A stretch of 64,000 nt of DNA from positions 16,012 to 80,011 of the forward strand of contig JBMORT010000006.1 of NCBI GenBank assembly GCA_049319825.1. The letters run 5' to 3'. Made by a program: the position numbers and the translations under genes. The notes below the pieces were generated by a model, which saw only the letters and a list, made by a program, of their open reading frames with translations, ran no database searches and had not been told where the DNA came from. This DNA is from Patescibacteria group bacterium (GTDB lineage: Bacteria > Patescibacteriota > Patescibacteriia > UBA11705 > DATKZF01). Positions 1 to 64,000 of this stretch are shown here, in pieces (within the stretch, counting starts at the first letter, position 1; each line of letters starts with the position of its first letter).

Positions 1-15
1 TCCTTTTTTTGTTAG

Positions 16-100
16 GAATCCGCTTGAGCCCGCAAAAAAGATTTGTAAGCTCAAGTGGATTTGGGAGCAGATGTGAGTGCTCCCGCGGGTGAGATTGGAG
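16..100. repeat. ~85-nt structured direct repeat, copy 1 (two conserved stem-loops)
   Basis: About 90% identical to 566..648. Stems gcttgagc/gctcaagy and gggagca/tgctccc are conserved; one stem position changes u-a to u-g, which keeps the structure. It lies immediately 3' of the minus-strand gene 108..335. Confidence 0.6.
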
Positions 101-107
101 ATGTTTT

Positions 108-335
108 TTATCTCCAGCGGTAGGTGAGGTTTTTTTGGAAGGCCCTTTCGCGCTCGAATCGGTCTCGGAGCGCGGCGGGGTTGAAGAGGAATTCGGAAAT
201 GAGCGCTCCTTTGCAATCCGCGGGAACGACACCCCACAGACTGCGGAGCATGCGGACATCCTCCTTTCCCATGAATTTCTTGTAAAGCTTAAAGACCAGA
301 ACTCCGAAGAAAGCCGTCGTGATCAGAAAAAACAT
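108..335 (-). CDS. hypothetical small protein with N-terminal hydrophobic segment (75 aa)
   Basis: ORF with AAGGAGA 4-5 nt upstream of the ATG (read on the minus strand). N-terminus MFFLITTAFFGVLVF looks like a TM/signal anchor. Local GC is elevated. No recognisable family. Confidence 0.45.
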   Translation of the reverse strand: MFFLITTAFFGVLVFKLYKKFMGKEDVRMLRSLWGVVPADCKGALISEFLFNPAALRDRFERERAFQKNLTYRWR

Positions 336-359
336 GTTATTCTCCTTATTGGTTGTTTA

Positions 360-425
360 GCGGCACCGGTGGGAGTCGAACCCACGCTCATCCCCGACGA
401 CCGGTTGACCGGCCGGACTACCCGT
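360..425 (-). tRNA. tRNA-like 3' fragment (T-arm GTGGG-TTCGACT-CCCAC plus acceptor 3' strand); no matching 5' acceptor strand, so partial/pseudo
   Basis: Minus-strand read: ...gcgtgggttcgactcccaccggtgccgc. The T-loop consensus is clear, but no complementary 5' strand or D-arm was found upstream. Typical of an att-site remnant. Confidence 0.3.
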
Positions 426-451
426 CCTTTTTATGTCGGGCGATGCCGTAA

Positions 452-556
452 TTACGAATTTACGAATCTTTACAAATGTTACGAATGGTTACGAATTAAT
501 CTTTTTGGGCAATATGTAACAATTTGTAACATTTGTACCGATATGTAATTTGTAAC
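452..556. repeat. iteron-like phased arrays: five TTACGAAT copies (452-496) then five TGTAAC-like copies (515-556), spaced about 9-10 bp
   Basis: Direct octamer copies start at 452, 460, 470 (degenerate), 479 and 489. TGTAAC/TGTACC/TGTAAT start at 515, 525, 534, 544 and 551. The two arrays share a GTTAC/GTAAC half-site in opposite orientation. Confidence 0.55.
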
Positions 557-565
557 TTCATGAAT

Positions 566-648
566 GAATCCGCTTGAGCTCGCAAAAGATTTGTAAGCTC
601 GAGTGGATTTGGGAGCAGGTGTGAGTGCTCCCAAGGGTGGGGTTGATA
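566..648. repeat. ~85-nt structured direct repeat, copy 2
   Basis: See 16..100. It lies immediately 3' of the minus-strand gene 662..1003. Confidence 0.6.
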
Positions 649-661
649 GGTGGGAAGAATG

Positions 662-1003
662 TCACAGGACGTCGGAGGCCAAGATCAGGTCACCGACGTG
701 GTACTTGTCGCCGTGGGAGATGGCGACGATGTACCCGGCGCACTTCGGATCGAAGCACGCCACGACCGCGTAGCGGTGGGCCAAGTGGTGCGCGAGCACC
801 ATGGCCACCGGCAGGGCGGCGGGCCCGTTGGTCAGCGCCATGGCCCCGCCCATCTCGGACGAAGCCTCCAGCTCCTTGATGCGGGCCTCGGCGTCCCGGA
901 CAACGACGTCGGTCGTGGCCGGATCGGCGAATCCGATCTTGAAGAGGGTGGCGGGGGCGGCGCCGACGTTGACGTTCGAGGTCTCGATTCTGTAGGTGGC
1001 CAT
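662..1003 (-). CDS. hypothetical protein (113 aa), GC-rich island gene
   Basis: Clean ORF at about 65% GC against about 42% in the surrounding sequence. GAAAGGGGGG lies 6 nt upstream of the ATG. Size is compatible with a roadblock/LC7-like fold, but this is not established. Confidence 0.6.
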   Translation of the reverse strand: MATYRIETSNVNVGAAPATLFKIGFADPATTDVVVRDAEARIKELEASSEMGGAMALTNGPAALPVAMVLAHHLAHRYAVVACFDPKCAGYIVAISHGDKYHVGDLILASDVL

Positions 1004-1062
1004 GATAGCCCCCCTTTCTTTTTTCTAAAATTTAGCCGCTGTGTCCGCCGGCGGCATGGCGT

Positions 1063-1188
1063 CCCGGAGCTTCCCCGAGATATTACAGCCCGGTTTATAA
1101 CGGCGTGGGTTGGCCGCGATTTACTATTTGAAGCGACAATGTCCGCCTGTCGCTTTAGCGCTCCGGAACCGCCCCGGAGTATTACAGC
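1063..1188. promoter_or_regulatory. two direct repeats CCGGAG..CCCCG(A/G)..ATTACAGC (1063-1089 and 1163-1188) in the intergenic region upstream of gene 662..1003
   Basis: The repeats are about 100 bp apart and both end in ATTACAGC. They are positioned like operator or promoter elements for the minus-strand gene. Confidence 0.3.
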
Positions 1189-1222
1189 TCCTTTTTACGA
1201 CATGAGTTGGTCGGGCAGTACT

Positions 1223-1804
1223 TTATTCCTCGCAAGTCGCCAGCTTCACGAGGAGCTCGGCCAAAGCCCGAATGGTCGGGCGGCTCGCGATCGGTTCTCC
1301 TCGCTCGAGGTGATGAACCGAGCCGCGGGCAATGCCGTCCTCCCCGAGCCGGGGAACGGCATCGTCGCTTCCATGATAGTCACTCCAGATCTCGGCGACG
1401 ACCTTGATCCGGAGCCGCTCGCAGAAGACGCGCCACTCGGCGAACCGCGAGGTATCGCCGGCGAACAGAATGGCGTGGGTGGCGGAGGCGCAGATCGCCT
1501 CGTTCTCGACGCTGGGGATGCCACCGATATCCACCAGCGTCAGCGGGAGTTGACAGTTTTTCACCGAGTCCGCCACCCGCTGGACGAACTCGGGGGTGAA
1601 CTTGGCCTTATATGCCGCTTTGCAAGCGGCGGCCAAGGTGGGGTCGTGTTCAACAGTTTCCTGGAACCACGCCCCCTCACCGTCCGGGCAACCGGTGATT
1701 ACGTATGGATACGGAGCGCCCGGAATGCTCCGCACCGTGTCCTTGATTCCCTGCCGCAGGCAGGACTTGCCGCTTCGCGGCGGCCCACAAAGGACGACCT
1801 TCAT
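1223..1804 (-). CDS. P-loop NTPase (Walker A GPPRSGKS; CobU/CobP-like P-loop), 193 aa
   Basis: Starts MKVVLCGPPRSGKS, with AAGGAG 6 nt upstream of the ATG at 1804. The ORF track's extra 15 N-terminal residues are probably not translated. LVDIGGIPSVEN resembles the CobU NEVGMGIVPEN region. GC is about 65%. Confidence 0.6.
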   Translation of the reverse strand: MKVVLCGPPRSGKSCLRQGIKDTVRSIPGAPYPYVITGCPDGEGAWFQETVEHDPTLAAACKAAYKAKFTPEFVQRVADSVKNCQLPLTLVDIGGIPSVENEAICASATHAILFAGDTSRFAEWRVFCERLRIKVVAEIWSDYHGSDDAVPRLGEDGIARGSVHHLERGEPIASRPTIRALAELLVKLATCEE

Positions 1805-2329
1805 GGTTTTCTCCTTGCCCAGGCAGGGCGAGTTTTTGGGTAAAAGCACCCTTGCTAATTTTCTTACATATCTTATATATAAGAATGCTGGCAGCGGTAC
1901 TCATAAAAAAAGCGACTGAGAGACACTCCCTAATTGGCGATAATCCGCATTGTCTGCGGTTTCAGCGTCTTAGAGAGATCTCCCAATCGCATTTGACGAT
2001 CAGTATCCATCGCTTCATGAGGCATCTAAGCAGACCTCAGCTTATAGCCTTATCCAACAACCCATTTAGCAAACCCTTGTTTGCACGGATAGAAGTGATG
2101 TGCCATTTTACCGAACGGCTGCGGCTCTCTCCATTTATATTTAATAGGGTATTATATCATATTAACAATGTTTTGTCAATGGGTAATAGCAATTTATTGT
2201 CTAAATTTAGATAAAAAATCAGAAAATCGTGTATTTTTACATAAAGCAACATAATACAGTTATAAAATTGACTATATCGACGAAAACATGCTAAATTACG
2301 TATGTAATTAATAAAAATTCTACAAAAAT

Positions 2330-5300
2330 ATGAAATTCGCCGAAGACAGAAAGCAGTTTCCAGCCAGAGAGGAAGAAATCATGGAGTTTTGGAAAAAAGA
2401 AAAAATATTTGAAAAATCGGTCAGCGAGCGGCCTGAAGATAATGCTTATGTCTTTTACGACGGCCCGCCATTTGCCACCGGCCTGCCGCACTACGGTCAC
2501 ATCGTCGCCAGCACGCTCAAAGATATTTTTCCGCGCTACCAGACGATGAGAGGCCACCGCGTCGAGCGGCGCTGGGGCTGGGACTGCCATGGTCTGCCGA
2601 TTGAAAATTTGGTGGAAAAAGAGCTGAATTTAAATTCCCGAAAAGACATCGAAGAATACGGCATTGACAAATTCAGCGAAGCCTGCCGCTCCAAAGTTTT
2701 ATTGTACGCCAACGAATGGAAAAAAATAATTCCGCGGCTGGGACGCTGGGTGGAGATGGATGATGATTATAAAACCATGGATCCCCAGTTTATGGAATCG
2801 GTTTGGTGGGTATTTAAGAGTTTATACGACAAAAAATTTGTTTACGAAGGCTACAAGAGCATGCATATTTGTCCGAGATGTGAAACAACGCTATCAAATT
2901 TTGAGGTGACTCAGGGGTATGTTGATGTTTTTGATATTTCCGTTACTTGTAAATTTGAGCTTTGGGAAAAGATCGATGATCAGACCGCTTACCTTTTGGC
3001 TTGGACGACAACACCTTGGACCTTGCCGGGCAACGTGGCGCTGGCAGTCGGATCGCCAATTGATTATGCCATCTGGAAAATGACCTCGTTGAAAAACGGG
3101 CAGACAGAGCTGGTGATTTTCGCCAATGCGCTTGAGTCAAAAGTTTTAGGTTTTTTGCCCGGCTATAGCGAAGGGAATAAACAATTTGTTACCGAATTTC
3201 CGAAAATAAAAGGAAAATACAAATTTGAATTGATAAGGACGATTAAAGGCGTTGAGCTGGAAGGTAAAAAATACAAGCCCTTGTTTGATTATTTCGTTCA
3301 TGAAAATTTACCCAACAAGGAAAATCTTTATCAAGTGGTGACCGCTGATTTCGTTTCCACTGAGGAAGGCACTGGCGTGGTGCATATTGCTCCGGCTTTC
3401 GGCGAGGATGATTTGAATCTTGGCAATAAAAAAAATCTGTCTTTTATCCAGCATGTCACTCCGGACGGCAAGTTCATCGATTTGGTAAATGATTTCGCCG
3501 GAGAAGAGGTCAAGCCCAAGGGCGACCCGTCTTCGACCGATTCGAAAATTATCGGCTTGCTTGATGATCAGGGCAAGGTGTTTCAAACCGCCGAATATGA
3601 ACACAGCTACCCGCATTGTTGGCGTTGCGACACTCCGCTGTTAAATTACGCCACGTCTTCTTGGTTCGTAAAGGTGACCGATATTAAGGAAAGGATGATT
3701 GAACTTAATGAGAATATCAATTGGATGCCGGCGCATTTAAAGCATGGGAGATTCGGAAAATGGCTGGAAAACGCGCGGGACTGGTCCATTTCCAGGACTC
3801 GCTATTGGGGCAATCCGATGCCGGTTTGGAAATGCACCTGCGGCGAGGTCAAGGTGCTGGGATCGAAAGCGGAGCTTGAGGAGCTTAGCGGCCAGAAAAT
3901 CGACGATCTCCATAAACACGTCTTAGATAAAATAATGTTTCCATGTAAAAAATGCGGCGGCGCCATGCAAAGAATCCCCGAGGTTTTCGATTGCTGGATG
4001 GAAAGCGGTTCAATGCCTTACGCGCAGGTTCATTACCCTTTTGAAAATAAAGAAAAATTCGAGAAAAATTTTCCGGCTGAATTCATCGCCGAGGGTGTCG
4101 ATCAGACTCGCGCTTGGTTTTATGTGCTGCATATTTTAAGCTCCATGCTGTTTGACAGCAACTGTTTTAAAAATGTTGTCGTCAACGGCATTGTCCTGGC
4201 CGAGGACGGTCAGAAAATGGCCAAGTCAAAGAAAAATTATCCCGATCCGATGGCCGTTGTCGATAAATACGGCAGCGACGCTTTGAGATTTTACCTGATG
4301 AGTTCCCCTGTGGTGCGGGCCGAAGATTTACGATTCAGCGAAAAAGGTGTCGATGAGGTTTATAAAAAAGTAATATTACTGGCATTGAATGTTTTGTCTT
4401 TTTATAAGATGTACGAGCCGAAAAAAAAGGATCCGGGTTTTTTGAGCGAAGATATTTTGGATATTTGGATTGTCAGCAAATTAAATCAACTGATAAGCGA
4501 GGTCACCAAGCAGTTTGACGCCTATGACCTGAACAAGGCGCTTAAGCCAATGGCCGATTTCATCAATGATTTATCAACGTGGTATCTGCGGCGGAGCCGG
4601 GAGCGCATCAAAGGAGGAACTCCCGACGATAAAAACGCGGCGCTGCAAACGTTATATCAAGTTTTACTGACTTTTTCCAAGGTGATTGCGCCGGTGATGC
4701 CGTTTATGTCCGAGTTGATTTACGACCGAATCGGTGGAGAAAAAAAGTCCGTTCATCTGGAAGATTGGCCGCAGGCGGTTGATCGGTCGATCGACCGATC
4801 AGTGTTGCTGTCCATGGACAAAGTTAAGGAAATAGTGGAGATCGGATTGGCTATCAGACAAATGCAAAAAGTGAAGGTGCGCCAAGCGCTGCTTCGATTG
4901 CAATTAACATATAAAAAATTGGCCCCGGCCTACTTGGATATAATTAAAGATGAACTAAATGTGAAAAATATTGAAATTGTGGACGATTTAACCTATGGGG
5001 ATTCCTGGCGAACCATCGAGGATTCTTCCGAACAGGTGGCGCTGGACGTGGCCATCACTCCCGAATTGAAGAAGGAAGGATTAATGCGCGAGATAATACG
5101 CTCGATCAATAATTTGCGAAAGAATTCCGGGTTAACCATCAGCGATAAAGTAAACGTATATTTTCAAACAGCTAGCTCGGAATTGTCCGAGGTGCTGCAA
5201 GCGGAGGAATATAAAAATGAGATATTGAAAAAAACTATCGCCCAAGACATTATTTCGGGAAAAGGCGGCGCCATCGAAAACTTTTCGGCCGAGTTATCAA

Positions 5301-5341
5301 TCGACGGGCAATTGATTTGGTTCGGGCTGTCGAAAATTTAG
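2330..5341 (+). CDS. ileS: isoleucyl-tRNA synthetase, type 2 (archaeal/eukaryote-like, 1003 aa)
   Basis: N-terminus FPAREEEIMEFWKK, HIGH-class motif PHYGHIVAS and KMSKS motif KMAKSKKN. Length is typical of type-2 IleRS. Confidence 0.95.
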   Translation: MKFAEDRKQFPAREEEIMEFWKKEKIFEKSVSERPEDNAYVFYDGPPFATGLPHYGHIVASTLKDIFPRYQTMRGHRVERRWGWDCHGLPIENLVEKELNLNSRKDIEEYGIDKFSEACRSKVLLYANEWKKIIPRLGRWVEMDDDYKTMDPQFMESVWWVFKSLYDKKFVYEGYKSMHICPRCETTLSNFEVTQGYVDVFDISVTCKFELWEKIDDQTAYLLAWTTTPWTLPGNVALAVGSPIDYAIWKMTSLKNGQTELVIFANALESKVLGFLPGYSEGNKQFVTEFPKIKGKYKFELIRTIKGVELEGKKYKPLFDYFVHENLPNKENLYQVVTADFVSTEEGTGVVHIAPAFGEDDLNLGNKKNLSFIQHVTPDGKFIDLVNDFAGEEVKPKGDPSSTDSKIIGLLDDQGKVFQTAEYEHSYPHCWRCDTPLLNYATSSWFVKVTDIKERMIELNENINWMPAHLKHGRFGKWLENARDWSISRTRYWGNPMPVWKCTCGEVKVLGSKAELEELSGQKIDDLHKHVLDKIMFPCKKCGGAMQRIPEVFDCWMESGSMPYAQVHYPFENKEKFEKNFPAEFIAEGVDQTRAWFYVLHILSSMLFDSNCFKNVVVNGIVLAEDGQKMAKSKKNYPDPMAVVDKYGSDALRFYLMSSPVVRAEDLRFSEKGVDEVYKKVILLALNVLSFYKMYEPKKKDPGFLSEDILDIWIVSKLNQLISEVTKQFDAYDLNKALKPMADFINDLSTWYLRRSRERIKGGTPDDKNAALQTLYQVLLTFSKVIAPVMPFMSELIYDRIGGEKKSVHLEDWPQAVDRSIDRSVLLSMDKVKEIVEIGLAIRQMQKVKVRQALLRLQLTYKKLAPAYLDIIKDELNVKNIEIVDDLTYGDSWRTIEDSSEQVALDVAITPELKKEGLMREIIRSINNLRKNSGLTISDKVNVYFQTASSELSEVLQAEEYKNEILKKTIAQDIISGKGGAIENFSAELSIDGQLIWFGLSKI

Positions 5342-5467
5342 AAATTCGCCACATACTGTTCGCGACGAATGTTAGATATTAGAAATTGGTTTTATGTTTT
5401 TCCGGTTTTTATTTTCGAGGACCAATGTCGAGCTTCGAAATAAAGACTTTTTACACGTTATTATTCT

Positions 5468-6826
5468 ATGCATGCTACATACGATGTTGCCATCGTCGGA
5501 GCCGGACCGGCCGGCCTTTTTGCCGCGTTAAAATTAATCGAAAGCCGATCCGATTTATCGGTGGTTTTAATTGAAAAAGGGAAGAAAGTGATGGATCGTG
5601 ATCGAAAAAACGTGATGAATGGCGTGGGCGGAGCCGGCACTTTTTCCGACGGTAAAGTTCATTTTACTCCCGTTTTGAGCATGGAAAAGATGCTCAATTT
5701 TTATTCGCGGAGCGAGTACCAGGAATTTTTAGATGAAGTTGACCGGGTGCTCACCCGTTTTGGCGTCGACGCTCCTTATTATCCGAAAGATTTGGACGAA
5801 GCCAGACAGCTGGTTGACCGCTGCAAAAAAGAAAGCATTCATTTGTTTGTCAGGAAAACAAGGCACATCGGCTCCGACAAGCTGCCCGAGGTGATTAAAA
5901 ATTTCGAGGATTATCTCTTGAATAAGGGCGTGAAATTTTTAACCGATAGAGAAGTGCTGGAGCTGTTAGTGGAAAACAATGTTTGTCGCGGGGTCAGACT
6001 GACCAACGGTGAAACGATTGGCGCCGATCAAGTGATTGTCGCTCCCGGCCGGATCGGCGCCCAGTGGCTTCAAAATATATGTAAAAATTTGGGTTTAAAA
6101 TACGATTACGATAAAGCGTTGGTCGGGGTACGAGTGGAATTCCCACATGGAATAATCAAAGAACACGCGGAGCTTTTATACGAAACAATTTATCTGATGT
6201 ATACCAAAACATTTGATGATGCCATCAGAACATATTGCCCATGCTCTCGAGGGAAAGTGGCGGTTGAAAATTATGACGGATTCGTGTGCGTCAACGGCCA
6301 TTCAAATTCAAATTACGATTCTGAAAATTCCAACTTCGCTTTTCTGTCGGAAATCCGTTTGACCGAGCCGGTTGAGAATACGATTCAATACGCCAAATCA
6401 ATCGCTCAGCTGGCCAATACCATCGGCGGCGGCAAACCGATTTTGCAGCGTTTGGTCGACCTTCGGTCCGGCCGGAGAAGCACTTGGCAAAGAATTAATA
6501 AAAGTTATGTTCGGCCGAGTTTGACCGAGGTAACTCCGGGTGATATCTCCATGGCGCTGCCGGGGAGAATTGTCACCAATATTGTCGAAGGATTGGCAAT
6601 GCTGGCCAGAGTATTGCCCGGCGTAGATTCCGGGCACACATTATTGTATGCGCCGGAAATAAAGTTGACCTCATCAAAGATCGAAACGGATAAATATTTG
6701 GAGACCACCATTAAAAATTTATTCGTCGCCGGCGATGGAGCCGGCGTCTCCGGCAATATCACGGGCGCCGCTTCGACGGGCATAATGGCCGCTTTGGGTA
6801 TATTAAAAAAAATAAATGATCGCTAG
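5468..6826 (+). CDS. FAD-dependent oxidoreductase (COG2509-like NAD(FAD)-utilising dehydrogenase)
   Basis: N-terminal Rossmann motif DVAIVGAGPAGLFAAL and C-terminal GDGAGVSG motif; 452 aa. Confidence 0.75.
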   Translation: MHATYDVAIVGAGPAGLFAALKLIESRSDLSVVLIEKGKKVMDRDRKNVMNGVGGAGTFSDGKVHFTPVLSMEKMLNFYSRSEYQEFLDEVDRVLTRFGVDAPYYPKDLDEARQLVDRCKKESIHLFVRKTRHIGSDKLPEVIKNFEDYLLNKGVKFLTDREVLELLVENNVCRGVRLTNGETIGADQVIVAPGRIGAQWLQNICKNLGLKYDYDKALVGVRVEFPHGIIKEHAELLYETIYLMYTKTFDDAIRTYCPCSRGKVAVENYDGFVCVNGHSNSNYDSENSNFAFLSEIRLTEPVENTIQYAKSIAQLANTIGGGKPILQRLVDLRSGRRSTWQRINKSYVRPSLTEVTPGDISMALPGRIVTNIVEGLAMLARVLPGVDSGHTLLYAPEIKLTSSKIETDKYLETTIKNLFVAGDGAGVSGNITGAASTGIMAALGILKKINDR

Positions 6827-6890
6827 CCGGTGGCTCATTATTGTCAAATGCCGTGAAAATAATATTGCTGCGAATCGATCGCATGTCTTG

Positions 6891-6920
6891 TTGATACAAT
6901 TATTCGCCAATACCTACAAT
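6891..6920 (+). promoter_or_regulatory. sigma70-like promoter candidate (TTGATA, about 18 nt spacer, TACAAT)
   Basis: The -35 element is at 6891-6896 and the -10 at 6915-6920, about 35 nt upstream of the GTG start at 6955. Confidence 0.3.
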
Positions 6921-6954
6921 AAATCATTCAATTAAAACACACCGGAGGCCAGCA

Positions 6955-7195
6955 GTGTCAGATAAAGCCGATGGTCGATTTACCATGGATGCTTTTGGGA
7001 TTTTTGCGCCCAAAGTCATTTTGCCCGTACCTGATTGGAAAAATCGAAGCGGAAGTTACCTTGCAGGTTTCATCCGTTAATATGCGGGCAACCAACGAGG
7101 TTGCCGCTCGTCAATCGGCGCAGGATGTCGTGTCGCAGCTGATAAAGGACAAGGCAAAACAAACCCTTTGTCGGTACAAATCGGTTTTTTGTTGA
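6955..7195 (+). pseudogene. frameshifted paralogue of the small protein encoded at 7314..7526
   Basis: Frame 1 (GTG 6955, GGAGG 6 nt upstream) gives DGRFTMDAFGIFAPKVILPVPD. The +1 frame continues with EVTLQVSSVNMRATNEVAARQ...; both parts align with the downstream gene product. The shift sits at the A5 run near 7039-7043. Confidence 0.45.
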
Positions 7196-7225
7196 ATAAG
7201 TTCAGCTTGTATATTTGATTCGCCC

Positions 7226-7254
7226 CTTGACGAAAACGATAAATTAATATAGAA
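7226..7254 (+). promoter_or_regulatory. sigma70-like promoter candidate (TTGACG, 17 nt spacer, TAGAAT)
   Basis: The -35 element is at 7226-7231 and the -10 at 7249-7254, about 60 nt upstream of the ATG at 7314. Confidence 0.4.
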
Positions 7255-7313
7255 TTTTGTATTGAGACGCTCGGGTCATCGCCGTGATTTACAGGGAAAA
7301 AGGAGGAACAGAC

Positions 7314-7526
7314 ATGCCGATGACTAAGGAAGGCGATCGATTTGTTCTTGATGCGTTTGCCAAATTTTTCGAGATTGTTATGGTGCCGACAGTCTCGGGC
7401 GAAGTTCCGGTAAAGTTCAGCTTCCAGATCACTGCCGCAAGAGTCACCGCCGACAATCAGGCCGCGGCCAAGGAAATTGTGTCTGTGGCGCTGGCTAAGT
7501 TGCTCGCGAGCAAGGAACAAAGCTGA
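7314..7526 (+). CDS. small hypothetical protein (70 aa)
   Basis: AAAGGAGGAACAGAC precedes the ATG at 7314 and a rho-independent terminator follows. It is paralogous to the frameshifted upstream copy. Confidence 0.7.
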   Translation: MPMTKEGDRFVLDAFAKFFEIVMVPTVSGEVPVKFSFQITAARVTADNQAAAKEIVSVALAKLLASKEQS

Positions 7527-7530
7527 TTGA

Positions 7531-7560
7531 CCGCTTGTAATACAAAGCGGTTTTTTTTTA
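7531..7560 (+). terminator. rho-independent terminator
   Basis: ccgctt/aagcgg stem followed by a T9 run. Confidence 0.7.
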
Positions 7561-7650
7561 AAAAAATTAAATAAATTTGCGGCTGAACAATAAGTCGTTC
7601 AATCCACGCGATTATTTGAAAATAAAAAGAGCCGGTAATGACCAGCTCCA

Positions 7651-8733
7651 CTATGTTGTCAGAAACACGCAGTCTTCCGCCATTGCGGAAACATCCTCGA
7701 TGGAAAACGGCGGATTATAAAAATGAATAATGGCGCCGCTCGGATGCCTGAACGGGGGTCTTTCGGCATTTCGAATTTTTTCAGATAACTTTTGAAAGAG
7801 AGAGTCCAGCCCCCCGACGCGGCTGTCGTTGTGAACCAGGTTAATGGCAATGTCAGTTTCATAAGGATTGTCATGGTTTTTATAGCTGATGACGATCAAA
7901 TGAACCGCCGGCTGATCCGCGTCATCTTCGTAGAAGTTTCGTTTGACATGATGACGCGTTTCATCGTGATTATACGGACAGTTTGGAATGATAATCATGC
8001 GCACGCCATGCAGGGTCGTTTGAAATCGAGCGGATTTTTGTTCGCGAAAGTATTGAGCGAATTCATTGGCTTTGATTTCATCTCTCAGCAGGGATTCGAT
8101 ATTTAGCAGATTATGGCGCATCACCGCTTCGTCGTCGCCGGGCAGATTATGAATCACTTTGCTCAGCAGGTCCAAGCCGCCGCGATCGATAATGACCGTC
8201 AGCGGCACGTTGATTGTGCCATCGCGAAATGCTTTTCGCAGAACCTCAGCGTTGCCTCTTCTGAGTTTGGCCGTCGATTCATCCTCGGCGCCGATGGCGC
8301 TGGCCGAATCGCGGAAGATGGCCAATCTGAGCAGTCGGCGGTAGATTTGGCGATCGGGCGGAATGAACCTTTCGCCGCCCCAAAAATGCTTGACGACCAC
8401 TTCGGCCGCGCATGAGTAAGTCAGATCCCGATGGTGGTCGAAATGGCCATTCAGCGGATCGGTTTGGCCGCCGGTGTCGACATGAAAAATTTTCAATGTG
8501 CCATCAACCAAACCGCGTCGGATTCTTTCTTGTCGTTCCGCGCAACTGTCGGAATCAACATTGTATGCGTCTCCCTTGGGCACAAAAATAAATTCGATTC
8601 GCGGATCATTGATTTCCAGACCCAAACCTTTGATCAATAGATAGCAGGAAATGACATTGTCATCATCGAGATTGCGATGTGTGACAATGATAATCGTTAA
8701 TAAACCTGCTAAGCGGCTGTTTTCCTCGGTCAT
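7651..8733 (-). CDS. DHH-family phosphoesterase-like protein (360 aa)
   Basis: Motif I-like HRNLDDDNVIS (H-x-N-x-D-x-D-x3-S) and GHFDHH (the DHH motif). AAGGAG lies 6 nt upstream of the ATG. The C-terminal domain is divergent. Confidence 0.45.
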   Translation of the reverse strand: MTEENSRLAGLLTIIIVTHRNLDDDNVISCYLLIKGLGLEINDPRIEFIFVPKGDAYNVDSDSCAERQERIRRGLVDGTLKIFHVDTGGQTDPLNGHFDHHRDLTYSCAAEVVVKHFWGGERFIPPDRQIYRRLLRLAIFRDSASAIGAEDESTAKLRRGNAEVLRKAFRDGTINVPLTVIIDRGGLDLLSKVIHNLPGDDEAVMRHNLLNIESLLRDEIKANEFAQYFREQKSARFQTTLHGVRMIIIPNCPYNHDETRHHVKRNFYEDDADQPAVHLIVISYKNHDNPYETDIAINLVHNDSRVGGLDSLFQKLSEKIRNAERPPFRHPSGAIIHFYNPPFSIEDVSAMAEDCVFLTT

Positions 8734-8858
8734 CTGCTGCTCCTTTTTAGTCAGGGTTGCGTATCAGCATACTATTTTTAACATTGTTTGTCAATATTTG
8801 TTCCGTCCGACGCAGATTGGTTGATTTTACGAACGAATTATGCTAAATTTAGTTTAAT

Positions 8859-10184
8859 ATGAATGATCAATCAAGAAAACTTGAACTGCTTTCTCCAGCC
8901 GGAAATTTGGAAAAATTAAAAACCGCGTTCGCCTTTGGCGCGGACGCGGTTTATTGCGGCGTCCCGGATTTTTCGCTCCGGGTTCGAATCAATGAATTTG
9001 ATTTGAATAGTCTGAAAGAAGGAATTGAATATGCGCACGGCCTGGGCAAGAAAGTTTATATCACGGTCAATATATTCGCCCACAATTTTCATCTGCCTGA
9101 GATTGAAAAATATTTGCTTGAACTTAAAAAGATAAACCCGGATGCCCTGATTGTATCCGATCCCGGAGTCTTGGCTTTGATTAAAGAAACATGGCCGGAC
9201 GTGGAAATTCATTTGAGCACGCAGGCCAACTGCACCAATTGGCGGGCGGCCAAGTTCTGGTTTGATCATGGAATAAAAAGAATCATCCTTGGGCGCGAAG
9301 TTACTTTGGATCAGATCAAACAAATTCACGAAAAGGTTCCCCAAGTTGAATTGGAATGTTTCGTTCACGGAGCCATGTGCGTGTCGTATTCGGGCCGGTG
9401 CCTTTTGTCAAAATATTATATGGACAAAAGCGCGAATCTGGGAGACTGCGTGCAGCCGTGCCGCTGGAAATATGAGATAGGCAATAGGCCAGCCTGCGCC
9501 GAGGCTTCGGCTGGCAGGCAGGTGGGCAATGGTATTTTTGTTGAAGAAGTCAAGCGGCCCGGAGAATTGCTGGAGATGGATGAAGATGAGCACGGGACAT
9601 ATGTAATGAATTCCAAGGATTTATGTTTGCTTGAATATTTAAAAGAATTGGCTGATGCCGGAGTTTCTGGTTTTAAGATCGAAGGCCGGGCGAAGAGCGT
9701 TTATTATGTGGCCAATACTGCAAAAGTATATCGACAAGCAATTGACATGATTGATGATTGGGATGAAATTAAAGTTCAGGAATTAAAGAATGAATTAAAG
9801 AAAAATATTAATCGAGGATTCACGACCGGGTTTTTGTTTGGCAGAGATAATGCGGAGCAAAGGTATGAAAGCGGGCATGAGGCTTGCGAGTGGGAGTTCG
9901 TTGGAACAATTATAGGCAGTCGGCAAGAGGCGGCCTGCCTGACCGGCAGGCAGGTGGGCAATAGTGTAGCGGTGAGAGTGCACAATTGTTTGAGAGTCGG
10001 AGACGAAGTGGAATTGGTGGTGCCGGTTGGGGAAAATTTTACAATGAAGATAAGTGAGATGTTTGATGCCCGGACCGGCGAAGCCTTGAGCGAAGCTCAT
10101 GGCGGGCAAGATAAAGAAATTTTAATTCTAATTGAAAATCAATTGCCGGAATTTACAGTGTTGAGAAAAAAAGTTACAATCTAA
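8859..10184 (+). CDS. peptidase U32 family protein (collagenase-like, YhbU/RlhA-type)
   Basis: N-terminus LELLSPAGNLEKLKTAFAFGADAVYCG is typical of U32; 441 aa. Confidence 0.85.
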   Translation: MNDQSRKLELLSPAGNLEKLKTAFAFGADAVYCGVPDFSLRVRINEFDLNSLKEGIEYAHGLGKKVYITVNIFAHNFHLPEIEKYLLELKKINPDALIVSDPGVLALIKETWPDVEIHLSTQANCTNWRAAKFWFDHGIKRIILGREVTLDQIKQIHEKVPQVELECFVHGAMCVSYSGRCLLSKYYMDKSANLGDCVQPCRWKYEIGNRPACAEASAGRQVGNGIFVEEVKRPGELLEMDEDEHGTYVMNSKDLCLLEYLKELADAGVSGFKIEGRAKSVYYVANTAKVYRQAIDMIDDWDEIKVQELKNELKKNINRGFTTGFLFGRDNAEQRYESGHEACEWEFVGTIIGSRQEAACLTGRQVGNSVAVRVHNCLRVGDEVELVVPVGENFTMKISEMFDARTGEALSEAHGGQDKEILILIENQLPEFTVLRKKVTI

Positions 10185-10193
10185 TAAACCAAT

Positions 10194-10772
10194 ATGTTAA
10201 GCTTCATTCGCGGGACAATTAAAAATAAAGGCGAAAACTTCGTGATTTTAGAGAGAAATGACCTCGGTTATAAGATTTTCATCAATAAAAAACTGCTGGC
10301 AGACTTGAATTCAGGCGACCCGGCGGAATTTTATCTTTTCGAAAATATCAGAGAAGACGCTGATGATCTTTTCGGATTTTTGACTTTCGAAGAGCTCGGA
10401 CTTTTTGAAAAATTGATTTCGGTCAATGGCGTGGGCCCGAAAACCGCGCTCAATGTTTTTGCCGCGTACTCAGTGCCGCAAATTTTATCCGCCATTGCCA
10501 ATGGCCGGGCTGAGGTTTTCGATGAAGTTCCCGGTTTGGGCAAAAAAACCGCTGAGAGGATTGTTTTGGAATTAAAAAATAAAATTGAATATTTGGAAGG
10601 AGTGACGCCGGCTGAAGCGGGGCCGATTAATAATGATACTATTGAAGCGCTAATGACTTTGGGATACAGCAAGCAGCAGGCGCGCGAGGCGCTGAGCCAA
10701 GTTTCGAAAGACATAAAGGATTCGGGGGAGCAATTAAAGGCGGCGTTGAAGATATTAGGCGGTAGGCAGTAG
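10194..10772 (+). CDS. ruvA: Holliday junction DNA helicase subunit RuvA
   Basis: HhH motifs GVGPKTA and VPGLGKKTAERI; 192 aa with a C-terminal domain III. Confidence 0.9.
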   Translation: MLSFIRGTIKNKGENFVILERNDLGYKIFINKKLLADLNSGDPAEFYLFENIREDADDLFGFLTFEELGLFEKLISVNGVGPKTALNVFAAYSVPQILSAIANGRAEVFDEVPGLGKKTAERIVLELKNKIEYLEGVTPAEAGPINNDTIEALMTLGYSKQQAREALSQVSKDIKDSGEQLKAALKILGGRQ

Positions 10773-10906
10773 GGAGGAGGCAGTAGTATTATCGGAAGCT
10801 GGAAGTTGGGTTTGGGTGTGGAGGCTGGGTCGCTGGCGAATTTCGATAATAGGATTTTTTTAACTAAAAGCAGTATTATCAAAGAGATTTTTAAATTATC
10901 AATTTT

Positions 10907-11998
10907 ATGGTTGTCGCTGAATCAGCTGACATAGTTTCCTGGGAGGGTTTTAACCAGACTCTAAAGTCGGGTTCGCTTTTGCAATCCTGGAATTGGGGCG
11001 AATTTCAGAAAGAGAGGCAGCAAAAGATTTGGCGGCTGGAAGTTAAAGACGGCGAAAAGACTTTGGCGCAGATGTTTTTTTGGCAGCATCGGTATCTGAT
11101 CGGCCAGAATGGGCTTTATTGCCCGCGCGGGCCGGTGGTGACCGATGAGATTTTAAATGATCAAGAAAAATTAGCCGAGGTTTTGAAATTGCTTTTTGAT
11201 CGCGTCCGCCAAATAGCCAAAGAAAACAAAGCTTTGCTTTTTAGAATCGATCCCAATGTGATAATTGACCTTGGAAATGCGGCTGATAAGGATTTTTGGC
11301 GAAAAAATCTGGCAGTGGATGAAGAAAAAATTTGGCCGGATATTTTTGAAAAACAAGGTTTGAAAAAATCAAAGCGCGAAGTCCAGCCCGCGCATACCAT
11401 CATGCTCGATATTTCAAAGTCGGAAGAAGAATTGCTGGCTGATATGAATCAAAAGACCAGATATAACATCAGGCTGGCTGAGAAAAGGGGAGTCGAGATT
11501 ATTGAATCAAATGACGCCAAAGCCTTTTTCGAATTGCTCAAGCAAACCACTTCCCGCCAAAAGTTCGGCGCTTATCCGCTCAAGTATTTTGAAGATATTT
11601 TAAAATTTGATTTTTCGAAATTGTATTTGGCCAAGTACGCAGGCAAATTCATTGCCGGAATTTTGTGCGTGTATTATGGAAAGGTGGCCACATATCTTTT
11701 CGGCGCGTCCTCGGATGAGTATCGAAACGTCATGGCCCCGCATCTTTTGCAGTGGCGCGCGATCCTGGACGCGAAAAAAGCGGGATTTGATATTTATGAT
11801 TTTTGGGGAGCCGCGCCCGCGGAGTCGAAGGTCAAGCAAGAGCAGTCTTGGCAGGGCATTACCAGATTCAAGCAGGGCTTTAATCCGCTCCAGCCGATAT
11901 TTCAGTATTTGGGCTGTTATGAGATGGTTTTCCGGCCAGTAATGCTGAGAATTTGGGATTTGGGTTACAAGATGTACAAGATTTTGCGTACGAGATAG
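10907..11998 (+). CDS. FemAB-family aminoacyl-tRNA-dependent peptidoglycan transferase
   Basis: 363 aa with a Fem-like pattern. The C-terminus (...WDLGYKMYKILRTR) is encoded by the first copy of the downstream 63-bp tandem repeat. Confidence 0.75.
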   Translation: MVVAESADIVSWEGFNQTLKSGSLLQSWNWGEFQKERQQKIWRLEVKDGEKTLAQMFFWQHRYLIGQNGLYCPRGPVVTDEILNDQEKLAEVLKLLFDRVRQIAKENKALLFRIDPNVIIDLGNAADKDFWRKNLAVDEEKIWPDIFEKQGLKKSKREVQPAHTIMLDISKSEEELLADMNQKTRYNIRLAEKRGVEIIESNDAKAFFELLKQTTSRQKFGAYPLKYFEDILKFDFSKLYLAKYAGKFIAGILCVYYGKVATYLFGASSDEYRNVMAPHLLQWRAILDAKKAGFDIYDFWGAAPAESKVKQEQSWQGITRFKQGFNPLQPIFQYLGCYEMVFRPVMLRIWDLGYKMYKILRTR

Positions 11999-12133
11999 TA
12001 CCAGATAAAAGATGAACTATTTTTGGGTTACAAGATGTACAAGATTTGTCATACGAGATAGTACCAGATAAAAGATGAACTATTTTTGGGTTACAAGATG
12101 TACAAGATTTGTCATACGAGATAGTACCAGATA
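11962..12133. repeat. 63-bp tandem repeat, about 2.7 copies (gggttacaagatgtacaagattt...)
   Basis: Copies start at 11962, 12025 and 12088, and are near-identical. Copy 1 overlaps the femAB-like stop codon. Confidence 0.8.
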
Positions 12134-12298
12134 TTAATGAATCTACAAGATTAACCAGATCATTGTGCGAGATGATACAAGACATATTTAAGGATTTTGA
12201 TAATTTATACATCGTATCATCTGTTTCTTGTAAACCTTAGAATAATCAATTCCAATCTCGTAATATCTTGTATAGTAAATCTTGTAATCTTGTAAATT
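12134..12298. repeat. heptamer array: TACAAGA direct copies, then four inverted TCTTGTA copies (12226-12298)
   Basis: The same 7-mer that is embedded twice per 63-bp unit recurs here, in direct and then inverted orientation. Confidence 0.5.
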
Positions 12299-12386
12299 CA
12301 ATTTATGAAAAATTACTCCCGCAAAACAAATAAAAGACAAACCCGCTACCGCACTCCCAGCCGAGTAAAATCATACAGCTATCAAG

Positions 12387-12409
12387 ATCACCGTAAACGG
12401 TGATTTTTT
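12387..12409 (+). terminator. rho-independent terminator (atcaccg-taaa-cggtgat plus a T6 run)
   Basis: It probably ends the femAB-like transcript, after a roughly 400-nt repeat-rich 3' region. Confidence 0.5.
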
Positions 12410-12482
12410 GTCATTGATTTTGATATATTGTTTATTTTATCCCCATTTTTTTTTGACAAAAAATGATTATTCTTGTATTTCG

Positions 12483-12491
12483 TGGTATAAT
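12483..12491 (+). promoter_or_regulatory. extended -10 promoter candidate (TGgTATAAT)
   Basis: It lies 115 nt upstream of the ATG at 12606 in an AT-rich region. Confidence 0.25.
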
Positions 12492-12605
12492 TTTATTATC
12501 AAGAAAATCTTTGTGGATAATTTTTTTATATATCAATTAAGTGAGGAAATGCTGCTAGGTCCAACTATCGAGTGATATTTTTGTTTATAAAACCGACTTT
12601 GGATT

Positions 12606-13544
12606 ATGACATTGAATTCGAAGAAATTTAAATTCATTTTTGTAGTTGGGATCTGTTTTTTGGTAATTCTTTTCAATCAGTCGGTTTTTGCCATGCAAAG
12701 CAGCAATTACATTATCAATTGGGATTCGATCAATGCCGGCGGCAACGATAATTCCCAATCGGCAAATTACAAAGTTAGAGATACCTTGGGACAGCTCGGT
12801 CCGGGAAAAAGTGACAGCGCCAGTTATACGCTGCATGCCGGCTACCGGGTGCCTTTTGATGAGCCGCAAATTCTTTCTTTTTCGGTTAATGCGCAAAACG
12901 ATAACACCGAGGTTGCTTACAGCGCTTTCAGTTCGGCTAGCTTTACGGCAACCGTGGCCGATGCCAGCGGCTACGCTGCTGGCGATTACATCGCGGTCGT
13001 GGAAAATGTCGGGCCGAATCAAATGGTCGCCTCCGGCAGAATAATCGATGTCAGCGGCACCGTGCTGACGGTGGACAAATGGTCCGGTGATCAAGGATCA
13101 ATGAACGGCAGTCCGAGCGGCGGGGATGATTTCGTTTATAAACTGAATACACGATACATATCGCTGGATAAGCTGACCAGCGCGGCGGTCTCGACCGGCG
13201 TGGCCATGGCCGAGGTAACGACCAACGCTGTTAACGGCTATACCGTATACATTAAGGAAAATTACAATTTGCGATTAAACGGCGGACCGCGCGATATTGA
13301 CGACGTCCTTGATTCCGCGGTGACGGCGGGCAGTGAAGAGTATGGCATCGAAACTACGGGCGATCATGCCCAGGGAGCAAATGATTTTGCCATTACCGGC
13401 GTTGAGCAAGCGGTTTCCAGCCATACCGGCCAAGCGGCGCTGGAGCGGGTTAATATAATTTATAAAGCATCAATCAGCGCGACGCAAACCGCAGGCGGCG
13501 AGTATAGCCATACCACCAGCTATTACGCTATCGCGAATTTTTGA
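12606..13544 (+). CDS. secreted protein, surface-locus paralogue A (312 aa), C-terminus ...TSYYAIANF
   Basis: N-terminal signal peptide (KFKFIFVVGICFLVILFNQSVFA). The C-terminal roughly 130 aa are homologous to the 13896..14975 product, including the identical end motif. Confidence 0.85.
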   Translation: MTLNSKKFKFIFVVGICFLVILFNQSVFAMQSSNYIINWDSINAGGNDNSQSANYKVRDTLGQLGPGKSDSASYTLHAGYRVPFDEPQILSFSVNAQNDNTEVAYSAFSSASFTATVADASGYAAGDYIAVVENVGPNQMVASGRIIDVSGTVLTVDKWSGDQGSMNGSPSGGDDFVYKLNTRYISLDKLTSAAVSTGVAMAEVTTNAVNGYTVYIKENYNLRLNGGPRDIDDVLDSAVTAGSEEYGIETTGDHAQGANDFAITGVEQAVSSHTGQAALERVNIIYKASISATQTAGGEYSHTTSYYAIANF

Positions 13545-13895
13545 TGGGGGAGGATGTTATTTGGAAATTTGAAAATAGAAATTTGAAACGGAGGAAACTG
13601 AAAGATGAAATGAGAAGCTGAAGATTAGAAATTTGGTAATGGAAGATAATCGTCTGCGAAAATTTAATAAAATTAAATGCTATAAATTTCGATGTTATGG
13701 ATATGCTGATAGATGAGAAAATCGTATCTATCCGCGTGTTCGTAACCAATTTGTTCTTTGTTAAAATAAACAGCTAATTTATTCATAAATTAAAGGTCGA
13801 AGCTGTCAAACAAAATTCGGTTTCGAAACCGACTGGTCAGTCCCCGCTTGTCGTGGACTGATAAGTTAGAGAATTAAAAATTATTAATTAAAACT

Positions 13896-14975
13896 ATGTA
13901 CAGAAAAAGTATAATAATGTTGATTGTGGCATTGATTTTCAGCATGTCATATGTTGTTGTTTCTCCGACTGTAGCCAATGCTTCACACGGCGTGACAATG
14001 TATGCTGATCTCGTCGCCGACGGCGGCACCAATAACCCGTCTACCGTCACCACTCGACCGGAAATAGCCGCCAGCGCCACGGATGAAGTGTTCTTTGGTT
14101 ATGTAGCCGAGGATGAATCAGCCACCAATGAAACTGTGGAATTGACATTCCCGACCGGCTGGACAATCGCCACCAATTGCGCGACTCCGACCACCGATGC
14201 TGATGGCGATACCACCGCTGATGGCGCCGGCGTTGTCGCTGGTAACGTGTATACATACACTTTCACCACTTTGACGACAGCCGCTTCCACCACCGGTCTT
14301 GAATTCTGCGTCGTGGTTACCGCTCCGGCAACCGCAACTAATGCGCCAGTCTATTTGGACAGCATGGCGACCGGTGAAGCTGAATTTGGCGCCACCCTGC
14401 TTTACATTGAGGATGCCAATGACGTCAATGTCACCGCGTCCGTGGAAATCACTTTGGTCTTCGAAATTAGAGAAGGCGATGACACTGGCCTGATCAATTA
14501 CTGCTCTCTGGGCACATTGACCGGCTCCAGCGTAGCTACCTGCGATTATCGGTTGCACGTTGAAACCACCGCCAGCTCCGGTTATAACATCAGATTTAAA
14601 ACCGACGGTGATTTGAGAAAATCCGGCTCCGGCGATGTCGCCGATCCGGAGAACATCGACCGCATCACCGACGGCCTTGGTACTATCACCACCGCCAGCG
14701 CTGAGTCGTATGGCGTGGCGGTAACCGGCGGCAACTGCACCTATAATTCTGCCGCGGGCACTGAGGCGGGCATCTATACTACTGACGACTCTCCGTTGCC
14801 GGCGTTCGCGACAGGTGAAACCGCGCTATTTTCTTGCGGCGGTCCGAATATCCCGACTTATGCTGGTGATACCACCAACACGGTATTGATGGAGCATCGC
14901 GCCAAATCTGATGATGGTACCGGTTCCGGCACTTATCAGCAGATTGTCACCTACTACGTTATCGCTAATTTTTAA
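13896..14975 (+). CDS. secreted protein, surface-locus paralogue B (359 aa), C-terminus ...VTYYVIANF
   Basis: Signal peptide present, Thr/Ala-rich. The C-terminal domain (GYNIRFK...SYGVAVTGG...YYVIANF) is conserved with paralogue A. Confidence 0.85.
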   Translation: MYRKSIIMLIVALIFSMSYVVVSPTVANASHGVTMYADLVADGGTNNPSTVTTRPEIAASATDEVFFGYVAEDESATNETVELTFPTGWTIATNCATPTTDADGDTTADGAGVVAGNVYTYTFTTLTTAASTTGLEFCVVVTAPATATNAPVYLDSMATGEAEFGATLLYIEDANDVNVTASVEITLVFEIREGDDTGLINYCSLGTLTGSSVATCDYRLHVETTASSGYNIRFKTDGDLRKSGSGDVADPENIDRITDGLGTITTASAESYGVAVTGGNCTYNSAAGTEAGIYTTDDSPLPAFATGETALFSCGGPNIPTYAGDTTNTVLMEHRAKSDDGTGSGTYQQIVTYYVIANF

Positions 14976-14985
14976 AGTTAGCTTT

Positions 14986-15020
14986 GGTCCCGAATCCATT
15001 CGGGGCCAGCCGGTAATTTT
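14986..15020 (+). terminator. terminator-like hairpin (ggtcccgaa...ttcggggcc) with a weak T tract
   Basis: Hairpin followed by ...taatttt. Confidence 0.3.
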
Positions 15021-15111
15021 AAAGATTAAAGATGAATATTGAATATAAAAATGAAGGATTAGACTAACAATTACATATTTGGAGGGAGATTATTATTAAT
15101 AAAAAATTGTT

Positions 15112-16062
15112 ATGAAAACATTGAAAGTATTTTTGGTAATACTTTTATCGGTAATGTTTATGTCGCCCGGTTTGGGCCAGGCGCTGACCGTCATACCGCC
15201 GGTGCTGGACAGCATTGATGCTGAACCCGGAAAAACCTATCAGGGATCTTATGAGTTGTTTAATGAAACGGATGTAGCGCAAACCTATTATTTTAAGGCT
15301 CACAATTTCGTGGCCCGAGGCGAAGAGGGGGAATCGGATTTGCTCACGGATGAGGATCAACAAATCGGCTTAGCTTCATGGGTTAAATTAGACGAACCGC
15401 AGCTCGTATTGGTCGGGGGAGATAGAAAAAAAGTCAATTTTAAAATAGATGTTCCGGCCGACGCTGAGCCGGGAGGCCATTACGCGGCGATTTTCGCCAC
15501 CACCCAGCCGCCGTCAGAAGACGTTGGTTTGGGTGAAAATACCGGAGTGCTCTTACTGGTGACCGTCCCCGGCGACATTCGAGAGAACGCGGAGCTGGTT
15601 GAATTTTCGTTGGCCAGCGGAAAAAAGGTTTATAACCGGCCGCCGGTCGAGTTTTTAATCAGAATAAAAAATAATGGAAATGTTCATTTCAAGCCGTTAG
15701 GCGATATCAGCATCAGCGGCTGGGCCGGGGAAAAGGTTAAAGTTGATGCCAATCCCAAGCGGGGAAACGTCCTGCCAAAGAGCATCCGGGCACTTCATCC
15801 CGTATGGGCCGGTCCGGCTGAGCGCGGCGGATTCATGCAGGAATTGAAGAATGAATGGCATAATTTCGCCTTCGGCCGATATAACGCACACCTGGAAATG
15901 GAATGGGGCTCTAATAATGAAAAGTTCATCGGCAATGTGGCGTTTTGGGTTTTCCCGTGGCGGGTGATGTTGGTCGGGTTGATTATTTTGGTTTTATTGA
16001 TTTTATTGATTAGAGGATACAATAAAGCGATTATTAAGAAAGCGCAAAAGCAAAATAAATAG
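15112..16062 (+). CDS. cell-surface protein with signal peptide and C-terminal TM anchor plus basic tail (DUF916/DUF3324-like by pattern)
   Basis: Signal peptide, then LTVIPPVLDSIDAEPGKTYQGSYELFNETDVAQTYYFKAHNF (Ig-like beta-rich). C-terminal FWVFPWRVMLVGLIILVLLILLIRGYNKAIIKKAQKQNK forms a TM segment with a basic tail. Confidence 0.8.
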   Translation: MKTLKVFLVILLSVMFMSPGLGQALTVIPPVLDSIDAEPGKTYQGSYELFNETDVAQTYYFKAHNFVARGEEGESDLLTDEDQQIGLASWVKLDEPQLVLVGGDRKKVNFKIDVPADAEPGGHYAAIFATTQPPSEDVGLGENTGVLLLVTVPGDIRENAELVEFSLASGKKVYNRPPVEFLIRIKNNGNVHFKPLGDISISGWAGEKVKVDANPKRGNVLPKSIRALHPVWAGPAERGGFMQELKNEWHNFAFGRYNAHLEMEWGSNNEKFIGNVAFWVFPWRVMLVGLIILVLLILLIRGYNKAIIKKAQKQNK

Positions 16063-16075
16063 TTGATTGGTTATG

Positions 16076-16101
16076 GCTGACCGCCAGGGGTGGCGGTCAG
16101 C
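16076..16101 (+). promoter_or_regulatory. perfect 11-bp stem-loop (gctgaccgcca-gggg-tggcggtcagc) between the anchor gene and the giant gene
   Basis: Followed by an A-rich rather than T-rich tract, so it is not a canonical terminator. Possible attenuator or RNA-processing site. Confidence 0.35.
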
Positions 16102-16132
16102 AATAAAAAATTAATTATTAGGAGAATCTAGC

Positions 16133-19100
16133 TTGAAGAGTAGGCGGATTTCAAAACATTTGATGAATTCCCGAAATTCAAATTTCCACAAAACAAAGAA
16201 GACAAGGAACCGAAAGCTTGTTGTGTTTTTAATACTGGCAATGATTTTTAACTTGTCTTATTTTAATATTTCGTCAAAGCCGGCCGAGGCCGCGGCCAGC
16301 CAGTTCATCAATTATCAGGGCAAGCTGCTTGATACCAGCGGAATTGAGGTTGATAACGGTCAGTATCATGTTAGATTTAAAATGTACAATGCCGGAACCG
16401 GCGGCTCTCTGCTGTGGTCTGAAAGCTGGGATAACACCACTACTACGGCAACGGTCGATGCGGGATTATTCACTTTAAAATTGGGAGAAGTTAATCCTTT
16501 TCCGGCGACCTTGGATTTCCAAACAGAAAGCGAATACTGGTTGAGCGTGGAAATCGGCGGCTCCGGAGCGACGCCGACTTGGGATGGAGAGATGACGCCG
16601 AGAAAGGAAATTACCGCGGTGGCCTACGCGATGAACGCCGATAAACTTGACGGCAAGAGCGAGGAAGAGTTTGCCGATTTGAGCGAAGACGAAACGATCA
16701 CCGGGCAATACACGCATGACGTGGATGTATTTGACGGCGCGGCGTTAACGACAATTATCAACGCTTCAGACGATAACAGCGTGGACACTTTTTCTTCTTT
16801 GCAAGCCGACGCGGTGCAAAATTCCAATGACGGAGATAATTTATACGGCATATACGTCACGAATTTGCAGGGAACAGCCTCCACCGGCAATGAATACGCG
16901 ATATATCAAGCCGGCACCGGCTGGGATTACGGGTTGTATGTGGAAGATCAGGCGTATTTGGGACAAAATTTGCGCTTTAGCAGCAATTTCGATGTAAAGA
17001 ATACTATTATTGCCAGTGTGAATATAATGGATGTGCAGTCCATTGGAACGAACTCAATGGCTTTCCGAGTAATACCGGGCACAGCTCCCGCTTATTCGGC
17101 GCTGGGAGAAACGCAAGCTTCATTTTTCGAATTTCATCGAAATTCCAGCGGTACGGACAGAATGCTGCTGACTGCGCCGACCAATGCCACCAATGGCTAT
17201 CAATTTGTATCCTACGCCGCGCTTCCGGCGACTCCGGGGCCTTTCTCCTTCGGGTTTACCACCAGTTTGGCCGCGCCGCCGACTAAAGTCATGAATATTT
17301 TCAACACTGGGTCGGTTGGCATTAATACTTTTGGGCCGGATGCCAAGCTGGATGTGTTGGCCACATCTGGTGAGCAATTACGGCTGACATACACGGATGG
17401 TTCGGTTTATACCGGCTTCACCGTCAATTCGGACGGAGATTTGATTGTCGATGCCACCGGCAGTGATATTCGGCTCGCGACCGGAGATAATTTATGGGTC
17501 GCTTCATCGGCTGACATTGTGATTGGCAATACTTATCTAGGTGAATCTACCGCTCAGATCGATAGCGGCGCGTATAATGTGGGAGTGTATAACGGCAATT
17601 TAACATACTCGACCAATACGAATGTTCAGCAGGTGCTTGAAGATTTGGATACGGCGATTGGTTCCGCCGGCAGCAAATGGACGGATGCGGGAAGTTACAC
17701 TTATTTAACGGCTACGACCGATAATTTAGTAGTGGGTTCAAACGCGACGGCTGATGCTGAGTTATTTATGGACGTTGCTGATAAACGGTTACACATCGGC
17801 AGCGGATATATTGATTTCGATTTTACAGGTTCCGGCAACACGGCTGTCGGAGATGATTCTTTATATTCCATTACTAATGGTACCCATAATTCATCTATTG
17901 GTTATCAAGCCATGTACTATTTGACATCTGGCTATGACAATACGGCACTGGGATATCAGGCATTAAGAATAGACAGTTCCGGAACTGGAGGACAATCTTT
18001 TGGCAACACAGCCATTGGTAGTTTAGCTTTATCCAGTATTAATACATCCGCGGCTGTGTACAATACCGCTATCGGCGTTTCATCACTCCAGAATAATACG
18101 ACAGGTTTGGCAAATACTGCTATCGGTGCGTTAGCACTCGATTCAAATGTCATTGGTGCATCCAATGTCGCTTTAGGTTATTCAACACTTCAGGCGAATG
18201 TCAGCGGAGATTATAACGTAGCTTTAGGTGCAGAGGCACTAGACTCATTGACCTCTGCAGATGCTAATATTGCCATCGGTTACAAGGCTATGGATTCAAC
18301 AACGACTGGTCAGTATAACGTGGCATTAGGCCATCAATCTCTGCGAGCTAATATTAGCGCCGACTATTCTACAGCACTGGGCTATCAGGCGCTCTACAGC
18401 AATACGGCGTCGAATATCACAGCCGTGGGCGCGCAAGCCATGTACTCAAACGGCACGGGAACAGAAAATGTGGCGATGGGTTATCAATCACTATATTCAA
18501 ACGACTCAGGCGATCAGCACACAGCAATCGGCTATCAATCATTGTACTCATTATCGGCGAATGTGGATGATAATACAGCTGTTGGATACAGAGCAATGTA
18601 TTCGAATTTAGCTGGAGGTCAGAGCACAGCTATCGGTTCGCAGGCACTTTATAACGCGTTGGCGCCGGGCTACAGCACGGCAGTGGGCTACCAAGCTTTA
18701 TACGCGACCACGACCGGAGATTACAATATCGCCGTGGGAAACCAATCGATGGTAGCCAATACGACGGGCAGCGACAACGTCTCTATTGGAGTAAATGCGC
18801 TGGATTCAAACACTACGGGAAATTACAATATAGCGATCGGCCGCCAATCGCTGCAGGCAAACATTAGTGCCGACTATTCTACAGCACTGGGCTATCAGGC
18901 GCTCTACAGCAATACGGCGTCGAATATCACAGCCGTGGGCGCGCAAGCCATGTACTCAAACGGCACGGGAACAGAAAATGTGGCGATGGGTTATCAATCA
19001 CTATATTCAAACGACTCAGGCGATCAGCACACAGCAATCGGCTATCAATCATTGTACTCATTATCGGCGAATGTGGATGATAATACAGCTGTTGGATACA

Positions 19101-22100
19101 GAGCAATGTATTCGAATTTAGCTGGAGGTCAGAGCACAGCTATCGGTTCGCAGGCACTTTATAACGCGTTGGCGCCGGGCTACAGCACGGCAGTGGGCTA
19201 CCAAGCTTTATACGCGACCACGACCGGAGATTACAATATCGCCGTGGGAAACCAATCGATGGTAGCCAATACGACGGGCAGCGACAACGTCTCTATTGGA
19301 GTAAATGCGCTGGATTCAAACACTACGGGAAATTACAATATAGCGATCGGCCGCCAATCGCTGCAGGCAAACATTAGTGCCGACTATTCTACAGCACTGG
19401 GCTATCAGGCGCTCTACAGCAATACGGCGTCGAATATCACAGCCGTGGGCGCGCAAGCTTTATACTCTAATACATCTGGTACAGGAAACGCCGCTTTAGG
19501 GTACCAGTCTCTATATTCCAATACTTCGGGAAATAACAATTCCGCCTTTGGTTATCAGTCATTGTTCAGTCATGCCTCTGGTAATGATGGTAATACAGCA
19601 ATGGGATATCGTTCAATGTATTCAATGACCGCGGGAGCGTTAAATACATCAATCGGAACAGAGGCTTTATACAGCGCTTTAAGCACGTCGGGAAATGTGG
19701 CAATCGGTTATCGCGCTGGTTATTTTGAAACCGGAAACAATCGTTTATTTATTGATAACAATTCACGATCTGACGAAGCTACCGGAAGGGTAAGATCTTT
19801 AATTTATGGCGAATTTGCCTCTGCAACCGCCGATCAATTATTAAGAATAAACGGATTGACTCAAATTCAAGGTCATTTGATACCATACCAAGATAATTTT
19901 TATAATATCGGATCCGCAGATTACCGTTGGAATAATTTATATGTGGATGATGCTTATGTGTTAAAAGGAGCGACGAATATCAATTTAGAGTCCAGCGGCA
20001 CCCCAACAACATCTGGAGCATATGCTATTGGAGCCAATGATGAGTTTACATACTCAGATTCGACTAATGTTCAGGATGTTCTAGATGATTTGGATGCAGC
20101 ATTGGCTTCCGCCGGCAGCAAATGGACGGATGCGGGAGACTTCACTCACTTAACCTCAACAATCGATGACGTGGTGATCGGCGCGTCAACCACTGAAGAC
20201 GCGGTGTTCTGGTTTGATGTAACGGATAACGCGGAAAAGTTTTCAATTGACGCGTCATCGGACGCGCATACCACCGCCGCGCTTGATATTGATTTTCGCG
20301 GCGATGCCAATAATTTAAAAGTGGTTGATATATATGCCGGATCAGCCAGCGGTCTATCTGCCAATTCATTTCTGTTCGGACAATCAATTACTTTAGGATA
20401 TAACGCCGGTGACGCGGCGGGCACTTATCGAATCGCCAACAATGTTGACGTGAACGGCACTAACGCTACTTCAGATATAATTGGATACGCTTTTTTCGAT
20501 AATACTCAAACCGGACAAGATGGGTTATCCGGTGTCGGGTCGGCGACCGGAGCTTATTCGCTGATTTCTCATTCCGGCAGCGGCAGTTTGACCGGTTTTC
20601 AAAATTATTTGTGGCACACGGGCAGTGGCAGCGTTACCGGATTCGGCGGATCGACATCTAGTTCCGGCAGCGGCACAGTTTATGCCGCCAACCCGCAGGT
20701 TTATGGTTTGTCCGGATTTTCCGGTTCGCTTTACGGCTATCGAACATCCATGACCAACAGCAGCGGTTCTACACAGAACATGCTGGGTTTTGATATAAAT
20801 GTGACCAATAATGCCGGCGCTTCGGCCGACAGTTTATGGGGAGGCAAAATAACGGTAAAGGCTTCGGGGACGGAAGATACCGCCGCTTACGGATTGCAGG
20901 TGGTTTCCGATACTGATTTAATTGATAGTTTGATTAATTTGGCGGTCGTCAACGGCGGCTCGGCCGGTTATGGTTTTGATATGAATGGCGCGACAATCGC
21001 GACCGCGGATATCAGATTGTCCAACGGATCAACAATAGATAATCTGACATCAACGGTCGTTGCTTTCAGTGACGGTATCAGAATCGGAAACACTGCGGAC
21101 ACCACGGCCGGAAACATCCGCTGGTCCGGCGCGGATTTTGAGGGCTATAACGGCGCGGGTTGGCAGAGCCTGACATCCGGCGGCGGATCACTCTGGACAG
21201 ATGCCGGCACATACACTTACCTGACGGCCACGCAGGATGATTTGCTCGTCGGTTCAAGTAATAATGCCAGCCGGCCGCTTTATTTCGATGTCAGCAACAT
21301 GTCGCTGGAAATCGGATCGGGCGACACGTTAAACGCCCGGCTTTATATGTATTCGCAGGATGGGGATTCCGGATTGATCGAATATGCCGCTTCGGATCGA
21401 TTTGAATTTTACGATCAGATTTGGGTTCAGGGTTATATTGATTTCGATAACGCTTCCGCCGATACGGCTGTCGGTTACGTGGCTCTGAATTCCAATACCA
21501 CCGGCACCGATAATTCGGCTTTCGGTTACCAAGCGCTCGTCAGCAATACTACGGGTTCATATAATACCGGCATCGGCGCATCCTCATTGATCAGCAACAA
21601 CACCGGATTGGCTAATACGGCCTTGGGAGCTTCTTCATTGTTCTCCAATCAAGGAGGGTCGAATAATACCGCCATCGGCGTCAGCGCCTTATATTCGAAT
21701 GTTTCCGGTGCCAGCAATGTGGCGATCGGTTCCGGTGCTCTAGGTGCGAGCGTCGGAGAAGATTATAATGTGGCCATCGGCGCGGCCGCGCTGGCTAACA
21801 GTTCCGGCGGTACCGCCAACTCGGTAATCGGTTTTCAGAGTTTAACCAATAATATAATTGGAGATTATAATTCCGCCTTGGGTTATCGGTCTCTTTATAA
21901 TGCCACCGGCGATTATAATGTGGCTATCGGTTCTGACTCATTATTTTCGAACATTAACGGAGACAGCAATATCGCCATCGGCTCATACGCCGGATACCAT
22001 GAAACGGGCAGCAATACTTTATATATAGACTCTATTTATCGCTCTAATGAGGCTGATGGCCAGGTAAAGTCGCTAATCTATGGAGAATTCGCCTCAGCCA

Positions 22101-25100
22101 CAGCCGATCAATTGTTCCGAATTAACGGCAATATGGAGGTTCAGGGAAACCTGTCGCCATTGGCCGATGACGTTTATAATCTGGGCTCAGCCGATTCCAG
22201 ATGGGCGAATTTATATCTGGGCCCCGCGTCTTTATACATCGGTCAGAATGGTAATGATTATTCCATTTCTTATAACACCGGATCCAGCGCGTTGGTATTC
22301 AATGAGTCGGGAGCGGATCGGGACATCAGGATTGAAGGCGACACCGACACCAATCTGTTTTTCGTGAATGCCGGCAGCGACCGAATTGGCATTGGATTAA
22401 ATAATCCGGCGGAAAAATTGGAAGTCAGCGGCGCGATCAAGCTGGGAACAACTTCAAATACCAATGCCGGCACCATCCGCTGGACCGGCGCGGATTTTGA
22501 GGGCTATGACGGCGCGGGCTGGCAGAGCCTGACATCCGGCGGCGGATCCTTATGGACGGATGTTGGAGACTTCACTCACTTAACCTCGACAATCGACGAC
22601 GTCGTGATCGGATCAGACGCGACCGAAGACGCAGTATTTTGGTTTGATGTTACCGATGGGGCCGAAAAATTGACCATAGACGCTTCAAGCGATGCTCATT
22701 CATCCGCTGTCGCGTTCGACGTTAATTTTCGAGGGAGCGCGAACAATTTGAAAGCCGTGGATATTTACGCCGGTTCTTCAGCCGGGTTGACCGGCGCGTA
22801 TAATAATTTAATGGGACAAAACATCACCGTCGGTATAAATGCCGCGGATCAGGCCGGCACCATGCGCATCGGCAGCAACGTCAATATCGATGGCACCAAT
22901 GCCACCGCTGATGTTGTCGGCTATACTTTTTGGGATTTCGTTGACACCGGTCAAGGCGGCTTTACTGGCGTTGGATCGGCCACTGGGTTATATCCAATAA
23001 TGAATCATACCGGTAGCGGCAGTTTGTACGGAGTGAATAATTACTTAAGACATTCGGGATCGGGCAGTCTTTACGTTTCCGCCGCGCAAGCGCTGGGAGC
23101 CTCGGGATTCACCGGTTCCTTATACGGAAATTCATTGACCATGGTCAATCAAGCCGGGAGCAACGCGCAAAACATAATGGGGTTTGATCTTAATGTCACC
23201 AATTCGTCTTCGGCCACCGCAGACAGCGTTATCGGCGGCAAGATAACGGTCGACGCCTCCGGCGCGGAAGATATCGCGGCTTACGGATTGCAGGTAGTTT
23301 CCAAAAACGCGCTGGTAGACAGTTTTATCTATTTGGCGAGCCAAACCGGCGGCTCCGCCGGCTACGGCTTGGATATGAACGGCGCGACAATCGCCACCGC
23401 GGATATCAGATTGTCCGGCGGATCGACAATTGATAATTCGACGTCAACGATAATCGCTTTCAGCGACGGCATCAGAATCGGAAACACTGCGGACACCACG
23501 GCCGGAAACATCCGCTGGTCCGGCGCGGATTTTGAGGGCTATGACGGCGCGGGCTGGCAGAGCCTGACATCCGGCGGCGGATCCTTATGGACGGATGCCG
23601 GAGCGTTTACATATTTAACCGCCACCACCGATGACATGGTGGTCGGCTCGGCCGCCACTTCGGACGCGGAGCTGTGGTTTAATGTCAGCGGCAAGAGATT
23701 GACTATCGGATCGGGGTATGTTGATTTCGATTATGGAACCGGCACGGACAACGTGGGCATCGGCAGCAATACTTTAACGGCGATCACTACAGGAAGTTAC
23801 AATATCGGCATCGGCACCGGCGCCTTGCAGGCGGCGACGGATAATAATGGCCTGACCGCTGTCGGTTATCAGGCGTTATATACGAATTCATCGATCGGAA
23901 CAAATAATACCGCTGTTGGTTACAGAGCATTATATCTTAATAACGGCGGTGATTTTAACACCGCGCTTGGATACGAAGCGCTTGATGCCAATGTGAGCGG
24001 GTCAAATAGTGTGGCGATCGGGTACCGCGCGCTTACCAATAGCACCGGAAGCGGAAATGTGGCGGTCGGTTCCGAGGCGCTGTTATCCGCCGTCGGCTCA
24101 ACCAATATCGTCGCGATTGGATATGGCGCTGTTCAGGATCTCACATCGAACGGAGAAGTTGTCGGCGTAGGATATAATTCGCTGGCAAACGCGACTGGCG
24201 CCGGAAACACGGCAATTGGATACATCGCCGGACAAGGAAACGCCGCGTCGGCTACAGGGACGGCCAACACTGCTGTGGGCAGAGGCACATTATCGTCTTT
24301 TTCAACCGGAAATAATAATGTGGCTGTTGGGTATAACGCGTTGGATCAATTGAGTACCGGTACTTATAATATTGCCCTCGGCACCAATGCTTTGGGCGCG
24401 GCGGTGACCGGAAGCAATAACATTGCTATCGGCAACAGCTCATCACTCTTAAACACGTCCGGGATTGATAATATCGCTTTAGGATTTTTCGCGTTAAGCA
24501 CTAATACCGCAGGCCAGGGGAATGTCGGAATCGGACGCAATTCTTTAAGAAACGGCACTGGCAGTTATAATGTTGCGCTGGGCTATGAAGCTGGTTATCG
24601 GGAAACTGGCAGCAATACATTATATATAGATAATCAGGACAGAGGCAATGAAGCCTCTGGCGAGGCCGAATCCTTGATTTATGGCGTGTTTGATAATGTC
24701 GTGTCCAGTCAATTATTCAGGATAAATGCTCCAACGCAAGTTCAGGGAAACTTAATTCCATATCATGATAATGTTTATAATTTAGGCAGCCCAAGCAACC
24801 GCTGGAACAATATTTACACCGACAGAATGATTATGAGTTCCAATGCCGATCTCTATTTTGACGGCACCGATATTTTCTTCAGGAATTTTGAAACCAATGG
24901 AGACATCACCTTGGACGCGACCTCAACCGGCACCGGCAATGTCATTGTCGTCGCCGATAACTGGGCGGTCAACAGCAGCGGCAACATGTCCATTAACGGA
25001 GACATGACCGTGACCGGCGGAGATTTGAATCTTTCATCGGATATCCGGCTGCATGTCAGCGGCGATGATTTGCAGATTCAAAACGCTGCCACTGGCGGAG

Positions 25101-28100
25101 ATATATATTTGGATCCGACATACAACGGCTCCAGCGGATTCGTTTTTGTCAGCGGTGATTTGATGCCGGTTTACGATGATACTTTTGACATTGGATCCCC
25201 GGATCTGCGCTGGCAGGACGGATATTTTTCCGGGCAGGTTTATGTCGGCAATACATTAGAAATTTCAGATGATGGATTTTACGATACTGATAGCGCCATC
25301 GGTTTTTTCCCCGATGGACAGCTGACCAGAGGGTTGGCAATTACCGACGATGTGACTGTGGGTTTGGCTATTACCACCAATGCCAGCACAAATTTGACCA
25401 TTTTGCCAAACAACGCCGATTTGGACGTGCGTCCGACAGCTAATAGCACTGACTTTTTTCAAGTGCAAAATGCCGCCGGCACAGCGATATTTAACGTTGA
25501 CAGCTCCAATTCACGAGTCGGCATCAATACGGCCGCGCCGGATTACGCGCTGGATGTCGCCGGATCTGTCGGCATGGACGATTATATATATCATAACGGC
25601 GACAGCAATACGTATTTGGGATTTTCCGCGGACGATACGCTGGTGGTTTATTCTTATGGGGTGAAGTTGATGGAATATTACAGTTCCTCGGCTTTATCCA
25701 ATTCCGTCACCGGTAACCCCGATAACAATCGGGTGAACTTCGTTTGGGACGGGGACACCAACGACAGTCTATTCCGCATCGCCGCGCTTCAGGAGCAAAT
25801 CGGCATTGGCGCCACCGGCGGCGCGGCCAGCATGGACGGCAAGCTGGTCGTTTATCAGACAGCGACCGCTGATATATTTAATTTGTATGATGGGTCGGAT
25901 AATGTTTTCACGGTGACTGACGGCGGCAATGTCGGCATCAGGCAAACCTCGCCAGCCAGTGATTTTGAAATATTGTCAGACAACAGTACCACGGGCGCGA
26001 CAATGCAGCTCAGACGAAACGATGGCGCCGTGCTTGATGGAGATGATTTGGGATATTTGTATTTTTCAGGATTGGATAGCGGCGACACACTCAACGCCAC
26101 TGGCGCGTACATAAAAGCTGAGGCCACAGATACCTGGGGCGACGCATCCGATCCGGATGACGCGCCGACAGCTATGCATTTTTATACCCAAAACGACGGC
26201 ACTGGCAATAACATGACTTTCCCGATGATGACGATATATGAAGATATCGGCGTTGGCTTATTGCTTAACGGCAATTTGCCGCAGGCGACTTTTCACATGG
26301 AAACCAATAAAAACGGCTATGGCATCCGGATGGAAGAGTATCTCGGCGGCGGCGCCGGCGATTACTGGGAATGGGGAGTCAACGCCGCCGGTGATTTGAA
26401 TTGGAACGACAACGGCACGACCAGAATTTCATATAAAAACGGTGGCGATGTGGGCATCGGCACCAGCGGGCCCGGCGCTAAATTGGAGATTTATGATAAT
26501 GACGATGTCGGCGTGGCATTGGAAGTCAATAGCGACGAGTCGGATACGGCCGCGCAAAATGTTTTTCAAATCAGAACTGATTATAATGCCGCCGATGATT
26601 TGGTGTTTGTGGTCGATGCCGATGGCACGGTCCGAAACGATAATGGCACCTACACTACCGGCGCCGACTACGCGGAATATTTTTGGACAGCTGACATGAC
26701 TTTGGCCACGGCCGACGTGGTTTGCATCGATCCGACGCACAATAACGCGGTTTCCAAATGTTCCGGCGCCAATGACGCCAATATTTTGGGCGTTGTTTCC
26801 ACTAACCCGGCCTTCATCGGCAACGCGGGATCAAACTGGATATTTGACGGTGATCCGAATTATGTGATCATCGGTTTGGTCGGTCAAGTGCCGATTCGGG
26901 TCAGCAATGAAAACGGCCCGATCAGCGTTGGCGATTATTTAACGTCTTCGTCCACTCCGGGCGTGGCCATGAAAGCCGACCCCGGCAGCCCGACAGTCGG
27001 TATCGCCATCGAGCCGCTGACGGCGGGCGCCGGCATCATCAAAGTCGTGATTTCCAGAAATAACGGCAGCAATACTTTCTGGGCTGCCGGCAACAATGGC
27101 ATTTATCAAAACAATTTGCCAACGATTATCGGTCCGGATGCCGCTTTCAGCTATGTGCAGAGCGCGGCCGCCGGAGATCTGCAGATCGCCGATGATTTTG
27201 AAGCCAGAGGCGACGGCTATGTCGGCGCGAATATGATTGTCGGCGCTTCGACATCGGCCGCGGAGACATTGGCTAACGCCGGGTTTGCGATGAACGGCAA
27301 TGATTTGTTTGTGGCCGGCGATGCGGGCATTGAAGGCAATATTTATACTGACGGCTCGTTTATCGCCGGACCGGGTACCACCACTTACAGCGACGGCTCG
27401 ATTACTTCGACAAATACGATGACCATCACTTCAAATACCGGAGACCTGACGCTCGACTCTGGTTCCGGCACATTGAAGCTCGGCGCCGGCACGAATGCAA
27501 TATCAAATTCTGATGCGGGCGCAGATTTAACATTAAATTCGAACGGAGACATCAATTTCTTCAATTCAAATAATTCAATTGATTCCGGCGGCAATTTGAA
27601 TCTGGCCGGCGATATTAATATCGGCGGATCGCTAGTCGTTAATGATATGAGGCTGGGAGATATCGACATCGCTAACGGCGCAATAGCCAGCACGGGCGAT
27701 TTGACCATCGCTTCTGGCGCCAGCCAGGATCTGACGCTTGATTCCGATTCGGGAACGCTCAAGCTCGGCGCGGGCACCAATGAAATCTCCAATACTGACG
27801 CCAGCGCGGATCTGACCATCAAATCCGAAGGCAACATCAATTTCTTCGACGCCAATACATTCATTGATAAAGACGGGAACCTGACTCTGGCCGGCCAGCT
27901 GCAGGCGGCCATGGATGTTATCGCTCAGCAGAACGTGATTATAAAAAATCAGCTTGAGGTGGATCAAATCGCCGCTGATGATCGGCAAGAAATCACCGTC
28001 ATGGACGAGATGGTTTTTGAGCAGGGATTAAAGGTCTCGGCCAAAACGGACACGACAGTCGCCGGCACGCAAGTCAACGTCGCCGGATTCGGCAATGCCA

Positions 28101-31100
28101 ACAACCAGACATCGCGCGCGGCCGCGGTTTACAACGGCAAGCTTTATGTCGGCACATACAACACTTCAAACGGAGCCGGGCTTTGGGCATACGACGGTTC
28201 GAACTGGGCATCGGTTGATACTAACGGCTTTGGCAATGCCAACAATACTTCAATTAATTCAATGATCGCCTATGGCGGCGGTTTAATCGTGGGCACGAGA
28301 AATACGAACAAGGCCGAGGTTTGGATATGTGACGATACGGATACTTGCTCGCAGCAAAATTTAGGAGCGACTTTTGACGGTAATAACGACGCGGCGCAGG
28401 CAATGACCGTTTATAACGGCAAATTATTCATGGGCACGGACAATGCCATTGATAACAGTGAAATTTGGCAGTTTATCGACACCAATAATTGGTTAATGGC
28501 CGATAACACCAACGGGTTTTTAAGCACGTATCAAAATGACGCCTTGACGGCGCTGCTGAGCATTGGCTCACAGCTTAATAATGAAGGATTATTGGCCGGT
28601 ACCAAAAATAACAGCGGCGCGCAGATTTGGCGAAGAGGATCAAATTTCACCTGGACCAGAATCGATAATAGTTCATTCGGCGATATCAATAACGTGGAGG
28701 TGATGGCCATGACCGCATATAACGGTCAGGTGTTCGCCGCCACCAAAAATTCCAGCGGTTGTCGAGTTTATAAACAGCGAGAAGAAAGCACCAGCTGGGA
28801 CGCGGCCGGCAGCGCGGGATTGATAAATTCGGCCTATACCGAATGTCGTTCCATTGTCGTCTATAATGGCGATTTGTACGCATTATTAGGCAAGACTTCG
28901 GGCGCGGGCATGGCCGTGGCCAAATATAACGCTATGGCCAACAGCTGGTCCGCGGTTTATACCAATGCCAGCGACCTGGCCGGTTATTGGTTGCAAACAT
29001 TCGGCGAAAAGTTGTATTTTGCCGCTGAAAGCTCCGGTCAAGTGAAAGTATTTGAATATAATGAAAATAAGAATCTGTCCCAGTCGATTGAATTCATGGC
29101 CAATGGCGAAACGGCCGCCTTATACTTTAAATCCGACGCGGCCGGCGACGCCAATATCGGCCAGCAATCGGCGGGTGCGTTTATCATGACCCATACGTTG
29201 ATCACCAATTCCGGCGCTTATGACTTGGCCGAAGATTGGCCGACGGAAGACCCGGGGATCGAAGCCGGCGACGTGGTGGCCGTTGACCCGTTCAATAAAG
29301 CCCACGTGATCAAGGGTTCGAAAGATAACAGCGCGGTGGGCATAATTTCCACTGAACCGGGCTATATTTTGTCACAAAAAGCCGATGGTCGAATTTACCG
29401 TCCGGTGGCTTTGGCCGGCCGGGTACCGGTAAAAATAAGCAATGAAAACGGGCCGGTTAAGGCGGGAGATTTATTGACACCGGCGTCAATACCGGGTTAT
29501 GCGATGAAATTGATCGGATCCGGGCCGGTGATCGGCAAAGCTTTGGAAGATTACGATTTCAGCGCCGCCGGCGATTCGTACGAGGTATCCCAAGAATTGC
29601 AATCCGCGGCTCAGCAATTTGACGAAATCGCGGAAAATACGATGAAGCTGGTTGAAAATACGGAAGAAGTGGTCAGCTCTTTAAATCAGACCAAGCAAGA
29701 ATTATTGAGCATTGAAAATAATCAGGAATTAACAGCTCAAGAAAAAGACCAGTTGATCAATGAACTATCCGGGGAAATAGAAAATGTGGCGGTCGCTTTG
29801 GAAATAGATGATCAGGCCATTACCGACATCAGCGACAGCGCCGATATCGTTGATGTACAAAATCAAATAATTGAAAAGGCCCAGGAATTGGAGAATCAGG
29901 CGATGCAGGCGGAAATCGCCAAGAGCCAACTGATTCAGCCCATGGCCAAAGATCCGGGCAAGGGCAGAATTATGGCATTGGTGATGAACAGTTATTATTT
30001 TGAATCAACCGACGGCCAGACAGCCGGTCAATTGGCCGCTGGTTCGGCGGCCATCGATCCGCAATCTGTCGCGAGCGTTGACTTCGCTGAAATATTAACT
30101 GTTGCCGGCGATGGAGCGATTGAATTGGCCTCGAGCGTCAGAATATACGGCGATTTATATGTTAATGGCAATTTGGTGGTGACCGGCGATATCGATCTGG
30201 CGGGTAATTTAAAAATCGGAGATAAAATATATATATCCAATCAAATGTCCGGCACGGCGCTGATCGCCTCCGCGGACGCGACTGCGGTCGAAGTGAAGTT
30301 TGATACTCCATACGAAGAAATACCGAGAATCACCGTCACGCCGGAACTGCTGGGATTAACGGCCGATGAAAATATATTTGATGTTTGGGATGGTCGGTAC
30401 ATCATTACCGATAAATCGACTGAGGGATTTACCATTAATATCGCCAACGCGCTTTGCGTGTCCGCCGGCGCGTCAGCTGATGTTGTCGGTTGTCAGCATC
30501 ATTTAAGGTTTGATTGGGTGGCGTTTGGAGTTGTTTCCGATGAAGAATCGCTGGCGCAGATGGTCGAGATGACCGCCAAACCGGCCAGTACCGATAAAGA
30601 GCCGCCATCGATTGACCCTGCGGTCAAAGTAATCATTCGAAACGGCGCCAATTTAGACACCACCGATATCGGCAACAGCTTGATTGGCCTGGGATACGCT
30701 GTTTACAAAGGCGCCGACACGATCAGTTATTACTCCACCTCCAGAATATTGGTGCTGAATTCGCAGCTGTCGCCGTCCGTGCTCAACGAAATTAGGTTCT
30801 TAATCGGCGGTGAGATAGAGTACGCCTCAGCAGCCGGTGAATATGGCGATAGCGACGTGGTAATTTTCTTGGGAGAGGATTTAACCAAAGATGTGTTCAC
30901 CTACGATCAGCAGAAATTATTGGATTCAAATATAACCGACGAAATCCCACCGCTGCCCGCACCGATCGCCGAAACGGCGTCGAGCGACGACACGTTGTCC
31001 GAACAAGCGAATAACGATCAACCCATTCTCAGTGCGGCTGACGGGGCGGTTGAAGATGAAGAAACGCCGATCAATGTCGACGGTCAAATTTCGGATTCGA

Positions 31101-31159
31101 CAGTATCAGCCGAGTCGCAGCCCGAACCGGAAATAGTTGCTGTCCCCGTCGGTGAATAA
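16133..31159 (+). CDS. giant surface protein (5008 aa): N-terminal signal anchor, tail-fibre-like N-domain, three blocks of YadA-head-like beta-roll repeats, beta-propeller-like repeats, coiled coil
   Basis: Uninterrupted 15-kb ORF with a TTG start and AGGAGA 7 nt upstream. Repeats of the type NTAIGyxALxSNTTGxxN. A module ...SLIYGEF...RINGxxQVQGNL.P..D.YNLGS...RW.NLY occurs three times. YNGKLYVGT / NGFGNANN units are propeller-like. Confidence 0.9.
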   Translation: MKSRRISKHLMNSRNSNFHKTKKTRNRKLVVFLILAMIFNLSYFNISSKPAEAAASQFINYQGKLLDTSGIEVDNGQYHVRFKMYNAGTGGSLLWSESWDNTTTTATVDAGLFTLKLGEVNPFPATLDFQTESEYWLSVEIGGSGATPTWDGEMTPRKEITAVAYAMNADKLDGKSEEEFADLSEDETITGQYTHDVDVFDGAALTTIINASDDNSVDTFSSLQADAVQNSNDGDNLYGIYVTNLQGTASTGNEYAIYQAGTGWDYGLYVEDQAYLGQNLRFSSNFDVKNTIIASVNIMDVQSIGTNSMAFRVIPGTAPAYSALGETQASFFEFHRNSSGTDRMLLTAPTNATNGYQFVSYAALPATPGPFSFGFTTSLAAPPTKVMNIFNTGSVGINTFGPDAKLDVLATSGEQLRLTYTDGSVYTGFTVNSDGDLIVDATGSDIRLATGDNLWVASSADIVIGNTYLGESTAQIDSGAYNVGVYNGNLTYSTNTNVQQVLEDLDTAIGSAGSKWTDAGSYTYLTATTDNLVVGSNATADAELFMDVADKRLHIGSGYIDFDFTGSGNTAVGDDSLYSITNGTHNSSIGYQAMYYLTSGYDNTALGYQALRIDSSGTGGQSFGNTAIGSLALSSINTSAAVYNTAIGVSSLQNNTTGLANTAIGALALDSNVIGASNVALGYSTLQANVSGDYNVALGAEALDSLTSADANIAIGYKAMDSTTTGQYNVALGHQSLRANISADYSTALGYQALYSNTASNITAVGAQAMYSNGTGTENVAMGYQSLYSNDSGDQHTAIGYQSLYSLSANVDDNTAVGYRAMYSNLAGGQSTAIGSQALYNALAPGYSTAVGYQALYATTTGDYNIAVGNQSMVANTTGSDNVSIGVNALDSNTTGNYNIAIGRQSLQANISADYSTALGYQALYSNTASNITAVGAQAMYSNGTGTENVAMGYQSLYSNDSGDQHTAIGYQSLYSLSANVDDNTAVGYRAMYSNLAGGQSTAIGSQALYNALAPGYSTAVGYQALYATTTGDYNIAVGNQSMVANTTGSDNVSIGVNALDSNTTGNYNIAIGRQSLQANISADYSTALGYQALYSNTASNITAVGAQALYSNTSGTGNAALGYQSLYSNTSGNNNSAFGYQSLFSHASGNDGNTAMGYRSMYSMTAGALNTSIGTEALYSALSTSGNVAIGYRAGYFETGNNRLFIDNNSRSDEATGRVRSLIYGEFASATADQLLRINGLTQIQGHLIPYQDNFYNIGSADYRWNNLYVDDAYVLKGATNINLESSGTPTTSGAYAIGANDEFTYSDSTNVQDVLDDLDAALASAGSKWTDAGDFTHLTSTIDDVVIGASTTEDAVFWFDVTDNAEKFSIDASSDAHTTAALDIDFRGDANNLKVVDIYAGSASGLSANSFLFGQSITLGYNAGDAAGTYRIANNVDVNGTNATSDIIGYAFFDNTQTGQDGLSGVGSATGAYSLISHSGSGSLTGFQNYLWHTGSGSVTGFGGSTSSSGSGTVYAANPQVYGLSGFSGSLYGYRTSMTNSSGSTQNMLGFDINVTNNAGASADSLWGGKITVKASGTEDTAAYGLQVVSDTDLIDSLINLAVVNGGSAGYGFDMNGATIATADIRLSNGSTIDNLTSTVVAFSDGIRIGNTADTTAGNIRWSGADFEGYNGAGWQSLTSGGGSLWTDAGTYTYLTATQDDLLVGSSNNASRPLYFDVSNMSLEIGSGDTLNARLYMYSQDGDSGLIEYAASDRFEFYDQIWVQGYIDFDNASADTAVGYVALNSNTTGTDNSAFGYQALVSNTTGSYNTGIGASSLISNNTGLANTALGASSLFSNQGGSNNTAIGVSALYSNVSGASNVAIGSGALGASVGEDYNVAIGAAALANSSGGTANSVIGFQSLTNNIIGDYNSALGYRSLYNATGDYNVAIGSDSLFSNINGDSNIAIGSYAGYHETGSNTLYIDSIYRSNEADGQVKSLIYGEFASATADQLFRINGNMEVQGNLSPLADDVYNLGSADSRWANLYLGPASLYIGQNGNDYSISYNTGSSALVFNESGADRDIRIEGDTDTNLFFVNAGSDRIGIGLNNPAEKLEVSGAIKLGTTSNTNAGTIRWTGADFEGYDGAGWQSLTSGGGSLWTDVGDFTHLTSTIDDVVIGSDATEDAVFWFDVTDGAEKLTIDASSDAHSSAVAFDVNFRGSANNLKAVDIYAGSSAGLTGAYNNLMGQNITVGINAADQAGTMRIGSNVNIDGTNATADVVGYTFWDFVDTGQGGFTGVGSATGLYPIMNHTGSGSLYGVNNYLRHSGSGSLYVSAAQALGASGFTGSLYGNSLTMVNQAGSNAQNIMGFDLNVTNSSSATADSVIGGKITVDASGAEDIAAYGLQVVSKNALVDSFIYLASQTGGSAGYGLDMNGATIATADIRLSGGSTIDNSTSTIIAFSDGIRIGNTADTTAGNIRWSGADFEGYDGAGWQSLTSGGGSLWTDAGAFTYLTATTDDMVVGSAATSDAELWFNVSGKRLTIGSGYVDFDYGTGTDNVGIGSNTLTAITTGSYNIGIGTGALQAATDNNGLTAVGYQALYTNSSIGTNNTAVGYRALYLNNGGDFNTALGYEALDANVSGSNSVAIGYRALTNSTGSGNVAVGSEALLSAVGSTNIVAIGYGAVQDLTSNGEVVGVGYNSLANATGAGNTAIGYIAGQGNAASATGTANTAVGRGTLSSFSTGNNNVAVGYNALDQLSTGTYNIALGTNALGAAVTGSNNIAIGNSSSLLNTSGIDNIALGFFALSTNTAGQGNVGIGRNSLRNGTGSYNVALGYEAGYRETGSNTLYIDNQDRGNEASGEAESLIYGVFDNVVSSQLFRINAPTQVQGNLIPYHDNVYNLGSPSNRWNNIYTDRMIMSSNADLYFDGTDIFFRNFETNGDITLDATSTGTGNVIVVADNWAVNSSGNMSINGDMTVTGGDLNLSSDIRLHVSGDDLQIQNAATGGDIYLDPTYNGSSGFVFVSGDLMPVYDDTFDIGSPDLRWQDGYFSGQVYVGNTLEISDDGFYDTDSAIGFFPDGQLTRGLAITDDVTVGLAITTNASTNLTILPNNADLDVRPTANSTDFFQVQNAAGTAIFNVDSSNSRVGINTAAPDYALDVAGSVGMDDYIYHNGDSNTYLGFSADDTLVVYSYGVKLMEYYSSSALSNSVTGNPDNNRVNFVWDGDTNDSLFRIAALQEQIGIGATGGAASMDGKLVVYQTATADIFNLYDGSDNVFTVTDGGNVGIRQTSPASDFEILSDNSTTGATMQLRRNDGAVLDGDDLGYLYFSGLDSGDTLNATGAYIKAEATDTWGDASDPDDAPTAMHFYTQNDGTGNNMTFPMMTIYEDIGVGLLLNGNLPQATFHMETNKNGYGIRMEEYLGGGAGDYWEWGVNAAGDLNWNDNGTTRISYKNGGDVGIGTSGPGAKLEIYDNDDVGVALEVNSDESDTAAQNVFQIRTDYNAADDLVFVVDADGTVRNDNGTYTTGADYAEYFWTADMTLATADVVCIDPTHNNAVSKCSGANDANILGVVSTNPAFIGNAGSNWIFDGDPNYVIIGLVGQVPIRVSNENGPISVGDYLTSSSTPGVAMKADPGSPTVGIAIEPLTAGAGIIKVVISRNNGSNTFWAAGNNGIYQNNLPTIIGPDAAFSYVQSAAAGDLQIADDFEARGDGYVGANMIVGASTSAAETLANAGFAMNGNDLFVAGDAGIEGNIYTDGSFIAGPGTTTYSDGSITSTNTMTITSNTGDLTLDSGSGTLKLGAGTNAISNSDAGADLTLNSNGDINFFNSNNSIDSGGNLNLAGDINIGGSLVVNDMRLGDIDIANGAIASTGDLTIASGASQDLTLDSDSGTLKLGAGTNEISNTDASADLTIKSEGNINFFDANTFIDKDGNLTLAGQLQAAMDVIAQQNVIIKNQLEVDQIAADDRQEITVMDEMVFEQGLKVSAKTDTTVAGTQVNVAGFGNANNQTSRAAAVYNGKLYVGTYNTSNGAGLWAYDGSNWASVDTNGFGNANNTSINSMIAYGGGLIVGTRNTNKAEVWICDDTDTCSQQNLGATFDGNNDAAQAMTVYNGKLFMGTDNAIDNSEIWQFIDTNNWLMADNTNGFLSTYQNDALTALLSIGSQLNNEGLLAGTKNNSGAQIWRRGSNFTWTRIDNSSFGDINNVEVMAMTAYNGQVFAATKNSSGCRVYKQREESTSWDAAGSAGLINSAYTECRSIVVYNGDLYALLGKTSGAGMAVAKYNAMANSWSAVYTNASDLAGYWLQTFGEKLYFAAESSGQVKVFEYNENKNLSQSIEFMANGETAALYFKSDAAGDANIGQQSAGAFIMTHTLITNSGAYDLAEDWPTEDPGIEAGDVVAVDPFNKAHVIKGSKDNSAVGIISTEPGYILSQKADGRIYRPVALAGRVPVKISNENGPVKAGDLLTPASIPGYAMKLIGSGPVIGKALEDYDFSAAGDSYEVSQELQSAAQQFDEIAENTMKLVENTEEVVSSLNQTKQELLSIENNQELTAQEKDQLINELSGEIENVAVALEIDDQAITDISDSADIVDVQNQIIEKAQELENQAMQAEIAKSQLIQPMAKDPGKGRIMALVMNSYYFESTDGQTAGQLAAGSAAIDPQSVASVDFAEILTVAGDGAIELASSVRIYGDLYVNGNLVVTGDIDLAGNLKIGDKIYISNQMSGTALIASADATAVEVKFDTPYEEIPRITVTPELLGLTADENIFDVWDGRYIITDKSTEGFTINIANALCVSAGASADVVGCQHHLRFDWVAFGVVSDEESLAQMVEMTAKPASTDKEPPSIDPAVKVIIRNGANLDTTDIGNSLIGLGYAVYKGADTISYYSTSRILVLNSQLSPSVLNEIRFLIGGEIEYASAAGEYGDSDVVIFLGEDLTKDVFTYDQQKLLDSNITDEIPPLPAPIAETASSDDTLSEQANNDQPILSAADGAVEDEETPINVDGQISDSTVSAESQPEPEIVAVPVGE
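18353..19450. repeat. 510-bp tandem duplication inside the giant gene (2 full copies plus a partial, about 99.8% identical)
   Basis: Copies start at 18353, 18863 and 19373 with a single mismatch (agcgcc/agtgcc). They encode identical 170-aa beta-roll segments. Confidence 0.9.
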
Positions 31160-31214
31160 CTGGTTTGCATGGAAATATTTTATCAGTTAAAATGGTATTA
31201 CTTAAAAATAAAAT

Positions 31215-31661
31215 ATGAATATTATGCCACAAAAAGAAATGGGCTCCATGCCGAAGAAATCAAATTCCAAGGTAATAATGATTTTGATTTTGGTGGTATT
31301 GATTATCGCGGCCGGAGCATTGTATTTTTTCGTTTATCGAAAAGGAATCAACAAATCGGACTATCAAGCGATTTTCTTATCGAACGGCCAAGTTTATTTC
31401 GGCAAAGTGACCAACAAAAACGCCGGCTATGTCGTGATGAAAGACATTTATTATTTGCAGCTCAAACAGCCATTGCAGGAGCAAACCGAACAGCAGCAGA
31501 ATTCACCCGATTTGATATTGATTAAGCTGGGCAATGAACTTCACGGACCAATGGATCGCATGGAAATCAATAGGAATCATGTGCTGTTCATTGAAGATTT
31601 GAAAGATGATTCAAAAGTGGTAACGGCCATAATGGAATACAAGGCCAGCGAACAGCAATAA
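31215..31661 (+). CDS. hypothetical membrane-anchored protein (148 aa)
   Basis: Single TM segment (VIMILILVVLIIAAGALYFFVY). It sits immediately downstream of the giant gene with no intervening terminator. Confidence 0.65.
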   Translation: MNIMPQKEMGSMPKKSNSKVIMILILVVLIIAAGALYFFVYRKGINKSDYQAIFLSNGQVYFGKVTNKNAGYVVMKDIYYLQLKQPLQEQTEQQQNSPDLILIKLGNELHGPMDRMEINRNHVLFIEDLKDDSKVVTAIMEYKASEQQ

Positions 31662-31687
31662 TCACCGCGCATAAATAAATTCGGGAA

Positions 31688-31718
31688 CCCCTCAAAATAG
31701 TATGAGGGGTTTTATTTT
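31688..31718 (+). terminator. rho-independent terminator (cccctca...tgagggg plus a T run)
   Basis: Overlaps the annotated comEC start codon. Confidence 0.6.
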
Positions 31719-33231
31719 AAAACAATTTACCAAAAGCAAAATATTTTATGCGGCGATTACCGCCTTTATTTTCGGTGTCGGTTTAGCCAGTTTGAATGCG
31801 CGAATAATATTTTTTTGTTTTTTAGCATTAGTGTCATTATTTTTTATTATTTTCAAACCACGCGTCTTATTTTTAATAATGATATTAGGGCTGGCCGGGG
31901 GATATTACTGGCTGAATCATTCTGTCCCCGAAAATATCGCGGAGAATATAAATTTTTATAATGAGCAAAATGTTATTTTCGAAGGGATCATTTCCGAAGA
32001 GGTCGACTTAAGGTCTGATCATCAGAAGTTAACTATCGAAGTTCAAAAAGTTGCCAGCCGGGGAGTTAGCGGCAGAGTTTTAGTTAAAATCGAGCTTTTC
32101 CCGTCATATGAATACGGGCAAAAGTTGCGTGTTGAATGCTTTTTGCGCCAGCCGGGCAAGATAGAAGATTTTGATTATGGCCGATATCTGTCAAGATATG
32201 ATATTTATTCCACCTGCTATAATCCTGACATTGAAATTTTGGCAAGCAATCAAGGCAATTTGATCAAAAATTCTTTATTGAAAATAAAAAAATTTTGTTT
32301 GGGAAAAATCAATAAAATTTTGCCAGAGCCTCACGCGTCCTTTATGGCCGGCTTATTGCTTGGCGTTAGAAAAGGCATTCCTCCCGATATCATGGAAGCG
32401 TTTAACCGAACAGGCGTGACTCACATTATCGCTGTTTCAGGATATAATATTACGATTATCGCTGTCGCTTTGATGAACTTATTAAAATCGCTGTCCAGCA
32501 GCAGAAAAAAGTCAGTTTATTTCGCCTGCACTGGAATAATAATTTTTGTATTTTTATGCGGCGCGTCAGCAGCGGTTCTTCGCGCCGCTGTTATGGGCAT
32601 TGTCGCCTTGCTGGCCAAGCAGGCGGGCAGAAAAACCAATGTGATTTATATTCTGATCCTGACAATATTTATAATGCTGTTGATGAACCCAAGGATATTG
32701 ATTTTTGACGTTGGATTTCAGCTGTCTTTTTTGGCCACTGCCGGGTTGATTTATCTATCAAAGCCGATTGAGAAGTTTTTAAAATTTTTACCAACTTTTT
32801 TCGGCCTGCGCGAGAATTTTTCGACAACCATGGCCGCCATTATTTCAACAACGCCTTTAATAATGTATAATTTTGGTAGGATATCGCTAATCGCGCCTTT
32901 GGCAAATATAATGATTTTATCCGTAATTCCGATCGCCATGTTCTGGGGCTTTGCCGGGCTGGTGTTATCTCTAATTTCCGTCACGGCGGCTCAAATTTTC
33001 AGCTGGCTGACGTGGCTGATACTGGAGTATATTATTAGAGTGATCGAGGCGCTGTCAAATTTGAGCTGGGCGGCGCTAGATGTTGAATTTGGGTTGGTTT
33101 CAGTCGCGGTAACATATTGTGCGGTATTCACAGTTATTTATCTAATCACGAGAAAGGCGCGAGGACGATGCGCCCTTTTGAGTCGAGATCAGTCAGCGCG
33201 CGCAAGCTTTTCATCCGGTGCAACCATATGA
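31702..33231 (+). CDS. comEC: ComEC/Rec2-family competence protein, membrane channel part (DUF4131 plus competence domain)
   Basis: Polytopic membrane protein with the motif GVTHIIAVSGYNITII; 509 aa. The stop overlaps the next start as ATGA. Confidence 0.8.
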   Translation: MRGFILKQFTKSKIFYAAITAFIFGVGLASLNARIIFFCFLALVSLFFIIFKPRVLFLIMILGLAGGYYWLNHSVPENIAENINFYNEQNVIFEGIISEEVDLRSDHQKLTIEVQKVASRGVSGRVLVKIELFPSYEYGQKLRVECFLRQPGKIEDFDYGRYLSRYDIYSTCYNPDIEILASNQGNLIKNSLLKIKKFCLGKINKILPEPHASFMAGLLLGVRKGIPPDIMEAFNRTGVTHIIAVSGYNITIIAVALMNLLKSLSSSRKKSVYFACTGIIIFVFLCGASAAVLRAAVMGIVALLAKQAGRKTNVIYILILTIFIMLLMNPRILIFDVGFQLSFLATAGLIYLSKPIEKFLKFLPTFFGLRENFSTTMAAIISTTPLIMYNFGRISLIAPLANIMILSVIPIAMFWGFAGLVLSLISVTAAQIFSWLTWLILEYIIRVIEALSNLSWAALDVEFGLVSVAVTYCAVFTVIYLITRKARGRCALLSRDQSARASFSSGATI

Positions 33232-34130
33232 CAGATAAAAAATTATTTAAAATCATATCGAGCATTTTGGCCGCGGTCATCGTGTTAATCGGAATTGTGG
33301 TCAATCAAGAATTATCCGGAATAAATTTGGGCCATCAGGCGTCAATCCCCGCGGAGCAAAGATTGGAAATCGATTTTTTAAATATCGGACAAGGTGATTC
33401 GATATTGATTAAAACCCCGCATAATCAGAAAATATTGATTGATGGCGGTCCGGACATGTCCATTCTCGATCAGCTTGGTAAAAACATGGTTTTCTTTGAT
33501 AAAAATATTGACGTGATGATATTAACGCATCCGCATGCCGATCATGTCAGCGGATTGGTTGAAGTTCTCAAACGTTATGATGTGGGCAGAATATATTATA
33601 CCGGCGTGGCGCATACTTCGCCGGCGTTCTTGGAGTGGCTCGACGCGATCAAGCAAAGCGGCGCACCGCTGCATATTGTCAGCGGGCAAAAGTCGCTGGA
33701 ATTCGCAGACGGCGTCAATTTGGAATTTATTTATCCCCTTGAAGACATTGCCGAAAAGCAGTTTGACGAGCTGAATAACAGCTCGATCGTCTGCAAAGTC
33801 ACTTATAAAAATAAAAAGTTTTTATTCGTGGGCGATGCCGAGGCCGCGGTCGAGAAGGCGCTGATCGATTCGGCGGTTGACCTGCGCTCGGACGTGCTTA
33901 AGGTCGGGCACCACGGCAGTGCCACCTCGTCGACCGAGGAATTTTTGACAGCGGTGGATCCGGAGTACGCGGTCGTTCAGGTCGGCCAGGACAATGAATT
34001 CGGCCATCCTAGTTTAACAGTCATTCGGCGGCTGGAAAGACTGGGCATAGAAATATTCAGCAATGATTTGAATGGTCAGGTTTCGGTGTTTTCGGATGGA
34101 GATAATATTGAAATCGTTACGGAAAAATGA
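33228..34130 (+). CDS. MBL-fold metallo-hydrolase, a ComEC C-terminal-domain homologue encoded as a separate gene with its own N-terminal TM
   Basis: HPHADH metal-binding motif and MTDKKLFKIISSILAAVIVLIGIV TM segment. ATGA overlap with comEC. Confidence 0.75.
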   Translation: MTDKKLFKIISSILAAVIVLIGIVVNQELSGINLGHQASIPAEQRLEIDFLNIGQGDSILIKTPHNQKILIDGGPDMSILDQLGKNMVFFDKNIDVMILTHPHADHVSGLVEVLKRYDVGRIYYTGVAHTSPAFLEWLDAIKQSGAPLHIVSGQKSLEFADGVNLEFIYPLEDIAEKQFDELNNSSIVCKVTYKNKKFLFVGDAEAAVEKALIDSAVDLRSDVLKVGHHGSATSSTEEFLTAVDPEYAVVQVGQDNEFGHPSLTVIRRLERLGIEIFSNDLNGQVSVFSDGDNIEIVTEK

Positions 34131-34140
34131 GGTGGGATTT

Positions 34141-34215
34141 CCGGTGTGCCATTTCCCAATGGACGTAGGAACACAAAATTTTGTGTTCCTACGCTCAGGA
34201 AATCCCCTGTCATTT
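34141..34215. repeat. 75-nt extended inverted repeat (outer gggatttcc/ggaaatccc arms, inner perfect 14-bp gtaggaacacaaaa/ttttgtgttcctac)
   Basis: Hairpin with no T tract, between the MBL gene and ndk. Confidence 0.5.
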
Positions 34216-34273
34216 ACAAAATCATTTTTTTTCGTTATAATATTTATGATTTTATCAATAAATTTGAAATTTT

Positions 34274-34849
34274 ATGACAGAAAGATCCCTAGTATTAATC
34301 AAACCTGACGGCGTCGAGCGCGCGTTAATTGGTGAAATATTGTCCAGATTCGAGCGTTGCGGACTTAAAGTCATCGGTTTGAAAATGGTGCGGGCAACCA
34401 AAGAGTTGGCCGGAGAACATTATGCCGACGATAAGGACTGGTTAACCAGTGTGGGCGAAAAAGCATTGGCATCCGCGGAAAAAAGGGGAGAAAAATTATC
34501 TGAAACTGCGATGGAAATCGGCCAGCGGGTCAGAAATCAATTGATGGATTACATTGTCATGGCTCCGGTGGTCGCGATGTGCATCGAAGGCCACAATGCG
34601 GTGGCCAAGATCAGAAAGCTGGTCGGCGGCACCAATCCTCAGGATGACGAGCCGGGCACGATTCGCGGAGATTATTCCATAGATTCTTATGTTTTGTCCG
34701 ATAATTCCGGAAGGCCGATTCAGAATTTAATTCATGCGTCAGGAGCGGTTGATGAAGCTCAAAGAGAGATTAAGATATGGTTCGCGGAGAAAGAATTGTT
34801 TGATTGGCGGCGAGTTGACGAAGATTTGATTTATCGAAATGTCCAATAA
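34274..34849 (+). CDS. ndk: nucleoside diphosphate kinase
   Basis: LVLIKPDGV N-terminal motif and NLIHASGAVDEAQREIKIWF (active-site His region). Confidence 0.85.
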   Translation: MTERSLVLIKPDGVERALIGEILSRFERCGLKVIGLKMVRATKELAGEHYADDKDWLTSVGEKALASAEKRGEKLSETAMEIGQRVRNQLMDYIVMAPVVAMCIEGHNAVAKIRKLVGGTNPQDDEPGTIRGDYSIDSYVLSDNSGRPIQNLIHASGAVDEAQREIKIWFAEKELFDWRRVDEDLIYRNVQ

Positions 34850-35002
34850 ATTATAAAAAATGGGAAAATCGAGAAATTCCCGTTTTTTTATTATATAATG
34901 ATAGTAGGGAGAGGGAATTAGTCCACGGCTTGACACAAGCCTTTATTTGGGCTATAATTCAAGGTTATTTGACAACAACCCCGAATTCAAAAGGAGTGGC
35001 CG

Positions 35003-36100
35003 ATGAATATCAATCGCGTGATTTGGTTGTGCGGCCTGCTGATTGGCTGCGGCACAAAGGCTGATGACATTTCACTGGTTTCCCATGATATTGACGCATC
35101 CACGGCGGCACCGGATATGCTGGAGACAGCTATTCCCGAAACCGATGCCGCAGCGGGCGATGATTCAAACATTGATGAGGCTTTTGATGATGTTGACTCC
35201 GGCGCCTACTCCGACGACGATTCGTCGGGCATCGAATCCGACGGAATTGATATTGAGCCGTCCCTGGACAGTCATGTTGATTTGAGCACCGACTCGTCTG
35301 TCGGCGATTATGACATTGACGGTGACGCGCCGATTACCGAAGTCGAGGTCCATGTCAATACGTGGCCGGATGGCGCAGATGTCTTCATCGACGGATCGCC
35401 TGCCGGCATGACACCGCTTGACGTTACTCTGTCGTTTGGCCTATATCAGTTTCGCTTTGAAAAGGAGAATTATTTTCCGGTATCCTCGATTTACGAGGTG
35501 ACACATTCTACGGTTGAGATCGTAGAAATACTGCAAGCGTTGCCCAAAATTCAGGTTACCTTTACCTCGGGCATTCCACAGGAGCCGGAAATCGAGGTGC
35601 ATATCGACAGCTGGACGAATGAATCGTTTTTTACTCCATTCACTTTCGAATTCGAAGCGAATTCGAACCACATGATTTTTTGCGAAAAAGACGGTTATGG
35701 CGATAAAAGCTTTGCGGTCAATGTCGGGGAAGAAGATTTCGACTTCGAGCCGATCGTCTTGGTCCCGCTGAGCTACGAAGATTACTGCGGCTGGATCAGC
35801 GGTGAGGCGGAATTCGTCGAAGGTACCGTGCCGCCGACACCGAATGTCAACCTCGAAGTTGATATCTACAATGACCATTGCGATGTCTGGGGGCTGACAC
35901 CTCCGAGTCCGGCGGGTGTCGCCCTGTACGGTGAATATGAGTCTCAGGTTTTTCAGCAGCTGCGCATCAGCTGCCCGAGTGATCAACTGTGCAAGTTCAT
36001 CCAGTGCTGGGCCATTCCCGATGTCCGGATTTTGGATTGTACCTATCGGGACGCCGAAAACGTCCAGCAATCCATTGTTTGGCACGTGATCGATCCTTAG
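35003..36100 (+). CDS. acidic lipoprotein with a PEGA-like domain (365 aa)
   Basis: Lipobox LLIGC. The WPDGADVFIDGSPAGMTPLDV segment is PEGA-like. AAGGAG lies 7 nt upstream. Local GC is about 50%. Confidence 0.6.
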   Translation: MNINRVIWLCGLLIGCGTKADDISLVSHDIDASTAAPDMLETAIPETDAAAGDDSNIDEAFDDVDSGAYSDDDSSGIESDGIDIEPSLDSHVDLSTDSSVGDYDIDGDAPITEVEVHVNTWPDGADVFIDGSPAGMTPLDVTLSFGLYQFRFEKENYFPVSSIYEVTHSTVEIVEILQALPKIQVTFTSGIPQEPEIEVHIDSWTNESFFTPFTFEFEANSNHMIFCEKDGYGDKSFAVNVGEEDFDFEPIVLVPLSYEDYCGWISGEAEFVEGTVPPTPNVNLEVDIYNDHCDVWGLTPPSPAGVALYGEYESQVFQQLRISCPSDQLCKFIQCWAIPDVRILDCTYRDAENVQQSIVWHVIDP

Positions 36101-36183
36101 TTCAATACTAAGGATTTTTTATTTGCAATTATTCTATTTTTTTGTAATATTGAAATTAGGAGACTTCATCAAGGAGCAAATAA

Positions 36184-36840
36184 ATGAAGACGACCGTTGG
36201 CGCTCTAATCGGCTTAATGATTGTGGGGAGCTGTTCGGTGAACAGCAACAAGCGACCGCGGGTCGATGTGGTGTCTGTCAATTCCGAATACGACGCATTT
36301 AGCGATTGGGCTCTTGCCAATGCATCTACACCGGCAGCGGCCGATGCTAATACGACATCGGGTGAACACGACAGTTGTACTGAAAATGAGTCCGAATCGG
36401 TTGAGATCTTCATTGAATCCGCGCATGAGTACATCGATGTCAGCGTGGATGGCGTTCGGTTCGGAGTTATTGCCGCCGGATCTTCAATCATGGTCAGCTT
36501 AGGCGCTCATCAATTCGATTTCAGGCAGGAAATTTGCTATCCGCGGCGTCTGGAGGTTTGCGTCGATACCGCTGGTCAGCGGATATTCGCGGAGCTGGAA
36601 AAAATTCCGGAACTGAACGTTCGAGTGCTCAGCCGGCCATCGGGAATCGAGGTTTGCTTCAGCACGGATCAGTGTCAGGAATACACGCCGATCGAAAAGA
36701 CGATCTGGGCCGGCAATTATGATGTTTTTGCCATTTATAATGGCGAAATCCGCTCGAAAACGCTGGAAATAAACGGTCGTGACGGAGACGAAATAGAATT
36801 GTTCATTGATTTTGACGATATGCAAACCTTCAGTCATTGA
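36184..36840 (+). CDS. lipoprotein, hypothetical (218 aa)
   Basis: Lipobox MIVGSCS with AAGGAG 7 nt upstream. Cys-containing and acidic. Confidence 0.6.
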   Translation: MKTTVGALIGLMIVGSCSVNSNKRPRVDVVSVNSEYDAFSDWALANASTPAAADANTTSGEHDSCTENESESVEIFIESAHEYIDVSVDGVRFGVIAAGSSIMVSLGAHQFDFRQEICYPRRLEVCVDTAGQRIFAELEKIPELNVRVLSRPSGIEVCFSTDQCQEYTPIEKTIWAGNYDVFAIYNGEIRSKTLEINGRDGDEIELFIDFDDMQTFSH

Positions 36841-36919
36841 ACTGGGGGTTTTTAAAATCGCCTTGACATCGTCCGATATATTTTTTACAATATGAAAATG
36901 CTTTTATCGGAGGGGGGGC

Positions 36920-37738
36920 ATGATCATTCAGCAAGCGTTGTTTGAAGAGATGGCTGTCGATTTTTTGATGATGTTGATGCTTGGCGGGGAATTCGAGAAA
37001 ATGCGTCCCGAAGAAATCAATGATTTGCTTAACAGAATCAGAAAAGATATCGACCTGCAGCTGGCCGTGTGGATTTCGAGCGACAAACCCTGCGACAAAG
37101 CCACTGAACTGAGCTGTGACGCTTCAAAACAAGATTGCGTGGCCGGTCATTGTCCATTTAAAATTTTTGGTGAAGAATACGCGGCCGTTTTCTCCACGAA
37201 GCTTAATAGATTGATTCATCGGCTGCGAAAGAAATATTTGTTTGAGTGGAATCTGATTCGAAAAAAGTCGGATGAAACCAAGAATGATAATTGGACCAGC
37301 CAGGATTGGTGGTTTGATTTTTTCGAGGATCACAAAAAAGAATTGGCGGTCAAATTGGATCGAAAGGCGGTCACCGGCGTACTTTCGCAGTCTTTCTCTG
37401 TCTTTTCCGCCGATCAAGACCGATCGGTTTTTTGGCGGATAAAAACCAGAAAGCGCCGAGACGGCCAAGTGGTCTTTAATGTTTCGTTCACCAATGATTT
37501 TTTGCAAAAATGGCCGGCATCGATTCAGGATGAATTGCTGGCGCTGAGTTCTCCGATGCGCCCGGCCGTTGAAATTATTCCCCTGATCCGGCATTGTGCG
37601 CACTGGCTGGCAACTGAAATGAAAATTAGGGATCGAGCGATCAAAAAGCGGCTTCGGCAGAAAAAAAAGCGCGAAAAACGGGCTAGTCTGATGAAAAAAC
37701 TCAAGCCGCGTTCGGTCGCGCGCCGCCAGAGAAAATAA
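36920..37738 (+). CDS. hypothetical protein with a basic C-terminal tail (272 aa)
   Basis: GGAGGGGGGG RBS and a C-terminal KKRLRQKKKREKR stretch. Confidence 0.55.
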   Translation: MIIQQALFEEMAVDFLMMLMLGGEFEKMRPEEINDLLNRIRKDIDLQLAVWISSDKPCDKATELSCDASKQDCVAGHCPFKIFGEEYAAVFSTKLNRLIHRLRKKYLFEWNLIRKKSDETKNDNWTSQDWWFDFFEDHKKELAVKLDRKAVTGVLSQSFSVFSADQDRSVFWRIKTRKRRDGQVVFNVSFTNDFLQKWPASIQDELLALSSPMRPAVEIIPLIRHCAHWLATEMKIRDRAIKKRLRQKKKREKRASLMKKLKPRSVARRQRK

Positions 37739-37741
37739 TAA

Positions 37742-37767
37742 AATCCAATACATGATTGGATTTTTTT
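37742..37767. terminator. candidate bidirectional rho-independent terminator between convergent genes
   Basis: aatccaat-acatg-attggatt hairpin followed by a T7 run. Confidence 0.55.
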
Positions 37768-37810
37768 AATAAAATTTATTTTACCAGGTTCATTGCGCAA
37801 TTTAGAATAA

Positions 37811-39391
37811 TTATTCTATTTTTTCCCGTAACAAGCGGTGATATTTAATGGCAAACCGATGCGCCTCGTCCCTGATTTTTTGCAGCAGTTTAAGCGCCGG
37901 GTCGTTTTTAGGCCAGCGTCGAGGGCTATTTTCGTCTGGTAAATATACTTCTTCGTTTCTTTTGGCCAAAGCGATGATCGGGATTTTCAGCCCCAGATTT
38001 TCAAGCTCATCCAGCGCCGCCGATAGCTGAGCCGGTCCGCCGTCAATCAAAATTAAATCCGGTAATGACGATTTTTCTCTTTGCAGCCGATGGTATCGCC
38101 GGCCAACAATTTCCGCCATCATGGCGAAATCATCCTGGCCCGCGATCGTTTTGATTTTAAATCTGCGATAATTATTTTTATCCGGTTGGCCGCTGAAAAA
38201 ATTAACCATGGCGCCAACCGTAAATTTGGGACCGATATTGGAAATATCAAAGCATTCTATTCGATACGGAATTTTATCGAGATTGAGCTTGTCGCGGAGA
38301 TTGATCAGGGTCTTTTCATTTTCAGACAAGTTTTCCAGCAAATTGGTGTAAACCAAATTAAGCAATTCTTTTTTTGTGCCTTTTTCGGGGACAGTGATAA
38401 TAACTTTTGTCTTTCTGATTTTAGAAAGATATTCTGCCACCAATTTCTGATCTTCGATTTTGTTCGGAATAATTATTTCCTGAGGAATTTCTTCGTAGAA
38501 GTAATACTGTTTGATAAAAGTGCCCGGGCCGCCAATCATATTGGTAAAAGTGAATTGTTTGCGGCCGGAAATGACGCCTTTATTGATATTGAACAGCTGA
38601 ATCATTATTTGGTTGCCCCGTTCGATATAATTGATAATGTCCTGATTTATTTTTTTGGTAATTTCCACTTTTTGTTTTTCCCGAATCGCCCGCAGAGCGT
38701 CGATTTGATCTTTTATAATTTGCGCCCGTTCATATTCCCGCTTATCGGACAGAAAATTCATTTCCTTATTCAATTTTTCGATCAACGGCTTGGTTTTTCC
38801 CTTGAGCAGCATTTTTACATTTTGGACTTTTTTTTCATACTCTGTTTTTGAAATCAAGCCTTCGCACGGGCCGTCGCAGGTGCCGATGTGATATGACAGA
38901 CAAACTTTTTTCGGCAGCTTTTTGCAGGTGCGCAGCTGGAACAGGCGATTGGCGATAGACATCAGATTTCTTCTGACCGCAGCGTCTGTGTATGGCCCGA
39001 AATATTGTCCTTCTTTTGTTTTTAATCGCGTGGACACCAATCGGGGAAATTCGTCCTCAGTGATTTTAATATAAGCATAGCGCAGTGATTCTTTAAGATC
39101 GATGTTGAATTTTGGTTGATGCGTTCGAATGAGCTTGGCTTCGAGCAGCAGCGCTTCGACCTCGGTGTCGGTAATTATAAAATCAATATCAGCGATATTT
39201 TTAACTAAAAGCTTGGTTTTATAATCCAGCTGCTTTTTGGCAAAATAAGAGGCCACCCGTTTTCGAATATTTTTGGCTTTACCGATGTAAATAATATTTC
39301 CGGATTTATTTTTCATTAAATAGCAGCCTGGATTGGTTGGCAATTTTTTTGTTGGTGTTATGTTTGACATATTGATTGAATTGACATACAA
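37811..39391 (-). CDS. uvrC: excinuclease ABC subunit C
   Basis: GIY-YIG N-terminus (GCYLMKNKSGNIIYIGKAKNIRKRVASYF); 526 aa. Confidence 0.9.
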   Translation of the reverse strand: MYVNSINMSNITPTKKLPTNPGCYLMKNKSGNIIYIGKAKNIRKRVASYFAKKQLDYKTKLLVKNIADIDFIITDTEVEALLLEAKLIRTHQPKFNIDLKESLRYAYIKITEDEFPRLVSTRLKTKEGQYFGPYTDAAVRRNLMSIANRLFQLRTCKKLPKKVCLSYHIGTCDGPCEGLISKTEYEKKVQNVKMLLKGKTKPLIEKLNKEMNFLSDKREYERAQIIKDQIDALRAIREKQKVEITKKINQDIINYIERGNQIMIQLFNINKGVISGRKQFTFTNMIGGPGTFIKQYYFYEEIPQEIIIPNKIEDQKLVAEYLSKIRKTKVIITVPEKGTKKELLNLVYTNLLENLSENEKTLINLRDKLNLDKIPYRIECFDISNIGPKFTVGAMVNFFSGQPDKNNYRRFKIKTIAGQDDFAMMAEIVGRRYHRLQREKSSLPDLILIDGGPAQLSAALDELENLGLKIPIIALAKRNEEVYLPDENSPRRWPKNDPALKLLQKIRDEAHRFAIKYHRLLREKIE

Positions 39392-39422
39392 TAACGAAAC
39401 TCATTGATAAAGGGGGGAAGAG

Positions 39423-39911
39423 ATGGCGCAGAGAATTCTATTTTTCAAGGATATTGACGCCGACACGATCTCTGATTTAATCGCACAGATCGAATCGAGA
39501 GAATCGGATGACGTGGAAATGCTGCTGGACAGTTGCGGTGGGAGTGTGACTCCGGCGCTTTCCTTCCATTCATATGTCAGGCAATCGGGAATCAGATTGA
39601 ATATTTCAGTGATCGGTTGGTGTTATTCGGCAGCGTTGATGATGTTTTGCGCCGGATCTGTCCGGAGGGCCAGCAGAACGGCAAGCTTTCTTTTACATCC
39701 CGTTCGTAAGCTGTTCGAAGGCACATTCACCGCCGAGCAACTGCAAAAAGAAGTTGAGGAATTGAGACGGCTTGATATTATCATGCGTGAAATTTTCACC
39801 GACACAGTTAAAAGAAAGAGGGGAGAGATCACCAGCTATTTCAAACAAACGACGATTTTGGATGCAGTCACCGCATATCGCATGGGATTGCTTACCGAAA
39901 AACCATTTTGA
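39423..39911 (+). CDS. ClpP-like (S14-fold) serine peptidase, short form (162 aa)
   Basis: SCGGSVTPALSF..., GWCYSAALMMFCAG (Ser retained) and FLLHPV (His retained) align with the ClpP catalytic regions. The protein is N- and C-terminally truncated compared with canonical ClpP. Confidence 0.5.
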   Translation: MAQRILFFKDIDADTISDLIAQIESRESDDVEMLLDSCGGSVTPALSFHSYVRQSGIRLNISVIGWCYSAALMMFCAGSVRRASRTASFLLHPVRKLFEGTFTAEQLQKEVEELRRLDIIMREIFTDTVKRKRGEITSYFKQTTILDAVTAYRMGLLTEKPF

Positions 39912-40108
39912 TCCCAGTCAATGCCCGCTCTATCCCGGCGGGATTAATTGGACGTCCGGAGCTTGTCATATTTTTTCAGCGGTTGTATATTATTCTTCGG
40001 CGGGTGCGGCTTGGCTGGCACGCCCGATCGCGGCCCGTGCTAGGCCAAAGTCAAGCACGGGCCGCATTTTGAAAGACCACGGCCAATGCCTTTTACACAG
40101 ACCTAACT

Positions 40109-40142
40109 GTCATAGCAGTGGGTCTTTTTTTTAATTCGAATG
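40109..40142 (+). terminator. rho-independent terminator (agaccta...tgggtct plus a T8 run)
   Basis: It ends a roughly 230-nt GC-rich hairpin-rich region downstream of the clpP-like gene. Confidence 0.5.
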
Positions 40143-40304
40143 GCTTTATACTGGTCGGTCGCTACGGAGCTACTGATATTCTACGGATATTACTGATATT
40201 TATTCATGCCCGCAATTTATAATCCGGATACGGGATTCAGAATCCAGGATTTAGGATTTCGAGCTTCGACACCGCAGCCGCAAACTTTGGAATTGTTTCA
40301 TGTT

Positions 40305-43142
40305 TTATGAGCCAGGATGCAAAATTTTATTCAAATATTTTCCCGTATAACTCTTGGCGTGCCGCGCAATTTTTTCCGGCGTGCCCTTGGCGATTACCAG
40401 GCCGCCGCGCTCGCCGCCTTCCGGACCGAGATCGATGATGTAATCCGCGGTTTTAATAACATCGAGATTGTGTTCGATGACGACCACGGTATTGCCCTTC
40501 TCCACCAGTCGATTTAAAACTGCCAGTAATTTATTGATATCGTCAAAATGCAGGCCGGTGGTCGGCTCGTCTAAGATATAAAGAGTGTCTCCCGTGGCTC
40601 GCTTGGACAATTCTTTGGTTAATTTAATCCTCTGCGCTTCGCCGCCGGATAAAGTGGTCGCGCTCTGACCCAAAGTAATATAGCCCAAGCCGACATCCTG
40701 CAAAGTCTGCAGCTTGTTTTTTATGCGGGGGATGTGTTTGAAAAATTCCAAGGCCTGATTGACGGTCATGGCCAGCACGTCGGCGATGTTTTTGCCTTTA
40801 TAAAATATTTCCAGCGTTTCGGAATTGAACCTGGTGCCGCGGCATTTTTCGCATTCGACGAAGACGTCGGGCAGAAAATGCATTTCGATTTTAATCAGGC
40901 CGCCGCCTTCGCAGTTTTCGCACCGGCCGCCGGGTACGTTAAAGCTGAATCGGCCCGGTCGGTAGCCGCGCGCTTTGGCTTCGGGCGTGGCCGCGAAAAG
41001 ATCGCGAATGGCATTGTAAACTTCAATATAGGTTGCCGGGTTTGAGCGCGGGGTGCGGCCGATCGGCGACTGATCGATATTGACGACTTTATTGATGTTT
41101 TCCAGGCCGGTTATTTTTTTGTGCCTGCCCGCCTTTGCCGCTGCCCGGTAGAATTTTTGCGCCAGGGCGCGATACAGGGTCTGATCAATGAGTGAGCTTT
41201 TGCCGCTGCCCGACACGCCGGTGACGCAAACAAGAATTCCGGTCGGAATATCAACATCGATATTTTTTAAGTTATTTTCACTGGCCCCTTCAATGGTCAA
41301 AAAACCCGTCGGCACCCGTCTTTCGGTCGGTACTGGTATTTTCTTTTTCCCATTAAGATAATCGGCGGTCAAGCTGTCCGGGCATTTTAACAATTCTTTA
41401 AATGTGCCGCTGCAGACCACTTTGCCGCCGAGCACGCCGGCGCCCGGTCCGAGATCGACCACCCAATCGGCGTGGCGCATGGTTTCTTCATCGTGTTCGA
41501 CCACGATTAATGTATTGCCCACGTCGCGCAGGTCGCGCAGAGTTTTTATCAGTTTTTGATTGTCACGCTGGTGCAGTCCGATCGAAGGTTCGTCCAAAAT
41601 GTACATAACGCCGCGCAGCTCTGAGCCGATTTGGGTGGCCAGCCTGATTCGCTGGCCTTCGCCGCCGGATAGCGTGGCGGCGCTGCGGTCCAATGTCAAA
41701 TAATCAAGCCCGACATTGACTAAAAATTGCAGCCGATTTTTTATCTCCTTTAATATCGGCTGGGCGATGCTTTCTTTTGATTTTGATAATTTCAATTTTT
41801 GAACCAAGGTAATTGAATCGGAAATCGATTGAGCGGAAAATTCAATGATATTTTTGCCCTCGATCGTGACCGCCAAGCTTTCCGGCCGCAATCTTTTGCC
41901 GCCGCAGACCGGGCAATCGCCGGCTCGCATGTATTTCATTATTTCCTCGCGCCGGCTTTCAGATTCGGTTTCCTGCAGGTTGCGTTCGAGTTGATTAATG
42001 ACGCCTTCGAATCGTCCGGTGTATTCATACATCGCGTCAGACGATTTTGATTGATAGGAAAAATCAATGTCTTCGTCTGTTCCGTTGAGCAAAATATCGA
42101 TAAACCATTTCGGCAGTTGTTTAACCGGTTTTTTAGTGCTCAAACCAAAGTGCTTAACCACGCTTTTTAAGCTTTGGGCGCGCCAGCCTTCATAAGTCGA
42201 TCGCCATGGCGCGATGGCGCCTTCATCGATAGACAAATCTTTATTGGGAATAATCAAATCCGGGTCAAAGCTTTGCGATGCGCCCAGGCCATGGCATTCG
42301 GGACAAGCGCCGAAAGGCGAGTTAAACGAAAACATCCGCGGCTGAAGCTCCTCGAAGCTGATGCCGCAGTCTGTGCAGGCGTTTTTTTGCGAAAATATTT
42401 TTTCAGTTTTGTCCGGCATGATAACTAAAATAGAGCCGTCGCTTTCCTCAGAGGCTTTTTCCGCCGCATCGTATATTCTGGTTTTCGCCTCGGGCTTGAT
42501 GACTATTCGATCGATTATCAGTTCAACGCTGTGATTTTGATATTTTTTCAGCTTGATCTTGTTTTTATCGGCCAGCTCATATTCTCGGCCGTCCACCCGG
42601 ACGCGGGCATAGCCTTTTTTAAAAAGTTTATCGAAAAGCTTTTCAAAGGTTCCTTTTTGGCCGCGAATGATCGGCGACAAAATTTGGATTTTGCTGTTTG
42701 GCTTAAGCGCGAGCAGCTGATTGGTGATATCTTCGATCGACTGGGAGGAAATGAGATTACCGCATTTGGGGCAGTGAGGCACGCCGATTCGGGCGTAAAG
42801 CAAGCGAAGATAATCATATATTTCAGTGATCGTGCCCACTGTGGACCGCGGATTTTTGGAAACGGTTTTTTGTTCGATGGAAATGGCCGGTGACAGGCCT
42901 TTGATCGAGTCGACGTCCGGCTTGGACATCACGCCTAAAAACTGCCGGGCATAAGCTGACAGGCTTTCGACATAGCGTCTTTGGCCTTCGGCATAGATGG
43001 TGTCAAAGGCGAGAGATGATTTGCCCGAGCCGGATAGGCCGGTGATGACAATGAATTTATCCAATGGCAAATCAAGGTCAATGTTTTTGAGGTTATGTTC
43101 GCGCGCGCCGCGGATGATTAATTTGTCTGGATTGTTATTCAT
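40305..43142 (-). CDS. uvrA: excinuclease ABC subunit A
   Basis: Starts [54 protein letters not shown]; 945 aa with two ABC modules. Confidence 0.95.
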
Positions 43143-43162
43143 AGATGTTATAATGATGATAT

Positions 43163-43963
43163 ATGAAAAATTTTAAGCCTTTTCCAAAAAGATATTATAC
43201 CGAATACGGAATTTATTTCAATACGGCCAATGTTGACGGCAGGTTTCCTTTTTTTAAGGAAGAAATTTTTTGCGAATTAATGATTGAGGAGTTGAAATTG
43301 GTTAAAGAAATATATCAATGCAAAATATTCGGTTTTCTGATCAATTATGACCATAATCATTTTTTGATCCAGCATGCGGATGTGGGGGAGAGGAATATAT
43401 CTAAAGTAATGAAGAGTTTGAAGAGGAATTTTTCGCAGAATTCAAATAAAATTATGGGATTTACGCCTTTGTTACCCATCGGAGAAACGACTCATACCTT
43501 TCAGGTAAAAATGAATACCCCACCGATAACGTCAGACGTCCCACTGGTAACGCCGAATTCGAATTCGGCGTTACCAGTGGGGGAACCGGCGGATTCGAAT
43601 TCGGCGTTACCAGTGGGGGAACCGGCGGATGGCCAGGAGGAGCGATCGGCGGGGAATCAAGAGAGAAGCTGCTCTCCATTACCGGATTGATTGCGAAAAA
43701 GAAAAAAAGAGCTGGATACTTTTATTCTTAATAAACGCCAGGAATTCATCAATAAATACGGCAAAGACCAAATCATCTTTCCCAAATTCAAATGGCAACA
43801 CCGCTTTCACGACCACCGCGTCCGCGATGAAAACGATTTGGCGGATAAAATGGAATACATTGATATTAATCCTAGCAAGCATGGAATTGTTAAACCAGGC
43901 GAAAGGTACAAATATTGCTCAACGCATTATAAATATGATTTTATTGACGAATTGCCTTTTTAG
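43163..43963 (+). pseudogene. IS200/RAYT-like HUH tyrosine transposase reading frame, interrupted by an in-frame TGA (43688-43690) and a roughly 300-bp in-frame insertion
   Basis: N-part INYDHNHFLIQH...SKVMKSLKRNFS (HuH motif). C-part FKWQHRFHDHRVRDENDLADKMEYIDINPSKHGIVKPGERYKYCS (catalytic Tyr region). Both parts are in the same frame. Standard TGA stops are used elsewhere in the window. Confidence 0.55.
43541..43630. repeat. perfect 40-bp palindrome (ccactggtaacgccgaattc|gaattcggcgttaccagtgg) plus a 36-bp tandem duplication, inside the transposase frame
   Basis: The palindrome spans 43541-43580. The unit gaattcggcgttaccagtgggggaaccggcggat(tc) is duplicated at 43561-43630 and encodes NSALPVGEPAD twice. 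Confidence 0.85.
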
Positions 43964-44031
43964 AAATATGTCAGTTTATTAAATTATATCACATTTTTAA
44001 AGTAAAAACCGCTCAACGTGGTTGGCGGATA

Positions 44032-45027
44032 TTAATAATTAGTTTGAAGCGTAAAAGAAAATCCTAATTTGTTTTCTTCACAGTCGGCAATGAAATTTTC
44101 AAGTCTTTCATGTTTGAGGTTAATATAAACAGCCCTATACCTGTGACAGCAGCTTGGGCTGGCTATCGGACCATTAAAACCCTTGGATGTACTGCTTTCA
44201 GGGTAAAATCCAAATGCAAATTGTGGACAAAATACTCCGTCCCACAGAATCCTGGGCAATCTGAAAAACCAGATTGAAACATTTTTTTGCTGATCGCGCG
44301 GAATTTGCCTTAGTATTTCATCAGGTTCTGCTTGAAGCAGCGTGCCGAAATTAAAGTCTAGGCCCACACTTCGCTGGTAATAATCTTCTGCGCTGACAAA
44401 ACCATATTTTGAAAAGTTCTCCCAATTCAACGAAATAGTTCTATCAAGAACCGTATTTTCGAAGACCACACTTTTCCTAATAATTTTTTCTGTCAGCCGG
44501 GTTTTTTTGTACAGTTCAACCAGCTTCCTGATACGCATTTCCAAATCCATCTCCAAAAATTCATAATCACCGGGGAAAAATTCCTTCAAATCCTCAGCGC
44601 TGATTGCTGAGCGTAAGAATTTGATCATTGCCAAAGCGCGCGGGAAGTCATGGATCATCAGAGTGAAAGGCAAGCTTTGATCCAGCGGGACTGTCTCGCC
44701 ATTGAAAAAGAAAGTAGGCTCAGTCAGAGCCCTTTGCAATTCGGTATATGCCGACCAATATCCTTTCTTTCGAAGTTTTGCAAGCAAATTTCCCATTACC
44801 AGCAGATCAGTCGATCGCTGCTGCCACTGGGAATTGAAATTTGTCGGAGAATTGGCATCAGTAACCATTTTGAAAAAAGATGCTGGATCCAGCAGCTCCT
44901 TTAATTTTCCTCTCAGACGATGAAAGGCTCGGTTACCGGTCAGTTTTTGTCTGAGGAAAGCGGCTTGCTCTCCCTGGCTTTGCACACTGGCTTCGGGCAC
45001 TTGGTCGGTCATGTTAGACCTCCTCAT
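44032..45027 (-). CDS. hypothetical protein (331 aa)
   Basis: Clean ORF with no recognised motif. It lies with the transposase remnant between uvrA and uvrB. Confidence 0.55.
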   Translation of the reverse strand: MRRSNMTDQVPEASVQSQGEQAAFLRQKLTGNRAFHRLRGKLKELLDPASFFKMVTDANSPTNFNSQWQQRSTDLLVMGNLLAKLRKKGYWSAYTELQRALTEPTFFFNGETVPLDQSLPFTLMIHDFPRALAMIKFLRSAISAEDLKEFFPGDYEFLEMDLEMRIRKLVELYKKTRLTEKIIRKSVVFENTVLDRTISLNWENFSKYGFVSAEDYYQRSVGLDFNFGTLLQAEPDEILRQIPRDQQKNVSIWFFRLPRILWDGVFCPQFAFGFYPESSTSKGFNGPIASPSCCHRYRAVYINLKHERLENFIADCEENKLGFSFTLQTNY

Positions 45028-45163
45028 CCGAAGACGCTCCCTTGCGGGATGCGCGATGCGACTTTCAGATCAGACTGCCTGACCTGAGAGCTGCCTCTTG
45101 CGAGGCGATTCGCTTTGTTAAGGTGCGTCGGATTATATTATCAGTGTTTGATTTGTTTGTCAA

Positions 45164-47107
45164 TTACATGATTTTTTTACTTAATTTATCAATTTTATCT
45201 CGATACTCTATTGCTTTCTCAAAATCCAGATTCTCAGCGGCCAGACGCATCTTCTGCTCGAGCTCGACCAATTTATTTTTCATATCTTCTTCTTCCATTA
45301 AATCAACTTCGGCTTCCTCTTGTTCAGTAACGATTTCTTCATTTAATGATTTGAAAACGGTTTGGGGTTTGATTTTATGCTTTTGATTATATTCGAACTG
45401 GATCTGCCGCCGTCTTTCAGTCTCGTCGATCGCTTCTTTTATGCTGTCGGTTCGCCGGTCGGCAAACATGATCACTTTGGAATTGACATTTCTTGACGCC
45501 CGGCCGATCGTTTGAATTAAGCTTCTGGCATTTCTTAAAAATCCTTCTGAATCCGCATCCATTATGGCCACCAGGCTGACTTCGGGAATATCGAGGCCTT
45601 CGCGCAGCAGATTAATGCCCACTAAAACATCATATTTTCTTTTTCTTAAATCCAAAATAATTTTCGATCGCTTAAAAGTATCGATTTCGCTGTGCAGATA
45701 AACGGTTTTATACCCGCGCTCTTTCAGATACTTGGCCAGATTTTCAGACATTCTCTTGGTTAGCGTGGTGATTAAAACTCTTTCTCCTCTCCGAATGACC
45801 TTATCGATTTCTTTTTTCAAAACATCGATTTGATTTTCAGTCGGATGGATTTCAATATTAGGATCGAGCAGGCCGGTGGGCCTGATGATTTGCTCGACGA
45901 CTTTTTTGCCGTTTAAAAATTCATAATCGCCTGGAGTGGCAGACACGAATACCGCGTGCTTTAAATATTTTTCAAATTCATCGAAGCTCAGCGGCCGGTT
46001 ATCATAGGCGCTTTGCATCCGGAAGCCATGCTCGATCAGATTTTTTTTCCTTGACCGGTCGCCCGCGCGCATGGCGCGAACTTGTGGCAGTGAAAGATGG
46101 CTTTCGTCAATGAAAAAGAGCCAGTCGTCTTTATGCGCGTAATTGAAAAAGTCGAGCAGGCAAAAAGGCGGCTCGCCTGATTGGCGGTTATCAAAATATA
46201 AAGAATAATTTTCAATGCCATTGCAGTAGCCGAGCTCGCGGATCATTTCCAAATCATACTCGGTTCTTTGCTTGAGGCGATGGGCTTCGATCGGCCCGAG
46301 GCTTGGCAATGTCTGCCGCAGTTCTTTTTCAATGCCTTTGAGCGCTTCTTTCATGTAGTCTTCATAAATCAAGTATGGCGTGGCCGGGAAAATGGAAATT
46401 TTTTCAAACTCTTTGAGCTTCTTTCCGGAAATCGGATTATATAATGACAATTTTTCGATCTCATCGCCCGAAAATTCAATGCGGTACACATTTTCCGACA
46501 GGCCTTGCATCACATCCATGACGTCCCCCTTGATTCGGAATCGGCCGTTCTTGAGCTCGGTGTCATTTCTTTCAAATTGAATTTTTACCAGCAGCTTGGC
46601 CGCTTCTGGCGGAGAAATTTTTTGTTTCAATTTTAATTCCAAAGCGCTCTGCGCGAAAAGCTCCGGCCGGCCGAAGCCATAGATGCAAGAAACCGAAGCG
46701 ACCACGATCACATCTTTTCTGGTGAGGACCGATGCGGCCGCCTGCAGGCGCAGCTGGTCGATTCGTTCATTGACCTTGGAATCTTTTTCAATATAGGTAT
46801 CGGTTTGAGGGATATAGCTTTCCGGCTGATAGTAGTCATAGTAGGAGACGAAGTAATTGACTGAATTTTCAGGAAAGAATGATTGAAATTCATTGTAAAG
46901 CTGTGCGGCCAGAGTCTTATTCGGCGCCAATACCAAAGTCGGCTTTTGCAGATTTTGGATCACCTGAGCCATGGTAAAAGTTTTGCCGGAGCCGGTGACC
47001 CCGAGCAAAGTCTGGTTGGGATATTTTTTATAGCCCTTGACCAGCTTTTCAATGGCCTGCGGCTGGTCGCCTTTGGGCTGAAATTTTGATTTTATTTGAA
47101 AATCCAT
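45164..47107 (-). CDS. uvrB: excinuclease ABC subunit B
   Basis: Starts QPKGDQPQAIEKLVKGYKKYPNQTLLGVTGSGKTF, with the C-terminal UVR motif; 647 aa. Confidence 0.95.
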   Translation of the reverse strand: MDFQIKSKFQPKGDQPQAIEKLVKGYKKYPNQTLLGVTGSGKTFTMAQVIQNLQKPTLVLAPNKTLAAQLYNEFQSFFPENSVNYFVSYYDYYQPESYIPQTDTYIEKDSKVNERIDQLRLQAAASVLTRKDVIVVASVSCIYGFGRPELFAQSALELKLKQKISPPEAAKLLVKIQFERNDTELKNGRFRIKGDVMDVMQGLSENVYRIEFSGDEIEKLSLYNPISGKKLKEFEKISIFPATPYLIYEDYMKEALKGIEKELRQTLPSLGPIEAHRLKQRTEYDLEMIRELGYCNGIENYSLYFDNRQSGEPPFCLLDFFNYAHKDDWLFFIDESHLSLPQVRAMRAGDRSRKKNLIEHGFRMQSAYDNRPLSFDEFEKYLKHAVFVSATPGDYEFLNGKKVVEQIIRPTGLLDPNIEIHPTENQIDVLKKEIDKVIRRGERVLITTLTKRMSENLAKYLKERGYKTVYLHSEIDTFKRSKIILDLRKRKYDVLVGINLLREGLDIPEVSLVAIMDADSEGFLRNARSLIQTIGRASRNVNSKVIMFADRRTDSIKEAIDETERRRQIQFEYNQKHKIKPQTVFKSLNEEIVTEQEEAEVDLMEEEDMKNKLVELEQKMRLAAENLDFEKAIEYRDKIDKLSKKIM

Positions 47108-47164
47108 ATCATTTGCCCTTTATTGTATCAAAAAAAGCGTTATCATTCAATTATTGGCAATGAT

Positions 47165-47193
47165 TTGCTGGGAAAATCATAAAATGCTATAAT
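47165..47193 (+). promoter_or_regulatory. sigma70-like promoter (TTGCTG, 17 nt spacer, TATAAT)
   Basis: The -35 element is at 47165-47170 and the -10 at 47188-47193. It faces away from uvrB and would transcribe the structured leader. Confidence 0.45.
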
Positions 47194-47261
47194 AAAGTAG
47201 CTTCACCGATAGACTGGTATAAATTTCGGGACAACTTTATTTCTAGGGAGGCTCATATCGC

Positions 47262-47343
47262 CCTGCTCCGTGGAGTAGTGGCTGCGGCCACCCACCTGGC
47301 GTAGAGCCGGAATTTCGCCAGTTGAAGGTGGAGTTTTGTTTGG
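47262..47343 (+). promoter_or_regulatory. GC-rich structured leader: hairpin gtggc-tgcg-gccac, then a long hairpin (ctggcg...cgccag / ccacc...ggtgg) followed by a U-rich tract. Candidate attenuator or riboswitch expression platform
   Basis: Terminator-like structure about 35 nt upstream of the ATG at 47378, in an otherwise AT-rich leader. Confidence 0.35.
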
Positions 47344-47377
47344 ATTAAACAATAATATATTTTTAAACTATTATTTT

Positions 47378-49186
47378 ATGGCAAATAATGATTCTCTCCT
47401 CGATAACCGCAAAGTTTTTTTGTATGTGTTGATTTCAATTTTAGTACTATTGGTTATCACCAATTGTGTTACGCTTTATTTTTTTATCACCAAAAGAGGT
47501 TCGCAGCCGGTGTTTGAGAAAAAGTCGCCAATGGCGATCGATCAAGTCTCGCCCACAGCGGACGTAGATTCAATGGCCACGCCGGATGCGAGCGAGTCGG
47601 TGTTAAACAATGAAGTGGTATCCGACGGCATGACCACCACCGAGAATGTGGATGTGGCGTGGTATGACGTCAGTTCTCTAAAAAATATCGGTGCGAAAGG
47701 TTTTTTTGGAGATAATTATGATGCGGTATTAAAAAAAGTCACCTCGAATTCAAAAATTGAAACGGCTTATAATAAAGACGCCATTGATAACTCGGAGTAT
47801 TTTAAAATCGGGAAGATTATCAGCGGCTCCTATAAAGATAAAGAGCTGTATTTGATATCGCCAATGATCGAAATGGCTCCCACTCAGTTTTTTCGGGTAA
47901 TTAAGAATGGCGATCAATATGTGGTATTATCCAAATATTCCGCGGAACTTTTCGGATTATATCTTTCCGTTTATACGGTTAATGACATGATCACCATCCG
48001 CAATCTGGAAACGCCTAATACGATCGGAATTCCAAACTCCTCCGTAAATTTGATCAAAGCCAATGCCGAGCGGTATTTGATGTTCCAAACCATTGAATCT
48101 TCGTCTTTAACCAAACTTTTCGAATATGCTCGTGGTCAGTATGTTTATAAGTATCATGTCTCTGAATTTGAAGTCTGCTTTTTAGCCATCGCTTCGGATG
48201 GAACCGTAAGAGAATATGAATTCGATATTTTAGGCGGAAGAAAATTAGGAGCCGAAGCTGCTCAGCTGCCCATTGTTTGGTCAAGTGGCGCTTCAAACAA
48301 ATATGAATTTTATAAGGGCAGCATCGGCGGTTGCGGTGTCGGGCGTTGTTATAACTACCCGGACAGTCTGACTGCAAACGATTTGGTCAAATCCGGAGTG
48401 CTTTCCGGAAAATATGATGTTTTTGAATTAAGGGAAGGCGCCTTGCTGAGCGACGGTGTATCTTATTTGCGCAGAATGTACGATGATTATTACCCCGGAT
48501 ATGATTCGGCGACCGACACAGCTTTGGAAAAAATACCTTACGAAACATTTATCAAGGAGCACCCGGTTATTTTCTGGAAAGATCCTTTCGGTGGTTATGC
48601 TGAATTTAGAAACATGAGTTTCATTCCCGCAGTCGAATGCGGTAAGCCGGTGATCTACCTGTATCCCGAAAAAGAAATGGATGTGACTGTAAAAGTTAAT
48701 CCTAATGGCGGATTCTCAGTCACTGAACCTGCGTATAATGGCGGCTGGCTGGTAAAAGCCACGCCAGAAGGAAATCTGTTCAATTATGCCGATAAAAAAT
48801 ATTATCCGTATCTGTTCTGGGAAGGCAAAGGCATGTTTTATCAGCGGCCGCAGCAAGGTTTTGTAGTGGCGAAAAAGGATGTTGAAAAATTTCTTTGGGA
48901 TAAATTGGCCCTGCTTGGATTAAATGAGAATGAATCAGCTGAATTCATCGAATTCTGGCTGCCGAGAATGCAAAATCGAAATTATTATTTCATCACTTTT
49001 GTGCCCCAGTCTCAGTTTGACCGGCTGGCGCCGCTTAGCGTCAGTCCGAAGCCGGATACGGTGATTCGCGTATTTATGGATTATGAAGGATTGGATCACC
49101 CGGTCAAAGTAGCTGCCCAAAAGATTGCCACTCCGGAGAGAAACGGCTTTACCGTGGTCGAATGGGGCGGTGCGCTGCATCAATAA
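47378..49186 (+). CDS. hypothetical membrane-anchored (N-terminal TM) extracytoplasmic protein (about 602 aa)
   Basis: ATG start at MANNDSLL. The ORF track's TTG at 47336 lies inside the terminator U tract. TM segment VFLYVLISILVLLVITNCVTLYFFI. No recognised domain. Confidence 0.65.
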   Translation: MANNDSLLDNRKVFLYVLISILVLLVITNCVTLYFFITKRGSQPVFEKKSPMAIDQVSPTADVDSMATPDASESVLNNEVVSDGMTTTENVDVAWYDVSSLKNIGAKGFFGDNYDAVLKKVTSNSKIETAYNKDAIDNSEYFKIGKIISGSYKDKELYLISPMIEMAPTQFFRVIKNGDQYVVLSKYSAELFGLYLSVYTVNDMITIRNLETPNTIGIPNSSVNLIKANAERYLMFQTIESSSLTKLFEYARGQYVYKYHVSEFEVCFLAIASDGTVREYEFDILGGRKLGAEAAQLPIVWSSGASNKYEFYKGSIGGCGVGRCYNYPDSLTANDLVKSGVLSGKYDVFELREGALLSDGVSYLRRMYDDYYPGYDSATDTALEKIPYETFIKEHPVIFWKDPFGGYAEFRNMSFIPAVECGKPVIYLYPEKEMDVTVKVNPNGGFSVTEPAYNGGWLVKATPEGNLFNYADKKYYPYLFWEGKGMFYQRPQQGFVVAKKDVEKFLWDKLALLGLNENESAEFIEFWLPRMQNRNYYFITFVPQSQFDRLAPLSVSPKPDTVIRVFMDYEGLDHPVKVAAQKIATPERNGFTVVEWGGALHQ

Positions 49187-50068
49187 ATGAAACCAAATTT
49201 TTTCAAAATAATTTTAGTGCCGGTGATCCTGCTTGTTTTAATTCAAGCAGGATTGCTGTTAATTTTAATATGCAAAGATCGGGAAGCTGTTGATTATGAT
49301 ACGGTGCACTTTTCGTTTATCAATGATAAAAAATTTTTCGATCAAGCTTACGAGCAGGCTGCCGATCAGGTCAGCAATCCGCCAGGCCGCATATATGCGG
49401 GAATCGTTCCGCATCATTTGATAGTCAAAGATAAGATTGCCGCGTTTTTTATCGGGCTGGAAAAGTTTGATTATGATACGGTCATTTTAATCGGTCCGAA
49501 TCATTATAATGCTGGCAATGCCAGAAGAATAGCTTCCGGCGCTGCTTGGAGTACCCCGTACGGCGTACTGGAGCCGGATTTGGAATTGATTGAAAAAATT
49601 ACCGGCGTCACCAGGGTCGCTATTGACGAATCCCCATTTGATGATGAGCACAGCATCTCAGGAATTGTGCCGTTTATTAAAAAAAGCTTGCCCGATGCCA
49701 AAGTCGTGCCGATTATCGTTAAGGATACTGTCAGCGCCAGCGAAGCCGAGTCATTGGCTGAAGTGATTTTTAATTTTGTCGATCCGGAAAAAACTTTAAT
49801 CTTGGTCAGCATTGATTTTTCGCATGATAAAACAGCTGAACCGGCTGACATCGATGATGAGATTAGCAATGAAGCGATTTTAAATGCGGATTTTGAGAAA
49901 ATATACAGTCTGGAGCTCGACTCTCGACCATCGGTTTATTTTATGGTAAGCTATTTACGGCTATTGGGAAAGAGCGAGGCAGAGCGAATTTTCCATACCA
50001 ATTCCGGCAAAATGCTCGGCAAGCCGAGTGAGCCGACCACCAGCCATCAAGTCTTTTACTTTTATTAA
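49187..50068 (+). CDS. MEMO1/AmmeMemoRadiSam-system-protein-B-like protein with N-terminal TM
   Basis: GIVPHHLIVKD...LIGPNHY pattern; 293 aa. Confidence 0.5.
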   Translation: MKPNFFKIILVPVILLVLIQAGLLLILICKDREAVDYDTVHFSFINDKKFFDQAYEQAADQVSNPPGRIYAGIVPHHLIVKDKIAAFFIGLEKFDYDTVILIGPNHYNAGNARRIASGAAWSTPYGVLEPDLELIEKITGVTRVAIDESPFDDEHSISGIVPFIKKSLPDAKVVPIIVKDTVSASEAESLAEVIFNFVDPEKTLILVSIDFSHDKTAEPADIDDEISNEAILNADFEKIYSLELDSRPSVYFMVSYLRLLGKSEAERIFHTNSGKMLGKPSEPTTSHQVFYFY

Positions 50069-50117
50069 GTTCATCAAATCCCTAGTTTCCTGTTTCTATA
50101 TCCCAATTTCAATTTCA

Positions 50118-50193
50118 CGGGGCGTAGCGCAGTTGGTAGCGCGCAGCGTTCGGGACGCTGAGGCCGCTGGTTCAAGTCCAGTCGCCCCGACCA
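50118..50193 (+). tRNA. tRNA-Pro (anticodon CGG)
   Basis: Cloverleaf: acceptor cggggcg/cgccccg, D-stem gcgc, anticodon loop ttCGGga, T-loop ttcaagt, CCA encoded; 76 nt. Confidence 0.9.
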
Positions 50194-50218
50194 TTCTTCG
50201 CTCGATAGAGCGAAGAAT
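50193..50218. other. perfect 11-bp hairpin (attcttcgctc-gata-gagcgaagaat) abutting the tRNA-Pro 3' end, with no U tract
   Basis: It is the first of several AGCGAAG(G/A)-containing repeats in 50194-50560. Confidence 0.5.
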
Positions 50219-50634
50219 GTCCTTCGACTTGTCCTCCGAAGCTCAAAAGAGCGAAGGAGGAAGCTTCAGCGAAGAAGGACCGGTAGACTAGTTTATGCTG
50301 CTTTTATCGGAGCGAGCTTCGAATGGCGCGGCCATATAAAAGAGGAAGCTATTGCGAAGAACGACAAGATTATCATGGAACACGTAACACATAGCACATA
50401 ACACATAACATGGCAGAAATACGATAAACGAAAAACGAGATTAGGCAGCAGGCAGTAGCTTGTCGCGTTAATATTGCCTATTGCCTTTCGTATCTCGCCT
50501 GCCAACCGTAGCCGTAGCGAAGGCTGGTGTTTCGTCTTTCAACTGTAAACTTGTTTCTGAATCGTCCGTCATTTGACAGCGTTTTTTTGTCGATTAAAAT
50601 ACGATATTGGCAATTACCAGAAAGGAGATGGTAG

Positions 50635-51159
50635 ATGAAGATAGTCGCCATTGTTATGGGCTATGGTTGTCATCTGAGCGCTGGCCTGAAAGCCTATTTG
50701 GACGTGGTGGTGAATTTTGCCAAATATAACCAGCTGGTCGCGATCATTTGCAGTGGCGGCTTTACGAATCAAAAAAGCGCTCCCGGCATCAGCGAGGCGA
50801 GCGTGCTGGCCGGCTATTTACGGCATTGCGGGGTTTTCCAGCCCATATACCTCGACGAATCAGCCAGAACTACGTCTGAGAATCTTTACGGCGCCCGAAG
50901 GGTCATGGCGGAAAAGAGTCTGAGGCCGGACAGGATCGTCATATTCTGCGATACGGCCCGGGCCATGAAAGTCAGGATTCTGGCCAGGCTGATTTTGGGA
51001 AATTGGCCATTGATCATTACCTATGATTTGAGTAAAAGAAAAGTTGAGTGGTTGAAGCAAACGATGATCGCGACCCCGCTTGACGTGGCCGGCATGGCCA
51101 TTCCGGAGATTAGGCGGGCGATGTTGCGGCGAAGGCAAAAATTTATGGCGAAAAGCTAA
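50635..51159 (+). CDS. DUF218 (YdcF/ElyC/SanA-like) domain protein
   Basis: ICSGGFTNQKSAPGISEASVLAGYL...TTSENL pattern, with AAAGGAG RBS; 174 aa. Confidence 0.7.
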   Translation: MKIVAIVMGYGCHLSAGLKAYLDVVVNFAKYNQLVAIICSGGFTNQKSAPGISEASVLAGYLRHCGVFQPIYLDESARTTSENLYGARRVMAEKSLRPDRIVIFCDTARAMKVRILARLILGNWPLIITYDLSKRKVEWLKQTMIATPLDVAGMAIPEIRRAMLRRRQKFMAKS

Positions 51160-51192
51160 AGGCTTACGATAAAATCACGGGCCTTTTATTAT

Positions 51193-52236
51193 ATGGTTAT
51201 AACCACAAACATTATGTCCAATAAAATCATTGAAAAATATTTCAGCCAGGCGAATTTTGCTGACAGGGAAGAAGAAGTTCTGCGTCAAGTGCTTACGGAA
51301 ACGGGTTTTAAGATTGAAAAAGAAATTTTCCGCGGTGTCATTTACAAAAAAGAAAAAGTGGGCAGCTTGATTTATAAAGGTGAATATCAGGGGCGGCCGG
51401 CTGTGTTAAAGCTTCAGGGATTAAAACCAGAAGTCGAAGAAGCGGAAATTTTAAAAAGGTTTCTCGATCAAAACGGCAGCGCCAAAGTTCGGGTGCCGGC
51501 TCTTTACGCTTCTCAAGGATGGGATGAAGCTACGGGGTATTGTTATTTGATCACTGAATATATTGACGCCCCGAAGATTTTTGAAATGCCTTTCGCCAGC
51601 AATGAGGAGACGAGAGACTTTGCCGATTTTTATCAGGAATACAGAACTTCCGTTTTGACCAAACCATGGCTCGAGTCGGAGAGTTTGGACGCGGTTAAGT
51701 TTTCAATGGATAGGGTGGAAAATTGGCAAAAAATTTCAGAATCAGTCAGCCGATTAAAGAAGGAAGACTATGAGCCATATTTAGAGAAGTATAAAGAATT
51801 AGCGGCAAAGCATTTCGCGTCAGTGCCCATGGTTTTTTCTCACGGCCATCTGACGGCCGATGACATTTATAAAATGCCCAATGGGCAATATGTCATTTTG
51901 TCGAATTTGTTTTGGTCATATCGGCCCGAGTGGTATGATTTGGCGTTTAATATTTGGGCGTGTTTGCTTAAAATCAGAGACGTTAATTACAGTTTTGAAG
52001 AAATGATTGAATACGTGAATAAATGGCTCGATGTTTATAGACAGATTCCTGTTGTTAAACTAGATCCTGATTTTGAAAGGAAAATGCGCGTTTTGCTTTT
52101 GGAAAGAACCATGGGCTCAATTTTAGTTGATTTGGGCGCTGGAGATTTTTATGGCGAAGAGAAAAACAAAAAATACTTTGATCATTTATTAAAACTTCAT
52201 CAGCGGTTTTTTAATTATTTAGCCGAAAAGCTTTAA
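51193..52236 (+). CDS. phosphotransferase-family (APH/choline-kinase-like) protein kinase fold
   Basis: FSHGHLTADDIY (Brenner-like catalytic motif); 347 aa. Confidence 0.55.
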   Translation: MVITTNIMSNKIIEKYFSQANFADREEEVLRQVLTETGFKIEKEIFRGVIYKKEKVGSLIYKGEYQGRPAVLKLQGLKPEVEEAEILKRFLDQNGSAKVRVPALYASQGWDEATGYCYLITEYIDAPKIFEMPFASNEETRDFADFYQEYRTSVLTKPWLESESLDAVKFSMDRVENWQKISESVSRLKKEDYEPYLEKYKELAAKHFASVPMVFSHGHLTADDIYKMPNGQYVILSNLFWSYRPEWYDLAFNIWACLLKIRDVNYSFEEMIEYVNKWLDVYRQIPVVKLDPDFERKMRVLLLERTMGSILVDLGAGDFYGEEKNKKYFDHLLKLHQRFFNYLAEKL

Positions 52237-52246
52237 AAAAATAACA

Positions 52247-52283
52247 CCGCCGAACAAGTAGATTGTCCGGCGGTTTTTTTTGA
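52247..52283. terminator. rho-independent terminator (accgccg...cggcggt plus a T9 run); possibly bidirectional
   Basis: Lies between convergent genes. Confidence 0.65.
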
Positions 52284-52312
52284 TTAATGTTGAGGATGGA
52301 GGTGGAAGTGGG

Positions 52313-52633
52313 TTAGTCGTCGGTGGGATCGAAGTCCTTCATGTCCTTTCTGGCTGCCAGCCAGAGAATGGCCAGGGAGAGGAAGGCTGTGATGGCGAAG
52401 GGGATGGCGAGGTTGAGGAGGGCCAGGCCGGCGCCGTAGATGTTCGGCATGGTATTGGTTCCCATGCCCAACGCCGGGGCCAGCCAATGGATCCATCCGA
52501 TGCAGAAGCCCACGAAAAGGGCGGGGAAGAAGCCGATCGACAGCCATGCCGCCAGCTTGACCGGCAGCATTTTCTTGAAAGCCTCGAGCATTTTTTCCAG
52601 GCCACAGGTCAGCATCTCGTTCAGATATTTCAT
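52313..52633 (-). CDS. small hypothetical membrane protein (106 aa), local GC about 58%
   Basis: Start at MKYLNEML with AAGGA 8 nt upstream. Three or four TM helices, and an acidic C-terminus. Confidence 0.55.
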   Translation of the reverse strand: MKYLNEMLTCGLEKMLEAFKKMLPVKLAAWLSIGFFPALFVGFCIGWIHWLAPALGMGTNTMPNIYGAGLALLNLAIPFAITAFLSLAILWLAARKDMKDFDPTDD

Positions 52634-52872
52634 TGTGTCCATCCTTGTCGAAGTTGAATGATGCCGAGTAGCCACCTGCTCTCGTTTTTAGCTGATTTTA
52701 TTGCTAAAAAACAGATAAAAACCAAAGCAGATTTTTAAATCATATAACATTATATCATTAAAATTTATTTTGTCAATGAAATAAATTATTTTTTCGCTAA
52801 AATTAGTTATTTAATATATTGCGCTAAATTTTATAAAATAGTATAATATGGCTATAATAAATAAGATTTTTT

Positions 52873-53304
52873 ATGCAAATTCAATCTCCGTCCTTTTCTC
52901 AAGACCGGCCCATTCCGTCAAAATTCACTTGCGACGGTGAAAACATTAACCCTGAATTATTAATTGCTGATGTCCCTGAAAATGCCCTGAGTTTGGCATT
53001 GATCTTCGATGACCCGGATTCGCCCAGCGGCACTTGGACTCACTGGACAGTGTGGAACATTGATCCGAAGATTTCAAGTATTGCGGAAAACTCGATTCCA
53101 GGAATAGAAGGCGTAACGAGTTTCGGCGATGTCAAATACGGCGGCCCTTGCCCGGGATCCGGCGAGCATCGCTATGTATTTAAGCTTTATGCCTTGGATG
53201 CCAAGCTTGAACTGGAATCAGGCGCTGATGTTAATGCTCTTTTAAAATCAATGGAAGGGCATATCTTGGAGCAGGCAGAGGTGATGGGAGTGTACGCACG
53301 GTAA
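52873..53304 (+). CDS. YbhB/YbcL-family PEBP (Raf-kinase-inhibitor-like) protein
   Basis: LIFDDPDSPSGTWTHWTVWNI...GEHRYVFKLYALD motifs. Confidence 0.8.
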   Translation: MQIQSPSFSQDRPIPSKFTCDGENINPELLIADVPENALSLALIFDDPDSPSGTWTHWTVWNIDPKISSIAENSIPGIEGVTSFGDVKYGGPCPGSGEHRYVFKLYALDAKLELESGADVNALLKSMEGHILEQAEVMGVYAR

Positions 53305-53447
53305 ATTCTAAATCCGAATCCCTCGACTACGCTCAAGACAAATATCGAAATTCAAAACAATATTTAAATTCCAAATAGGGTTTTTGAAGAATTGAGATTT
53401 CGATATTAGGATTTGTTTAGAATTTAGGGTTTAGATATTAGATTTTT

Positions 53448-54608
53448 ATGAAACGAGGCATCGCCACCTTTACTTTAGACACCGGCAAGTGCCCGAAATG
53501 GCTTTTCGAGCGCATGGTTAAGCTTGGCCGGGAAATGTCCGAAGTGCTGGTGGCTGAATACGGGCCTGATGAATTTATAAAAAGAATGGCTGATCCGGTT
53601 TGGTTTCAATCTTTGGGAACTGTTTTAGCTTTTGATTGGAACGCCAGCGGCCTGACGACCATTTTAACGGCCGCGCTCAAAGAAGCGATTCGCGGCCAGG
53701 AAGAGCAGCTGGGTGTTTTTATTTGCGGCGGCAAAGGCAAGACGTCGAGAAAAACTCCGGAACAAATTACGAATTGGGGCTGGCGGCTGAGATTGCCCAA
53801 GCAGCATACGGAAAATCTGGTTTACAATTCGCGCATGAGCGCCAAAGTGGACAGCTCTTTGATTCAGGACGGCTATCAAATTTACCATCACACTTTCTTT
53901 TTTTCAAAAAATGGCGCCTGGACAGTGGTTCAGCAAGGCATGAATCAGGAAACTCAGTCCGCCCGGCGCTACCACTGGCATTCGGATAATGTTAAAGACT
54001 TGATCGTCGAACCGCACACCGGCATCGCTTCGCAGCTTTTTGATACAACGGATAAGACATTGAATATGACCGCGCAAAAGTCTGACCAGAGCCGCAATCT
54101 TTCCATTGAAATGGTCAATTCCAGCTTTCAAACAGTGATGAAAGATATTCAGCTGCTCAGGAAGCATTCTTCAAGCCTGTCTCAGATGTTGGGTTTAAAA
54201 AAAGGCCAGCAGGAATTCACTTTTTTGAATTTGGAAGACAGAGAGTTTCGATCTCATCCGGTAATTTTTGAAGATTTTTCAAAGAGCAAATATCTGGAAA
54301 AAATTTTATGGCAGGTGTGCGACCAGAAGCCGGAAAGTTACGAGAAATTTTTGGCCATGGAAGGTGTCGGTCCGAAAACGGTCAGAGCCTTGGCTTTGGT
54401 GGGCGAGGTGATTTACGGAGCAGATCCTTCGTATGAAGATCCGGCGCGCTACAGCTTCGCCCATGGCGGCAAAGACAGCACGCCATATCCGGTTGATTGC
54501 GATACTTTTGACCAGAGCATTGAAATTTTGCGCCGCGCCGTGCAAAAGACCAAGCTTGACGCTTCAGAAAAAAATAAAGCGGTTAAAAGATTGATTAATG
54601 CGAAATAA
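53448..54608 (+). CDS. DUF763-domain protein
   Basis: N-terminus GIATFTLDTGKCPKWLFERMVKLGREM matches the DUF763 signature; 386 aa. Confidence 0.6.
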   Translation: MKRGIATFTLDTGKCPKWLFERMVKLGREMSEVLVAEYGPDEFIKRMADPVWFQSLGTVLAFDWNASGLTTILTAALKEAIRGQEEQLGVFICGGKGKTSRKTPEQITNWGWRLRLPKQHTENLVYNSRMSAKVDSSLIQDGYQIYHHTFFFSKNGAWTVVQQGMNQETQSARRYHWHSDNVKDLIVEPHTGIASQLFDTTDKTLNMTAQKSDQSRNLSIEMVNSSFQTVMKDIQLLRKHSSSLSQMLGLKKGQQEFTFLNLEDREFRSHPVIFEDFSKSKYLEKILWQVCDQKPESYEKFLAMEGVGPKTVRALALVGEVIYGADPSYEDPARYSFAHGGKDSTPYPVDCDTFDQSIEILRRAVQKTKLDASEKNKAVKRLINAK

Positions 54609-54637
54609 AAAAACCGCGAAAAGTGTTTCGCGGACAA

Positions 54638-54850
54638 TTAAAATATTTCTTTGGGCTTTCCCGGCACTTGCGTGTGCTCTTCGATTTCGCGAAGCCGCTC
54701 AGCCAGGGCCAGGCATCTTGAATTTCTGCATGTTTTGAGATGATTGATGATTTCCTCATGAGAAACAGTATCTCCGCCAAGCGGAATGCGTTTAAATGCA
54801 TTGGCTTTTATCAGATTTTGAAATTGTTCGATAACTGTGCAGGATACCAT
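54638..54850 (-). CDS. small hypothetical Cys-containing protein (70 aa)
   Basis: AAGGAGG lies 5 nt upstream of the ATG (MVSCTVIEQF...). Confidence 0.5.
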   Translation of the reverse strand: MVSCTVIEQFQNLIKANAFKRIPLGGDTVSHEEIINHLKTCRNSRCLALAERLREIEEHTQVPGKPKEIF

Positions 54851-55165
54851 GTGTCCTCCTTGTGCCTCGCTTATTATTTGCATATAATATTATATAAGTA
54901 ACGGATAAATGTCAAAGGTTATCAAGTAGCATGTGAATTTAGCTTGTAGGTGGTAGCTTGTAGGATATGGTAGGGATACGTTAACGAAATTCGTTATGTC
55001 GAAATTCGATTCTCATGTTTCATTTCTCGTTCTCAACAATCAGCAATTAACAATTAACAATTAACCTCGTAACGTCGTAACCTCATAACATCTTAACCAT
55101 TTTTCCTTCTAACGCCTTTAATGTATTTAACGTATTTAATCTTTAACGCATTTAACGCACACCAT

Positions 55166-55783
55166 ATGAAAATTATTTTTGCCACTCACAACCAAGGCAA
55201 AGTCAAAGAAATGAAAGAGATTTTAAATGATTCAAAGATCTTTTTTGAAATAATTACCTTAGACGAGGCCGGCATTAAAGATGAAATTGTTGAAGACGGC
55301 AAAACAATTGAAGATAATGCCTTGAAAAAGGCCAGAGAAATTTCCAAAAAGACAGGCGAGTGGGCGATCGGAGAAGACTCCGGTATTTTTATTACCGCGC
55401 TCGACGGTCTGCCCGGAGTGAAGACCGCGCGCTGGGGAGATGAAGACGGAATTAACCATGAACGTTTATATGAGTATTGCCTTGATCAAATGATCAATGT
55501 CCCCGCCGGAAAAAGGCAGGCATCTTTTGAAACAGCGTTGGCTTTGGTGTCTCCCGACGGGAATGAATGGATGTTTAAAGGTCAAATTGACGGGGTGATC
55601 GCCGAGCAGCCAAAGGGCGAGCCGCGGTCGGGTCTGCCTTATGACATGGTATTTATTCCCGAAGGATATGAAACCACCTTCGCGGAGATGACTGACGAAG
55701 AAAAAAACGCCTTGAGCCACCGGGGAAAAGCATTCAGGGACTTTGCTAAATTTTTAAAGATAAAAGGTTCTTTATTAAAATAA
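55166..55783 (+). CDS. rdgB: non-canonical purine NTP pyrophosphatase (RdgB/HAM1 family)
   Basis: MKIIFATHNQGKVKE N-terminus and SHRGKAF C-terminal motif. Confidence 0.85.
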   Translation: MKIIFATHNQGKVKEMKEILNDSKIFFEIITLDEAGIKDEIVEDGKTIEDNALKKAREISKKTGEWAIGEDSGIFITALDGLPGVKTARWGDEDGINHERLYEYCLDQMINVPAGKRQASFETALALVSPDGNEWMFKGQIDGVIAEQPKGEPRSGLPYDMVFIPEGYETTFAEMTDEEKNALSHRGKAFRDFAKFLKIKGSLLK

Positions 55784-55784
55784 T

Positions 55785-56255
55785 ATGAAAATCAAAATCA
55801 ATTATTTTTTAATCCCGCTTATCGTGCTGGCTGTTTCTGTTATCGGCAGCTTTTTAACCAGTTCGGGAATGGATTGGTATGATACGATAAATCTGCCGTC
55901 ATTCACGCCGCCGGGTTCAGTAATCGGCGCTGTCTGGACAGTGATTTTTATTCTCAGCGCCATCTCAGCCTTGATCGTTTGGAACAAAACAAAGCATGAT
56001 AATATTTTTCGAGTTATTGTCGTTGTGTTTTTAATCAATGCTTTTTTAAATGTATTATGGAGCGCGCTATATTTTAATCAGCAGATGATTTTTGAATCGT
56101 TAATAGAAATTTTTGTATTGAATGTTACGAACTTGGCTCTGATAATATTGATTTGGTTCAGATCAAAGGCGGCAGCTATTTTGTTAATGCCTTATTTTGG
56201 CTGGGTAAGTTTCGCCTCATATTTGTTATTCAACATTTGGCAGCTTAACCGATAA
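55785..56255 (+). CDS. TspO/MBR family tryptophan-rich sensory protein
   Basis: Five-TM protein with W...LN..W.ALYFN pattern; 156 aa. Confidence 0.8.
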   Translation: MKIKINYFLIPLIVLAVSVIGSFLTSSGMDWYDTINLPSFTPPGSVIGAVWTVIFILSAISALIVWNKTKHDNIFRVIVVVFLINAFLNVLWSALYFNQQMIFESLIEIFVLNVTNLALIILIWFRSKAAAILLMPYFGWVSFASYLLFNIWQLNR

Positions 56256-56299
56256 CTGTTATAATAATAAAAAGCAATATAAATAATTAATCGGAAATT

Positions 56300-56518
56300 A
56301 TGAAAAAGATGAACGCTTTGGATTGGATTGCTCTGATTTTAACCGTCGTCGGCGGTTTGAATTGGGGTTTGGTCGGCGTTTTCAAGTTTGACTTGGTGGC
56401 GACGATTTTTGGGGGGGCGGAAGCGCTTCTTGCCAGAATCGTTTACACTCTTGTCGGCATCGCGGCCATTTATTTGATCATTGCCGCTGCGGCCAAATCT
56501 GGCAAGCAGCAGATGTAA
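56300..56518 (+). CDS. DUF378 small membrane protein
   Basis: GGLNWGLVGVFKFDLVATIFGG signature. Confidence 0.7.
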   Translation: MKKMNALDWIALILTVVGGLNWGLVGVFKFDLVATIFGGAEALLARIVYTLVGIAAIYLIIAAAAKSGKQQM

Positions 56519-56534
56519 TCCATTCAATCCCGGG

Positions 56535-56565
56535 GAAGCGGCACTTTTGCCGCTTCTTTTATTTT
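56535..56565 (+). terminator. rho-independent terminator (gaagcggca-cttt-tgccgcttc plus a T run)
   Basis: 9-bp perfect stem. Confidence 0.7.
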
Positions 56566-56590
56566 AAAAGTTGAAGTAAAATATCAGTAT

Positions 56591-57943
56591 ATGATGGAAA
56601 AAAGAGTCAGACAATTAAATAAAAATGACTATCGAAAAGGCCCGATAGTTTATTGGATGTCCAGAGATCAAAGAGCGGCTGACAATTGGGCGATTTTATT
56701 CTCACAAAAATTGGCTAAAGAAAAAAATGTACCAATGGCCGTTGTTTTTTGTTTAGTGCCGGCATATTTAGGCGCGACCATCCGGCAATACGGTTTTATG
56801 CTCAAAGGCTTAAAAGAAGTTGAGTTGAATTTGAAAAAGAAAAAAATCCCATTTTATCTTTTAGAGGGAGATCCTGTGATTGAAATTTCGAAATTTGTGA
56901 AAAATTATAAAATTGGAGCGCTGGTATCTGATTTTGATCCTCTTAAGATTAAGTTAAAATGGAAAAATGATGTTAAAAAACGAATTGATGTGCCTTTTTT
57001 TGAAGTTGACGCGCACAATATCGTGCCCGTCTGGGAAGCATCGCCCAAACAGGAGTTCGGTGCATATACTATTCGACCGAAAATAAAAAAGTTGCTACCG
57101 GTTTTTTTGCATCAATTTCCGGCGGTTAAAAAGCAGACGATCAATTGGCCGCATCCGGTTAAAAAAATTGTTTGGAATCGATTAAAGTTGAATATTGACC
57201 ATGAAATGAAAGAAGCTGACTGGATTGAGCCGGGCGAAGCGGCCGCGAAGAGATCATTGAATCATTTTATAAAAAATAAACTCAGCGATTATTCCGCTGC
57301 TCGAAACGACCCGACCCGAGACGGCCAGTCAAATTTATCGCCCTACCTTCATTTCGGACAGCTGTCAGCACAGCGGGTGGCGATGGAAGTGGCAAAGGCA
57401 AAGGTTGCAAGTGAAAAGTTTAAAGCGGAATTTTTAGAAGAGCTGATTGTCAGAAGGGAATTGGCGGATAATTTTTGTTTTTACAATGGAAAATATGATC
57501 GGTTTGAAGGTTTTCCTGCTTGGGCGAAAAAGACGCTGAATTTGCACCGAAGAGACAAAAGGCAATTTGTATATTCGAGGGGCATTTTTGAAAAAGCCAA
57601 AACTCATGATGATCTGTGGAACGCAGCGCAAATGGAAATGGTCAAGCGAGGCAAAATGCACGGTTATCTGCGGATGTACTGGGCGAAAAAGATTCTGGAG
57701 TGGTCGAAAACTCCGGAACAGGCGCTGCGACTCGCCGTATATTTGAATGACAAATACGAGCTTGATGGCCGCGATCCCAATGGCTATACCGGAATCGCCT
57801 GGTCGATCGGCGGCGTGCATGATCGGGCTTGGGGCGAGCGGCCGATATTTGGCAAAATCCGATTTATGAGCTATAATGGGGCGAAGTCGAAGTTTGATGT
57901 AAAAAAGTATATTGGAATGGTTGAAAAAAATATTGATGGCTGA
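56591..57943 (+). CDS. phr: deoxyribodipyrimidine (CPD) photolyase, class II
   Basis: [21 protein letters not shown]-terminus is characteristic of class II; 450 aa. Confidence 0.8.
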
Positions 57944-58009
57944 TTGTTAATCGTTGATTCAAGTTACCTGTTGCGTGCCAGGTGATCCAAGGCGCATGCT
58001 TCATGACTA

Positions 58010-58085
58010 AGGGCTGATAGCTCAGTTGGTAGAGCGCTGCGTTCGCATCGCAGAGGTCAGGGGTTCGACTCCCCTTCAGTCCACC
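58010..58085 (+). tRNA. tRNA-Ala (anticodon CGC), with the G3:U70 identity pair
   Basis: Acceptor gggctga/tcagtcc, anticodon loop ttCGCat, T-loop ttcgact, CCA encoded. Confidence 0.95.
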
Positions 58086-58225
58086 AGCCTTCGCCCTGAG
58101 CGAGTCGAAGGGCAATGGCCTGTCCGCCGAAGCGACTGCGTAGGCGGGCTGGCAGGCCAGCGCATTTTTAAGCCCATTAAAATTATAAATTGTTTCATGA
58201 TCCATGCTACATGTTATATGAAAAG

Positions 58226-58312
58226 GCCGGAGTGGTGAAATTGGTATACACGCAGCGTTCAGGTCGCTGTGAGCGCAAGCTCATGGAGGTTCGAGTCCTC
58301 TCTCCGGCACCA
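58226..58312 (+). tRNA. tRNA-Leu (anticodon CAG), long variable arm
   Basis: Acceptor gccggag/ctccggc, 3-bp D-stem, anticodon loop ttCAGgt, 15-nt variable arm, CCA encoded; 87 nt. Confidence 0.9.
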
Positions 58313-58513
58313 GCCTTCGCGCCAGCGAAGCCTGTCGTTCGTAGCTTTAGGGAAGAACGACCGAATTAAAAAAAGACTCATTTGAGTTTTGTTTTTTTTT
58401 GGGAACAAATTCAATACTTTTATCAAATAACTTTGCGGTGGCCACTCACTTGATTTGTCTGGGGAATTGTGATAAAAATGAAAGTCGGAAAATGAAGGAA
58501 AAAGGAGGCTGAC

Positions 58514-59902
58514 ATGGGAGACATGGGACGGAGCGCTGGCAAGCAAAATTTACGTTCGAGAAAGTTCAAGAAAAGCCAGCGCAGGATAAGGCTGGAATTG
58601 CTTCAGCGGCACTTCATGAACATGAGGTTTACTGCTAGAGAGCTTTTTGAAGTTGCTGAAGGCGAATTTAAAGCGCTGCCTAACGTTGGTCAATTCCTGG
58701 CAGAGGAACTCGTCAAGGGCACGGTCAGGCAACCTGAGGCAGGGCTGTTTGTGCTCGTGTCTGCCGCCGCCGAGTTCGAAGCCATGGATGCTTCGGCTAA
58801 TGGCGGGCGGCATTATCAGGATCCCGGTGTCCGCCGGGTCATTGACGAAGAAGATTCCAGGAACGCGTTGAAAGAGTTTTTCCTGCTTCTTTCATCCGCA
58901 GAAAGAGCTTTTACGATCAGAGAGCTGCAGGCAAGTGGCCAATTTTTTCGGCAGTACACCGTCTCAGCCATTGGTGACTGGCTGGTTAAGCGTAATGAAA
59001 TCGAAAGACTGGGCAACGGATCTTACCGGCTGACTCGGAGCGGTCGCAAAGCCTGGGCAAAGTACATCACCAAAATCAATGCCGAGCCCGCAGGAACTGC
59101 TATCGGAGAGCCGGCGGCAATGCCGGAGACAGTCGCCATCACTGTGGCACAGCCGGAGACGCGGCCAGCAGCCTCGCCAGAAACGGTCGAACTTCCGGCG
59201 GTCACTTCTTTGCCTATTTTGACCGGTCCCAGAAAGCTTGTCTGGACAGACAGACCGGAAAATCAGGACAAGATACTTTTAGCCATGGCTAGAGTGGCCG
59301 AGAAAAGGCAAAGCTATATTCAGCTCGGAATCCCCGCGCCGAATCTGAGCGGCAGCGCGGGCTGGCGATGCCTGTTTGATTTTTTGTCAGCGCCGGATCG
59401 TCCCAGTTATAAGGCTGTTTGCATCGGCTATCGAAAGCTCGAGGCTCGGGGAATGCTTGAATATATTGATAAAAACACCCTGAAGCGTTGGCTGATCACC
59501 GAAGCTGGCTGGAAGCTGATTAAATCCTTCCGTGAAAAAGCAGAGCCTGAGCCGGTTGAAACAAAAGCTACTGAAGTGCAGACAGAGCCGGTCACTGAAA
59601 AAGAAGTTGAAGCCGAGCCGGCCGCTCCAGAGCCGCCCGTCTCGAGAGATTTCGACATTTCGCTGCCGCCCACTTCTGCAGTGGTCTCGGCTAGCATCAA
59701 GTCGCTGCAAAAGCATCGCGACGCAGCGCTTGAATCGCTCCGGGCCGCGCAAGAAAATCTGGATGCCGCACTGCTGGCCGAAGGAGCTCATTGCGCGACA
59801 AGCATTGTGGACTCTTTGAAAAAGATTGGCTTTCACAGAAATATGCGCCTGTTGTCTCTTCTTCTGGCGCTGGAAATTGACAAAGACCGAAACGCTGAGT
59901 AA
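58514..59902 (+). CDS. hypothetical protein with two winged-helix-like segments separated by a Pro/Glu-rich linker (462 aa)
   Basis: AAGGAGG RBS. wH-like ...FTIRELQASGQFFRQYTVSAIGDWLVKRNEIERLGNGSYRLT and ...YRKLEARGMLEYIDKNTLKRWLITEAGWKLI. GC is about 55%. Confidence 0.6.
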   Translation: MGDMGRSAGKQNLRSRKFKKSQRRIRLELLQRHFMNMRFTARELFEVAEGEFKALPNVGQFLAEELVKGTVRQPEAGLFVLVSAAAEFEAMDASANGGRHYQDPGVRRVIDEEDSRNALKEFFLLLSSAERAFTIRELQASGQFFRQYTVSAIGDWLVKRNEIERLGNGSYRLTRSGRKAWAKYITKINAEPAGTAIGEPAAMPETVAITVAQPETRPAASPETVELPAVTSLPILTGPRKLVWTDRPENQDKILLAMARVAEKRQSYIQLGIPAPNLSGSAGWRCLFDFLSAPDRPSYKAVCIGYRKLEARGMLEYIDKNTLKRWLITEAGWKLIKSFREKAEPEPVETKATEVQTEPVTEKEVEAEPAAPEPPVSRDFDISLPPTSAVVSASIKSLQKHRDAALESLRAAQENLDAALLAEGAHCATSIVDSLKKIGFHRNMRLLSLLLALEIDKDRNAE

Positions 59903-60031
59903 TATCTCGGTGTTTTTTTAATGTTGTGCCCGCGATTCATTGAAAAAATATGTCGATTATAGTTTTTTACTTGACATTATCCGTTAATAAGATAAAATAA
60001 AGCGTTCCGGCAACCAGGAAGGGGTAACGAG

Positions 60032-60445
60032 ATGGAACCAGACATGATGATAGTCAGCAATGAAAACGATTCCTCGGTCAAAGCGATTATTAAAGCCCGG
60101 CGGTTGATCGATCGACACGCCCGGGCGATTTTGCGGAACAATCCTTCTTGGGAAGATTTAAAATTCGTGATCGAGTACGCCGGACAATATCAAGTCAAGG
60201 CCGCAAGAATTGCCATGAAAAAATTTCCGGATAATTACGAAGTGCTTCGGTTTATTATTCTGCGGGTACCGGAGCTGAAAGATCGCTGCGGCCGCATATT
60301 GCTTGCTTGGCCGTCGCTTTGCACTATCGGACACAAATTGATTTTAAAACACGTGCCCAACCTGCGAAAGCAGGCCGCACGCGGATTAAGACAATTTCAG
60401 CTGACCGGTCTGGATCGGCAGGCGGTTGATCGCTACGATATTTAA
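60032..60445 (+). CDS. hypothetical protein (137 aa)
   Basis: GGAAGGGG RBS, with a terminator downstream. Confidence 0.55.
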   Translation: MEPDMMIVSNENDSSVKAIIKARRLIDRHARAILRNNPSWEDLKFVIEYAGQYQVKAARIAMKKFPDNYEVLRFIILRVPELKDRCGRILLAWPSLCTIGHKLILKHVPNLRKQAARGLRQFQLTGLDRQAVDRYDI

Positions 60446-60453
60446 TTTGAAAA

Positions 60454-60484
60454 AGCACTGAAAAATTCAGTGCTTATTTTATTG
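60454..60484 (+). terminator. rho-independent terminator (agcactgaa-aaa-ttcagtgct plus a T-rich tract)
   Basis: 9-bp perfect stem. Confidence 0.6.
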
Positions 60485-60805
60485 TGTTCATTGGAATTCA
60501 AATTACGCTTTGTTCATTCGGCTCAAGCATTTGGTGCAAATTTTTATGCGCTTGCCGCCGATTTTTTTGGTTTGAAGATTCGGCAGCTGCCTGGTTTTGG
60601 TAATTTGCATCGAATGGCTTCTTTTTATCATCACTTTCGGCCCTTTGCCGCATATTTCGCAGGATTTCATATATTATGATATGGTTAGTAGTTAAACATC
60701 GGTCATTGGGGAATAGATTTTTCCCAATTATTATGGAATAATGATACGTGACTTTGTAAATAAATTATGGAAAAATTTTAGCACATATGATAAAATAAAG
60801 CAAGT

Positions 60806-61447
60806 ATGATGTTATCATTATTATTCCAACAACCAATATTATTCATTGCCTGGGCCGCGGCCATCATTATCGGCATTACCATCCACGAATTCAGCCATGC
60901 TCTAGCCGGAGTCTGGCAGGGAGATCCAACGGCCAAAGTCAGCGGTCGGCTAACTTTAAATCCGTTGGCCCATTTGAGCGGCGTCGGTTTTATCATGCTG
61001 CTGTTAGTGGGGTTTGGTTGGGGAAAGCCGGTTCCATTTAATCCGTATAATTTGAAAAGCAAGCGCTGGGGGCCGTCAATCATCTCCCTGGCCGGTCCGG
61101 CTTCAAATTTAATCATGGCGGTGTCGGCCGGCGGCATATTGAAGACGCTGGTGACATACACCGATTTGCCATCAGAAAATTTATTATTGCAATTCTTAAA
61201 TTTATTGGTAATAATAAGCTTGGTATTGATGATATTCAATTTGATTCCGATCCCGCCGCTTGACGGCTCAAAGGTCTTGTTTTCCGTTCTCGATGCGCCC
61301 AAATACAGCCACTTTAAAACATGGCTGTCGGTTAAAGGGCCGTTAGTGCTGGTTTCCGTCATATTTTTAGACTATTTGTTCAATGTCAACTTGTTCGGTG
61401 GCCTTTTTCAGCTGATTATCAACAGTGTCTATAAATTCATTTATTAA
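60806..61447 (+). CDS. site-2-protease-family (M50-like) membrane zinc metalloprotease
   Basis: HEFSHAL HExxH motif in a TM segment, and a second motif LIPIPPLDG; 213 aa. Confidence 0.7.
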   Translation: MMLSLLFQQPILFIAWAAAIIIGITIHEFSHALAGVWQGDPTAKVSGRLTLNPLAHLSGVGFIMLLLVGFGWGKPVPFNPYNLKSKRWGPSIISLAGPASNLIMAVSAGGILKTLVTYTDLPSENLLLQFLNLLVIISLVLMIFNLIPIPPLDGSKVLFSVLDAPKYSHFKTWLSVKGPLVLVSVIFLDYLFNVNLFGGLFQLIINSVYKFIY

Positions 61448-61454
61448 TAAAATT

Positions 61455-61757
61455 ATGGTGGAAAAATTTGAAAGTGAAAACATCGATTTAGCGGCTCTGC
61501 TTGACGCTTACATCGCCCGGTATGTAAAAGGGGAAGTCAGTCAGGAAAGATTAGCCGAGCTGAAAGCCAAATGGCAGGAAGCGGCCAAACTGACTTTGGC
61601 TGAACTTGAAGCGAAAAAAGTGATCGACTTGGAGCTGGTCAAAATGGTTAAATTCATCAATCAGTCAGACAGACCATCCGCGCCCAGGCCGGCTGGTGCC
61701 GCCGCGCTCGAGGTGCCGGGAGAATTTTCGGTATCACCAAAGAAAAAAGCTGCCTAG
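61455..61757 (+). CDS. hypothetical protein (100 aa)
   Basis: ORF downstream of the M50-like gene. Start chosen at MVEKFESEN, after the upstream stop. Confidence 0.4.
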   Translation: MVEKFESENIDLAALLDAYIARYVKGEVSQERLAELKAKWQEAAKLTLAELEAKKVIDLELVKMVKFINQSDRPSAPRPAGAAALEVPGEFSVSPKKKAA

Positions 61758-61772
61758 GTTTAGGTAGCTTTA

Positions 61773-62084
61773 TCAACACTCACTGACTTTGGCCATGTTT
61801 AGGCATTGAGTGATGCCTAAAGTGGTATGCTCGAGCACCGTCAGTTTGATTTGGTTGTTGTCGAGCTGGAGCAGCTGGTATGTAAAGAATCCCAGCCGCC
61901 ACTCCCAGGACCGAAAGTACAAATGAAGCGGATATTCCGCGGTATGGTAAATGATCAGCTCGGCTAGGCGCCGGTCGTTAATGTCCGTCAATTTTTCAAG
62001 TAAATATTCAAATTGGCGCTCTGCGGACAGCCGATTGAGTCGATGTAGCCGGGCAATCAGCTGTCGTTTTTTTTCCTGATCCAT
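61773..62084 (-). CDS. hypothetical protein (103 aa)
   Basis: G-rich RBS; no recognised motif. Confidence 0.45.
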   Translation of the reverse strand: MDQEKKRQLIARLHRLNRLSAERQFEYLLEKLTDINDRRLAELIIYHTAEYPLHLYFRSWEWRLGFFTYQLLQLDNNQIKLTVLEHTTLGITQCLNMAKVSEC

Positions 62085-62325
62085 GCCTCCCCCTGTCCAG
62101 CAGCTGTTTTAGGGATTATGCAAGTTTAAGCATAAATGAAATTTTTGTCAAGGTTTGGGGACAATTTACCAAAGCATGCTTGACGTTGAAGAATAATAAT
62201 GCTAAAGTCTGGTTAGATATTTTATTTAGTAATGGAGTAATTGTTACTCTGTTTTTTATACAACTCGATGCAAATATGCTCCTGGGCATTGCTCCGGGCA
62301 GGTATATTAACATCGACATATTCGT

Positions 62326-62745
62326 ATGGCGAGAATTAGTCAATTAGTAAAAAAGAAAAAAAGGCTGACCAAAGCAAAAAAGTCGAAGACCCCGGCGCTG
62401 CAGACAGTCTTTAATACGTTGCGACGAAAGAGAACCATCTTATCGGAGGGATCTCCTTTTAAGCGTGGCGTATGCTTGAAAGTAACCACCATGACGCCGA
62501 AAAAGCCAAACTCGGCTCTGCGAAAAATCGCTCGTGTCCGTTTATCCAACGGCAACGAAGTAACCGCGTATATTCCGGGCGAGGGGCATAATCTTCAGGA
62601 GCACTCGATCGTCCTGTTGCGCGGCGGCAGAGTTAAAGATCTGCCGGGTGTTCGCTATCACGTCGTTCGCGGAGTTTACGATACGGTCGGCGTGGACGGT
62701 CGCAAGCAAAGCCGTTCGAAATATGGAGCTAAAGTAGGAAAATAA
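62326..62745 (+). CDS. rpsL: 30S ribosomal protein S12, with an N-terminal basic insertion of about 15 aa
   Basis: [10 protein letters not shown]...[16 protein letters not shown]...[14 protein letters not shown]...QSRSKYGAK. Confidence 0.9.
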
Positions 62746-62821
62746 TATATCCCTTAATTTCTCCGCCAAGGGCGGATCCGCCTCCGGCGGATAATTTCCA
62801 ATTCCCATTTTCCCAATTTAT

Positions 62822-63313
62822 ATGAGAGGCAAAAAAGCACCAAAGAGAAAACTTAAACCAGATGCCAAACACGGCAATATTCACGTGGCTAAATTTATCA
62901 ATTATATCATGAAAGCCGGCAAGAAATCAGTGGCCGAATCCGTTGTCTACGGCAGTTTTGAAATTATTGATCAATCTATAAAAAAGGGGCAGGTCGGTAA
63001 AGAATTCAAAACCTCGCTTGATGTTTTTGAGACGGCCATAAAGAATATCATGCCGCAGATAGAAGTTAGAGGAAAAAGAATCGGCGGCGGCAATTATCAA
63101 ATTCCGTATCCCGTGCGCGGCGATCGTAAATATTCGCTGGCTTTTCGCTGGATAATCGAAGCGGCGAAAAATAAAAAAGGCAAATCGATGGCTGAAAAAT
63201 TAGCCAATGAATATATCGCCGCCATTAAAAACGAAGGCGACGCCATCAAAAAGAAAAATGACGTGCAGAAAATGGCCGAGGCCAATCGAGCTTTTGCACA
63301 TTTCGCCCGTTAA
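62822..63313 (+). CDS. rpsG: 30S ribosomal protein S7
   Basis: Canonical S7 sequence; its position after rpsL is the conserved one. Confidence 0.9.
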   Translation: MRGKKAPKRKLKPDAKHGNIHVAKFINYIMKAGKKSVAESVVYGSFEIIDQSIKKGQVGKEFKTSLDVFETAIKNIMPQIEVRGKRIGGGNYQIPYPVRGDRKYSLAFRWIIEAAKNKKGKSMAEKLANEYIAAIKNEGDAIKKKNDVQKMAEANRAFAHFAR

Positions 63314-63459
63314 CGCGGACTGCCGCGGATTTGTTGCGGTCGTCCTCGCCCGTTTCATTGTTTGCCTGTTTGAAATTTACCTCTCCACCAATTTATTGAT
63401 CCGGAAAAATTTCCGCTATTAATTAAATTTTTCCTTTTTTATTTTATTTTTACTCTTTT

Positions 63460-64000
63460 ATGCCCAGAGAATATTCTTTAGAAAAAACCAAAAATATCGG
63501 AATTATCGCTCACATTGATGCCGGAAAAACCACGGTCACCGAGCGAATTTTATTTTACACCGGAAAAAAACATAAAATCGGTGAAGTTCATGAGGGGGAA
63601 GCGGAAATGGATTGGATGGATCAGGAAAGAGAGCGCGGTATCACCATCACTTCCGCGGCCACCACATGTTTTTGGAAGAATGTCAGAATCAACATCATCG
63701 ACACTCCTGGACACGTTGATTTTACCGCCGAAGTCGAACGCTCGCTCCGCGTTTTGGATGGCGGCGTTGTCGTTTTCGATGGCGTGGCCGGCGTGGAGCC
63801 GCAATCGGAAACCGTATGGCATCAAGCTGATAAATATAAGGTGCCACGATTGGCGTTCATCAATAAAATGGATCGCATGGGCGCGGATTTTGATGCTGAC
63901 GTCCGATCCATTCATGAAAGATTGACAAAAAGCGCTTTCCCGATTCAGCTGCCGATCGGCGCGGCCGAAACTTTTAAAGGCATCATCGATTTATTCGATA
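63460..64000 (+). CDS. fusA: elongation factor G, 5' part (the window ends inside the gene)
   Basis: [46 protein letters not shown]...DTPGHVDF. The ORF track missed it because no stop codon falls in the window; its 63515 ORF is in the wrong frame. Confidence 0.9.

Follow-up and report, generated by a model that had tools for sequence, protein, structure and literature searches.

Organization of the locus

The window, a 64,000-nucleotide (64-kb) stretch of DNA from a Patescibacteria (CPR) MAG, contains two minus-strand genes close to its left end. The upstream gene (coordinates 1804–1223) begins MKVVLCGPPRSGKS, has the ribosome-binding site AAGGAG, and encodes a P-loop NTPase of 193 aa. The downstream gene (1003–662) encodes a 113-aa protein predicted to be of the Csx3/Crn3 type (CARF-like), and the two are separated by a 220-nt intergenic spacer (1222–1004). 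Further left, on the same strand, is a 75-aa open reading frame with a hydrophobic N-terminus (p75; 335–108) that has no family match in Pfam, NCBIfam, PADLOC, or PHROGs, and the region between p75 and the Csx3 gene contains a tRNA-like structure, an AT-rich iteron-like array, and one of two copies of a double-hairpin repeat.

The interval from 640 to 1850 has a GC content of 62.6%, compared with a mean of 45.8% (sd 3.8, maximum 54.7) in 1.2-kb intervals beyond coordinate 2500 (z = 4.4), and in tetranucleotide usage the 1.2-kb interval starting at 601 is the one farthest from the remainder of the window (distance 0.613, with a median of 0.314). Third-position GC (GC3) is 0.78 in the NTPase gene and 0.93 in the Csx3 gene, whereas it is 0.42–0.59 in the 23 other long open reading frames. 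The right border is sharp, with GC dropping from 0.65 (1770–1829) to 0.30 (1830–1889). On the left there is a local step at about 600–650 (from 0.33–0.40 to 0.57–0.63) that is not the end of the island; the GC-rich stretch goes on leftwards, since p75 has 52% GC with a GC3 of 0.67 and a GC-rich gene follows on Logan contig L001. This independently assembled contig is 100% identical to the window over 9,938 bp (window 1–9938) and has 787 bp more on the left, including a further gene of 192 aa within a 500-bp interval of 71% GC; p75 is also called as a gene on it. The Csx3/NTPase pair forms the right end of a stretch of foreign composition, at least 2.6 kb long, in a CPR chromosome, adjoining ileS. 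Deviant composition with sharp borders, as expected of an integrative genomic island, is found here, and both borders are present in related islands L004 and L091. The GC-rich stretch passes beyond the left edge of the window.

A preliminary description of this DNA had reported an abrupt island of about 65% GC between 650 and 1850 carrying a small P-loop NTPase gene and a gene for a 113-aa partner. The island and both minus-strand genes are confirmed, as is the right border, which lies at about 1830; the proposed left border is a step within the island, and the background, given as 42% GC, is about 46%.

The Csx3 and NTPase genes

The 113-aa protein is named Csx3 by NCBI and matches Pfam PF09620 with 26.1 bits (gathering score 21), the aligned part being residues 69–107 only; against the NCBIfam equivalog TIGR02579 it scores 20 bits with a cutoff of 55.4. 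PADLOC Csx3 models match with E-values from 2e-17 to 4e-5, the best being Csx3-AAA (2e-17, positions 12–98), and a profile alignment (hhalign) with the Csx3 of a type III (CRISPR-linked) locus in the cyanobacterium Anabaenopsis extends over the full length (E 6e-41). The match to AfCsx3 (6yud/3wzi) is weak (E 0.12). Foldseek neighbours of the structural model are CARF/STAS-like, and AfCsx3 itself is not returned.

Mn-dependent cleavage of cA4 by the ring nuclease Csx3 involves residues H57, H60, D69, R71, and H80 (PMC7371418). In the protein described here H72, H76, D85, K87, and H97 are conserved among 67 homologues; at least 41 of the 44 homologues of CPR type and at least 21 of the 23 others retain the three histidines and the aspartate. 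These four align with AfCsx3 H57/H60/D69/H80, an equivalence drawn from the weak profile alignment and residue spacing, and the position of R71 is occupied by the invariant Lys87. Residues G45 and I49 of AfCsx3, which contact cA4 and are described as absolutely conserved, correspond to T/V and A62, and an N59-G60-P61 motif is conserved instead; both residues are likewise replaced in the NTPase-associated, CRISPR-linked Csx3 proteins of cyanobacteria. On this basis the 113-aa protein is a predicted Csx3/Crn3-type, ring-nuclease-like protein that retains the His/His/Asp/His catalytic set.

The NTPase contains a GPPRSGKSC Walker A motif, a CPDGEG loop, a VDIGG (DxxG) Walker B/G3 motif, and an HxLERGE motif, all of which are invariant across 46 CPR-type and 29 other homologues. 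It corresponds to the 'AAA' half of Csx3-AAA, matching PADLOC profile PDLC01045 (E 1e-55, positions 108–285 of 286), and shares 37.6% identity with the Slr7080 region on the Synechocystis plasmid pSYSA. Foldseek searches with an AF2 model (pLDDT 88) return the GPN-loop GTPases Npa3/PAB0955, MinD, SRP GTPases, and P-loop kinases as top matches. The best of these structural neighbours are of the GPN-loop/SIMIBI type, with E-values of 2e-4 to 1e-3 and moderate TM-scores of about 0.4–0.5, and the P-loop kinases score nearly equally. The predicted fold is closest to GPN-loop/SIMIBI NTPases and not to AAA+, which indicates that the 'AAA' domain is mislabelled as AAA+ and probably resembles a SIMIBI/GPN-loop-type or kinase-type P-loop protein. 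It does not appear to be a GPN-loop GTPase as such, as both the GPN motif and the G4 NKxD motif are absent and TM-scores are 0.41–0.49.

The preliminary description had compared the NTPase to CobU/CobP or, speculatively, to Ras-like MglA, with a roadblock-sized, MglB-like partner. None of these assignments is supported. The adenosylcobinamide kinases CobU/CobP give no Pfam or NCBIfam match at E ≤ 1 and are absent from the top 50 Foldseek PDB matches, the nearest folds to the NTPase are of SIMIBI/GPN-loop and kinase type with no NKxD motif, and the Foldseek matches of the 113-aa protein include no roadblock/LC7 fold, its family matches by Pfam, PADLOC, and hhalign all being to Csx3.

Together the Csx3 protein (positions 12–98) and the NTPase (108–285) cover PDLC01045 end to end, and a C3a67 AAA-Csx3 profile matches with an E-value of 5e-32. 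The two minus-strand genes are therefore predicted to be both halves of the type III CRISPR accessory protein Csx3-AAA, separately encoded. No function is known for the type III accessory families Csx3-AAA and AAA-Csx3 (PMC6546367, PMC12409355), in which one polypeptide contains both domains, whereas here there are two open reading frames 220 nt apart, each with its own ribosome-binding site; the same split arrangement occurs in most of 80 related loci. CPR are mostly devoid of CRISPR-Cas (PMC4742961), and neither a CRISPR array nor a cas gene is found in the 64-kb window. PADLOC matches to mad3 and mad8 in the window are cross-matches to UvrA.

Noncoding elements

The intergenic spacer contains two copies of a GTAATAT-hairpin motif (GGGCwGTAATAy followed by a 6–8-bp hairpin) on the minus strand, at 1195–1158 and 1096–1059. 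These coincide with paired 38-nt direct repeats ending ATTACAGC (1059–1096 and 1158–1195) that are 71% identical, and the hairpin as read from the sequence has a compensatory change from U.G to A-U between copies. A third copy (89%) is outside the window on L001 (10554–10591), 28 nt past the stop codon of the 192-aa gene. The repeats do not form a CRISPR array, being only 71% identical with 61-nt spacing, and TRF reports no array.

The double-hairpin repeat (about 82–85 nt) is present in two minus-strand copies that are 90–95% identical. Copy 1 (16–97; fold z = -8.0) lies between the p75 stop codon and the ribosome-binding site of the 192-aa gene, close ahead of the latter, and copy 2 (566–645; z = -6.6) is directly past the Csx3 stop codon. 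A 45-nt core pattern matches twice, with none expected by chance, and the repeat is not found in any related locus. Integron attC identity was considered and set aside, as the core-site-like GTTAGGA occurs at one copy only.

The AT-rich array (452–556) is composed of ~10-bp units (TTACGAAT / ATTTGTAAC) in two parts, 452–497 and 510–556, with a period of about 10/19. Jointly these form an imperfect palindrome with 41-nt arms that are 78% complementary. Next to it is the tRNA-like structure (361–447, minus strand), which combines a 7-bp acceptor stem with a perfect GTTCGAnTC T arm, lacks an anticodon loop, and has a central domain consisting of a branched stem with a tetraloop. It folds with -45.1 kcal/mol (z = -2.7) and ends ~20 nt ahead of the p75 start codon, directly 5′ of the p75 ribosome-binding site. 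It scores 16.4 bits against Rfam tRNA (gathering score 29), and ARAGORN makes no call at default settings, calling it only with relaxed thresholds and mismatches; with no anticodon arm either, it is not a canonical tRNA gene. No Rfam family (tRNA, tmRNA, or any other) exceeds threshold for 361–447 or for the repeats.

The direct repeats, the 85-nt structured repeat, and the iteron-like arrays left of the genes had all been noted in the preliminary description and are present as described, and the tRNA-like fragment that it placed at 360–425 is found there, with an acceptor stem and a T arm. BLAST and nhmmer searches find none of the noncoding elements conserved in related islands. A riboswitch-like leader upstream of the NTPase gene was also considered and set aside; a conserved RNA at 2140–1895 occurs in 3 of 62 sources and does not consistently adjoin the pair. 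Judged from position alone, the double hairpins and GTAATAT-hairpin motifs after each gene, together with the tRNA-like element ahead of p75, most likely serve as punctuation or stabilisers for parts of a single polycistronic transcript.

Related loci in other genomes

The same Csx3-NTPase pair is present in more than 40 CPR species genomes, where its GC content is almost always well above that of the host, and Csx3 adjoins the NTPase gene in 71 of 80 genome loci, in either order. Conservation among relatives is far stronger for the NTPase than for Csx3. In the CPR clade GC3 is mostly 0.55–0.82 for the NTPase gene and 0.64–0.98 for the Csx3 gene, with host values of 0.27–0.6; the GC3 of the pair partly follows that of the host and is always shifted upward. 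The cyanobacterial clade has no such excess, and a paralogue type with host-like GC is present in four loci (L050, L053, L056, and L061).

The chromosomal setting varies, with ileS adjoining the pair here, the murG/murC interval in L004, and TrmB elsewhere. In a set of 83 non-redundant loci, the neighbouring genes at CPR loci include TrmB (36 genes), HD_4 (19), and bpMoxR with VWA (11). A TrmB gene of host-like GC is syntenic with the pair in 28–36 deeply diverged genomes. In about 11 related CPR loci bpMoxR (PF20030) and VWA genes follow the pair within the same GC-rich island, and none is seen in the available sequence of the present genome. The cyanobacterial relatives belong to type III CRISPR loci with Cas10, WYL, and RAMP genes, whereas no Cas10 or RAMP gene is found within ±10 kb of the CPR loci; L035 is the sole exception among close relatives and comes from a Desantisbacteria MAG, which is not of the CPR. 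The CRISPR-free split examples in CPR and the far stronger conservation of the NTPase than of Csx3 suggest that the pair works independently of Cas10.

Origin of the island

Homologues with 70–79% identity occur in many low-GC CPR genomes, and an account by a single recent insertion is therefore too simple; the preliminary description had itself named close homologues in related low-GC genomes as evidence against its reading. Among 5.8 billion database proteins the closest NTPase is only 79% identical, and no recent donor is visible. Hosts with TrmB proteins that are 84–90% identical have NTPases that are only 56–58% identical, and within the CPR clade the identities of NTPase and adjacent Csx3 to the pair in the window are negatively correlated (rho -0.37, n = 40, p 0.02). 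As the nearest relatives of the NTPase and Csx3 are discordant, the pair is of mosaic ancestry. Two host neighbours, TrmB and a ~830-aa protein, are 22–36% identical and are saturated as markers of co-phylogeny.

No integrase or recombinase gene is found in window 1–2300 or in the extra 787 bp of L001, nor is one present among the GC-rich neighbours in related islands (92 proteins), and no att site or flanking repeat is found, L091 being bordered by a 14-nt A-rich repeat only. Only 2 of 36 related loci have a tRNA gene immediately next to the pair. The cargo has no phage relatives among IMG/VR viral contigs, phage records, PHROGs, or BFVD structures, and its plasmid matches are to cyanobacterial CRISPR plasmids only; phage or plasmid origin was rejected on the lack of matches in these four phage collections.

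The whole is best explained, with a probability of roughly 60%, if Csx3 and the NTPase form a cassette that is exchanged among CPR and serves in nucleotide signalling without CRISPR. The pair would come from a pool of cassettes moved by horizontal transfer and recombination among CPR lineages, often adjoining a TrmB regulator and carrying MoxR-VWA, HD_4, Fic, or toxin genes, and its foreign composition would be a consequence of this exchange. Several observations sit less easily with it: no mobility gene, att site, or flanking repeat is found, no recent donor is visible, a GC3 of 0.9 should have eroded over long residence, and TrmB synteny in many deeply diverged genomes is also compatible with old vertical inheritance.

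A possible, though less likely, alternative is that the module is old and mostly vertical in CPR, its high GC being actively kept up through selection on DNA or mRNA or through GC-biased gene conversion at a hot spot of recombination. It accommodates the star-like set of relatives at about 70–80% identity with no near-identical donor among the 5.8 billion proteins, the synteny with TrmB genes of host-like GC, and the upward-offset tracking of host GC3, and mosaicism implies frequent recombination, the substrate for biased gene conversion. However, closely related hosts have very different cassettes, the islands lie in different chromosomal contexts, the paralogues with host GC show that high GC is not obligatory for the family, and the cyanobacterial homologues lack the excess. 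It is improbable that Csx3 is an anti-defence ring nuclease of a mobile element that destroys cyclic-oligoadenylate alarm signals in the manner of viral AcrIII-1. Ring nucleases are used by viruses and plasmids (PMC8284326, PMC12409355), and both the foreign composition and the lack of a cognate CRISPR locus nearby would fit, but relatives are missing from the viral collections, the only plasmids matched are the cyanobacterial CRISPR plasmids, the related islands contain no mobility or phage genes, and the invariant pairing with a highly conserved NTPase would be left unexplained.

The remaining accounts are very improbable. Integration at a tRNA gene of an element with a CobU- or Ras-like NTPase and a roadblock (MglB-like) partner, the 'classic footprint' of the preliminary description, draws on the GC step, the tRNA-like piece and repeats beside the genes, the DxxG motif, and the GTPases among the structural neighbours; its partner is Csx3, however, matches to CobU, Ras, and MglA are absent, the tRNA-like element is non-canonical and internal to the island, and no integrase is found. 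Equally hard to sustain is an assembly chimera, in which a high-GC fragment of another organism was mis-joined to the CPR contig: the GC step is abrupt and near the window edge, but the junction recurs unchanged in the independent Logan assembly, where coding sequence runs across it without a break, the same transition from low-GC host to high-GC pair recurs in dozens of MAGs from unrelated studies, and L004 and L091 contain both flanks.

Proposed function

As an exchanged signalling cassette, the pair could operate with Csx3 dimers binding a cyclic-oligoadenylate-like nucleotide and cleaving it with the conserved His72/His76/Asp85/Lys87/His97. The partner NTPase would be coupled to nucleotide binding as output or regulator, and the signal would come from a source other than Cas10; no cyclase is identified as that source. 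Weighing against this function are the replacement of AfCsx3 residues G45, I49, and R71, the TIGR02579 score below its cutoff, and the absence of AfCsx3 from the Foldseek matches. A bolder and doubtful proposal is that CPR, lacking type III CRISPR, use Csx3 and a 'CPDGEG-loop' NTPase as a CRISPR-independent signal module, possibly feeding MoxR-VWA conflict systems, and that some force other than mutation keeps the module at a GC3 of 0.8–0.98 in genomes of 35–45% GC. This force would be selection acting on the nucleic acid or biased gene conversion centred on a hot spot of exchange. If GC is held in this way, the island is a maintained property and not the scar of a recent transfer.

No function is known for the 'AAA' partner of Csx3, and CPR genomes offer hundreds of CRISPR-free split pairs, a clean system for asking what role the NTPase plays. 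The recurrence of one cassette's GC3 excess over dozens of low-GC genomes is an unusual compositional pattern by which rapid cassette exchange could be told apart from biased gene conversion in CPR, whose genome dynamics are poorly known.

Comparison with known systems

Among the closest known systems are the Csx3-AAA/AAA-Csx3 accessory proteins (clusters 35 and 67 of Shah et al.), such as Synechocystis Slr7080, CYB_0599, and Caur_2269. The pair has both of their domains in the AAA-then-Csx3 order, and it shares every family-invariant motif of both halves with the CRISPR-linked cyanobacterial members. It differs in being encoded by separate genes with their own ribosome-binding sites and a structured 220-nt spacer between them, in its strong GC enrichment over the host, and in its surroundings: no Cas10, RAMP, or array is nearby in a phylum mostly without CRISPR, and in CPR the place of cas genes is taken by TrmB, MoxR-VWA, and HD_4.

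AfCsx3/Crn3 of Archaeoglobus fulgidus (AF_1864; PDB 3WZI, 6YUD) is of similar size (110 aa, and 113 aa here), with a CARF/STAS-like fold predicted for the protein described here and the His/His/Asp/His positions shared by alignment. In the present protein, however, Lys replaces R71, G45 and I49 are lost, and there is one residue more between the first two histidines; this type of Csx3 is always paired with the NTPase, and its catalysis is predicted from sequence. The NTPase shares with GPN-loop/SIMIBI NTPases (Npa3, PAB0955, MinD, SRP/FtsY) the Walker A motif, a conserved x-P-(D/N)-G loop that follows strand 2, and a DxxG that follows strand 3, but differs from the GPN-loop GTPases in having a CPDGEG loop for GPN and LAGD at the G4-equivalent position, with no NKxD specificity motif. 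The bpMoxR (PF20030) and VWA genes of related islands are also those of the MoxR-vWA NTP-dependent conflict systems (Kaur, Burroughs, Iyer and Aravind 2020, PMC7159879), although neither a beta-propeller nor a known effector is identified, and the tie of these systems to Csx3 is one of gene neighbourhood only.

Composition and borders of the GC-rich island

The GC content of window positions 640–1850 is 62.6%, versus a mean of 45.8% beyond 2500 (1.2-kb windows; sd 3.8, max 54.7; z = 4.4), and tetranucleotide usage there is the most deviant of the whole window. Synonymous positions carry the excess: the 193-aa gene (1804..1223, minus strand) has a GC3 of 0.78 and the 113-aa gene (1003..662, minus strand) one of 0.93, compared with 0.42–0.59 in 23 other long ORFs. 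These measures bear out the composition step of the preliminary description; the jump on the right (~1830) is abrupt, with GC falling from 0.65 to 0.30 inside 60 nt. The left 'border' (~600–650) is just an AT-rich intergenic stretch, beyond which lies a 75-aa ORF (p75; 108–335, minus strand) of 52% GC. A Logan contig (L001, run SRR32167788) has 100% identity to window 1–9938 and extends 787 bp further left, with a further 192-aa gene that lies in a 500-bp window of 71% GC; GC-rich coding thus continues leftwards, and the window edge therefore cuts the island.

The remaining window, from a Patescibacteria (CPR) MAG, is ordinary chromosome with genes for IleRS, UvrABC, ribosomal proteins S7 and S12, NDK and ComEC. 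A single 5,008-aa ORF (GC 0.50) occupies 16133–31159 (plus strand). A 63-nt tandem repeat (2.8 copies, 97% matching) lies at 11959–12133, at the 3′ end of ORF 10907–11998 and just beyond, and a perfect 36-nt tandem duplication (2.1 copies) at 43557–43630, within ORF 43163–43690. The 945-aa UvrA-like protein (40305–43142, minus strand) matches PADLOC 'mad3/mad8' (E 4e-96 and 4e-45) via its C-terminal ABC ATPase half; the matches are apparently cross-hits and no sign of a MADS defence system.

The island encodes the two parts of a Csx3-AAA protein

The 113-aa protein scores 26.1 against Pfam Cas_csx3 (gathering score 21), covers positions 12–98 of the PADLOC 'Csx3-AAA' profile, its N-terminal third (E 2e-17), and is named Csx3 by NCBI. 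Over its full length, a profile of CPR Csx3 proteins aligns with a stand-alone Anabaenopsis Csx3 (E 6e-41), whose locus contains type III RAMP genes of several families and a WYL regulator associated with CRISPR. The model of the 113-aa protein (pLDDT 77) is structurally nearest to STAS domains and to the CARF domain of Cat1 with cA4 bound. An earlier suggestion that this is the roadblock-sized partner of an MglA/MglB-type module is rejected on both the family assignment and the CARF and STAS neighbours.

The 193-aa protein fills the rest of the same profile (positions 108–285 of 286, E 1e-55), also matches 'AAA-Csx3' (C3a67; E 5e-32), and is 37.6% identical to the matching part of Slr7080 of the Synechocystis plasmid pSYSA, a Csx3-AAA protein that reportedly fractionates together with the type III complex of CRISPR3 (PMC8136920). 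It is a P-loop NTPase as first described, of neither the CobU/CobP-like nor the Ras-like kind: its model (pLDDT 88) is nearest to GPN-loop GTPases, MinD, SRP GTPases and P-loop kinases (TM 0.4–0.5), and no AAA+ protein, CobU or Ras came close in the structural comparison. CobU is rejected on the profile match as well as on the fold. Invariant across the family are GPPxSGKSC, CPDGEGxW, DxGG, N101, T109-H110, HxLERGE and R175.

Distribution and gene neighbourhoods of the pair

Databases contain over 1,000 relatives of the NTPase, the nearest just 79% identical; in a set of 1.84 billion proteins, about 660 clusters at 50% identity represent it. Csx3 is much less conserved. It directly adjoins the NTPase, in either order, in 71 of 80 loci of species-representative genomes. 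Relatives at ~50% identity are cyanobacterial and adjoin Cas10, RAMP proteins and a WYL regulator; those at 60–80% identity are from CPR, and none of these close-relative loci has Cas10 or RAMP genes within 10 kb, with the sole exception of a Desantisbacteria MAG outside CPR (L035) with RAMP families nearby. The 64-kb window contains neither a CRISPR array nor a cas gene, and CPR are nearly devoid of CRISPR-Cas (PMC4742961).

The CPR loci instead have a divergent TrmB regulator of host-like GC (36 genes among the 83 non-redundant loci), HD_4 hydrolases (19), and bpMoxR and VWA with a ~650-aa protein (11); helicase, Fic, PIN and HicA genes also occur, and PADLOC recognised no known defence system. 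Five loci (L050, L053, L056, L061 and L074) have a second arrangement around TrmB, with a longer NTPase paralogue (~250 aa, host-like GC) and an HD_4 gene on one side and a GC-rich Csx3 on the other. L033 has a TrmB 84–90% identical to theirs, yet the GC-rich NTPase type.

Noncoding elements

The repeats, iteron-like arrays and tRNA-like structure noted previously are present. The 38-nt direct repeats are at 1059–1096 and 1158–1195, with a third copy just beyond the window; a ~82-nt double-hairpin repeat is at 16–97 and 566–645 (fold z = -8.0 and -6.6, respectively; by chance, 0 matches would be expected), iteron-like arrays of ~10-bp units at 452–556, and the tRNA-like structure at 361–447. 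The minus-strand order is NTPase, motif A, motif B, Csx3, double hairpin 2, iteron-like palindrome, tRNA-like element, p75 with its RBS, double hairpin 1, the 192-aa gene with its RBS, and motif C. Motifs A and C lie 27 nt and 28 nt past the stop codons of the NTPase and 192-aa genes respectively, and motif B is about 55 nt ahead of Csx3; all contain 'GGGCwGTAATAy' with a hairpin after it, and a compensatory change distinguishes copies. The motifs, hairpin repeats, palindrome and tRNA-like element were found in no related island; a 32-nt repeat peculiar to L091, a CPR contig, lies between genes there (7085 and 8511, 91% identical).

Because the elements are regularly placed at gene ends, their position suggests roles as transcript punctuation, stabilisation or processing sites, and for the tRNA-like element, again by position, a processing signal of the RNase P/Z type is conceivable. 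It is not a canonical tRNA (16.4 bits versus 29, no anticodon loop), and it is internal to the island and therefore not an att-type boundary; the proposed footprint of tRNA-directed integration is not supported. Of 36 related loci, just 2 have a genuine tRNA gene directly before the pair, in each case adjoining the NTPase gene on its upstream side (L029, 9629–9711, Leu-taa; L040, 3224–3300, Asp-gtc).

Between ileS and the NTPase gene (1895–2179, minus strand) is a perfect sigma-70 promoter at 2179..2151 (TTGACA—17 bp—TATAAT, TG upstream). Behind it comes a conserved noncoding RNA of ~235 nt that ends in a hairpin and U7 run (about 1930–1905). The RNA matches no Rfam family and has homologues only in L042 (3375–3545, 250 nt upstream of the NTPase gene) and L054 (4872–5017, not adjacent to the pair).

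Origin of the GC excess

The GC anomaly characterises the CPR clade and is absent from cyanobacterial relatives. In CPR loci GC3 is mostly 0.55–0.82 for the NTPase and 0.64–0.98 for Csx3, against 0.27–0.6 for the host (L048: 0.82, 0.98 and 0.32, respectively). Since the pattern recurs in these loci and the junction is independently assembled in L001, an assembly chimera is very unlikely. Elevated GC spans entire 6–10 kb islands, two of which, L004 (55–61% versus about 43%) and L091 (58–72% versus 31–41%), show both of their borders. The L004 island (9000–19500), between murG and the Mur ligase gene murC in the cell-wall synthesis and division (dcw) cluster, contains Csx3, the NTPase, a 610-aa protein, bpMoxR, VWA and a 653-aa Cys-rich protein; the cleanly bounded ~6-kb island of L091 (5200–11700) has the NTPase-Csx3 pair with a Fic protein and a 742-aa protein.

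We favour, with a probability of 0.6, the reading that the pair belongs to a pool of exchangeable cassettes. Islands occur in varied contexts (beside ileS, within the murG–murC dcw cluster, beside TrmB), and hosts with TrmB proteins 84–90% identical hold NTPases just 56–58% identical. Within the CPR clade, NTPase and Csx3 matches to the window pair are inversely ranked (rho -0.37, n = 40, p = 0.02); the window pair is itself a mosaic. A simple recent insertion is disfavoured: neither an integrase nor an att site was found in the available part of the window island or in related islands, no phage or plasmid relative was found, 5.8 billion proteins include no near-identical donor, and deeply diverged genomes have the position next to TrmB in common. 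These last two points would also suit a high GC maintained through biased gene conversion or selection, a serious rival that we consider clearly the less probable given the varied contexts and the NTPase divergence between hosts with similar TrmB. Saturation of the host markers precludes testing their co-phylogeny with the pair. What stands of the preliminary interpretation is the foreign composition and the P-loop NTPase, not the protein families or the tRNA-integration footprint.

Proposed function and comparison with known Csx3 systems

By homology with the ring nuclease Crn3, Csx3 dimers may stack and bind between them a ligand that resembles a cyclic oligoadenylate, which they would hydrolyse with a His/Asp/Lys set. 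The obligate partner NTPase, under far stronger constraint than Csx3, could be the regulated output or else could itself regulate how Csx3 assembles; Shah et al. (PMC6546367) proposed that Csx3 controls the ATPase allosterically. The signal in CPR would have to come from a source other than a nearby Cas10, and the frequency of HD_4 and MoxR-VWA genes nearby hints at a conflict system based on nucleotide signalling (cf. PMC7159879).

The CPR Csx3 profile aligns weakly with the crystallised A. fulgidus Csx3 (E 0.12). From this alignment and residue spacing, AfCsx3 H57/H60/D69/H80 (roles in PMC7371418) probably correspond to His72/His76/Asp85/His97 of the window protein, whereas R71 is replaced by Lys87 and G45 and I49 are not retained; His72, His76, Asp85, Lys87 and His97 are conserved across 67 homologues. 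The feature is a new, split and probably CRISPR-independent variant of the known Csx3-AAA accessory module.

Follow-up and report, generated by a model that had tools for sequence, protein, structure and literature searches.

A predicted Pam-type pilus cassette and a linked giant adhesin-like gene in a Patescibacteria group bacterium

Gene content and boundaries of the cassette

Five open reading frames (ORFs), all on the + strand, occupy positions 12606-31661 of the window (the whole 64,000-nucleotide stretch that was analysed), and each product is an exported or membrane protein. An earlier note on this DNA had described five consecutive same-strand genes with extracytoplasmic products only, and the ORFs are indeed present with export signals in each, including signal-type hydrophobic N-terminal segments in A, B, C and the giant protein. 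The features, all on the + strand, are as follows.

12384..12407, +: terminator-like hairpin, a 10-bp stem then a T-run, between a femAB-like gene and the cassette
12452..12492, +: candidate promoter (TTGACA ... TGgTATAAT) upstream of gene A, predicted by reading the sequence
12606-13544, +: gene A, 312 aa; secreted, with a Pam-type C-terminal domain
13896-14975, +: gene B, 359 aa; secreted, with an N-terminal β-sandwich, a linker and a Pam-type C-terminal domain
14984..15009, +: hairpin after pilin gene B (fold -19 kcal/mol, z -2.8)
15112-16062, +: gene C, 316 aa; of the WxLIP (DUF916/DUF3324) and PapD-like type
16076..16101, +: strong GC-rich hairpin in the gap between C and the giant gene (-28.4 kcal/mol, z -6.9)
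16133-31159, +: giant gene, 5008 aa from a TTG start with AGGAG 7 nt upstream
18284..19603, +: three tandem 510-nt repeats in the giant gene (92% and 71% identity to the first copy)
26663..26833, +: Peptidase_G2/intramolecular-chaperone autoproteolytic module in the giant gene (Pfam PF11962)
31215-31661, +: small gene, 148 aa; one N-terminal transmembrane (TM) segment, 14-45

The hairpin at 12384..12407 is the upstream boundary of the unit. The candidate promoter that follows it is absent from the output of the consensus scan because of its spacing. Downstream of B, the hairpin at 14984..15009 is possibly an attenuator or a stabiliser, and the stability of the hairpin at 16076..16101, which has no T-run 3' of it, was equalled in none of 200 shuffles. 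Since stable hairpins follow both B and C, the five genes may not form a simple single transcript. The gap between the giant and small genes contains no hairpin, in line with the earlier statement that no terminator precedes the small gene. Rfam and tRNA scans of the cassette found nothing, and an LPXTG-like motif is absent from all five products. The flanking genes are of housekeeping type (ileS, U32 peptidase, ruvA, femAB, comEC, ndk and uvrABC).

Pilin-like proteins A and B and the chaperone-like protein C

A and B had been proposed to be paralogues with signal peptides and a shared C-terminal domain, and both parts of this proposal were borne out: each protein begins with a signal segment, and the C-terminal domain is common to the two (hhalign 99.4%, E 1.2e-21, 130 columns), with ends of the YYAIANF (A) or YYVIANF (B) type. 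Against the NCBIfam models CPR_pilus_PamT (NF058579, an equivalog model with a cut-off of 240 bits) and CPR_Pam_pilin_C (NF058581, cut-off 55 bits), A gave matches of E 1.8e-14 (53.7 bits) and E 1.9e-6 (28.1 bits), respectively, and B matched the second model with E 1.4e-3 (18.8 bits). These matches are significant, although the curated cut-offs are reached by neither protein. They also recur within the two families: the PamT model is matched by 25 of the 26 members of the A family (best E 9.5e-18), and CPR_Pam_pilin_C by 18 of these 26 (best E 8.7e-11) and by 29 of the 32 members of the B family (best E 1.8e-13). At E 1e-14, which is roughly the cut-off of the pilin C-domain model, none of 93 B-like representatives qualified.

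The match of A to PamT covers positions 5-132, the alignment of the B-family profile on A is confined to the C-domain of A, and A is approximately 70 residues longer than the PamT model. From these comparisons A is a predicted PamT-like, tip-type pilin without a conserved donor linker. In B, the linker (aa 172-186, EDANDVNVTASVEIT) has alternating hydrophobic residues, V/A/V/I, that are nearly invariant in the family, and conservation is concentrated in the linker and the C-domain, with a variable N-domain. The AlphaFold model of B (pLDDT 86) has two β-domains between which the linker is unpaired. B is thereby predicted to be a shaft-type pilin, and its linker looks like a donor strand; its six cysteines could form three pairs by analogy with PamB. 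Fold searches with the B model returned generic Ig-like adhesin and pilin domains only, and searches of A and B sequences and family profiles against all chains of a PDB copy that holds no Pam pilin structure found no pilin structure. A relationship with WxL proteins was not detectable. There is no W-x-L motif in A or B, as the earlier note had said of both WxL and LPXTG, Pfam WxL has no match in A, B or 93 relatives, and hhalign comparisons of the pilins with WxL proteins gave 1.5% and 1.1%.

C consists of a signal peptide, two β-sandwich domains, a C-terminal TM segment (273-309) and a basic tail, with a conserved and flexible hairpin at aa 121-152 that includes a flexible loop at aa 131-143. 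Both of its β-sandwich domains are homologous to those of WxLIP, a WxL-cluster protein of Gram-positive gut bacteria, and the C-terminal TM helix is common to the two proteins, which upholds the DUF916/DUF3324 pattern noted for C previously; EfmWxLIP1 was the sole match of C among all PDB chains (the WxLIP structures cited for comparison are PDB 9i1y and 9i25). The fold is a chaperone-like, two-domain, PapD/FimC-like one, and with its C-terminal TM segment it fits the published description of PamC and PamD (Troman et al., bioRxiv 10.64898/2026.03.03.709456). C is most likely a membrane-tethered assembly chaperone instead of the anchor that had been suggested. No NCBIfam model matches C or any C-like protein, those of Saccharibacteria-labelled loci included, and both A and C are hypothetical proteins in the source record. 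In Patescibacteria genomes, the C-like gene is directly preceded by pilin genes in 79 of 82 loci.

The giant gene and its linkage to the pilin genes

The giant ORF was confirmed at 5008 aa with an N-terminal signal-type segment, as proposed for a secreted protein, and would encode 4998 aa if started at ATG 16163. Modules of phage tail-spike and tail-fibre type make up a mosaic in this secreted protein, which matches tail spike and virion structural protein families of PHROG (E 1e-130 to 5e-147) and, in Pfam, End_tail_spike, the Peptidase_G2 auto-chaperone domain and DUF6242. The PHROG tail-spike matches are located in the tandem repeats at 18284..19603, which encode β-helix 'NTAIGxxAL' repeats. 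PF11962 scores 26 bits against a cut-off of 25, with E 7e-6 on a 500-aa segment. Comparison with a 2038-aa orthologue shows conservation of the N-terminal domain and of the C-terminal ~370 aa, and the middle is modular and repeat-expanded. The C-terminal 498 aa have no relative in the PDB, and the protein has no pilin or chaperone profile match and no TM anchor.

These likenesses to phage tail spikes and fibres concern the giant protein only, and they are accompanied by differences: the protein has a signal peptide, its modules are repeated several times in a 5008-aa chain, and its gene lies in a chromosomal housekeeping context without phage genes. A prophage was considered and rejected on gene context: phage genes for structural proteins, packaging or lysis are absent next to the giant gene, the neighbours being of housekeeping type, and the flanks of the syntenic locus L001 are alike. 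In L001 the small protein is also kept between the giant gene and comEC (E 6e-67); the small gene is an uncertain member of the unit. In the closest relative the order femAB-A-B-C-giant-small-comEC is identical.

The giant gene and the pilin genes could nevertheless be two unrelated units, in which A, B and C form a pilus operon and the giant and small genes, functionally unconnected with the pilus, specify a surface fibre of their own or a phage tail fibre that was domesticated or is a remnant. Such a division is a possibility of some weight, if a doubtful one. It would account for the strong tail-spike matches and phage-type auto-chaperone modules, for the lack of a pilin or chaperone-binding module in the giant protein, for the -28 kcal/mol hairpin that separates its gene from C, and for the 6 of 20 A-type loci from which the giant gene is missing. 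The linkage, however, is recurrent in related genomes, as the proposal of the earlier note requires: 14 of 20 A-type loci, compared with 4 of 25 other loci, have a giant or open-ended gene downstream, and a homologue of the giant N-terminal domain is recognisable in 9 of the 20. A signal peptide and housekeeping rather than phage neighbours also argue against two unrelated units, and a tail-fibre-like gene co-localised with pam operons has been reported (bioRxiv 10.64898/2026.03.03.709456). The description of the giant protein as cargo did not hold in the same way, since it has no pilin module and a cargo role would follow from synteny only. Large pilin-fused proteins of related loci were considered as its counterparts and no resemblance was found.

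A probable Pam-type pilus and its possible relation to WxL clusters

The cassette is probably a compact, divergent version of the CPR/Patescibacteria Pam pilus operon, and its most likely product is a thin, adhesive fibre of that kind on the cell surface. To our knowledge, Pam pili are so far the sole fibres that structural evidence ties to the contact of a cultivated CPR parasite with its host. The Pam system was described in Ca. Mycosynbacter amalyticus, and cryo-EM has shown filaments of Pam homologues (Troman et al., bioRxiv 10.64898/2026.03.03.709456). The cassette had been regarded as possibly an undescribed attachment system, which is not tenable given the relation of A and B to the CPR Pam pilins (NF058579/NF058581). 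Nor are A and B likely to be accessory proteins in the sense first proposed; as relatives of Pam pilins they are most likely fibre subunits. The Pam donor-strand pilus system is already known (bioRxiv 2026), and the cassette is probably an unannotated variant of it, compact and divergent, with a linked giant adhesin.

The resemblance extends to the layout of the parts. In the published pilins the N-domain varies, and linker and C-domain are conserved (bioRxiv 10.64898/2026.03.03.709456), a plan shared by B as a Sec-exported pilin with an N-terminal β-sandwich and a C-terminal Ig-like domain. In both systems a PamT-like subunit is present, predicted in the cassette to be without the linker, the PapD-like chaperone is bound to the membrane through a C-terminal helix, an usher is missing and a tail-fibre-like gene is close by, and both are restricted to CPR. 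No usher-like gene was found among the annotated neighbours, with no conserved candidate in related loci. The core of the cassette differs in comprising three genes (tip-like pilin, shaft pilin and chaperone), compared with approximately seven named Pam proteins. There is no PamR-like anchor or terminator, PamE or second chaperone in the window, and no further pilin domain, chaperone domain or donor-linker motif in any of its ORFs, the giant included; PamR has RbmA-like tandem FnIII domains, an N-terminal strand and a C-terminal TM segment (bioRxiv 10.64898/2026.03.03.709456). Apart from C, the one membrane protein of the cassette is the small 148-aa product, whose TM segment is N-terminal. 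ATP synthase genes, a reported neighbour of Pam genes, did not turn up in the part of the window's ORFs that was scanned and annotated, and a gene of ~1100 aa found 3' of the chaperone in related loci has no counterpart here. Every model score of the cassette is below the curated cut-off, and its chaperone is demonstrably related to DUF916/WxLIP, which is not reported for PamC/D. The cassette system is described here from its genes and from monomer models of B and C.

Assembly would begin with Sec export of A, B and C, whose signal peptides are seen. Kept in the membrane by its C-terminal helix, C would bind every pilin as it is exported, its β-hairpin entering the groove left open in the C-terminal Ig-like domain of the pilin. 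This step is suggested by a fold of the PapD-like/WxLIP-like type, by the hairpin at aa 121-152, both flexible and conserved, and by the published models of WxLIP and PamC/D. With an acceptor domain and, as predicted, no donor linker, A could only cap the distal tip. B would then polymerise, each subunit giving its linker as a strand to the previous one. There being no PamR-type terminator, the base of the fibre might be held by the last B-C complex. The giant protein would be a secreted adhesin inherited along with the pilus genes, its stalk variable and its two terminal domains fixed, with a probable role in host-cell contact. Chaperone-usher pili (Pap, Fim, Ecp, Csu, CFA/I) likewise have subunits that need a neighbour's strand, as is predicted here, and a tip subunit without a donor strand. 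The cassette system differs from them in having no outer membrane or usher, in its membrane-anchored chaperone, in the absence of sequence similarity and in a donor strand that would be an internal interdomain linker, not an N-terminal extension.

A static surface complex of the WxL/csc type, in which C tethers A and/or B by strand complementation and the giant protein is the host-binding display, is an unlikely alternative to the Pam-type fibre, despite several points of agreement. WxL clusters encode a small WxL protein, a large WxL protein and a WxLIP (DUF916+DUF3324+TM), and the WxLIP hairpin is predicted to complete the WxL β-sandwich (Hassan et al. 2023, PMC10599100), as the hairpin loop of C is for its partner. 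The gene order of the cassette, from small secreted proteins through a WxLIP-like protein to a very large surface protein, is that of Enterococcus plasmid pCREc1 (WxL of 238 aa, DUF916/DUF3324, 1492-aa LRR protein), and the homology of C covers both WxLIP domains. Related CPR loci encode 'large pilins' too, in which the pilin module is C-terminal, an arrangement that recalls the C-terminal WxL domain of large WxL proteins. However, A and B match Pam pilin models and not WxL in sequence, motif or profile, a static complex would need no donor-strand-like linker such as the conserved one of B, and Pam homologues form filaments. WxL clusters, moreover, carry at least two WxL-domain proteins and the cassette none; its giant has neither a pilin nor a WxL module, it has no LPXTG protein, and it belongs to another phylum. 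A role of A and B as structural proteins of an S-layer or cell wall, with C as a generic Ig-like membrane protein, is very improbable: their secreted β-sandwich character and the generic fold matches of B would allow it, but the Pam-model matches are specific and family-wide, pilin and chaperone genes are strictly paired, C has a chaperone-like two-domain fold, and no S-layer family match was found.

The Pam-type reading can be widened, as a tentative suggestion, to one in which the cassette bridges two surface systems, combining Pam-type pilins with a WxLIP-type chaperone and a giant protein in Firmicute WxL gene order. Through WxLIP, Pam pili may be connected with Firmicute WxL clusters. If PamC/PamD are WxLIP relatives and WxL is a very divergent Pam-type acceptor, the CPR pili and the Firmicute clusters would be offshoots of a single pathway, an ancient, usher-less, membrane-chaperone donor-strand type of single-membrane bacteria, and WxLIP would act as a chaperone in assembly and not as a host-membrane anchor. 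The homology between C and WxLIP is firm and points to a way in which the WxL clusters of enterococci, listeriae and lactobacilli, so far poorly understood, might work.

Pam pili were previously thought to be mainly confined to two CPR classes. Relatives of the cassette have names that include Uhrbacteria, Kerfeldbacteria, Parcubacteria and Nomurabacteria, not Saccharimonadia or Microgenomatia, and relatives of C are found in at least 313 species-level genomes; judged by these chaperone relatives, the minimal three-gene form extends to as many genomes, many named as other Patescibacteria groups. Curated models miss this form and genome annotation therefore under-reports it. Being reduced to cap, shaft and chaperone, the three-gene form is well suited to asking if donor-strand assembly can be driven by a membrane-anchored chaperone on its own, and the recurrent giant tail-fibre-like genes are candidate host-recognition determinants of episymbionts. 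In 15 loci the chaperone genes occur in tandem.

Cassette layout and export signals

The ORF list and translations agree with the five consecutive plus-strand genes reported in the earlier note, whose description was accurate. Their positions are as follows.

Features of the cassette (genes from the ORF list and translations)
12384-12407: terminator-like hairpin, dividing the upstream femAB-like gene from the cassette
12606-13544, + strand: gene A, secreted paralogue, 312 aa
13896-14975, + strand: gene B, secreted paralogue, 359 aa
14984-15009: hairpin 3' of B, -19 kcal/mol, z -2.8
15112-16062, + strand: gene C, TM-anchored protein, 316 aa
16076-16101: hairpin 3' of C, -28.4 kcal/mol, z -6.9
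16133-31159, + strand: giant, tail-fibre-like protein, 5008 aa from a TTG with AGGAG 7 nt upstream (alternative ATG at 16163, 4998 aa)
31215-31661, + strand: small gene, 148-aa membrane protein with a single N-terminal TM segment (hydropathy scan)

N-terminal signal-type segments were found by hydropathy scan in A, B, C and the giant, and C has a TM segment near its C-terminus (273-309) followed by a lysine-rich tail, as had been claimed for it. Folding gave no stable hairpin between the giant and the small gene, in line with the claimed lack of a terminator there, and motif scans detected no LPXTG-like motif in any of the five products and no W-x-L motif in A and B, so the accessory proteins do lack both signatures. 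Positions 11985-12150 contain roughly 2.5 copies of a ~64-nt unit (catacgagatagtaccagataaaagatgaactatttttgggttacaagatgtacaagatttgt), a repeat tract that begins inside the femAB-like ORF, at its 3' end, and extends into the 600-nt spacer ahead of the cassette.

Pilin-like proteins and the published Pam system

The NCBIfam models NF058579 (CPR_pilus_PamT) and NF058581 (CPR_Pam_pilin_C) stem from a 2026 preprint on Pam, the donor-strand pilus system of CPR, in which two filaments of Ca. Mycosynbacter amalyticus were solved by cryo-EM (10.64898/2026.03.03.709456). In PamA and PamB, a linker strand joins an N-terminal β-sandwich to an open C-terminal Ig-like domain, which accepts the linker of a neighbour; PamT, without a linker, is the proposed tip, PamR is the proposed terminator and anchor, and the chaperones PamC and PamD are PapD/FimC-like and have a C-terminal TM helix. 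Conservation in the pilins is highest in the linker and the site that binds it, three cysteine pairs are reported in PamB, and the pam operon has a tail-fibre-like gene and ATP synthase genes in its neighbourhood (10.64898/2026.03.03.709456).

A and B, which end in YYAIANF and YYVIANF respectively, are homologous over their C-terminal ~130 residues (hhalign 99.4%, E 1.2e-21), confirming the common domain proposed for them. The HMMER/Pfam check of these small proteins had a divided outcome, with no Pfam match in A or B and NCBIfam matches to the Pam pilin models below the cut-offs. A matches the PamT model (E 1.8e-14, 53.7 bits, model positions 5-132) and, over residues 182-308, the pilin C-domain model (E 1.9e-6), and B matches the latter up to its last residue (E 1.4e-3); every A or B score falls under the curated NCBI cut-offs of 240 bits (PamT) and 55 bits (pilin C-domain). 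Among relatives, the PamT model is matched by 25 of 26 A-like proteins (best 9.5e-18) and the C-domain model by 18/26 A-like (best 8.7e-11) and 29/32 B-like proteins (best 1.8e-13), and E 1e-14, which corresponds to about 55 bits, is not attained by any of 93 B-like cluster representatives. The source record annotates A and C as hypothetical proteins.

The AlphaFold model of B (pLDDT 86) has a signal helix, an N-terminal β-sandwich to residue 171 and a C-terminal β-domain from residue 187. The intervening residues 172-186 (EDANDVNVTASVEIT) have no secondary structure in the model; in alignments they hold the family's highest conservation outside the C-domain, with Y170, N175, V177, V179, A181 and V183 nearly invariant; the N-domain is variable. 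This stretch is consistent with a strand donated to a neighbour, since it is unpaired, conserved and hydrophobic at alternate positions, and it agrees with the conserved Pam linker. B has six cysteines, of which C203 and C216 are invariant in a 32-sequence alignment; in a 93-sequence alignment C216 is invariant and C203 nearly so. The B-family profile aligns with A over the C-domain only, without a counterpart of the linker motif, and for this reason A seems able to accept a strand but not to donate one; a subunit of this kind could occupy only the distal end of a strand-exchange fibre.

By homology, the locus is a variant of the Pam system, predicted to work likewise. The suggestion of an undescribed attachment system is therefore not upheld, since A and B match the Pam pilin models and that system is already published. 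Nevertheless, the locus differs in scoring under the curated thresholds, in missing several Pam components and in occurring in lineages labelled otherwise than those the preprint stresses. Export signals, pilin homology, a chaperone fold with a membrane anchor and strict pilin-chaperone synteny are present. In the proposed mechanism, C would hold the pilins by strand complementation, B would polymerise through donation of its own linker and A would cap the tip, and the fibre base would stay on the C-bound subunit, since a PamR-like gene is absent.

The chaperone-like protein C and WxL clusters

The model of C (pLDDT 90) comprises a signal helix, two β-sandwich domains and a TM helix (283-315), in agreement with the description of PamC and PamD. 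The proposed DUF916/DUF3324 pattern was substantiated: DUF916/WxLIP_PGBD of Pfam is matched by 17/42 C relatives (best 1.5e-7), some relatives are named DUF916 domain-containing proteins by NCBI, and a PDB search with the C-family profile picked up EfmWxLIP1 (E 0.0017). When the C family was compared with WxLIPs (DUF916, DUF3324 and TM proteins) of four Firmicute WxL clusters, taken from plasmids, hhalign gave 97.0% (E 8.5e-11) over 209 columns spanning both domains. On this model, Pfam, PDB and hhalign evidence, C is assigned as both PamC/PamD-like and a true WxLIP relative. A disordered WxLIP hairpin is predicted to turn into a strand that closes a gap in the WxL β-sandwich (PMC10599100), by analogy the same act as chaperone strand complementation. 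Its counterpart in C is the low-confidence loop 131-143, flanked by the conserved strands PGGHYAAIFAT and GVLLLVTVP. This chaperone-WxLIP homology is the most interesting result; no link between DUF916 or WxL and strand donation or chaperone-usher systems was found in the papers searched, and the Pam preprint mentions neither WxL nor DUF916 (10.64898/2026.03.03.709456).

Identity with a WxL cluster was rejected, as its defining WxL domains were sought and not found: there is no Pfam WxL domain in A, B or 93 relatives, and hhalign of the pilins against WxL proteins gave 1.5% and 1.1%. The sole local matches in both hhalign runs are the two WxL motifs, no more than a hint. The structural neighbours listed for B do not include the WxL chain of PDB 9i25. 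The gene order of the window is that of a Firmicute cluster on the Enterococcus plasmid pCREc1 (L086 4035-10338): small WxL protein, DUF916/DUF3324 protein, 1492-aa LRR surface protein, then small LPXTG protein.

Gene order in relatives, the giant and neighbouring features

A word-seeded search detected 58 relatives of A and 33 of B, and an exhaustive profile search with B gave 1062 cluster representatives. C has more than 633 relatives. A separate scan of species-representative genomes detected C relatives in 313 genomes, of which the best 80 loci all lie in Patescibacteria-type MAGs (Uhrbacteria, Kerfeldbacteria, Nomurabacteria, Parcubacteria, Minisyncoccales, and some placeholder or wrong labels). 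Contigs bearing this Patescibacteria-type locus (titles of L006-L085, proteins P0008 and P0083) also go under the names Gammaproteobacteria, Methylomirabilis, Pirellulales, Bipolaricaulota or FCPU426, which probably reflects placeholder taxonomy or mis-binning.

In 79 of 82 non-redundant loci, at least one pilin-like ORF lies directly upstream of a C-like gene on the same strand. A-type pilins occur in 39/82, B-type in 42/82 and tandem C-like genes (at least two) in 15/82. The closest syntenic relative, L001, has the order of the window, femAB-A-B-C-giant-small-comEC. Where at least 8 kb lay downstream, 14/20 A-type loci had an ORF of at least 1500 aa or running off the end (a recognisable homologue of the giant in 9/20), compared with a giant gene in only 4/25 other loci; the claimed linkage is thus real, but not universal.

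An extra, conserved ~1100-aa secreted protein directly follows C in 18/20 A-type loci. It has an N-terminal motif NHxIxFTTPTGVDASTDTI and a CarboxypepD_reg-like C-terminus, was seen right after the chaperone gene at L004 3132-6446, L011 10928-14269 and in 25 other loci; the window, L001 and L006 lack it. Roughly one in four of the best B-like representatives is a protein of 800-3368 aa that carries a complete pilin module at the very C-terminus (L007 3970-7305, L007 7380-9911, P0220, P0257, P0353); their N-terminal parts are unrelated to the giant on comparison, and their layout recalls 'large WxL proteins'. A second type of locus combines a single pilin with two tandem chaperone-like genes, followed by ~300-, ~390- and ~800-aa genes, without a giant (L020, L032, L034, L043, L047, L054, L070, L074, L077, L080, L084). 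This type is perhaps nearer to the pam operon as published; the L043 pilin scores 41.7 bits against the Pam pilin C-domain model.

The giant is a secreted mosaic, whose β-helix repeat modules match phage tail-spike/virion-protein families (E 1e-130 to 5e-147). It carries an endosialidase tail-spike motif (Pfam), a Peptidase_G2 auto-chaperone module and a DUF6242 stretch, the last two just over Pfam cut-offs, together with three 510-nt tandem repeats and one duplicated ~2.4-kb module. No pilin or chaperone domain was found by profile search, and no C-terminal anchor or LPXTG by hydropathy and motif scans. The L001 orthologue (2038 aa) shares the N-terminal 270 aa at 55% identity and the C-terminal ~370 aa at 38%, and has only part of the middle modules, which indicates fixed ends and a variable stalk. 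A prophage was ruled out, since the flanks are all housekeeping genes (ileS, U32 peptidase, ruvA and femAB upstream; comEC, ndk and uvrABC downstream). Judged from sequence, the giant is a putative co-inherited adhesin.

Elsewhere, window positions 1-2000 have a GC of 0.563, against 0.40-0.52 in the rest, and a 397-aa ORF there (650-1843) has no Pfam match. The comEC-like gene (31702-34130) is split into overlapping ORFs at 31702-33231 (DUF4131 and Competence) and 33117-34130 (metallo-β-lactamase domain), which could be a frameshift, pseudogene or sequencing error. A class II photolyase at 56591-57943 (PDB 8oet, E 2e-171) and uvrC, uvrA and uvrB at 37811-47107, within the same 64 kb, form a DNA-repair set that is notable in a lineage with small genomes.

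Follow-up and report, generated by a model that had tools for sequence, protein, structure and literature searches.

A strictly C-terminal domain shared by two secreted proteins of a Patescibacteria group bacterium is most likely the strand-accepting domain of a divergent Pam-type pilus

Two neighboring genes in a 64,000-nucleotide stretch of DNA from a Patescibacteria group bacterium (the whole stretch is called the window here, and all features given below lie on its + strand) encode secreted proteins that have differing N-terminal parts and the same kind of aromatic ending. We refer to the product of 12606-13544 as P1 (312 aa) and to that of 13896-14975 as P2 (359 aa). What is this common tail for? 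A sequence-only reading had proposed that it serves in docking or sorting, either by strand complementation onto the product of the gene starting at 15112 or onto a giant protein encoded nearby, or through recognition by a sortase-like system. Our analysis suggests that the tail is the C-terminal domain of Pam pilins, most likely taking in a strand from a neighbor, and that it represents a divergent Pam-type member.

BLASTP aligned residues 184-312 of P1 with residues 202-359 of P2 (28% identity, E 4e-8), whereas the N-terminal parts gave no BLASTP alignment to each other; both the shared domain and the difference between the N-terminal parts are thus real. In a profile-profile comparison of the P1 and P2 families (hhalign), the match covered 131 columns up to the last residue (probability 99.5%, E 1.5e-22). 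Judged by these alignments, the likeness is a matter of homology and not of chance. The three motifs that had been pointed out are present, namely GYTVYIK in P1 and GYNIRFK in P2, EYGIETTG and SYGVAVTG, and the endings SYYAIANF and TYYVIANF, each followed by a stop codon. The domain is C-terminal as described; its length, estimated before at about 130 residues, is slightly more, ~145 residues. In P1 it covers about residues 171-312 (13116..13541), as delimited by the hhalign match and by a domain HMM match that scores 159.7 bits and reaches the last residue. In P2 it covers residues 185-359 (14448..14972), the segment used for a domain-only AF2 model and for the Foldseek search with the domain.

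The ending YY[AV]IANF had been called invariant, which holds for these two paralogues only. Across the family it is a consensus, G-x-Y-x-[QH]-x-V-T-[YF]-x-[VAL]-T-[AG]-[NST]-[FY]-COOH, of which YY[AV]IANF is the local form; by position, counted back from the final residue, it reads G(-14), Y(-12), Q/H(-10), V(-8), T(-7), Y/F(-6), V/A/L(-4), T(-3), A/G(-2), N/T/S(-1) and F/Y(0). The final residue was F or Y in 116 of 136 representatives and P in 9. The motif is kept in homologues and stays at their C-terminus: an ending of this type formed the last residues of all 91 P1 and P2 homologues (F/Y in 87/91, and V, L or I in the rest), and among the 225 proteins whose match spanned nearly the whole domain, this match stopped at the last residue in 215 and one residue short in 10. 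A search with the domain profile matched 2039 cluster representatives, and carriers of the domain were 128 to 2826 aa long. Within the P2 family, the last nine residues had a mean conservation of 0.78, compared with 0.59 elsewhere in the C-terminal domain.

To judge what this ending does, its place in the fold has to be considered. A full-length AF2 model of P2 (pLDDT 84.9) returned only generic two-Ig-domain adhesins in Foldseek, because the orientation of the domains dominates such matches, and the C-terminal domain was therefore modelled alone. The domain-only model (pLDDT 90.6, pTM 0.87) has nine beta-strand elements, and in both AF2 models the end of P2, VTYYVIANF-COOH (14946..14972), contains the last strand (residues 351-357). 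The terminal strand of P1, TSYYAIANF-COOH (13515..13541), was assigned from the sequence and from the endings of homologues. According to the models, the motif supplies the fold with its final beta-strand and is not a cleaved sorting signal. It is true that a signal to be cleaved or modified by a sortase-like or exosortase-like enzyme would agree with an ending that is conserved, lies at the extreme C-terminus and is common to secreted proteins with differing N-terminal parts. However, we found no tripartite signal of the LPXTG, PEP-CTERM or GlyGly-CTERM type: the protein stops at the motif, which is an integral, high-confidence strand followed by neither a hydrophobic helix nor a basic tail, and conservation extends over about 145 residues. 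In addition, a Pfam scan of ten neighboring ORFs of the window revealed no sortase (four of these ORFs had no Pfam match), none was seen in the conserved cassette described below, and the cassette ORFs included no LPXTG protein. A sorting signal, as the sequence-only reading had suggested, is therefore highly improbable.

In the PDB, the best Foldseek matches of the domain were mostly donor-strand fibre subunits, including TasA, FimA/F/G, CsuA/B, CfaE, the PapG pilin domain and PapA, all of them weak (E 7e-3 or worse). These matches also bear on the idea that the terminal Phe might mark a beta-barrel for BAM-like insertion. The beta-signal of outer-membrane proteins ends in Phe and has hydrophobic residues at -2, -4, -6 and -8, and F(0), A(-2), V(-4), Y(-6) and V(-8) of the domain alternate in the same manner. 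Nevertheless, the model is a compact beta-sandwich, its best structural matches, though weak, are pilin-like, the carriers are CPR bacteria, which to our knowledge are generally regarded as having no outer membrane, and the partner gene encodes an inner-membrane-anchored Ig-domain protein. An outer-membrane signal is thus hardly credible, even less so than a sorting signal.

The donor-strand fibres themselves offer a closer comparison. In chaperone-usher pili (Pap, Fim, Csu, CFA/I) and TasA fibres, which make up most of the best, weak structural matches, an incomplete Ig-like subunit is completed by a strand of a chaperone or of the next subunit. Another common feature of chaperone-usher pilins and of the domain of P1 and P2 is a conserved aromatic residue in the last position or adjacent to it, in a stretch where hydrophobic residues alternate. 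In these systems the C-terminus of the subunit matters in chaperone binding (PMC7531860). It should be noted, however, that the fold likeness is weak and that P1 and P2 differ from chaperone-usher pilins in several ways. Their system has no outer-membrane usher or soluble periplasmic chaperone, and no usher was recognised in the cassette, whose ORFs encode carriers of the domain, chaperone-like proteins and large surface proteins. The donor-like strand is an internal linker rather than an N-terminal extension. Compared with both chaperone-usher pilins and TasA, each subunit has an extra N-terminal domain, and sequence similarity is not detectable; searches of PDB sequences with P1, P2 and the domain profile gave nothing relevant, and Pfam has no family for P1, P2 or their relatives.

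The sequence-only reading had found no match to any familiar C-terminal sorting signal, but the domain is already covered by an NCBIfam model, NF058581 (CPR_Pam_pilin_C), and by a 2026 preprint on the Pam pilus of Candidatus Mycosynbacter amalyticus, one cultivated parasite (bioRxiv 10.64898/2026.03.03.709456). In that organism Pam pili form filaments, and first contact with the host cell was proposed as their role (10.64898/2026.03.03.709456). By cryo-EM, PamA and PamB consist of a beta-sandwich at the N-terminus and a truncated Ig-like domain at the C-terminus, joined by a linker that serves as donor strand; conservation is highest in this donated linker and in the site that binds it (10.64898/2026.03.03.709456). 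[quoted passage not shown]

Our likening of P1 and P2 to these pilins is based on the NCBIfam models and the published description, and membership on sub-threshold E-values and architecture. NF058581 has a curated cut-off of 55 bits and the equivalog model NF058579 (CPR_pilus_PamT) one of 240 bits, and, unlike the Pam pilins, P1 scores well under both and P2 well under the former. P2 matched Pam_pilin_C with residues 202-359, covering profile positions 5-148 of 148 and thus reaching the profile end at the extreme C-terminus (E 1.4e-3, 18.8 bits). The match of P1 to the same model covered residues 182-308 (E 1.9e-6, 28.1 bits). At the level of families, Pam_pilin_C was matched by 28 of 31 P2-family members (best E 1.8e-13) and by 33/41 of the P1 family, and one relative (P0219) passed the cut-off with 56.8 bits, its domain ending on the last residue. 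Like PamA, PamB, PamE and PamT, the proteins have a Sec signal peptide and a C-terminal domain that is restricted to CPR bacteria and, in the family, matches the NCBIfam model to its last position.

P2 (13896..14975) looks like a shaft pilin in its AF2 model, NCBIfam match and family conservation. A signal peptide (residues 1-29) is followed by an N-terminal beta-sandwich (30-164), a conserved linker (165-186) and the C-terminal domain (185-359), in which C203 and C216 are invariant in the family. This is the layout of Pam shaft pilins of the PamA/PamB type, with a single linker strand, as judged by AF2 and the motif, between the sandwich and a truncated Ig-like domain. P1, by comparison, has no linker. 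The candidate donor strand is NDVNVTASVE (residues 175-184; 14418..14447), with alternating V/V/A/V, and it was chosen on conservation and on the AF2 model, where it is coil in the monomer. Its first nine residues tie for the most conserved 9-mer of the P2 family (0.80), and the linker as a whole is more conserved than the N-terminal domain (0.71 vs 0.48). The linker and the end of the C-terminal domain are thus the most conserved parts of the P2 family, similar to the pattern in Pam pilins. The donor-like motif was detected in 27/33 members of the P2 family versus 0/58 of the P1 family. We infer its donor role from the Pam cryo-EM description.

P1 (12606..13544), defined by its ORF, an NCBIfam match and family motifs, looks tip-like in sequence. 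Its signal peptide (residues 1-29) precedes a conserved mature N-terminal module (SSNYIINWDSINAGG...AGYR, residues 30-82), a middle domain (about residues 86-170) and the C-terminal domain. Residues 11-139 matched positions 5-132 of the 241 positions of the PamT model (E 1.8e-14), with 53.7 bits, below the 240 bits set for a PamT tip pilin. Within the P1 family, the PamT model matched 40/41 members, and the N-terminal motif S.NY.I.W was present in 52 of 58. P1 shares with PamT the N-terminal module and the lack of a linker strand, and it carries an extra middle domain of about 80 aa that short PamT-like proteins do not have. Given its likeness to PamT and the missing donor-like strand, P1 is a candidate for the tip subunit, or for one that only accepts a strand.

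The third gene (15112..16062) encodes a candidate chaperone and anchor of 316 aa, which begins with a signal peptide, ends in a C-terminal TM helix with a basic tail and has, judged by its WxLIP homology, two Ig-like domains. NCBIfam had no model that matched it or the chaperone-like proteins of other loci; by the published description, its domain layout would be that of the chaperones PamC/PamD. The Pam operon has an adjacent PapD/FimC-like chaperone with a C-terminal TM helix, to which this two-Ig-domain neighbor may correspond, and, as in the window, a fibre-like giant gene lies nearby. Among the basic residues of the 15112 protein, R184, R226, H123 and H192 show complete or almost complete conservation. 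The Pfam family WxLIP_PGBD matched 18/27 members of the 15112 family (best E 1.5e-7), the best PDB sequence match of the family was EfmWxLIP1 (9i25_C, E 0.005), and hhalign aligned it with Firmicute WxLIP over 207 columns (probability 96.6%, E 5.7e-10). On these sequence comparisons, the 15112 protein is homologous to Firmicute WxLIP. A WxLIP-like gene adjoined the domain-carrying genes in 17/17 related loci. WxLIP was reported to complete the beta-sandwich of its client by inserting a strand (PMC10599100), and because of this homology the 15112 protein is the likely partner of the domain. Strand complementation involving this anchor, one of the modes put forward before, is therefore the likeliest mode, although its polarity is probably the reverse of that pictured: the C-terminal strand probably belongs to the acceptor, and the donated strand would come from the linker of the next pilin or from the chaperone.

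Taken in this way, P1 and P2 are rather probably divergent subunits of a Pam-type pilus. Both would be exported by Sec. The shared domain would be a truncated Ig-like 'acceptor', a beta-sandwich left with an open groove until a strand of another protein completes it. Because the donor-like strand of P2 sits between its sandwich and its acceptor domain, P2 may both give and receive a strand and could therefore polymerise as the shaft, in helical filaments built by donor-strand exchange; P1, having an acceptor domain without a donor-like strand, would take the place of PamT at the distal end. Each newly exported subunit might be held by the 15112 protein, with its own strand in the groove, until the next pilin displaces it, and may also tether the basal subunit to the membrane. 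In analogy to the F strand in chaperone-usher pilins, the ending ...G-x-Y-x-Q-x-V-T-Y-x-V-x-A-N-F-COOH would form one wall of the groove and pair with the incoming strand. That the acceptor domain is always the last part of the protein, closed by a conserved aromatic strand, points to some function of the free C-terminus. The terminal strand probably borders the groove that takes up the donated strand, with the free carboxylate presented to the chaperone, and a carboxylate held in this way would explain why nothing is ever appended after the ending.

The homology of the 15112 family to WxLIP raises the alternative that the domain simply docks, non-covalently, on 15112 and perhaps on the cell wall, and that P1 and P2 are displayed as single copies without any polymer, as was proposed for Firmicute WxL/Csc clusters. 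Several features are shared with these DUF916-DUF3324-TM clusters (PMC10599100; PDB 9i25). The 15112 gene provides an adjacent DUF916/DUF3324 protein with a TM helix (WxLIP), and the client domain, found on large secreted proteins as well as on small ones that consist of little else, always stands at the C-terminus. Two aromatic motifs are similarly arranged (GYxVxV...DGxL and TYxVxxN[F/P]-COOH, compared with GWxLxV...QF and TWxLxxxP), though with Tyr instead of Trp in both, and 9/136 representatives end in ...NP. However, homology between the domain and WxL did not emerge as a demonstrated relationship when we compared it with WxL genes from Lactococcus, Enterococcus, Lactiplantibacillus and Listeria: hhalign gave non-significant E values of 0.19 and 0.12 (with 7 and then 11 WxL domains) over only 17-18 columns, and the sole stretch aligned was the first motif. 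Pfam WxL (PF13731) gave no family match at E up to 10 (up to 1 in one scan), and the WxL chain 9i25_A, which is in the PDB sequence set, did not appear in the first 50 matches that Foldseek gave for the domain. Moreover, a simple display would not need the conserved donor-like strand of P2, and in M. amalyticus proteins with related domains build filaments, whereas WxL proteins are described as wall-bound monomers. We thus consider monomeric display unlikely, and a Pam-type pilus the better reading.

It is tempting to speculate, though we hold this only as a tentative possibility, that the CPR Pam pilus and the Firmicute WxL/WxLIP clusters are two branches of one ancient monoderm system in which a membrane-anchored WxLIP-type protein chaperones and anchors its clients by strand insertion. 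If this were true, T-Y-x-V-x-x-N-[F/P]-COOH would correspond to the second WxL motif and GYxVxV to the first, and the 'cell-wall-binding' domains of WxL proteins would be strand-acceptor modules, some of which might polymerise. In this lineage, the conserved N-terminal module of the giant protein described below might then have its mount or anchor in the same cassette.

The cassette is conserved in 17 related loci and is made up only of domain carriers and WxLIP-like genes. The named genomes with such loci are Candidatus Uhrbacteria and 'Patescibacteria group', whereas Pam homologues were reported mainly in Saccharimonadia and Microgenomatia (10.64898/2026.03.03.709456). When genome contigs were searched with the profile of a narrow alignment, 12 loci came up, and M. 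amalyticus was not represented in these. Unlike the Pam operon, the version in the window is minimal: a tip-like gene, a pilin gene and a chaperone-like gene occur once each, a second chaperone is lacking, and we recognised no PamR-type terminator in the window. The promoters and terminators counted around the cassette were no more numerous than expected from shuffled sequence, and an Rfam scan detected only three tRNAs, far from the locus. The window thus shows a divergent, minimal three-gene Pam version in a different CPR lineage. Since this version scores below current annotation cut-offs, the Pam system is probably more widespread than reported.

These findings extend a very recent discovery and do not overturn the current understanding of it. 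The preprint is silent on the conserved extreme C-terminus and on the WxLIP/DUF916 link (10.64898/2026.03.03.709456). Beyond its description, the acceptor domain is always protein-terminal, and the WxLIP homology of the chaperone-like partner connects a pilus of CPR bacteria with a surface system of Gram-positive bacteria about which little is understood. A further addition is a giant, fibre-like gene with a conserved N-terminus that is regularly found downstream of the cassette. In the window this is a surface protein of 5008 aa (16133..31159), recognised by N-terminal homology to giants downstream of the same cassette elsewhere. The domain HMM did not match it, and the giant thus has no such C-terminal domain. 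Co-occurrence of the domain with giant genes, which had been put forward as a check, was borne out: a giant with a homologous N-terminus lay downstream of the cassette in 10 of the 17 related loci (L008, L009 and L010 among them), the conserved part being the first ~170-270 aa. The 5008-aa protein also contains a weak match to Bdello_MAT_N.

Four co-directional ORFs were found in the window: P1 (12606-13544, 312 aa), P2 (13896-14975, 359 aa), the chaperone-like anchor protein, here called the 15112 protein (15112-16062, 316 aa), and the giant protein (16133-31159, 5008 aa). Both P1 and P2 have signal-peptide-like N-termini, and they end in SYYAIANF and TYYVIANF, respectively; all three motifs quoted for their C-terminal parts in the sequence-only reading were present. 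Residues 184-312 of P1 aligned with residues 202-359 of P2 (BLASTP, 28% identity, E 4e-8), and no other part of the two proteins aligned. We gathered homologs of P2 (33) and P1 (58) and built one alignment per family (A1, A2). The two family profiles matched each other with a probability of 99.5% (E 1.5e-22) over 131 columns, reaching the last residue. Therefore, the shared domain is homologous in P1 and P2 and is not a chance motif. The spacer between the two genes (13545-13895, 351 nt) is AT- and purine-rich; no match to an Rfam family was found in it, and promoter and terminator motifs were no more frequent there than in the shuffled expectation.

The position of the domain at the protein end is fixed. 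In all 91 homologs the motif-type ending comprised the last residues, so that it was neither absent nor internal in any of them; F or Y was last in 87, and V, L or I in the others. A domain-only profile (A3) scored against 1.84 billion cluster representatives matched 2039 proteins at E <=1e-3 and 698 at <=1e-10, and carrier length ranged from 128 to 2826 aa among the best 150 of the 2039 matches. For 225 proteins matched over nearly the whole domain, the match stopped on the last residue in 215 and one residue earlier in 10. An ending consensus was derived from 136 representatives, with position 0 as the last residue: G at -14 (122/136), Y at -12 (127), Q or H at -10 (127), V, I or L at -8 (127), T at -7 (91), Y or F at -6 (109), V, A or L at -4 (91), T at -3 (88), A or G at -2 (104), N, T or S at -1 (111) and F or Y at 0 (116, with P in 9). 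The ending had been described as an invariant YY[AV]IANF; its terminal position holds across homologs, but the exact sequence is only a local version of the ending shared across the family. The nine representatives with a final NP in place of N[FY] (P0289, P0296, P0300, P0325, P0327, P0337, P0339, P0344 and P0347) include five of 129-215 aa and four of 334-362 aa. Their terminal Pro recalls WxL domains, a Firmicute surface-protein domain, and none of the nine was matched by the Pfam WxL model.

No Pfam family was found for P1 or P2. In NCBIfam release 20, P1 matched CPR_pilus_PamT (residues 11-139, E 1.8e-14) and CPR_Pam_pilin_C (residues 182-308, E 1.9e-6), and P2 matched positions 5-148 of the 148 of CPR_Pam_pilin_C (residues 202-359, E 1.4e-3), all below the curated cut-offs. 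Pam_pilin_C was also matched by 28 of 31 P2 relatives (best E 1.8e-13) and 33 of 41 P1 relatives (best E 2.3e-11), and PamT by 40 of the 41 P1 relatives. One protein found with the domain profile, P0219, scored 56.8 bits and so exceeded the Pam_pilin_C cut-off of 55; in this protein the domain extends to the final residue. The Pam models come from a 2026 preprint, in which the pilins PamA and PamB were identified by cryo-EM of Candidatus Mycosynbacter amalyticus filaments (10.64898/2026.03.03.709456). Each of these pilins has a beta-sandwich at its N-terminus, then a linker strand, and at its C-terminus a truncated Ig-like domain, whose open barrel receives the linker donated by the subunit that follows; conservation is highest in this linker and at the site that binds it. 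The preprint further describes a tip subunit that acts only as an acceptor (PamT), a C-terminal TM helix in the chaperones PamC and PamD, and conservation of a "tail fibre-like protein" in the neighborhood (10.64898/2026.03.03.709456). The shared domain belongs to a kind already named, the Pam pilin family, and P1 and P2 are divergent members of it from a lineage, and in a form of the cassette, absent from the preprint. To the published description our data add the strictly terminal aromatic strand, the homology of the partner protein to WxLIP, the membrane-anchored partner of WxL proteins, and the regular occurrence, downstream of the cassette, of a giant whose N-terminal module is conserved. 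Taken as a whole, an explanation by a Pam-type acceptor domain is probable.

Structure prediction gave a beta-sandwich with the motif as its last strand. In the AF2 model of full-length P2 (pLDDT 84.9), the N-terminal domain is rich in strands, residues 172-186 form a coil, and the last strand of the C-terminal domain is at 351-357; the domain alone (pLDDT 90.6, pTM 0.87) was modeled with nine beta-strand elements. Within the P2 family, conservation was 0.71 in the linker (165-193) and 0.78 in the last nine residues, compared with 0.48 in the N-terminal domain and 0.59 in the remainder of the C-terminal domain. The top conserved 9-mers were YRLHVETTA (0.80), NDVNVTASV (0.80) and VTYYVIANF (0.78), a pattern that mirrors the linker and binding-site conservation described for Pam pilins. 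Foldseek searches of the PDB with the domain model gave no strong match, none reaching E 1e-3; the leading matches were mostly donor-strand fiber subunits, namely TasA (8aur), type 1 pilus subunits (9fx0, 9iug, 3sqb), CsuA/B (6fqa), CfaE (6k73), the PapG pilin domain (2wmp) and PapA (2uy6), and the list also held unrelated folds, such as p73/p53 DNA-binding domains and a GH123 glycoside hydrolase.

Immediately N-terminal to the domain, 27 of the 33 P2-family members carried a donor-like motif, [ND]x[VIL]x[VIL]x[AGSV]x[VIL]; none of the 58 P1-family members did. The conserved mature N-terminal motif S.NY.I.W occurred in 52 of the 58 and none of the 33. This split of the donor-like motif thus separates two classes of carrier. 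P2-type carriers might both give and receive a strand, as shaft pilins, and P1-type carriers might only receive one and be tip-like. P2 would then polymerize, each subunit lending its linker strand (~175-184) to the C-terminal domain groove of the subunit before it, and P1 would cap the distal end. The 15112 protein would occupy the groove of subunits that have just been exported and might also tether the basal subunit. The F strand at the C-terminus of chaperone-usher pilins lies along the groove, where the donated strand pairs with it. In those systems the C-terminus of the subunit is also important for binding to the chaperone (PMC7531860). A similar role would explain why the final strand ranks with the best-conserved segments and why the proteins never extend beyond it. 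By this analogy, the chances are about even that the last strand forms a groove wall and that its carboxylate has a role, and the earlier guess of strand complementation came close. A beta-signal of the outer-membrane-protein type is very improbable. Very large carriers with the same C-terminal domain were also observed (P0276, P0292, P0299 and P0278, 2120-2826 aa), and locus L016 has tandem large carriers (5926-9261 and 9336-11867; 1112 and 844 aa) beside normal-sized ones, which suggests adhesin-type N-terminal cargo on the same acceptor domain.

The 15112 protein has a signal peptide, a C-terminal TM helix and a basic tail, a layout that resembles the one described for PamC and PamD. Its family (633 matches) includes members labeled "DUF916 domain-containing protein" in some sources, and of the 27 members in the alignment, 18 matched Pfam WxLIP_PGBD (best E 1.5e-7). 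The best match of the family profile among PDB sequences was EfmWxLIP1 (9i25, 9i1y; E 0.005), and hhalign against six Firmicute WxLIP sequences gave a probability of 96.6% (E 5.7e-10) over 207 columns covering both Ig-like domains. The partner protein is therefore homologous to WxLIP; the preprint (10.64898/2026.03.03.709456) mentions neither WxL nor DUF916. WxLIP is a membrane-anchored protein reported to insert a strand that completes the beta-sandwich of its client (PMC10599100; complex since deposited as 9i25), which is the logic of a donor-strand chaperone. An alternative is that the client domain is a docking module for display only, in the WxL manner. The layouts look alike (GWxLxV..QF and TWxLxxxP in WxL domains, GYxVxV..DGxL and TYxVxxN[F/P]-COOH here). 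In hhalign comparisons with 7 and then 11 WxL domains, the first motif alone aligned (E 0.19 and 0.12), the Pfam WxL model did not match P1, P2 or their relatives, and the solved WxL chain 9i25_A was missing from the top 50 Foldseek matches. Thus, the client domain is not demonstrated to be a WxL domain; kinship of the two is a reading of some novelty but less likely than not. Display-only docking is unlikely.

The window contains exactly two domain carriers and one chaperone-like gene. No sortase was detected by Pfam among ten neighboring ORFs, and a cleaved sorting signal is very improbable. Downstream are ORFs for ComEC, NDK and a PEGA-domain protein and two without a Pfam match. The cassette is conserved: across 17 related loci the order was P1-like, zero to three P2-like, one or two chaperone-like genes, often a ~1100-aa ORF, and the giant. 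Relatives named in the records were Candidatus Uhrbacteria and "Patescibacteria group", and proteins of a Patescibacteria MAG matched the window with 100% identity. Co-occurrence with giants, for which a check was suggested earlier, was borne out, as giants with an N-terminus (first ~170-270 aa) homologous to that of the window giant were present in 10 loci; the domain itself was never found on giants. The two loci found via P2 homologs, L001 and L003, lack a P1-like HMM match and a giant; L001 has two P2-like and two chaperone-like genes and an upstream 559-aa ORF that ends in ITFSAIGSF, yet has no domain HMM match.

In L010, L018, L019, L020, L022, L023 and L025, the chaperone-like gene is separated from the giant by an extra ~1100-1200-aa ORF (~13100-16700 in each), with Pfam hints of fn3 and CarboxypepD_reg in L010; the window has no counterpart. 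The window giant has a weak Bdello_MAT_N match (NCBIfam, aa 51-126) and a long, near-identical internal duplication. Titles of "uncultured Gammaproteobacteria bacterium" on six of 12 GTDB cassette records (L015, L016, L017, L021, L024 and L025; TPA_asm MAGs) are probably placeholders, because the cassette and its neighbors look patescibacterial. Upstream of the cassette, U32 peptidase/TrhP-like, RuvA and FemAB-like genes occur in the same order in the window (8859-11998) and in L008 (1147-9402), where P1 is 53% identical to window P1 and several extra genes separate RuvA and FemAB; therefore, the cassette lies in a stable chromosomal neighborhood and not on a mobile island. In L008, too, the giant is followed by a ComEC-like gene, with one short ORF between. 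In the window the ComEC-like gene appears as two overlapping ORFs, 31702-33231 (DUF4131, Competence) and 33117-34130 (Lactamase_B); the cause could be a frameshift or an error in sequencing, or the gene could be truly split. Finally, a 63-bp unit repeated 2.8 times with 97% identity (11959-12133) overlaps the FemAB-like ORF (10907-11998) at its 3' end and extends into the spacer before P1; read on the minus strand, it gives a peptide repeat within a spurious ORF.
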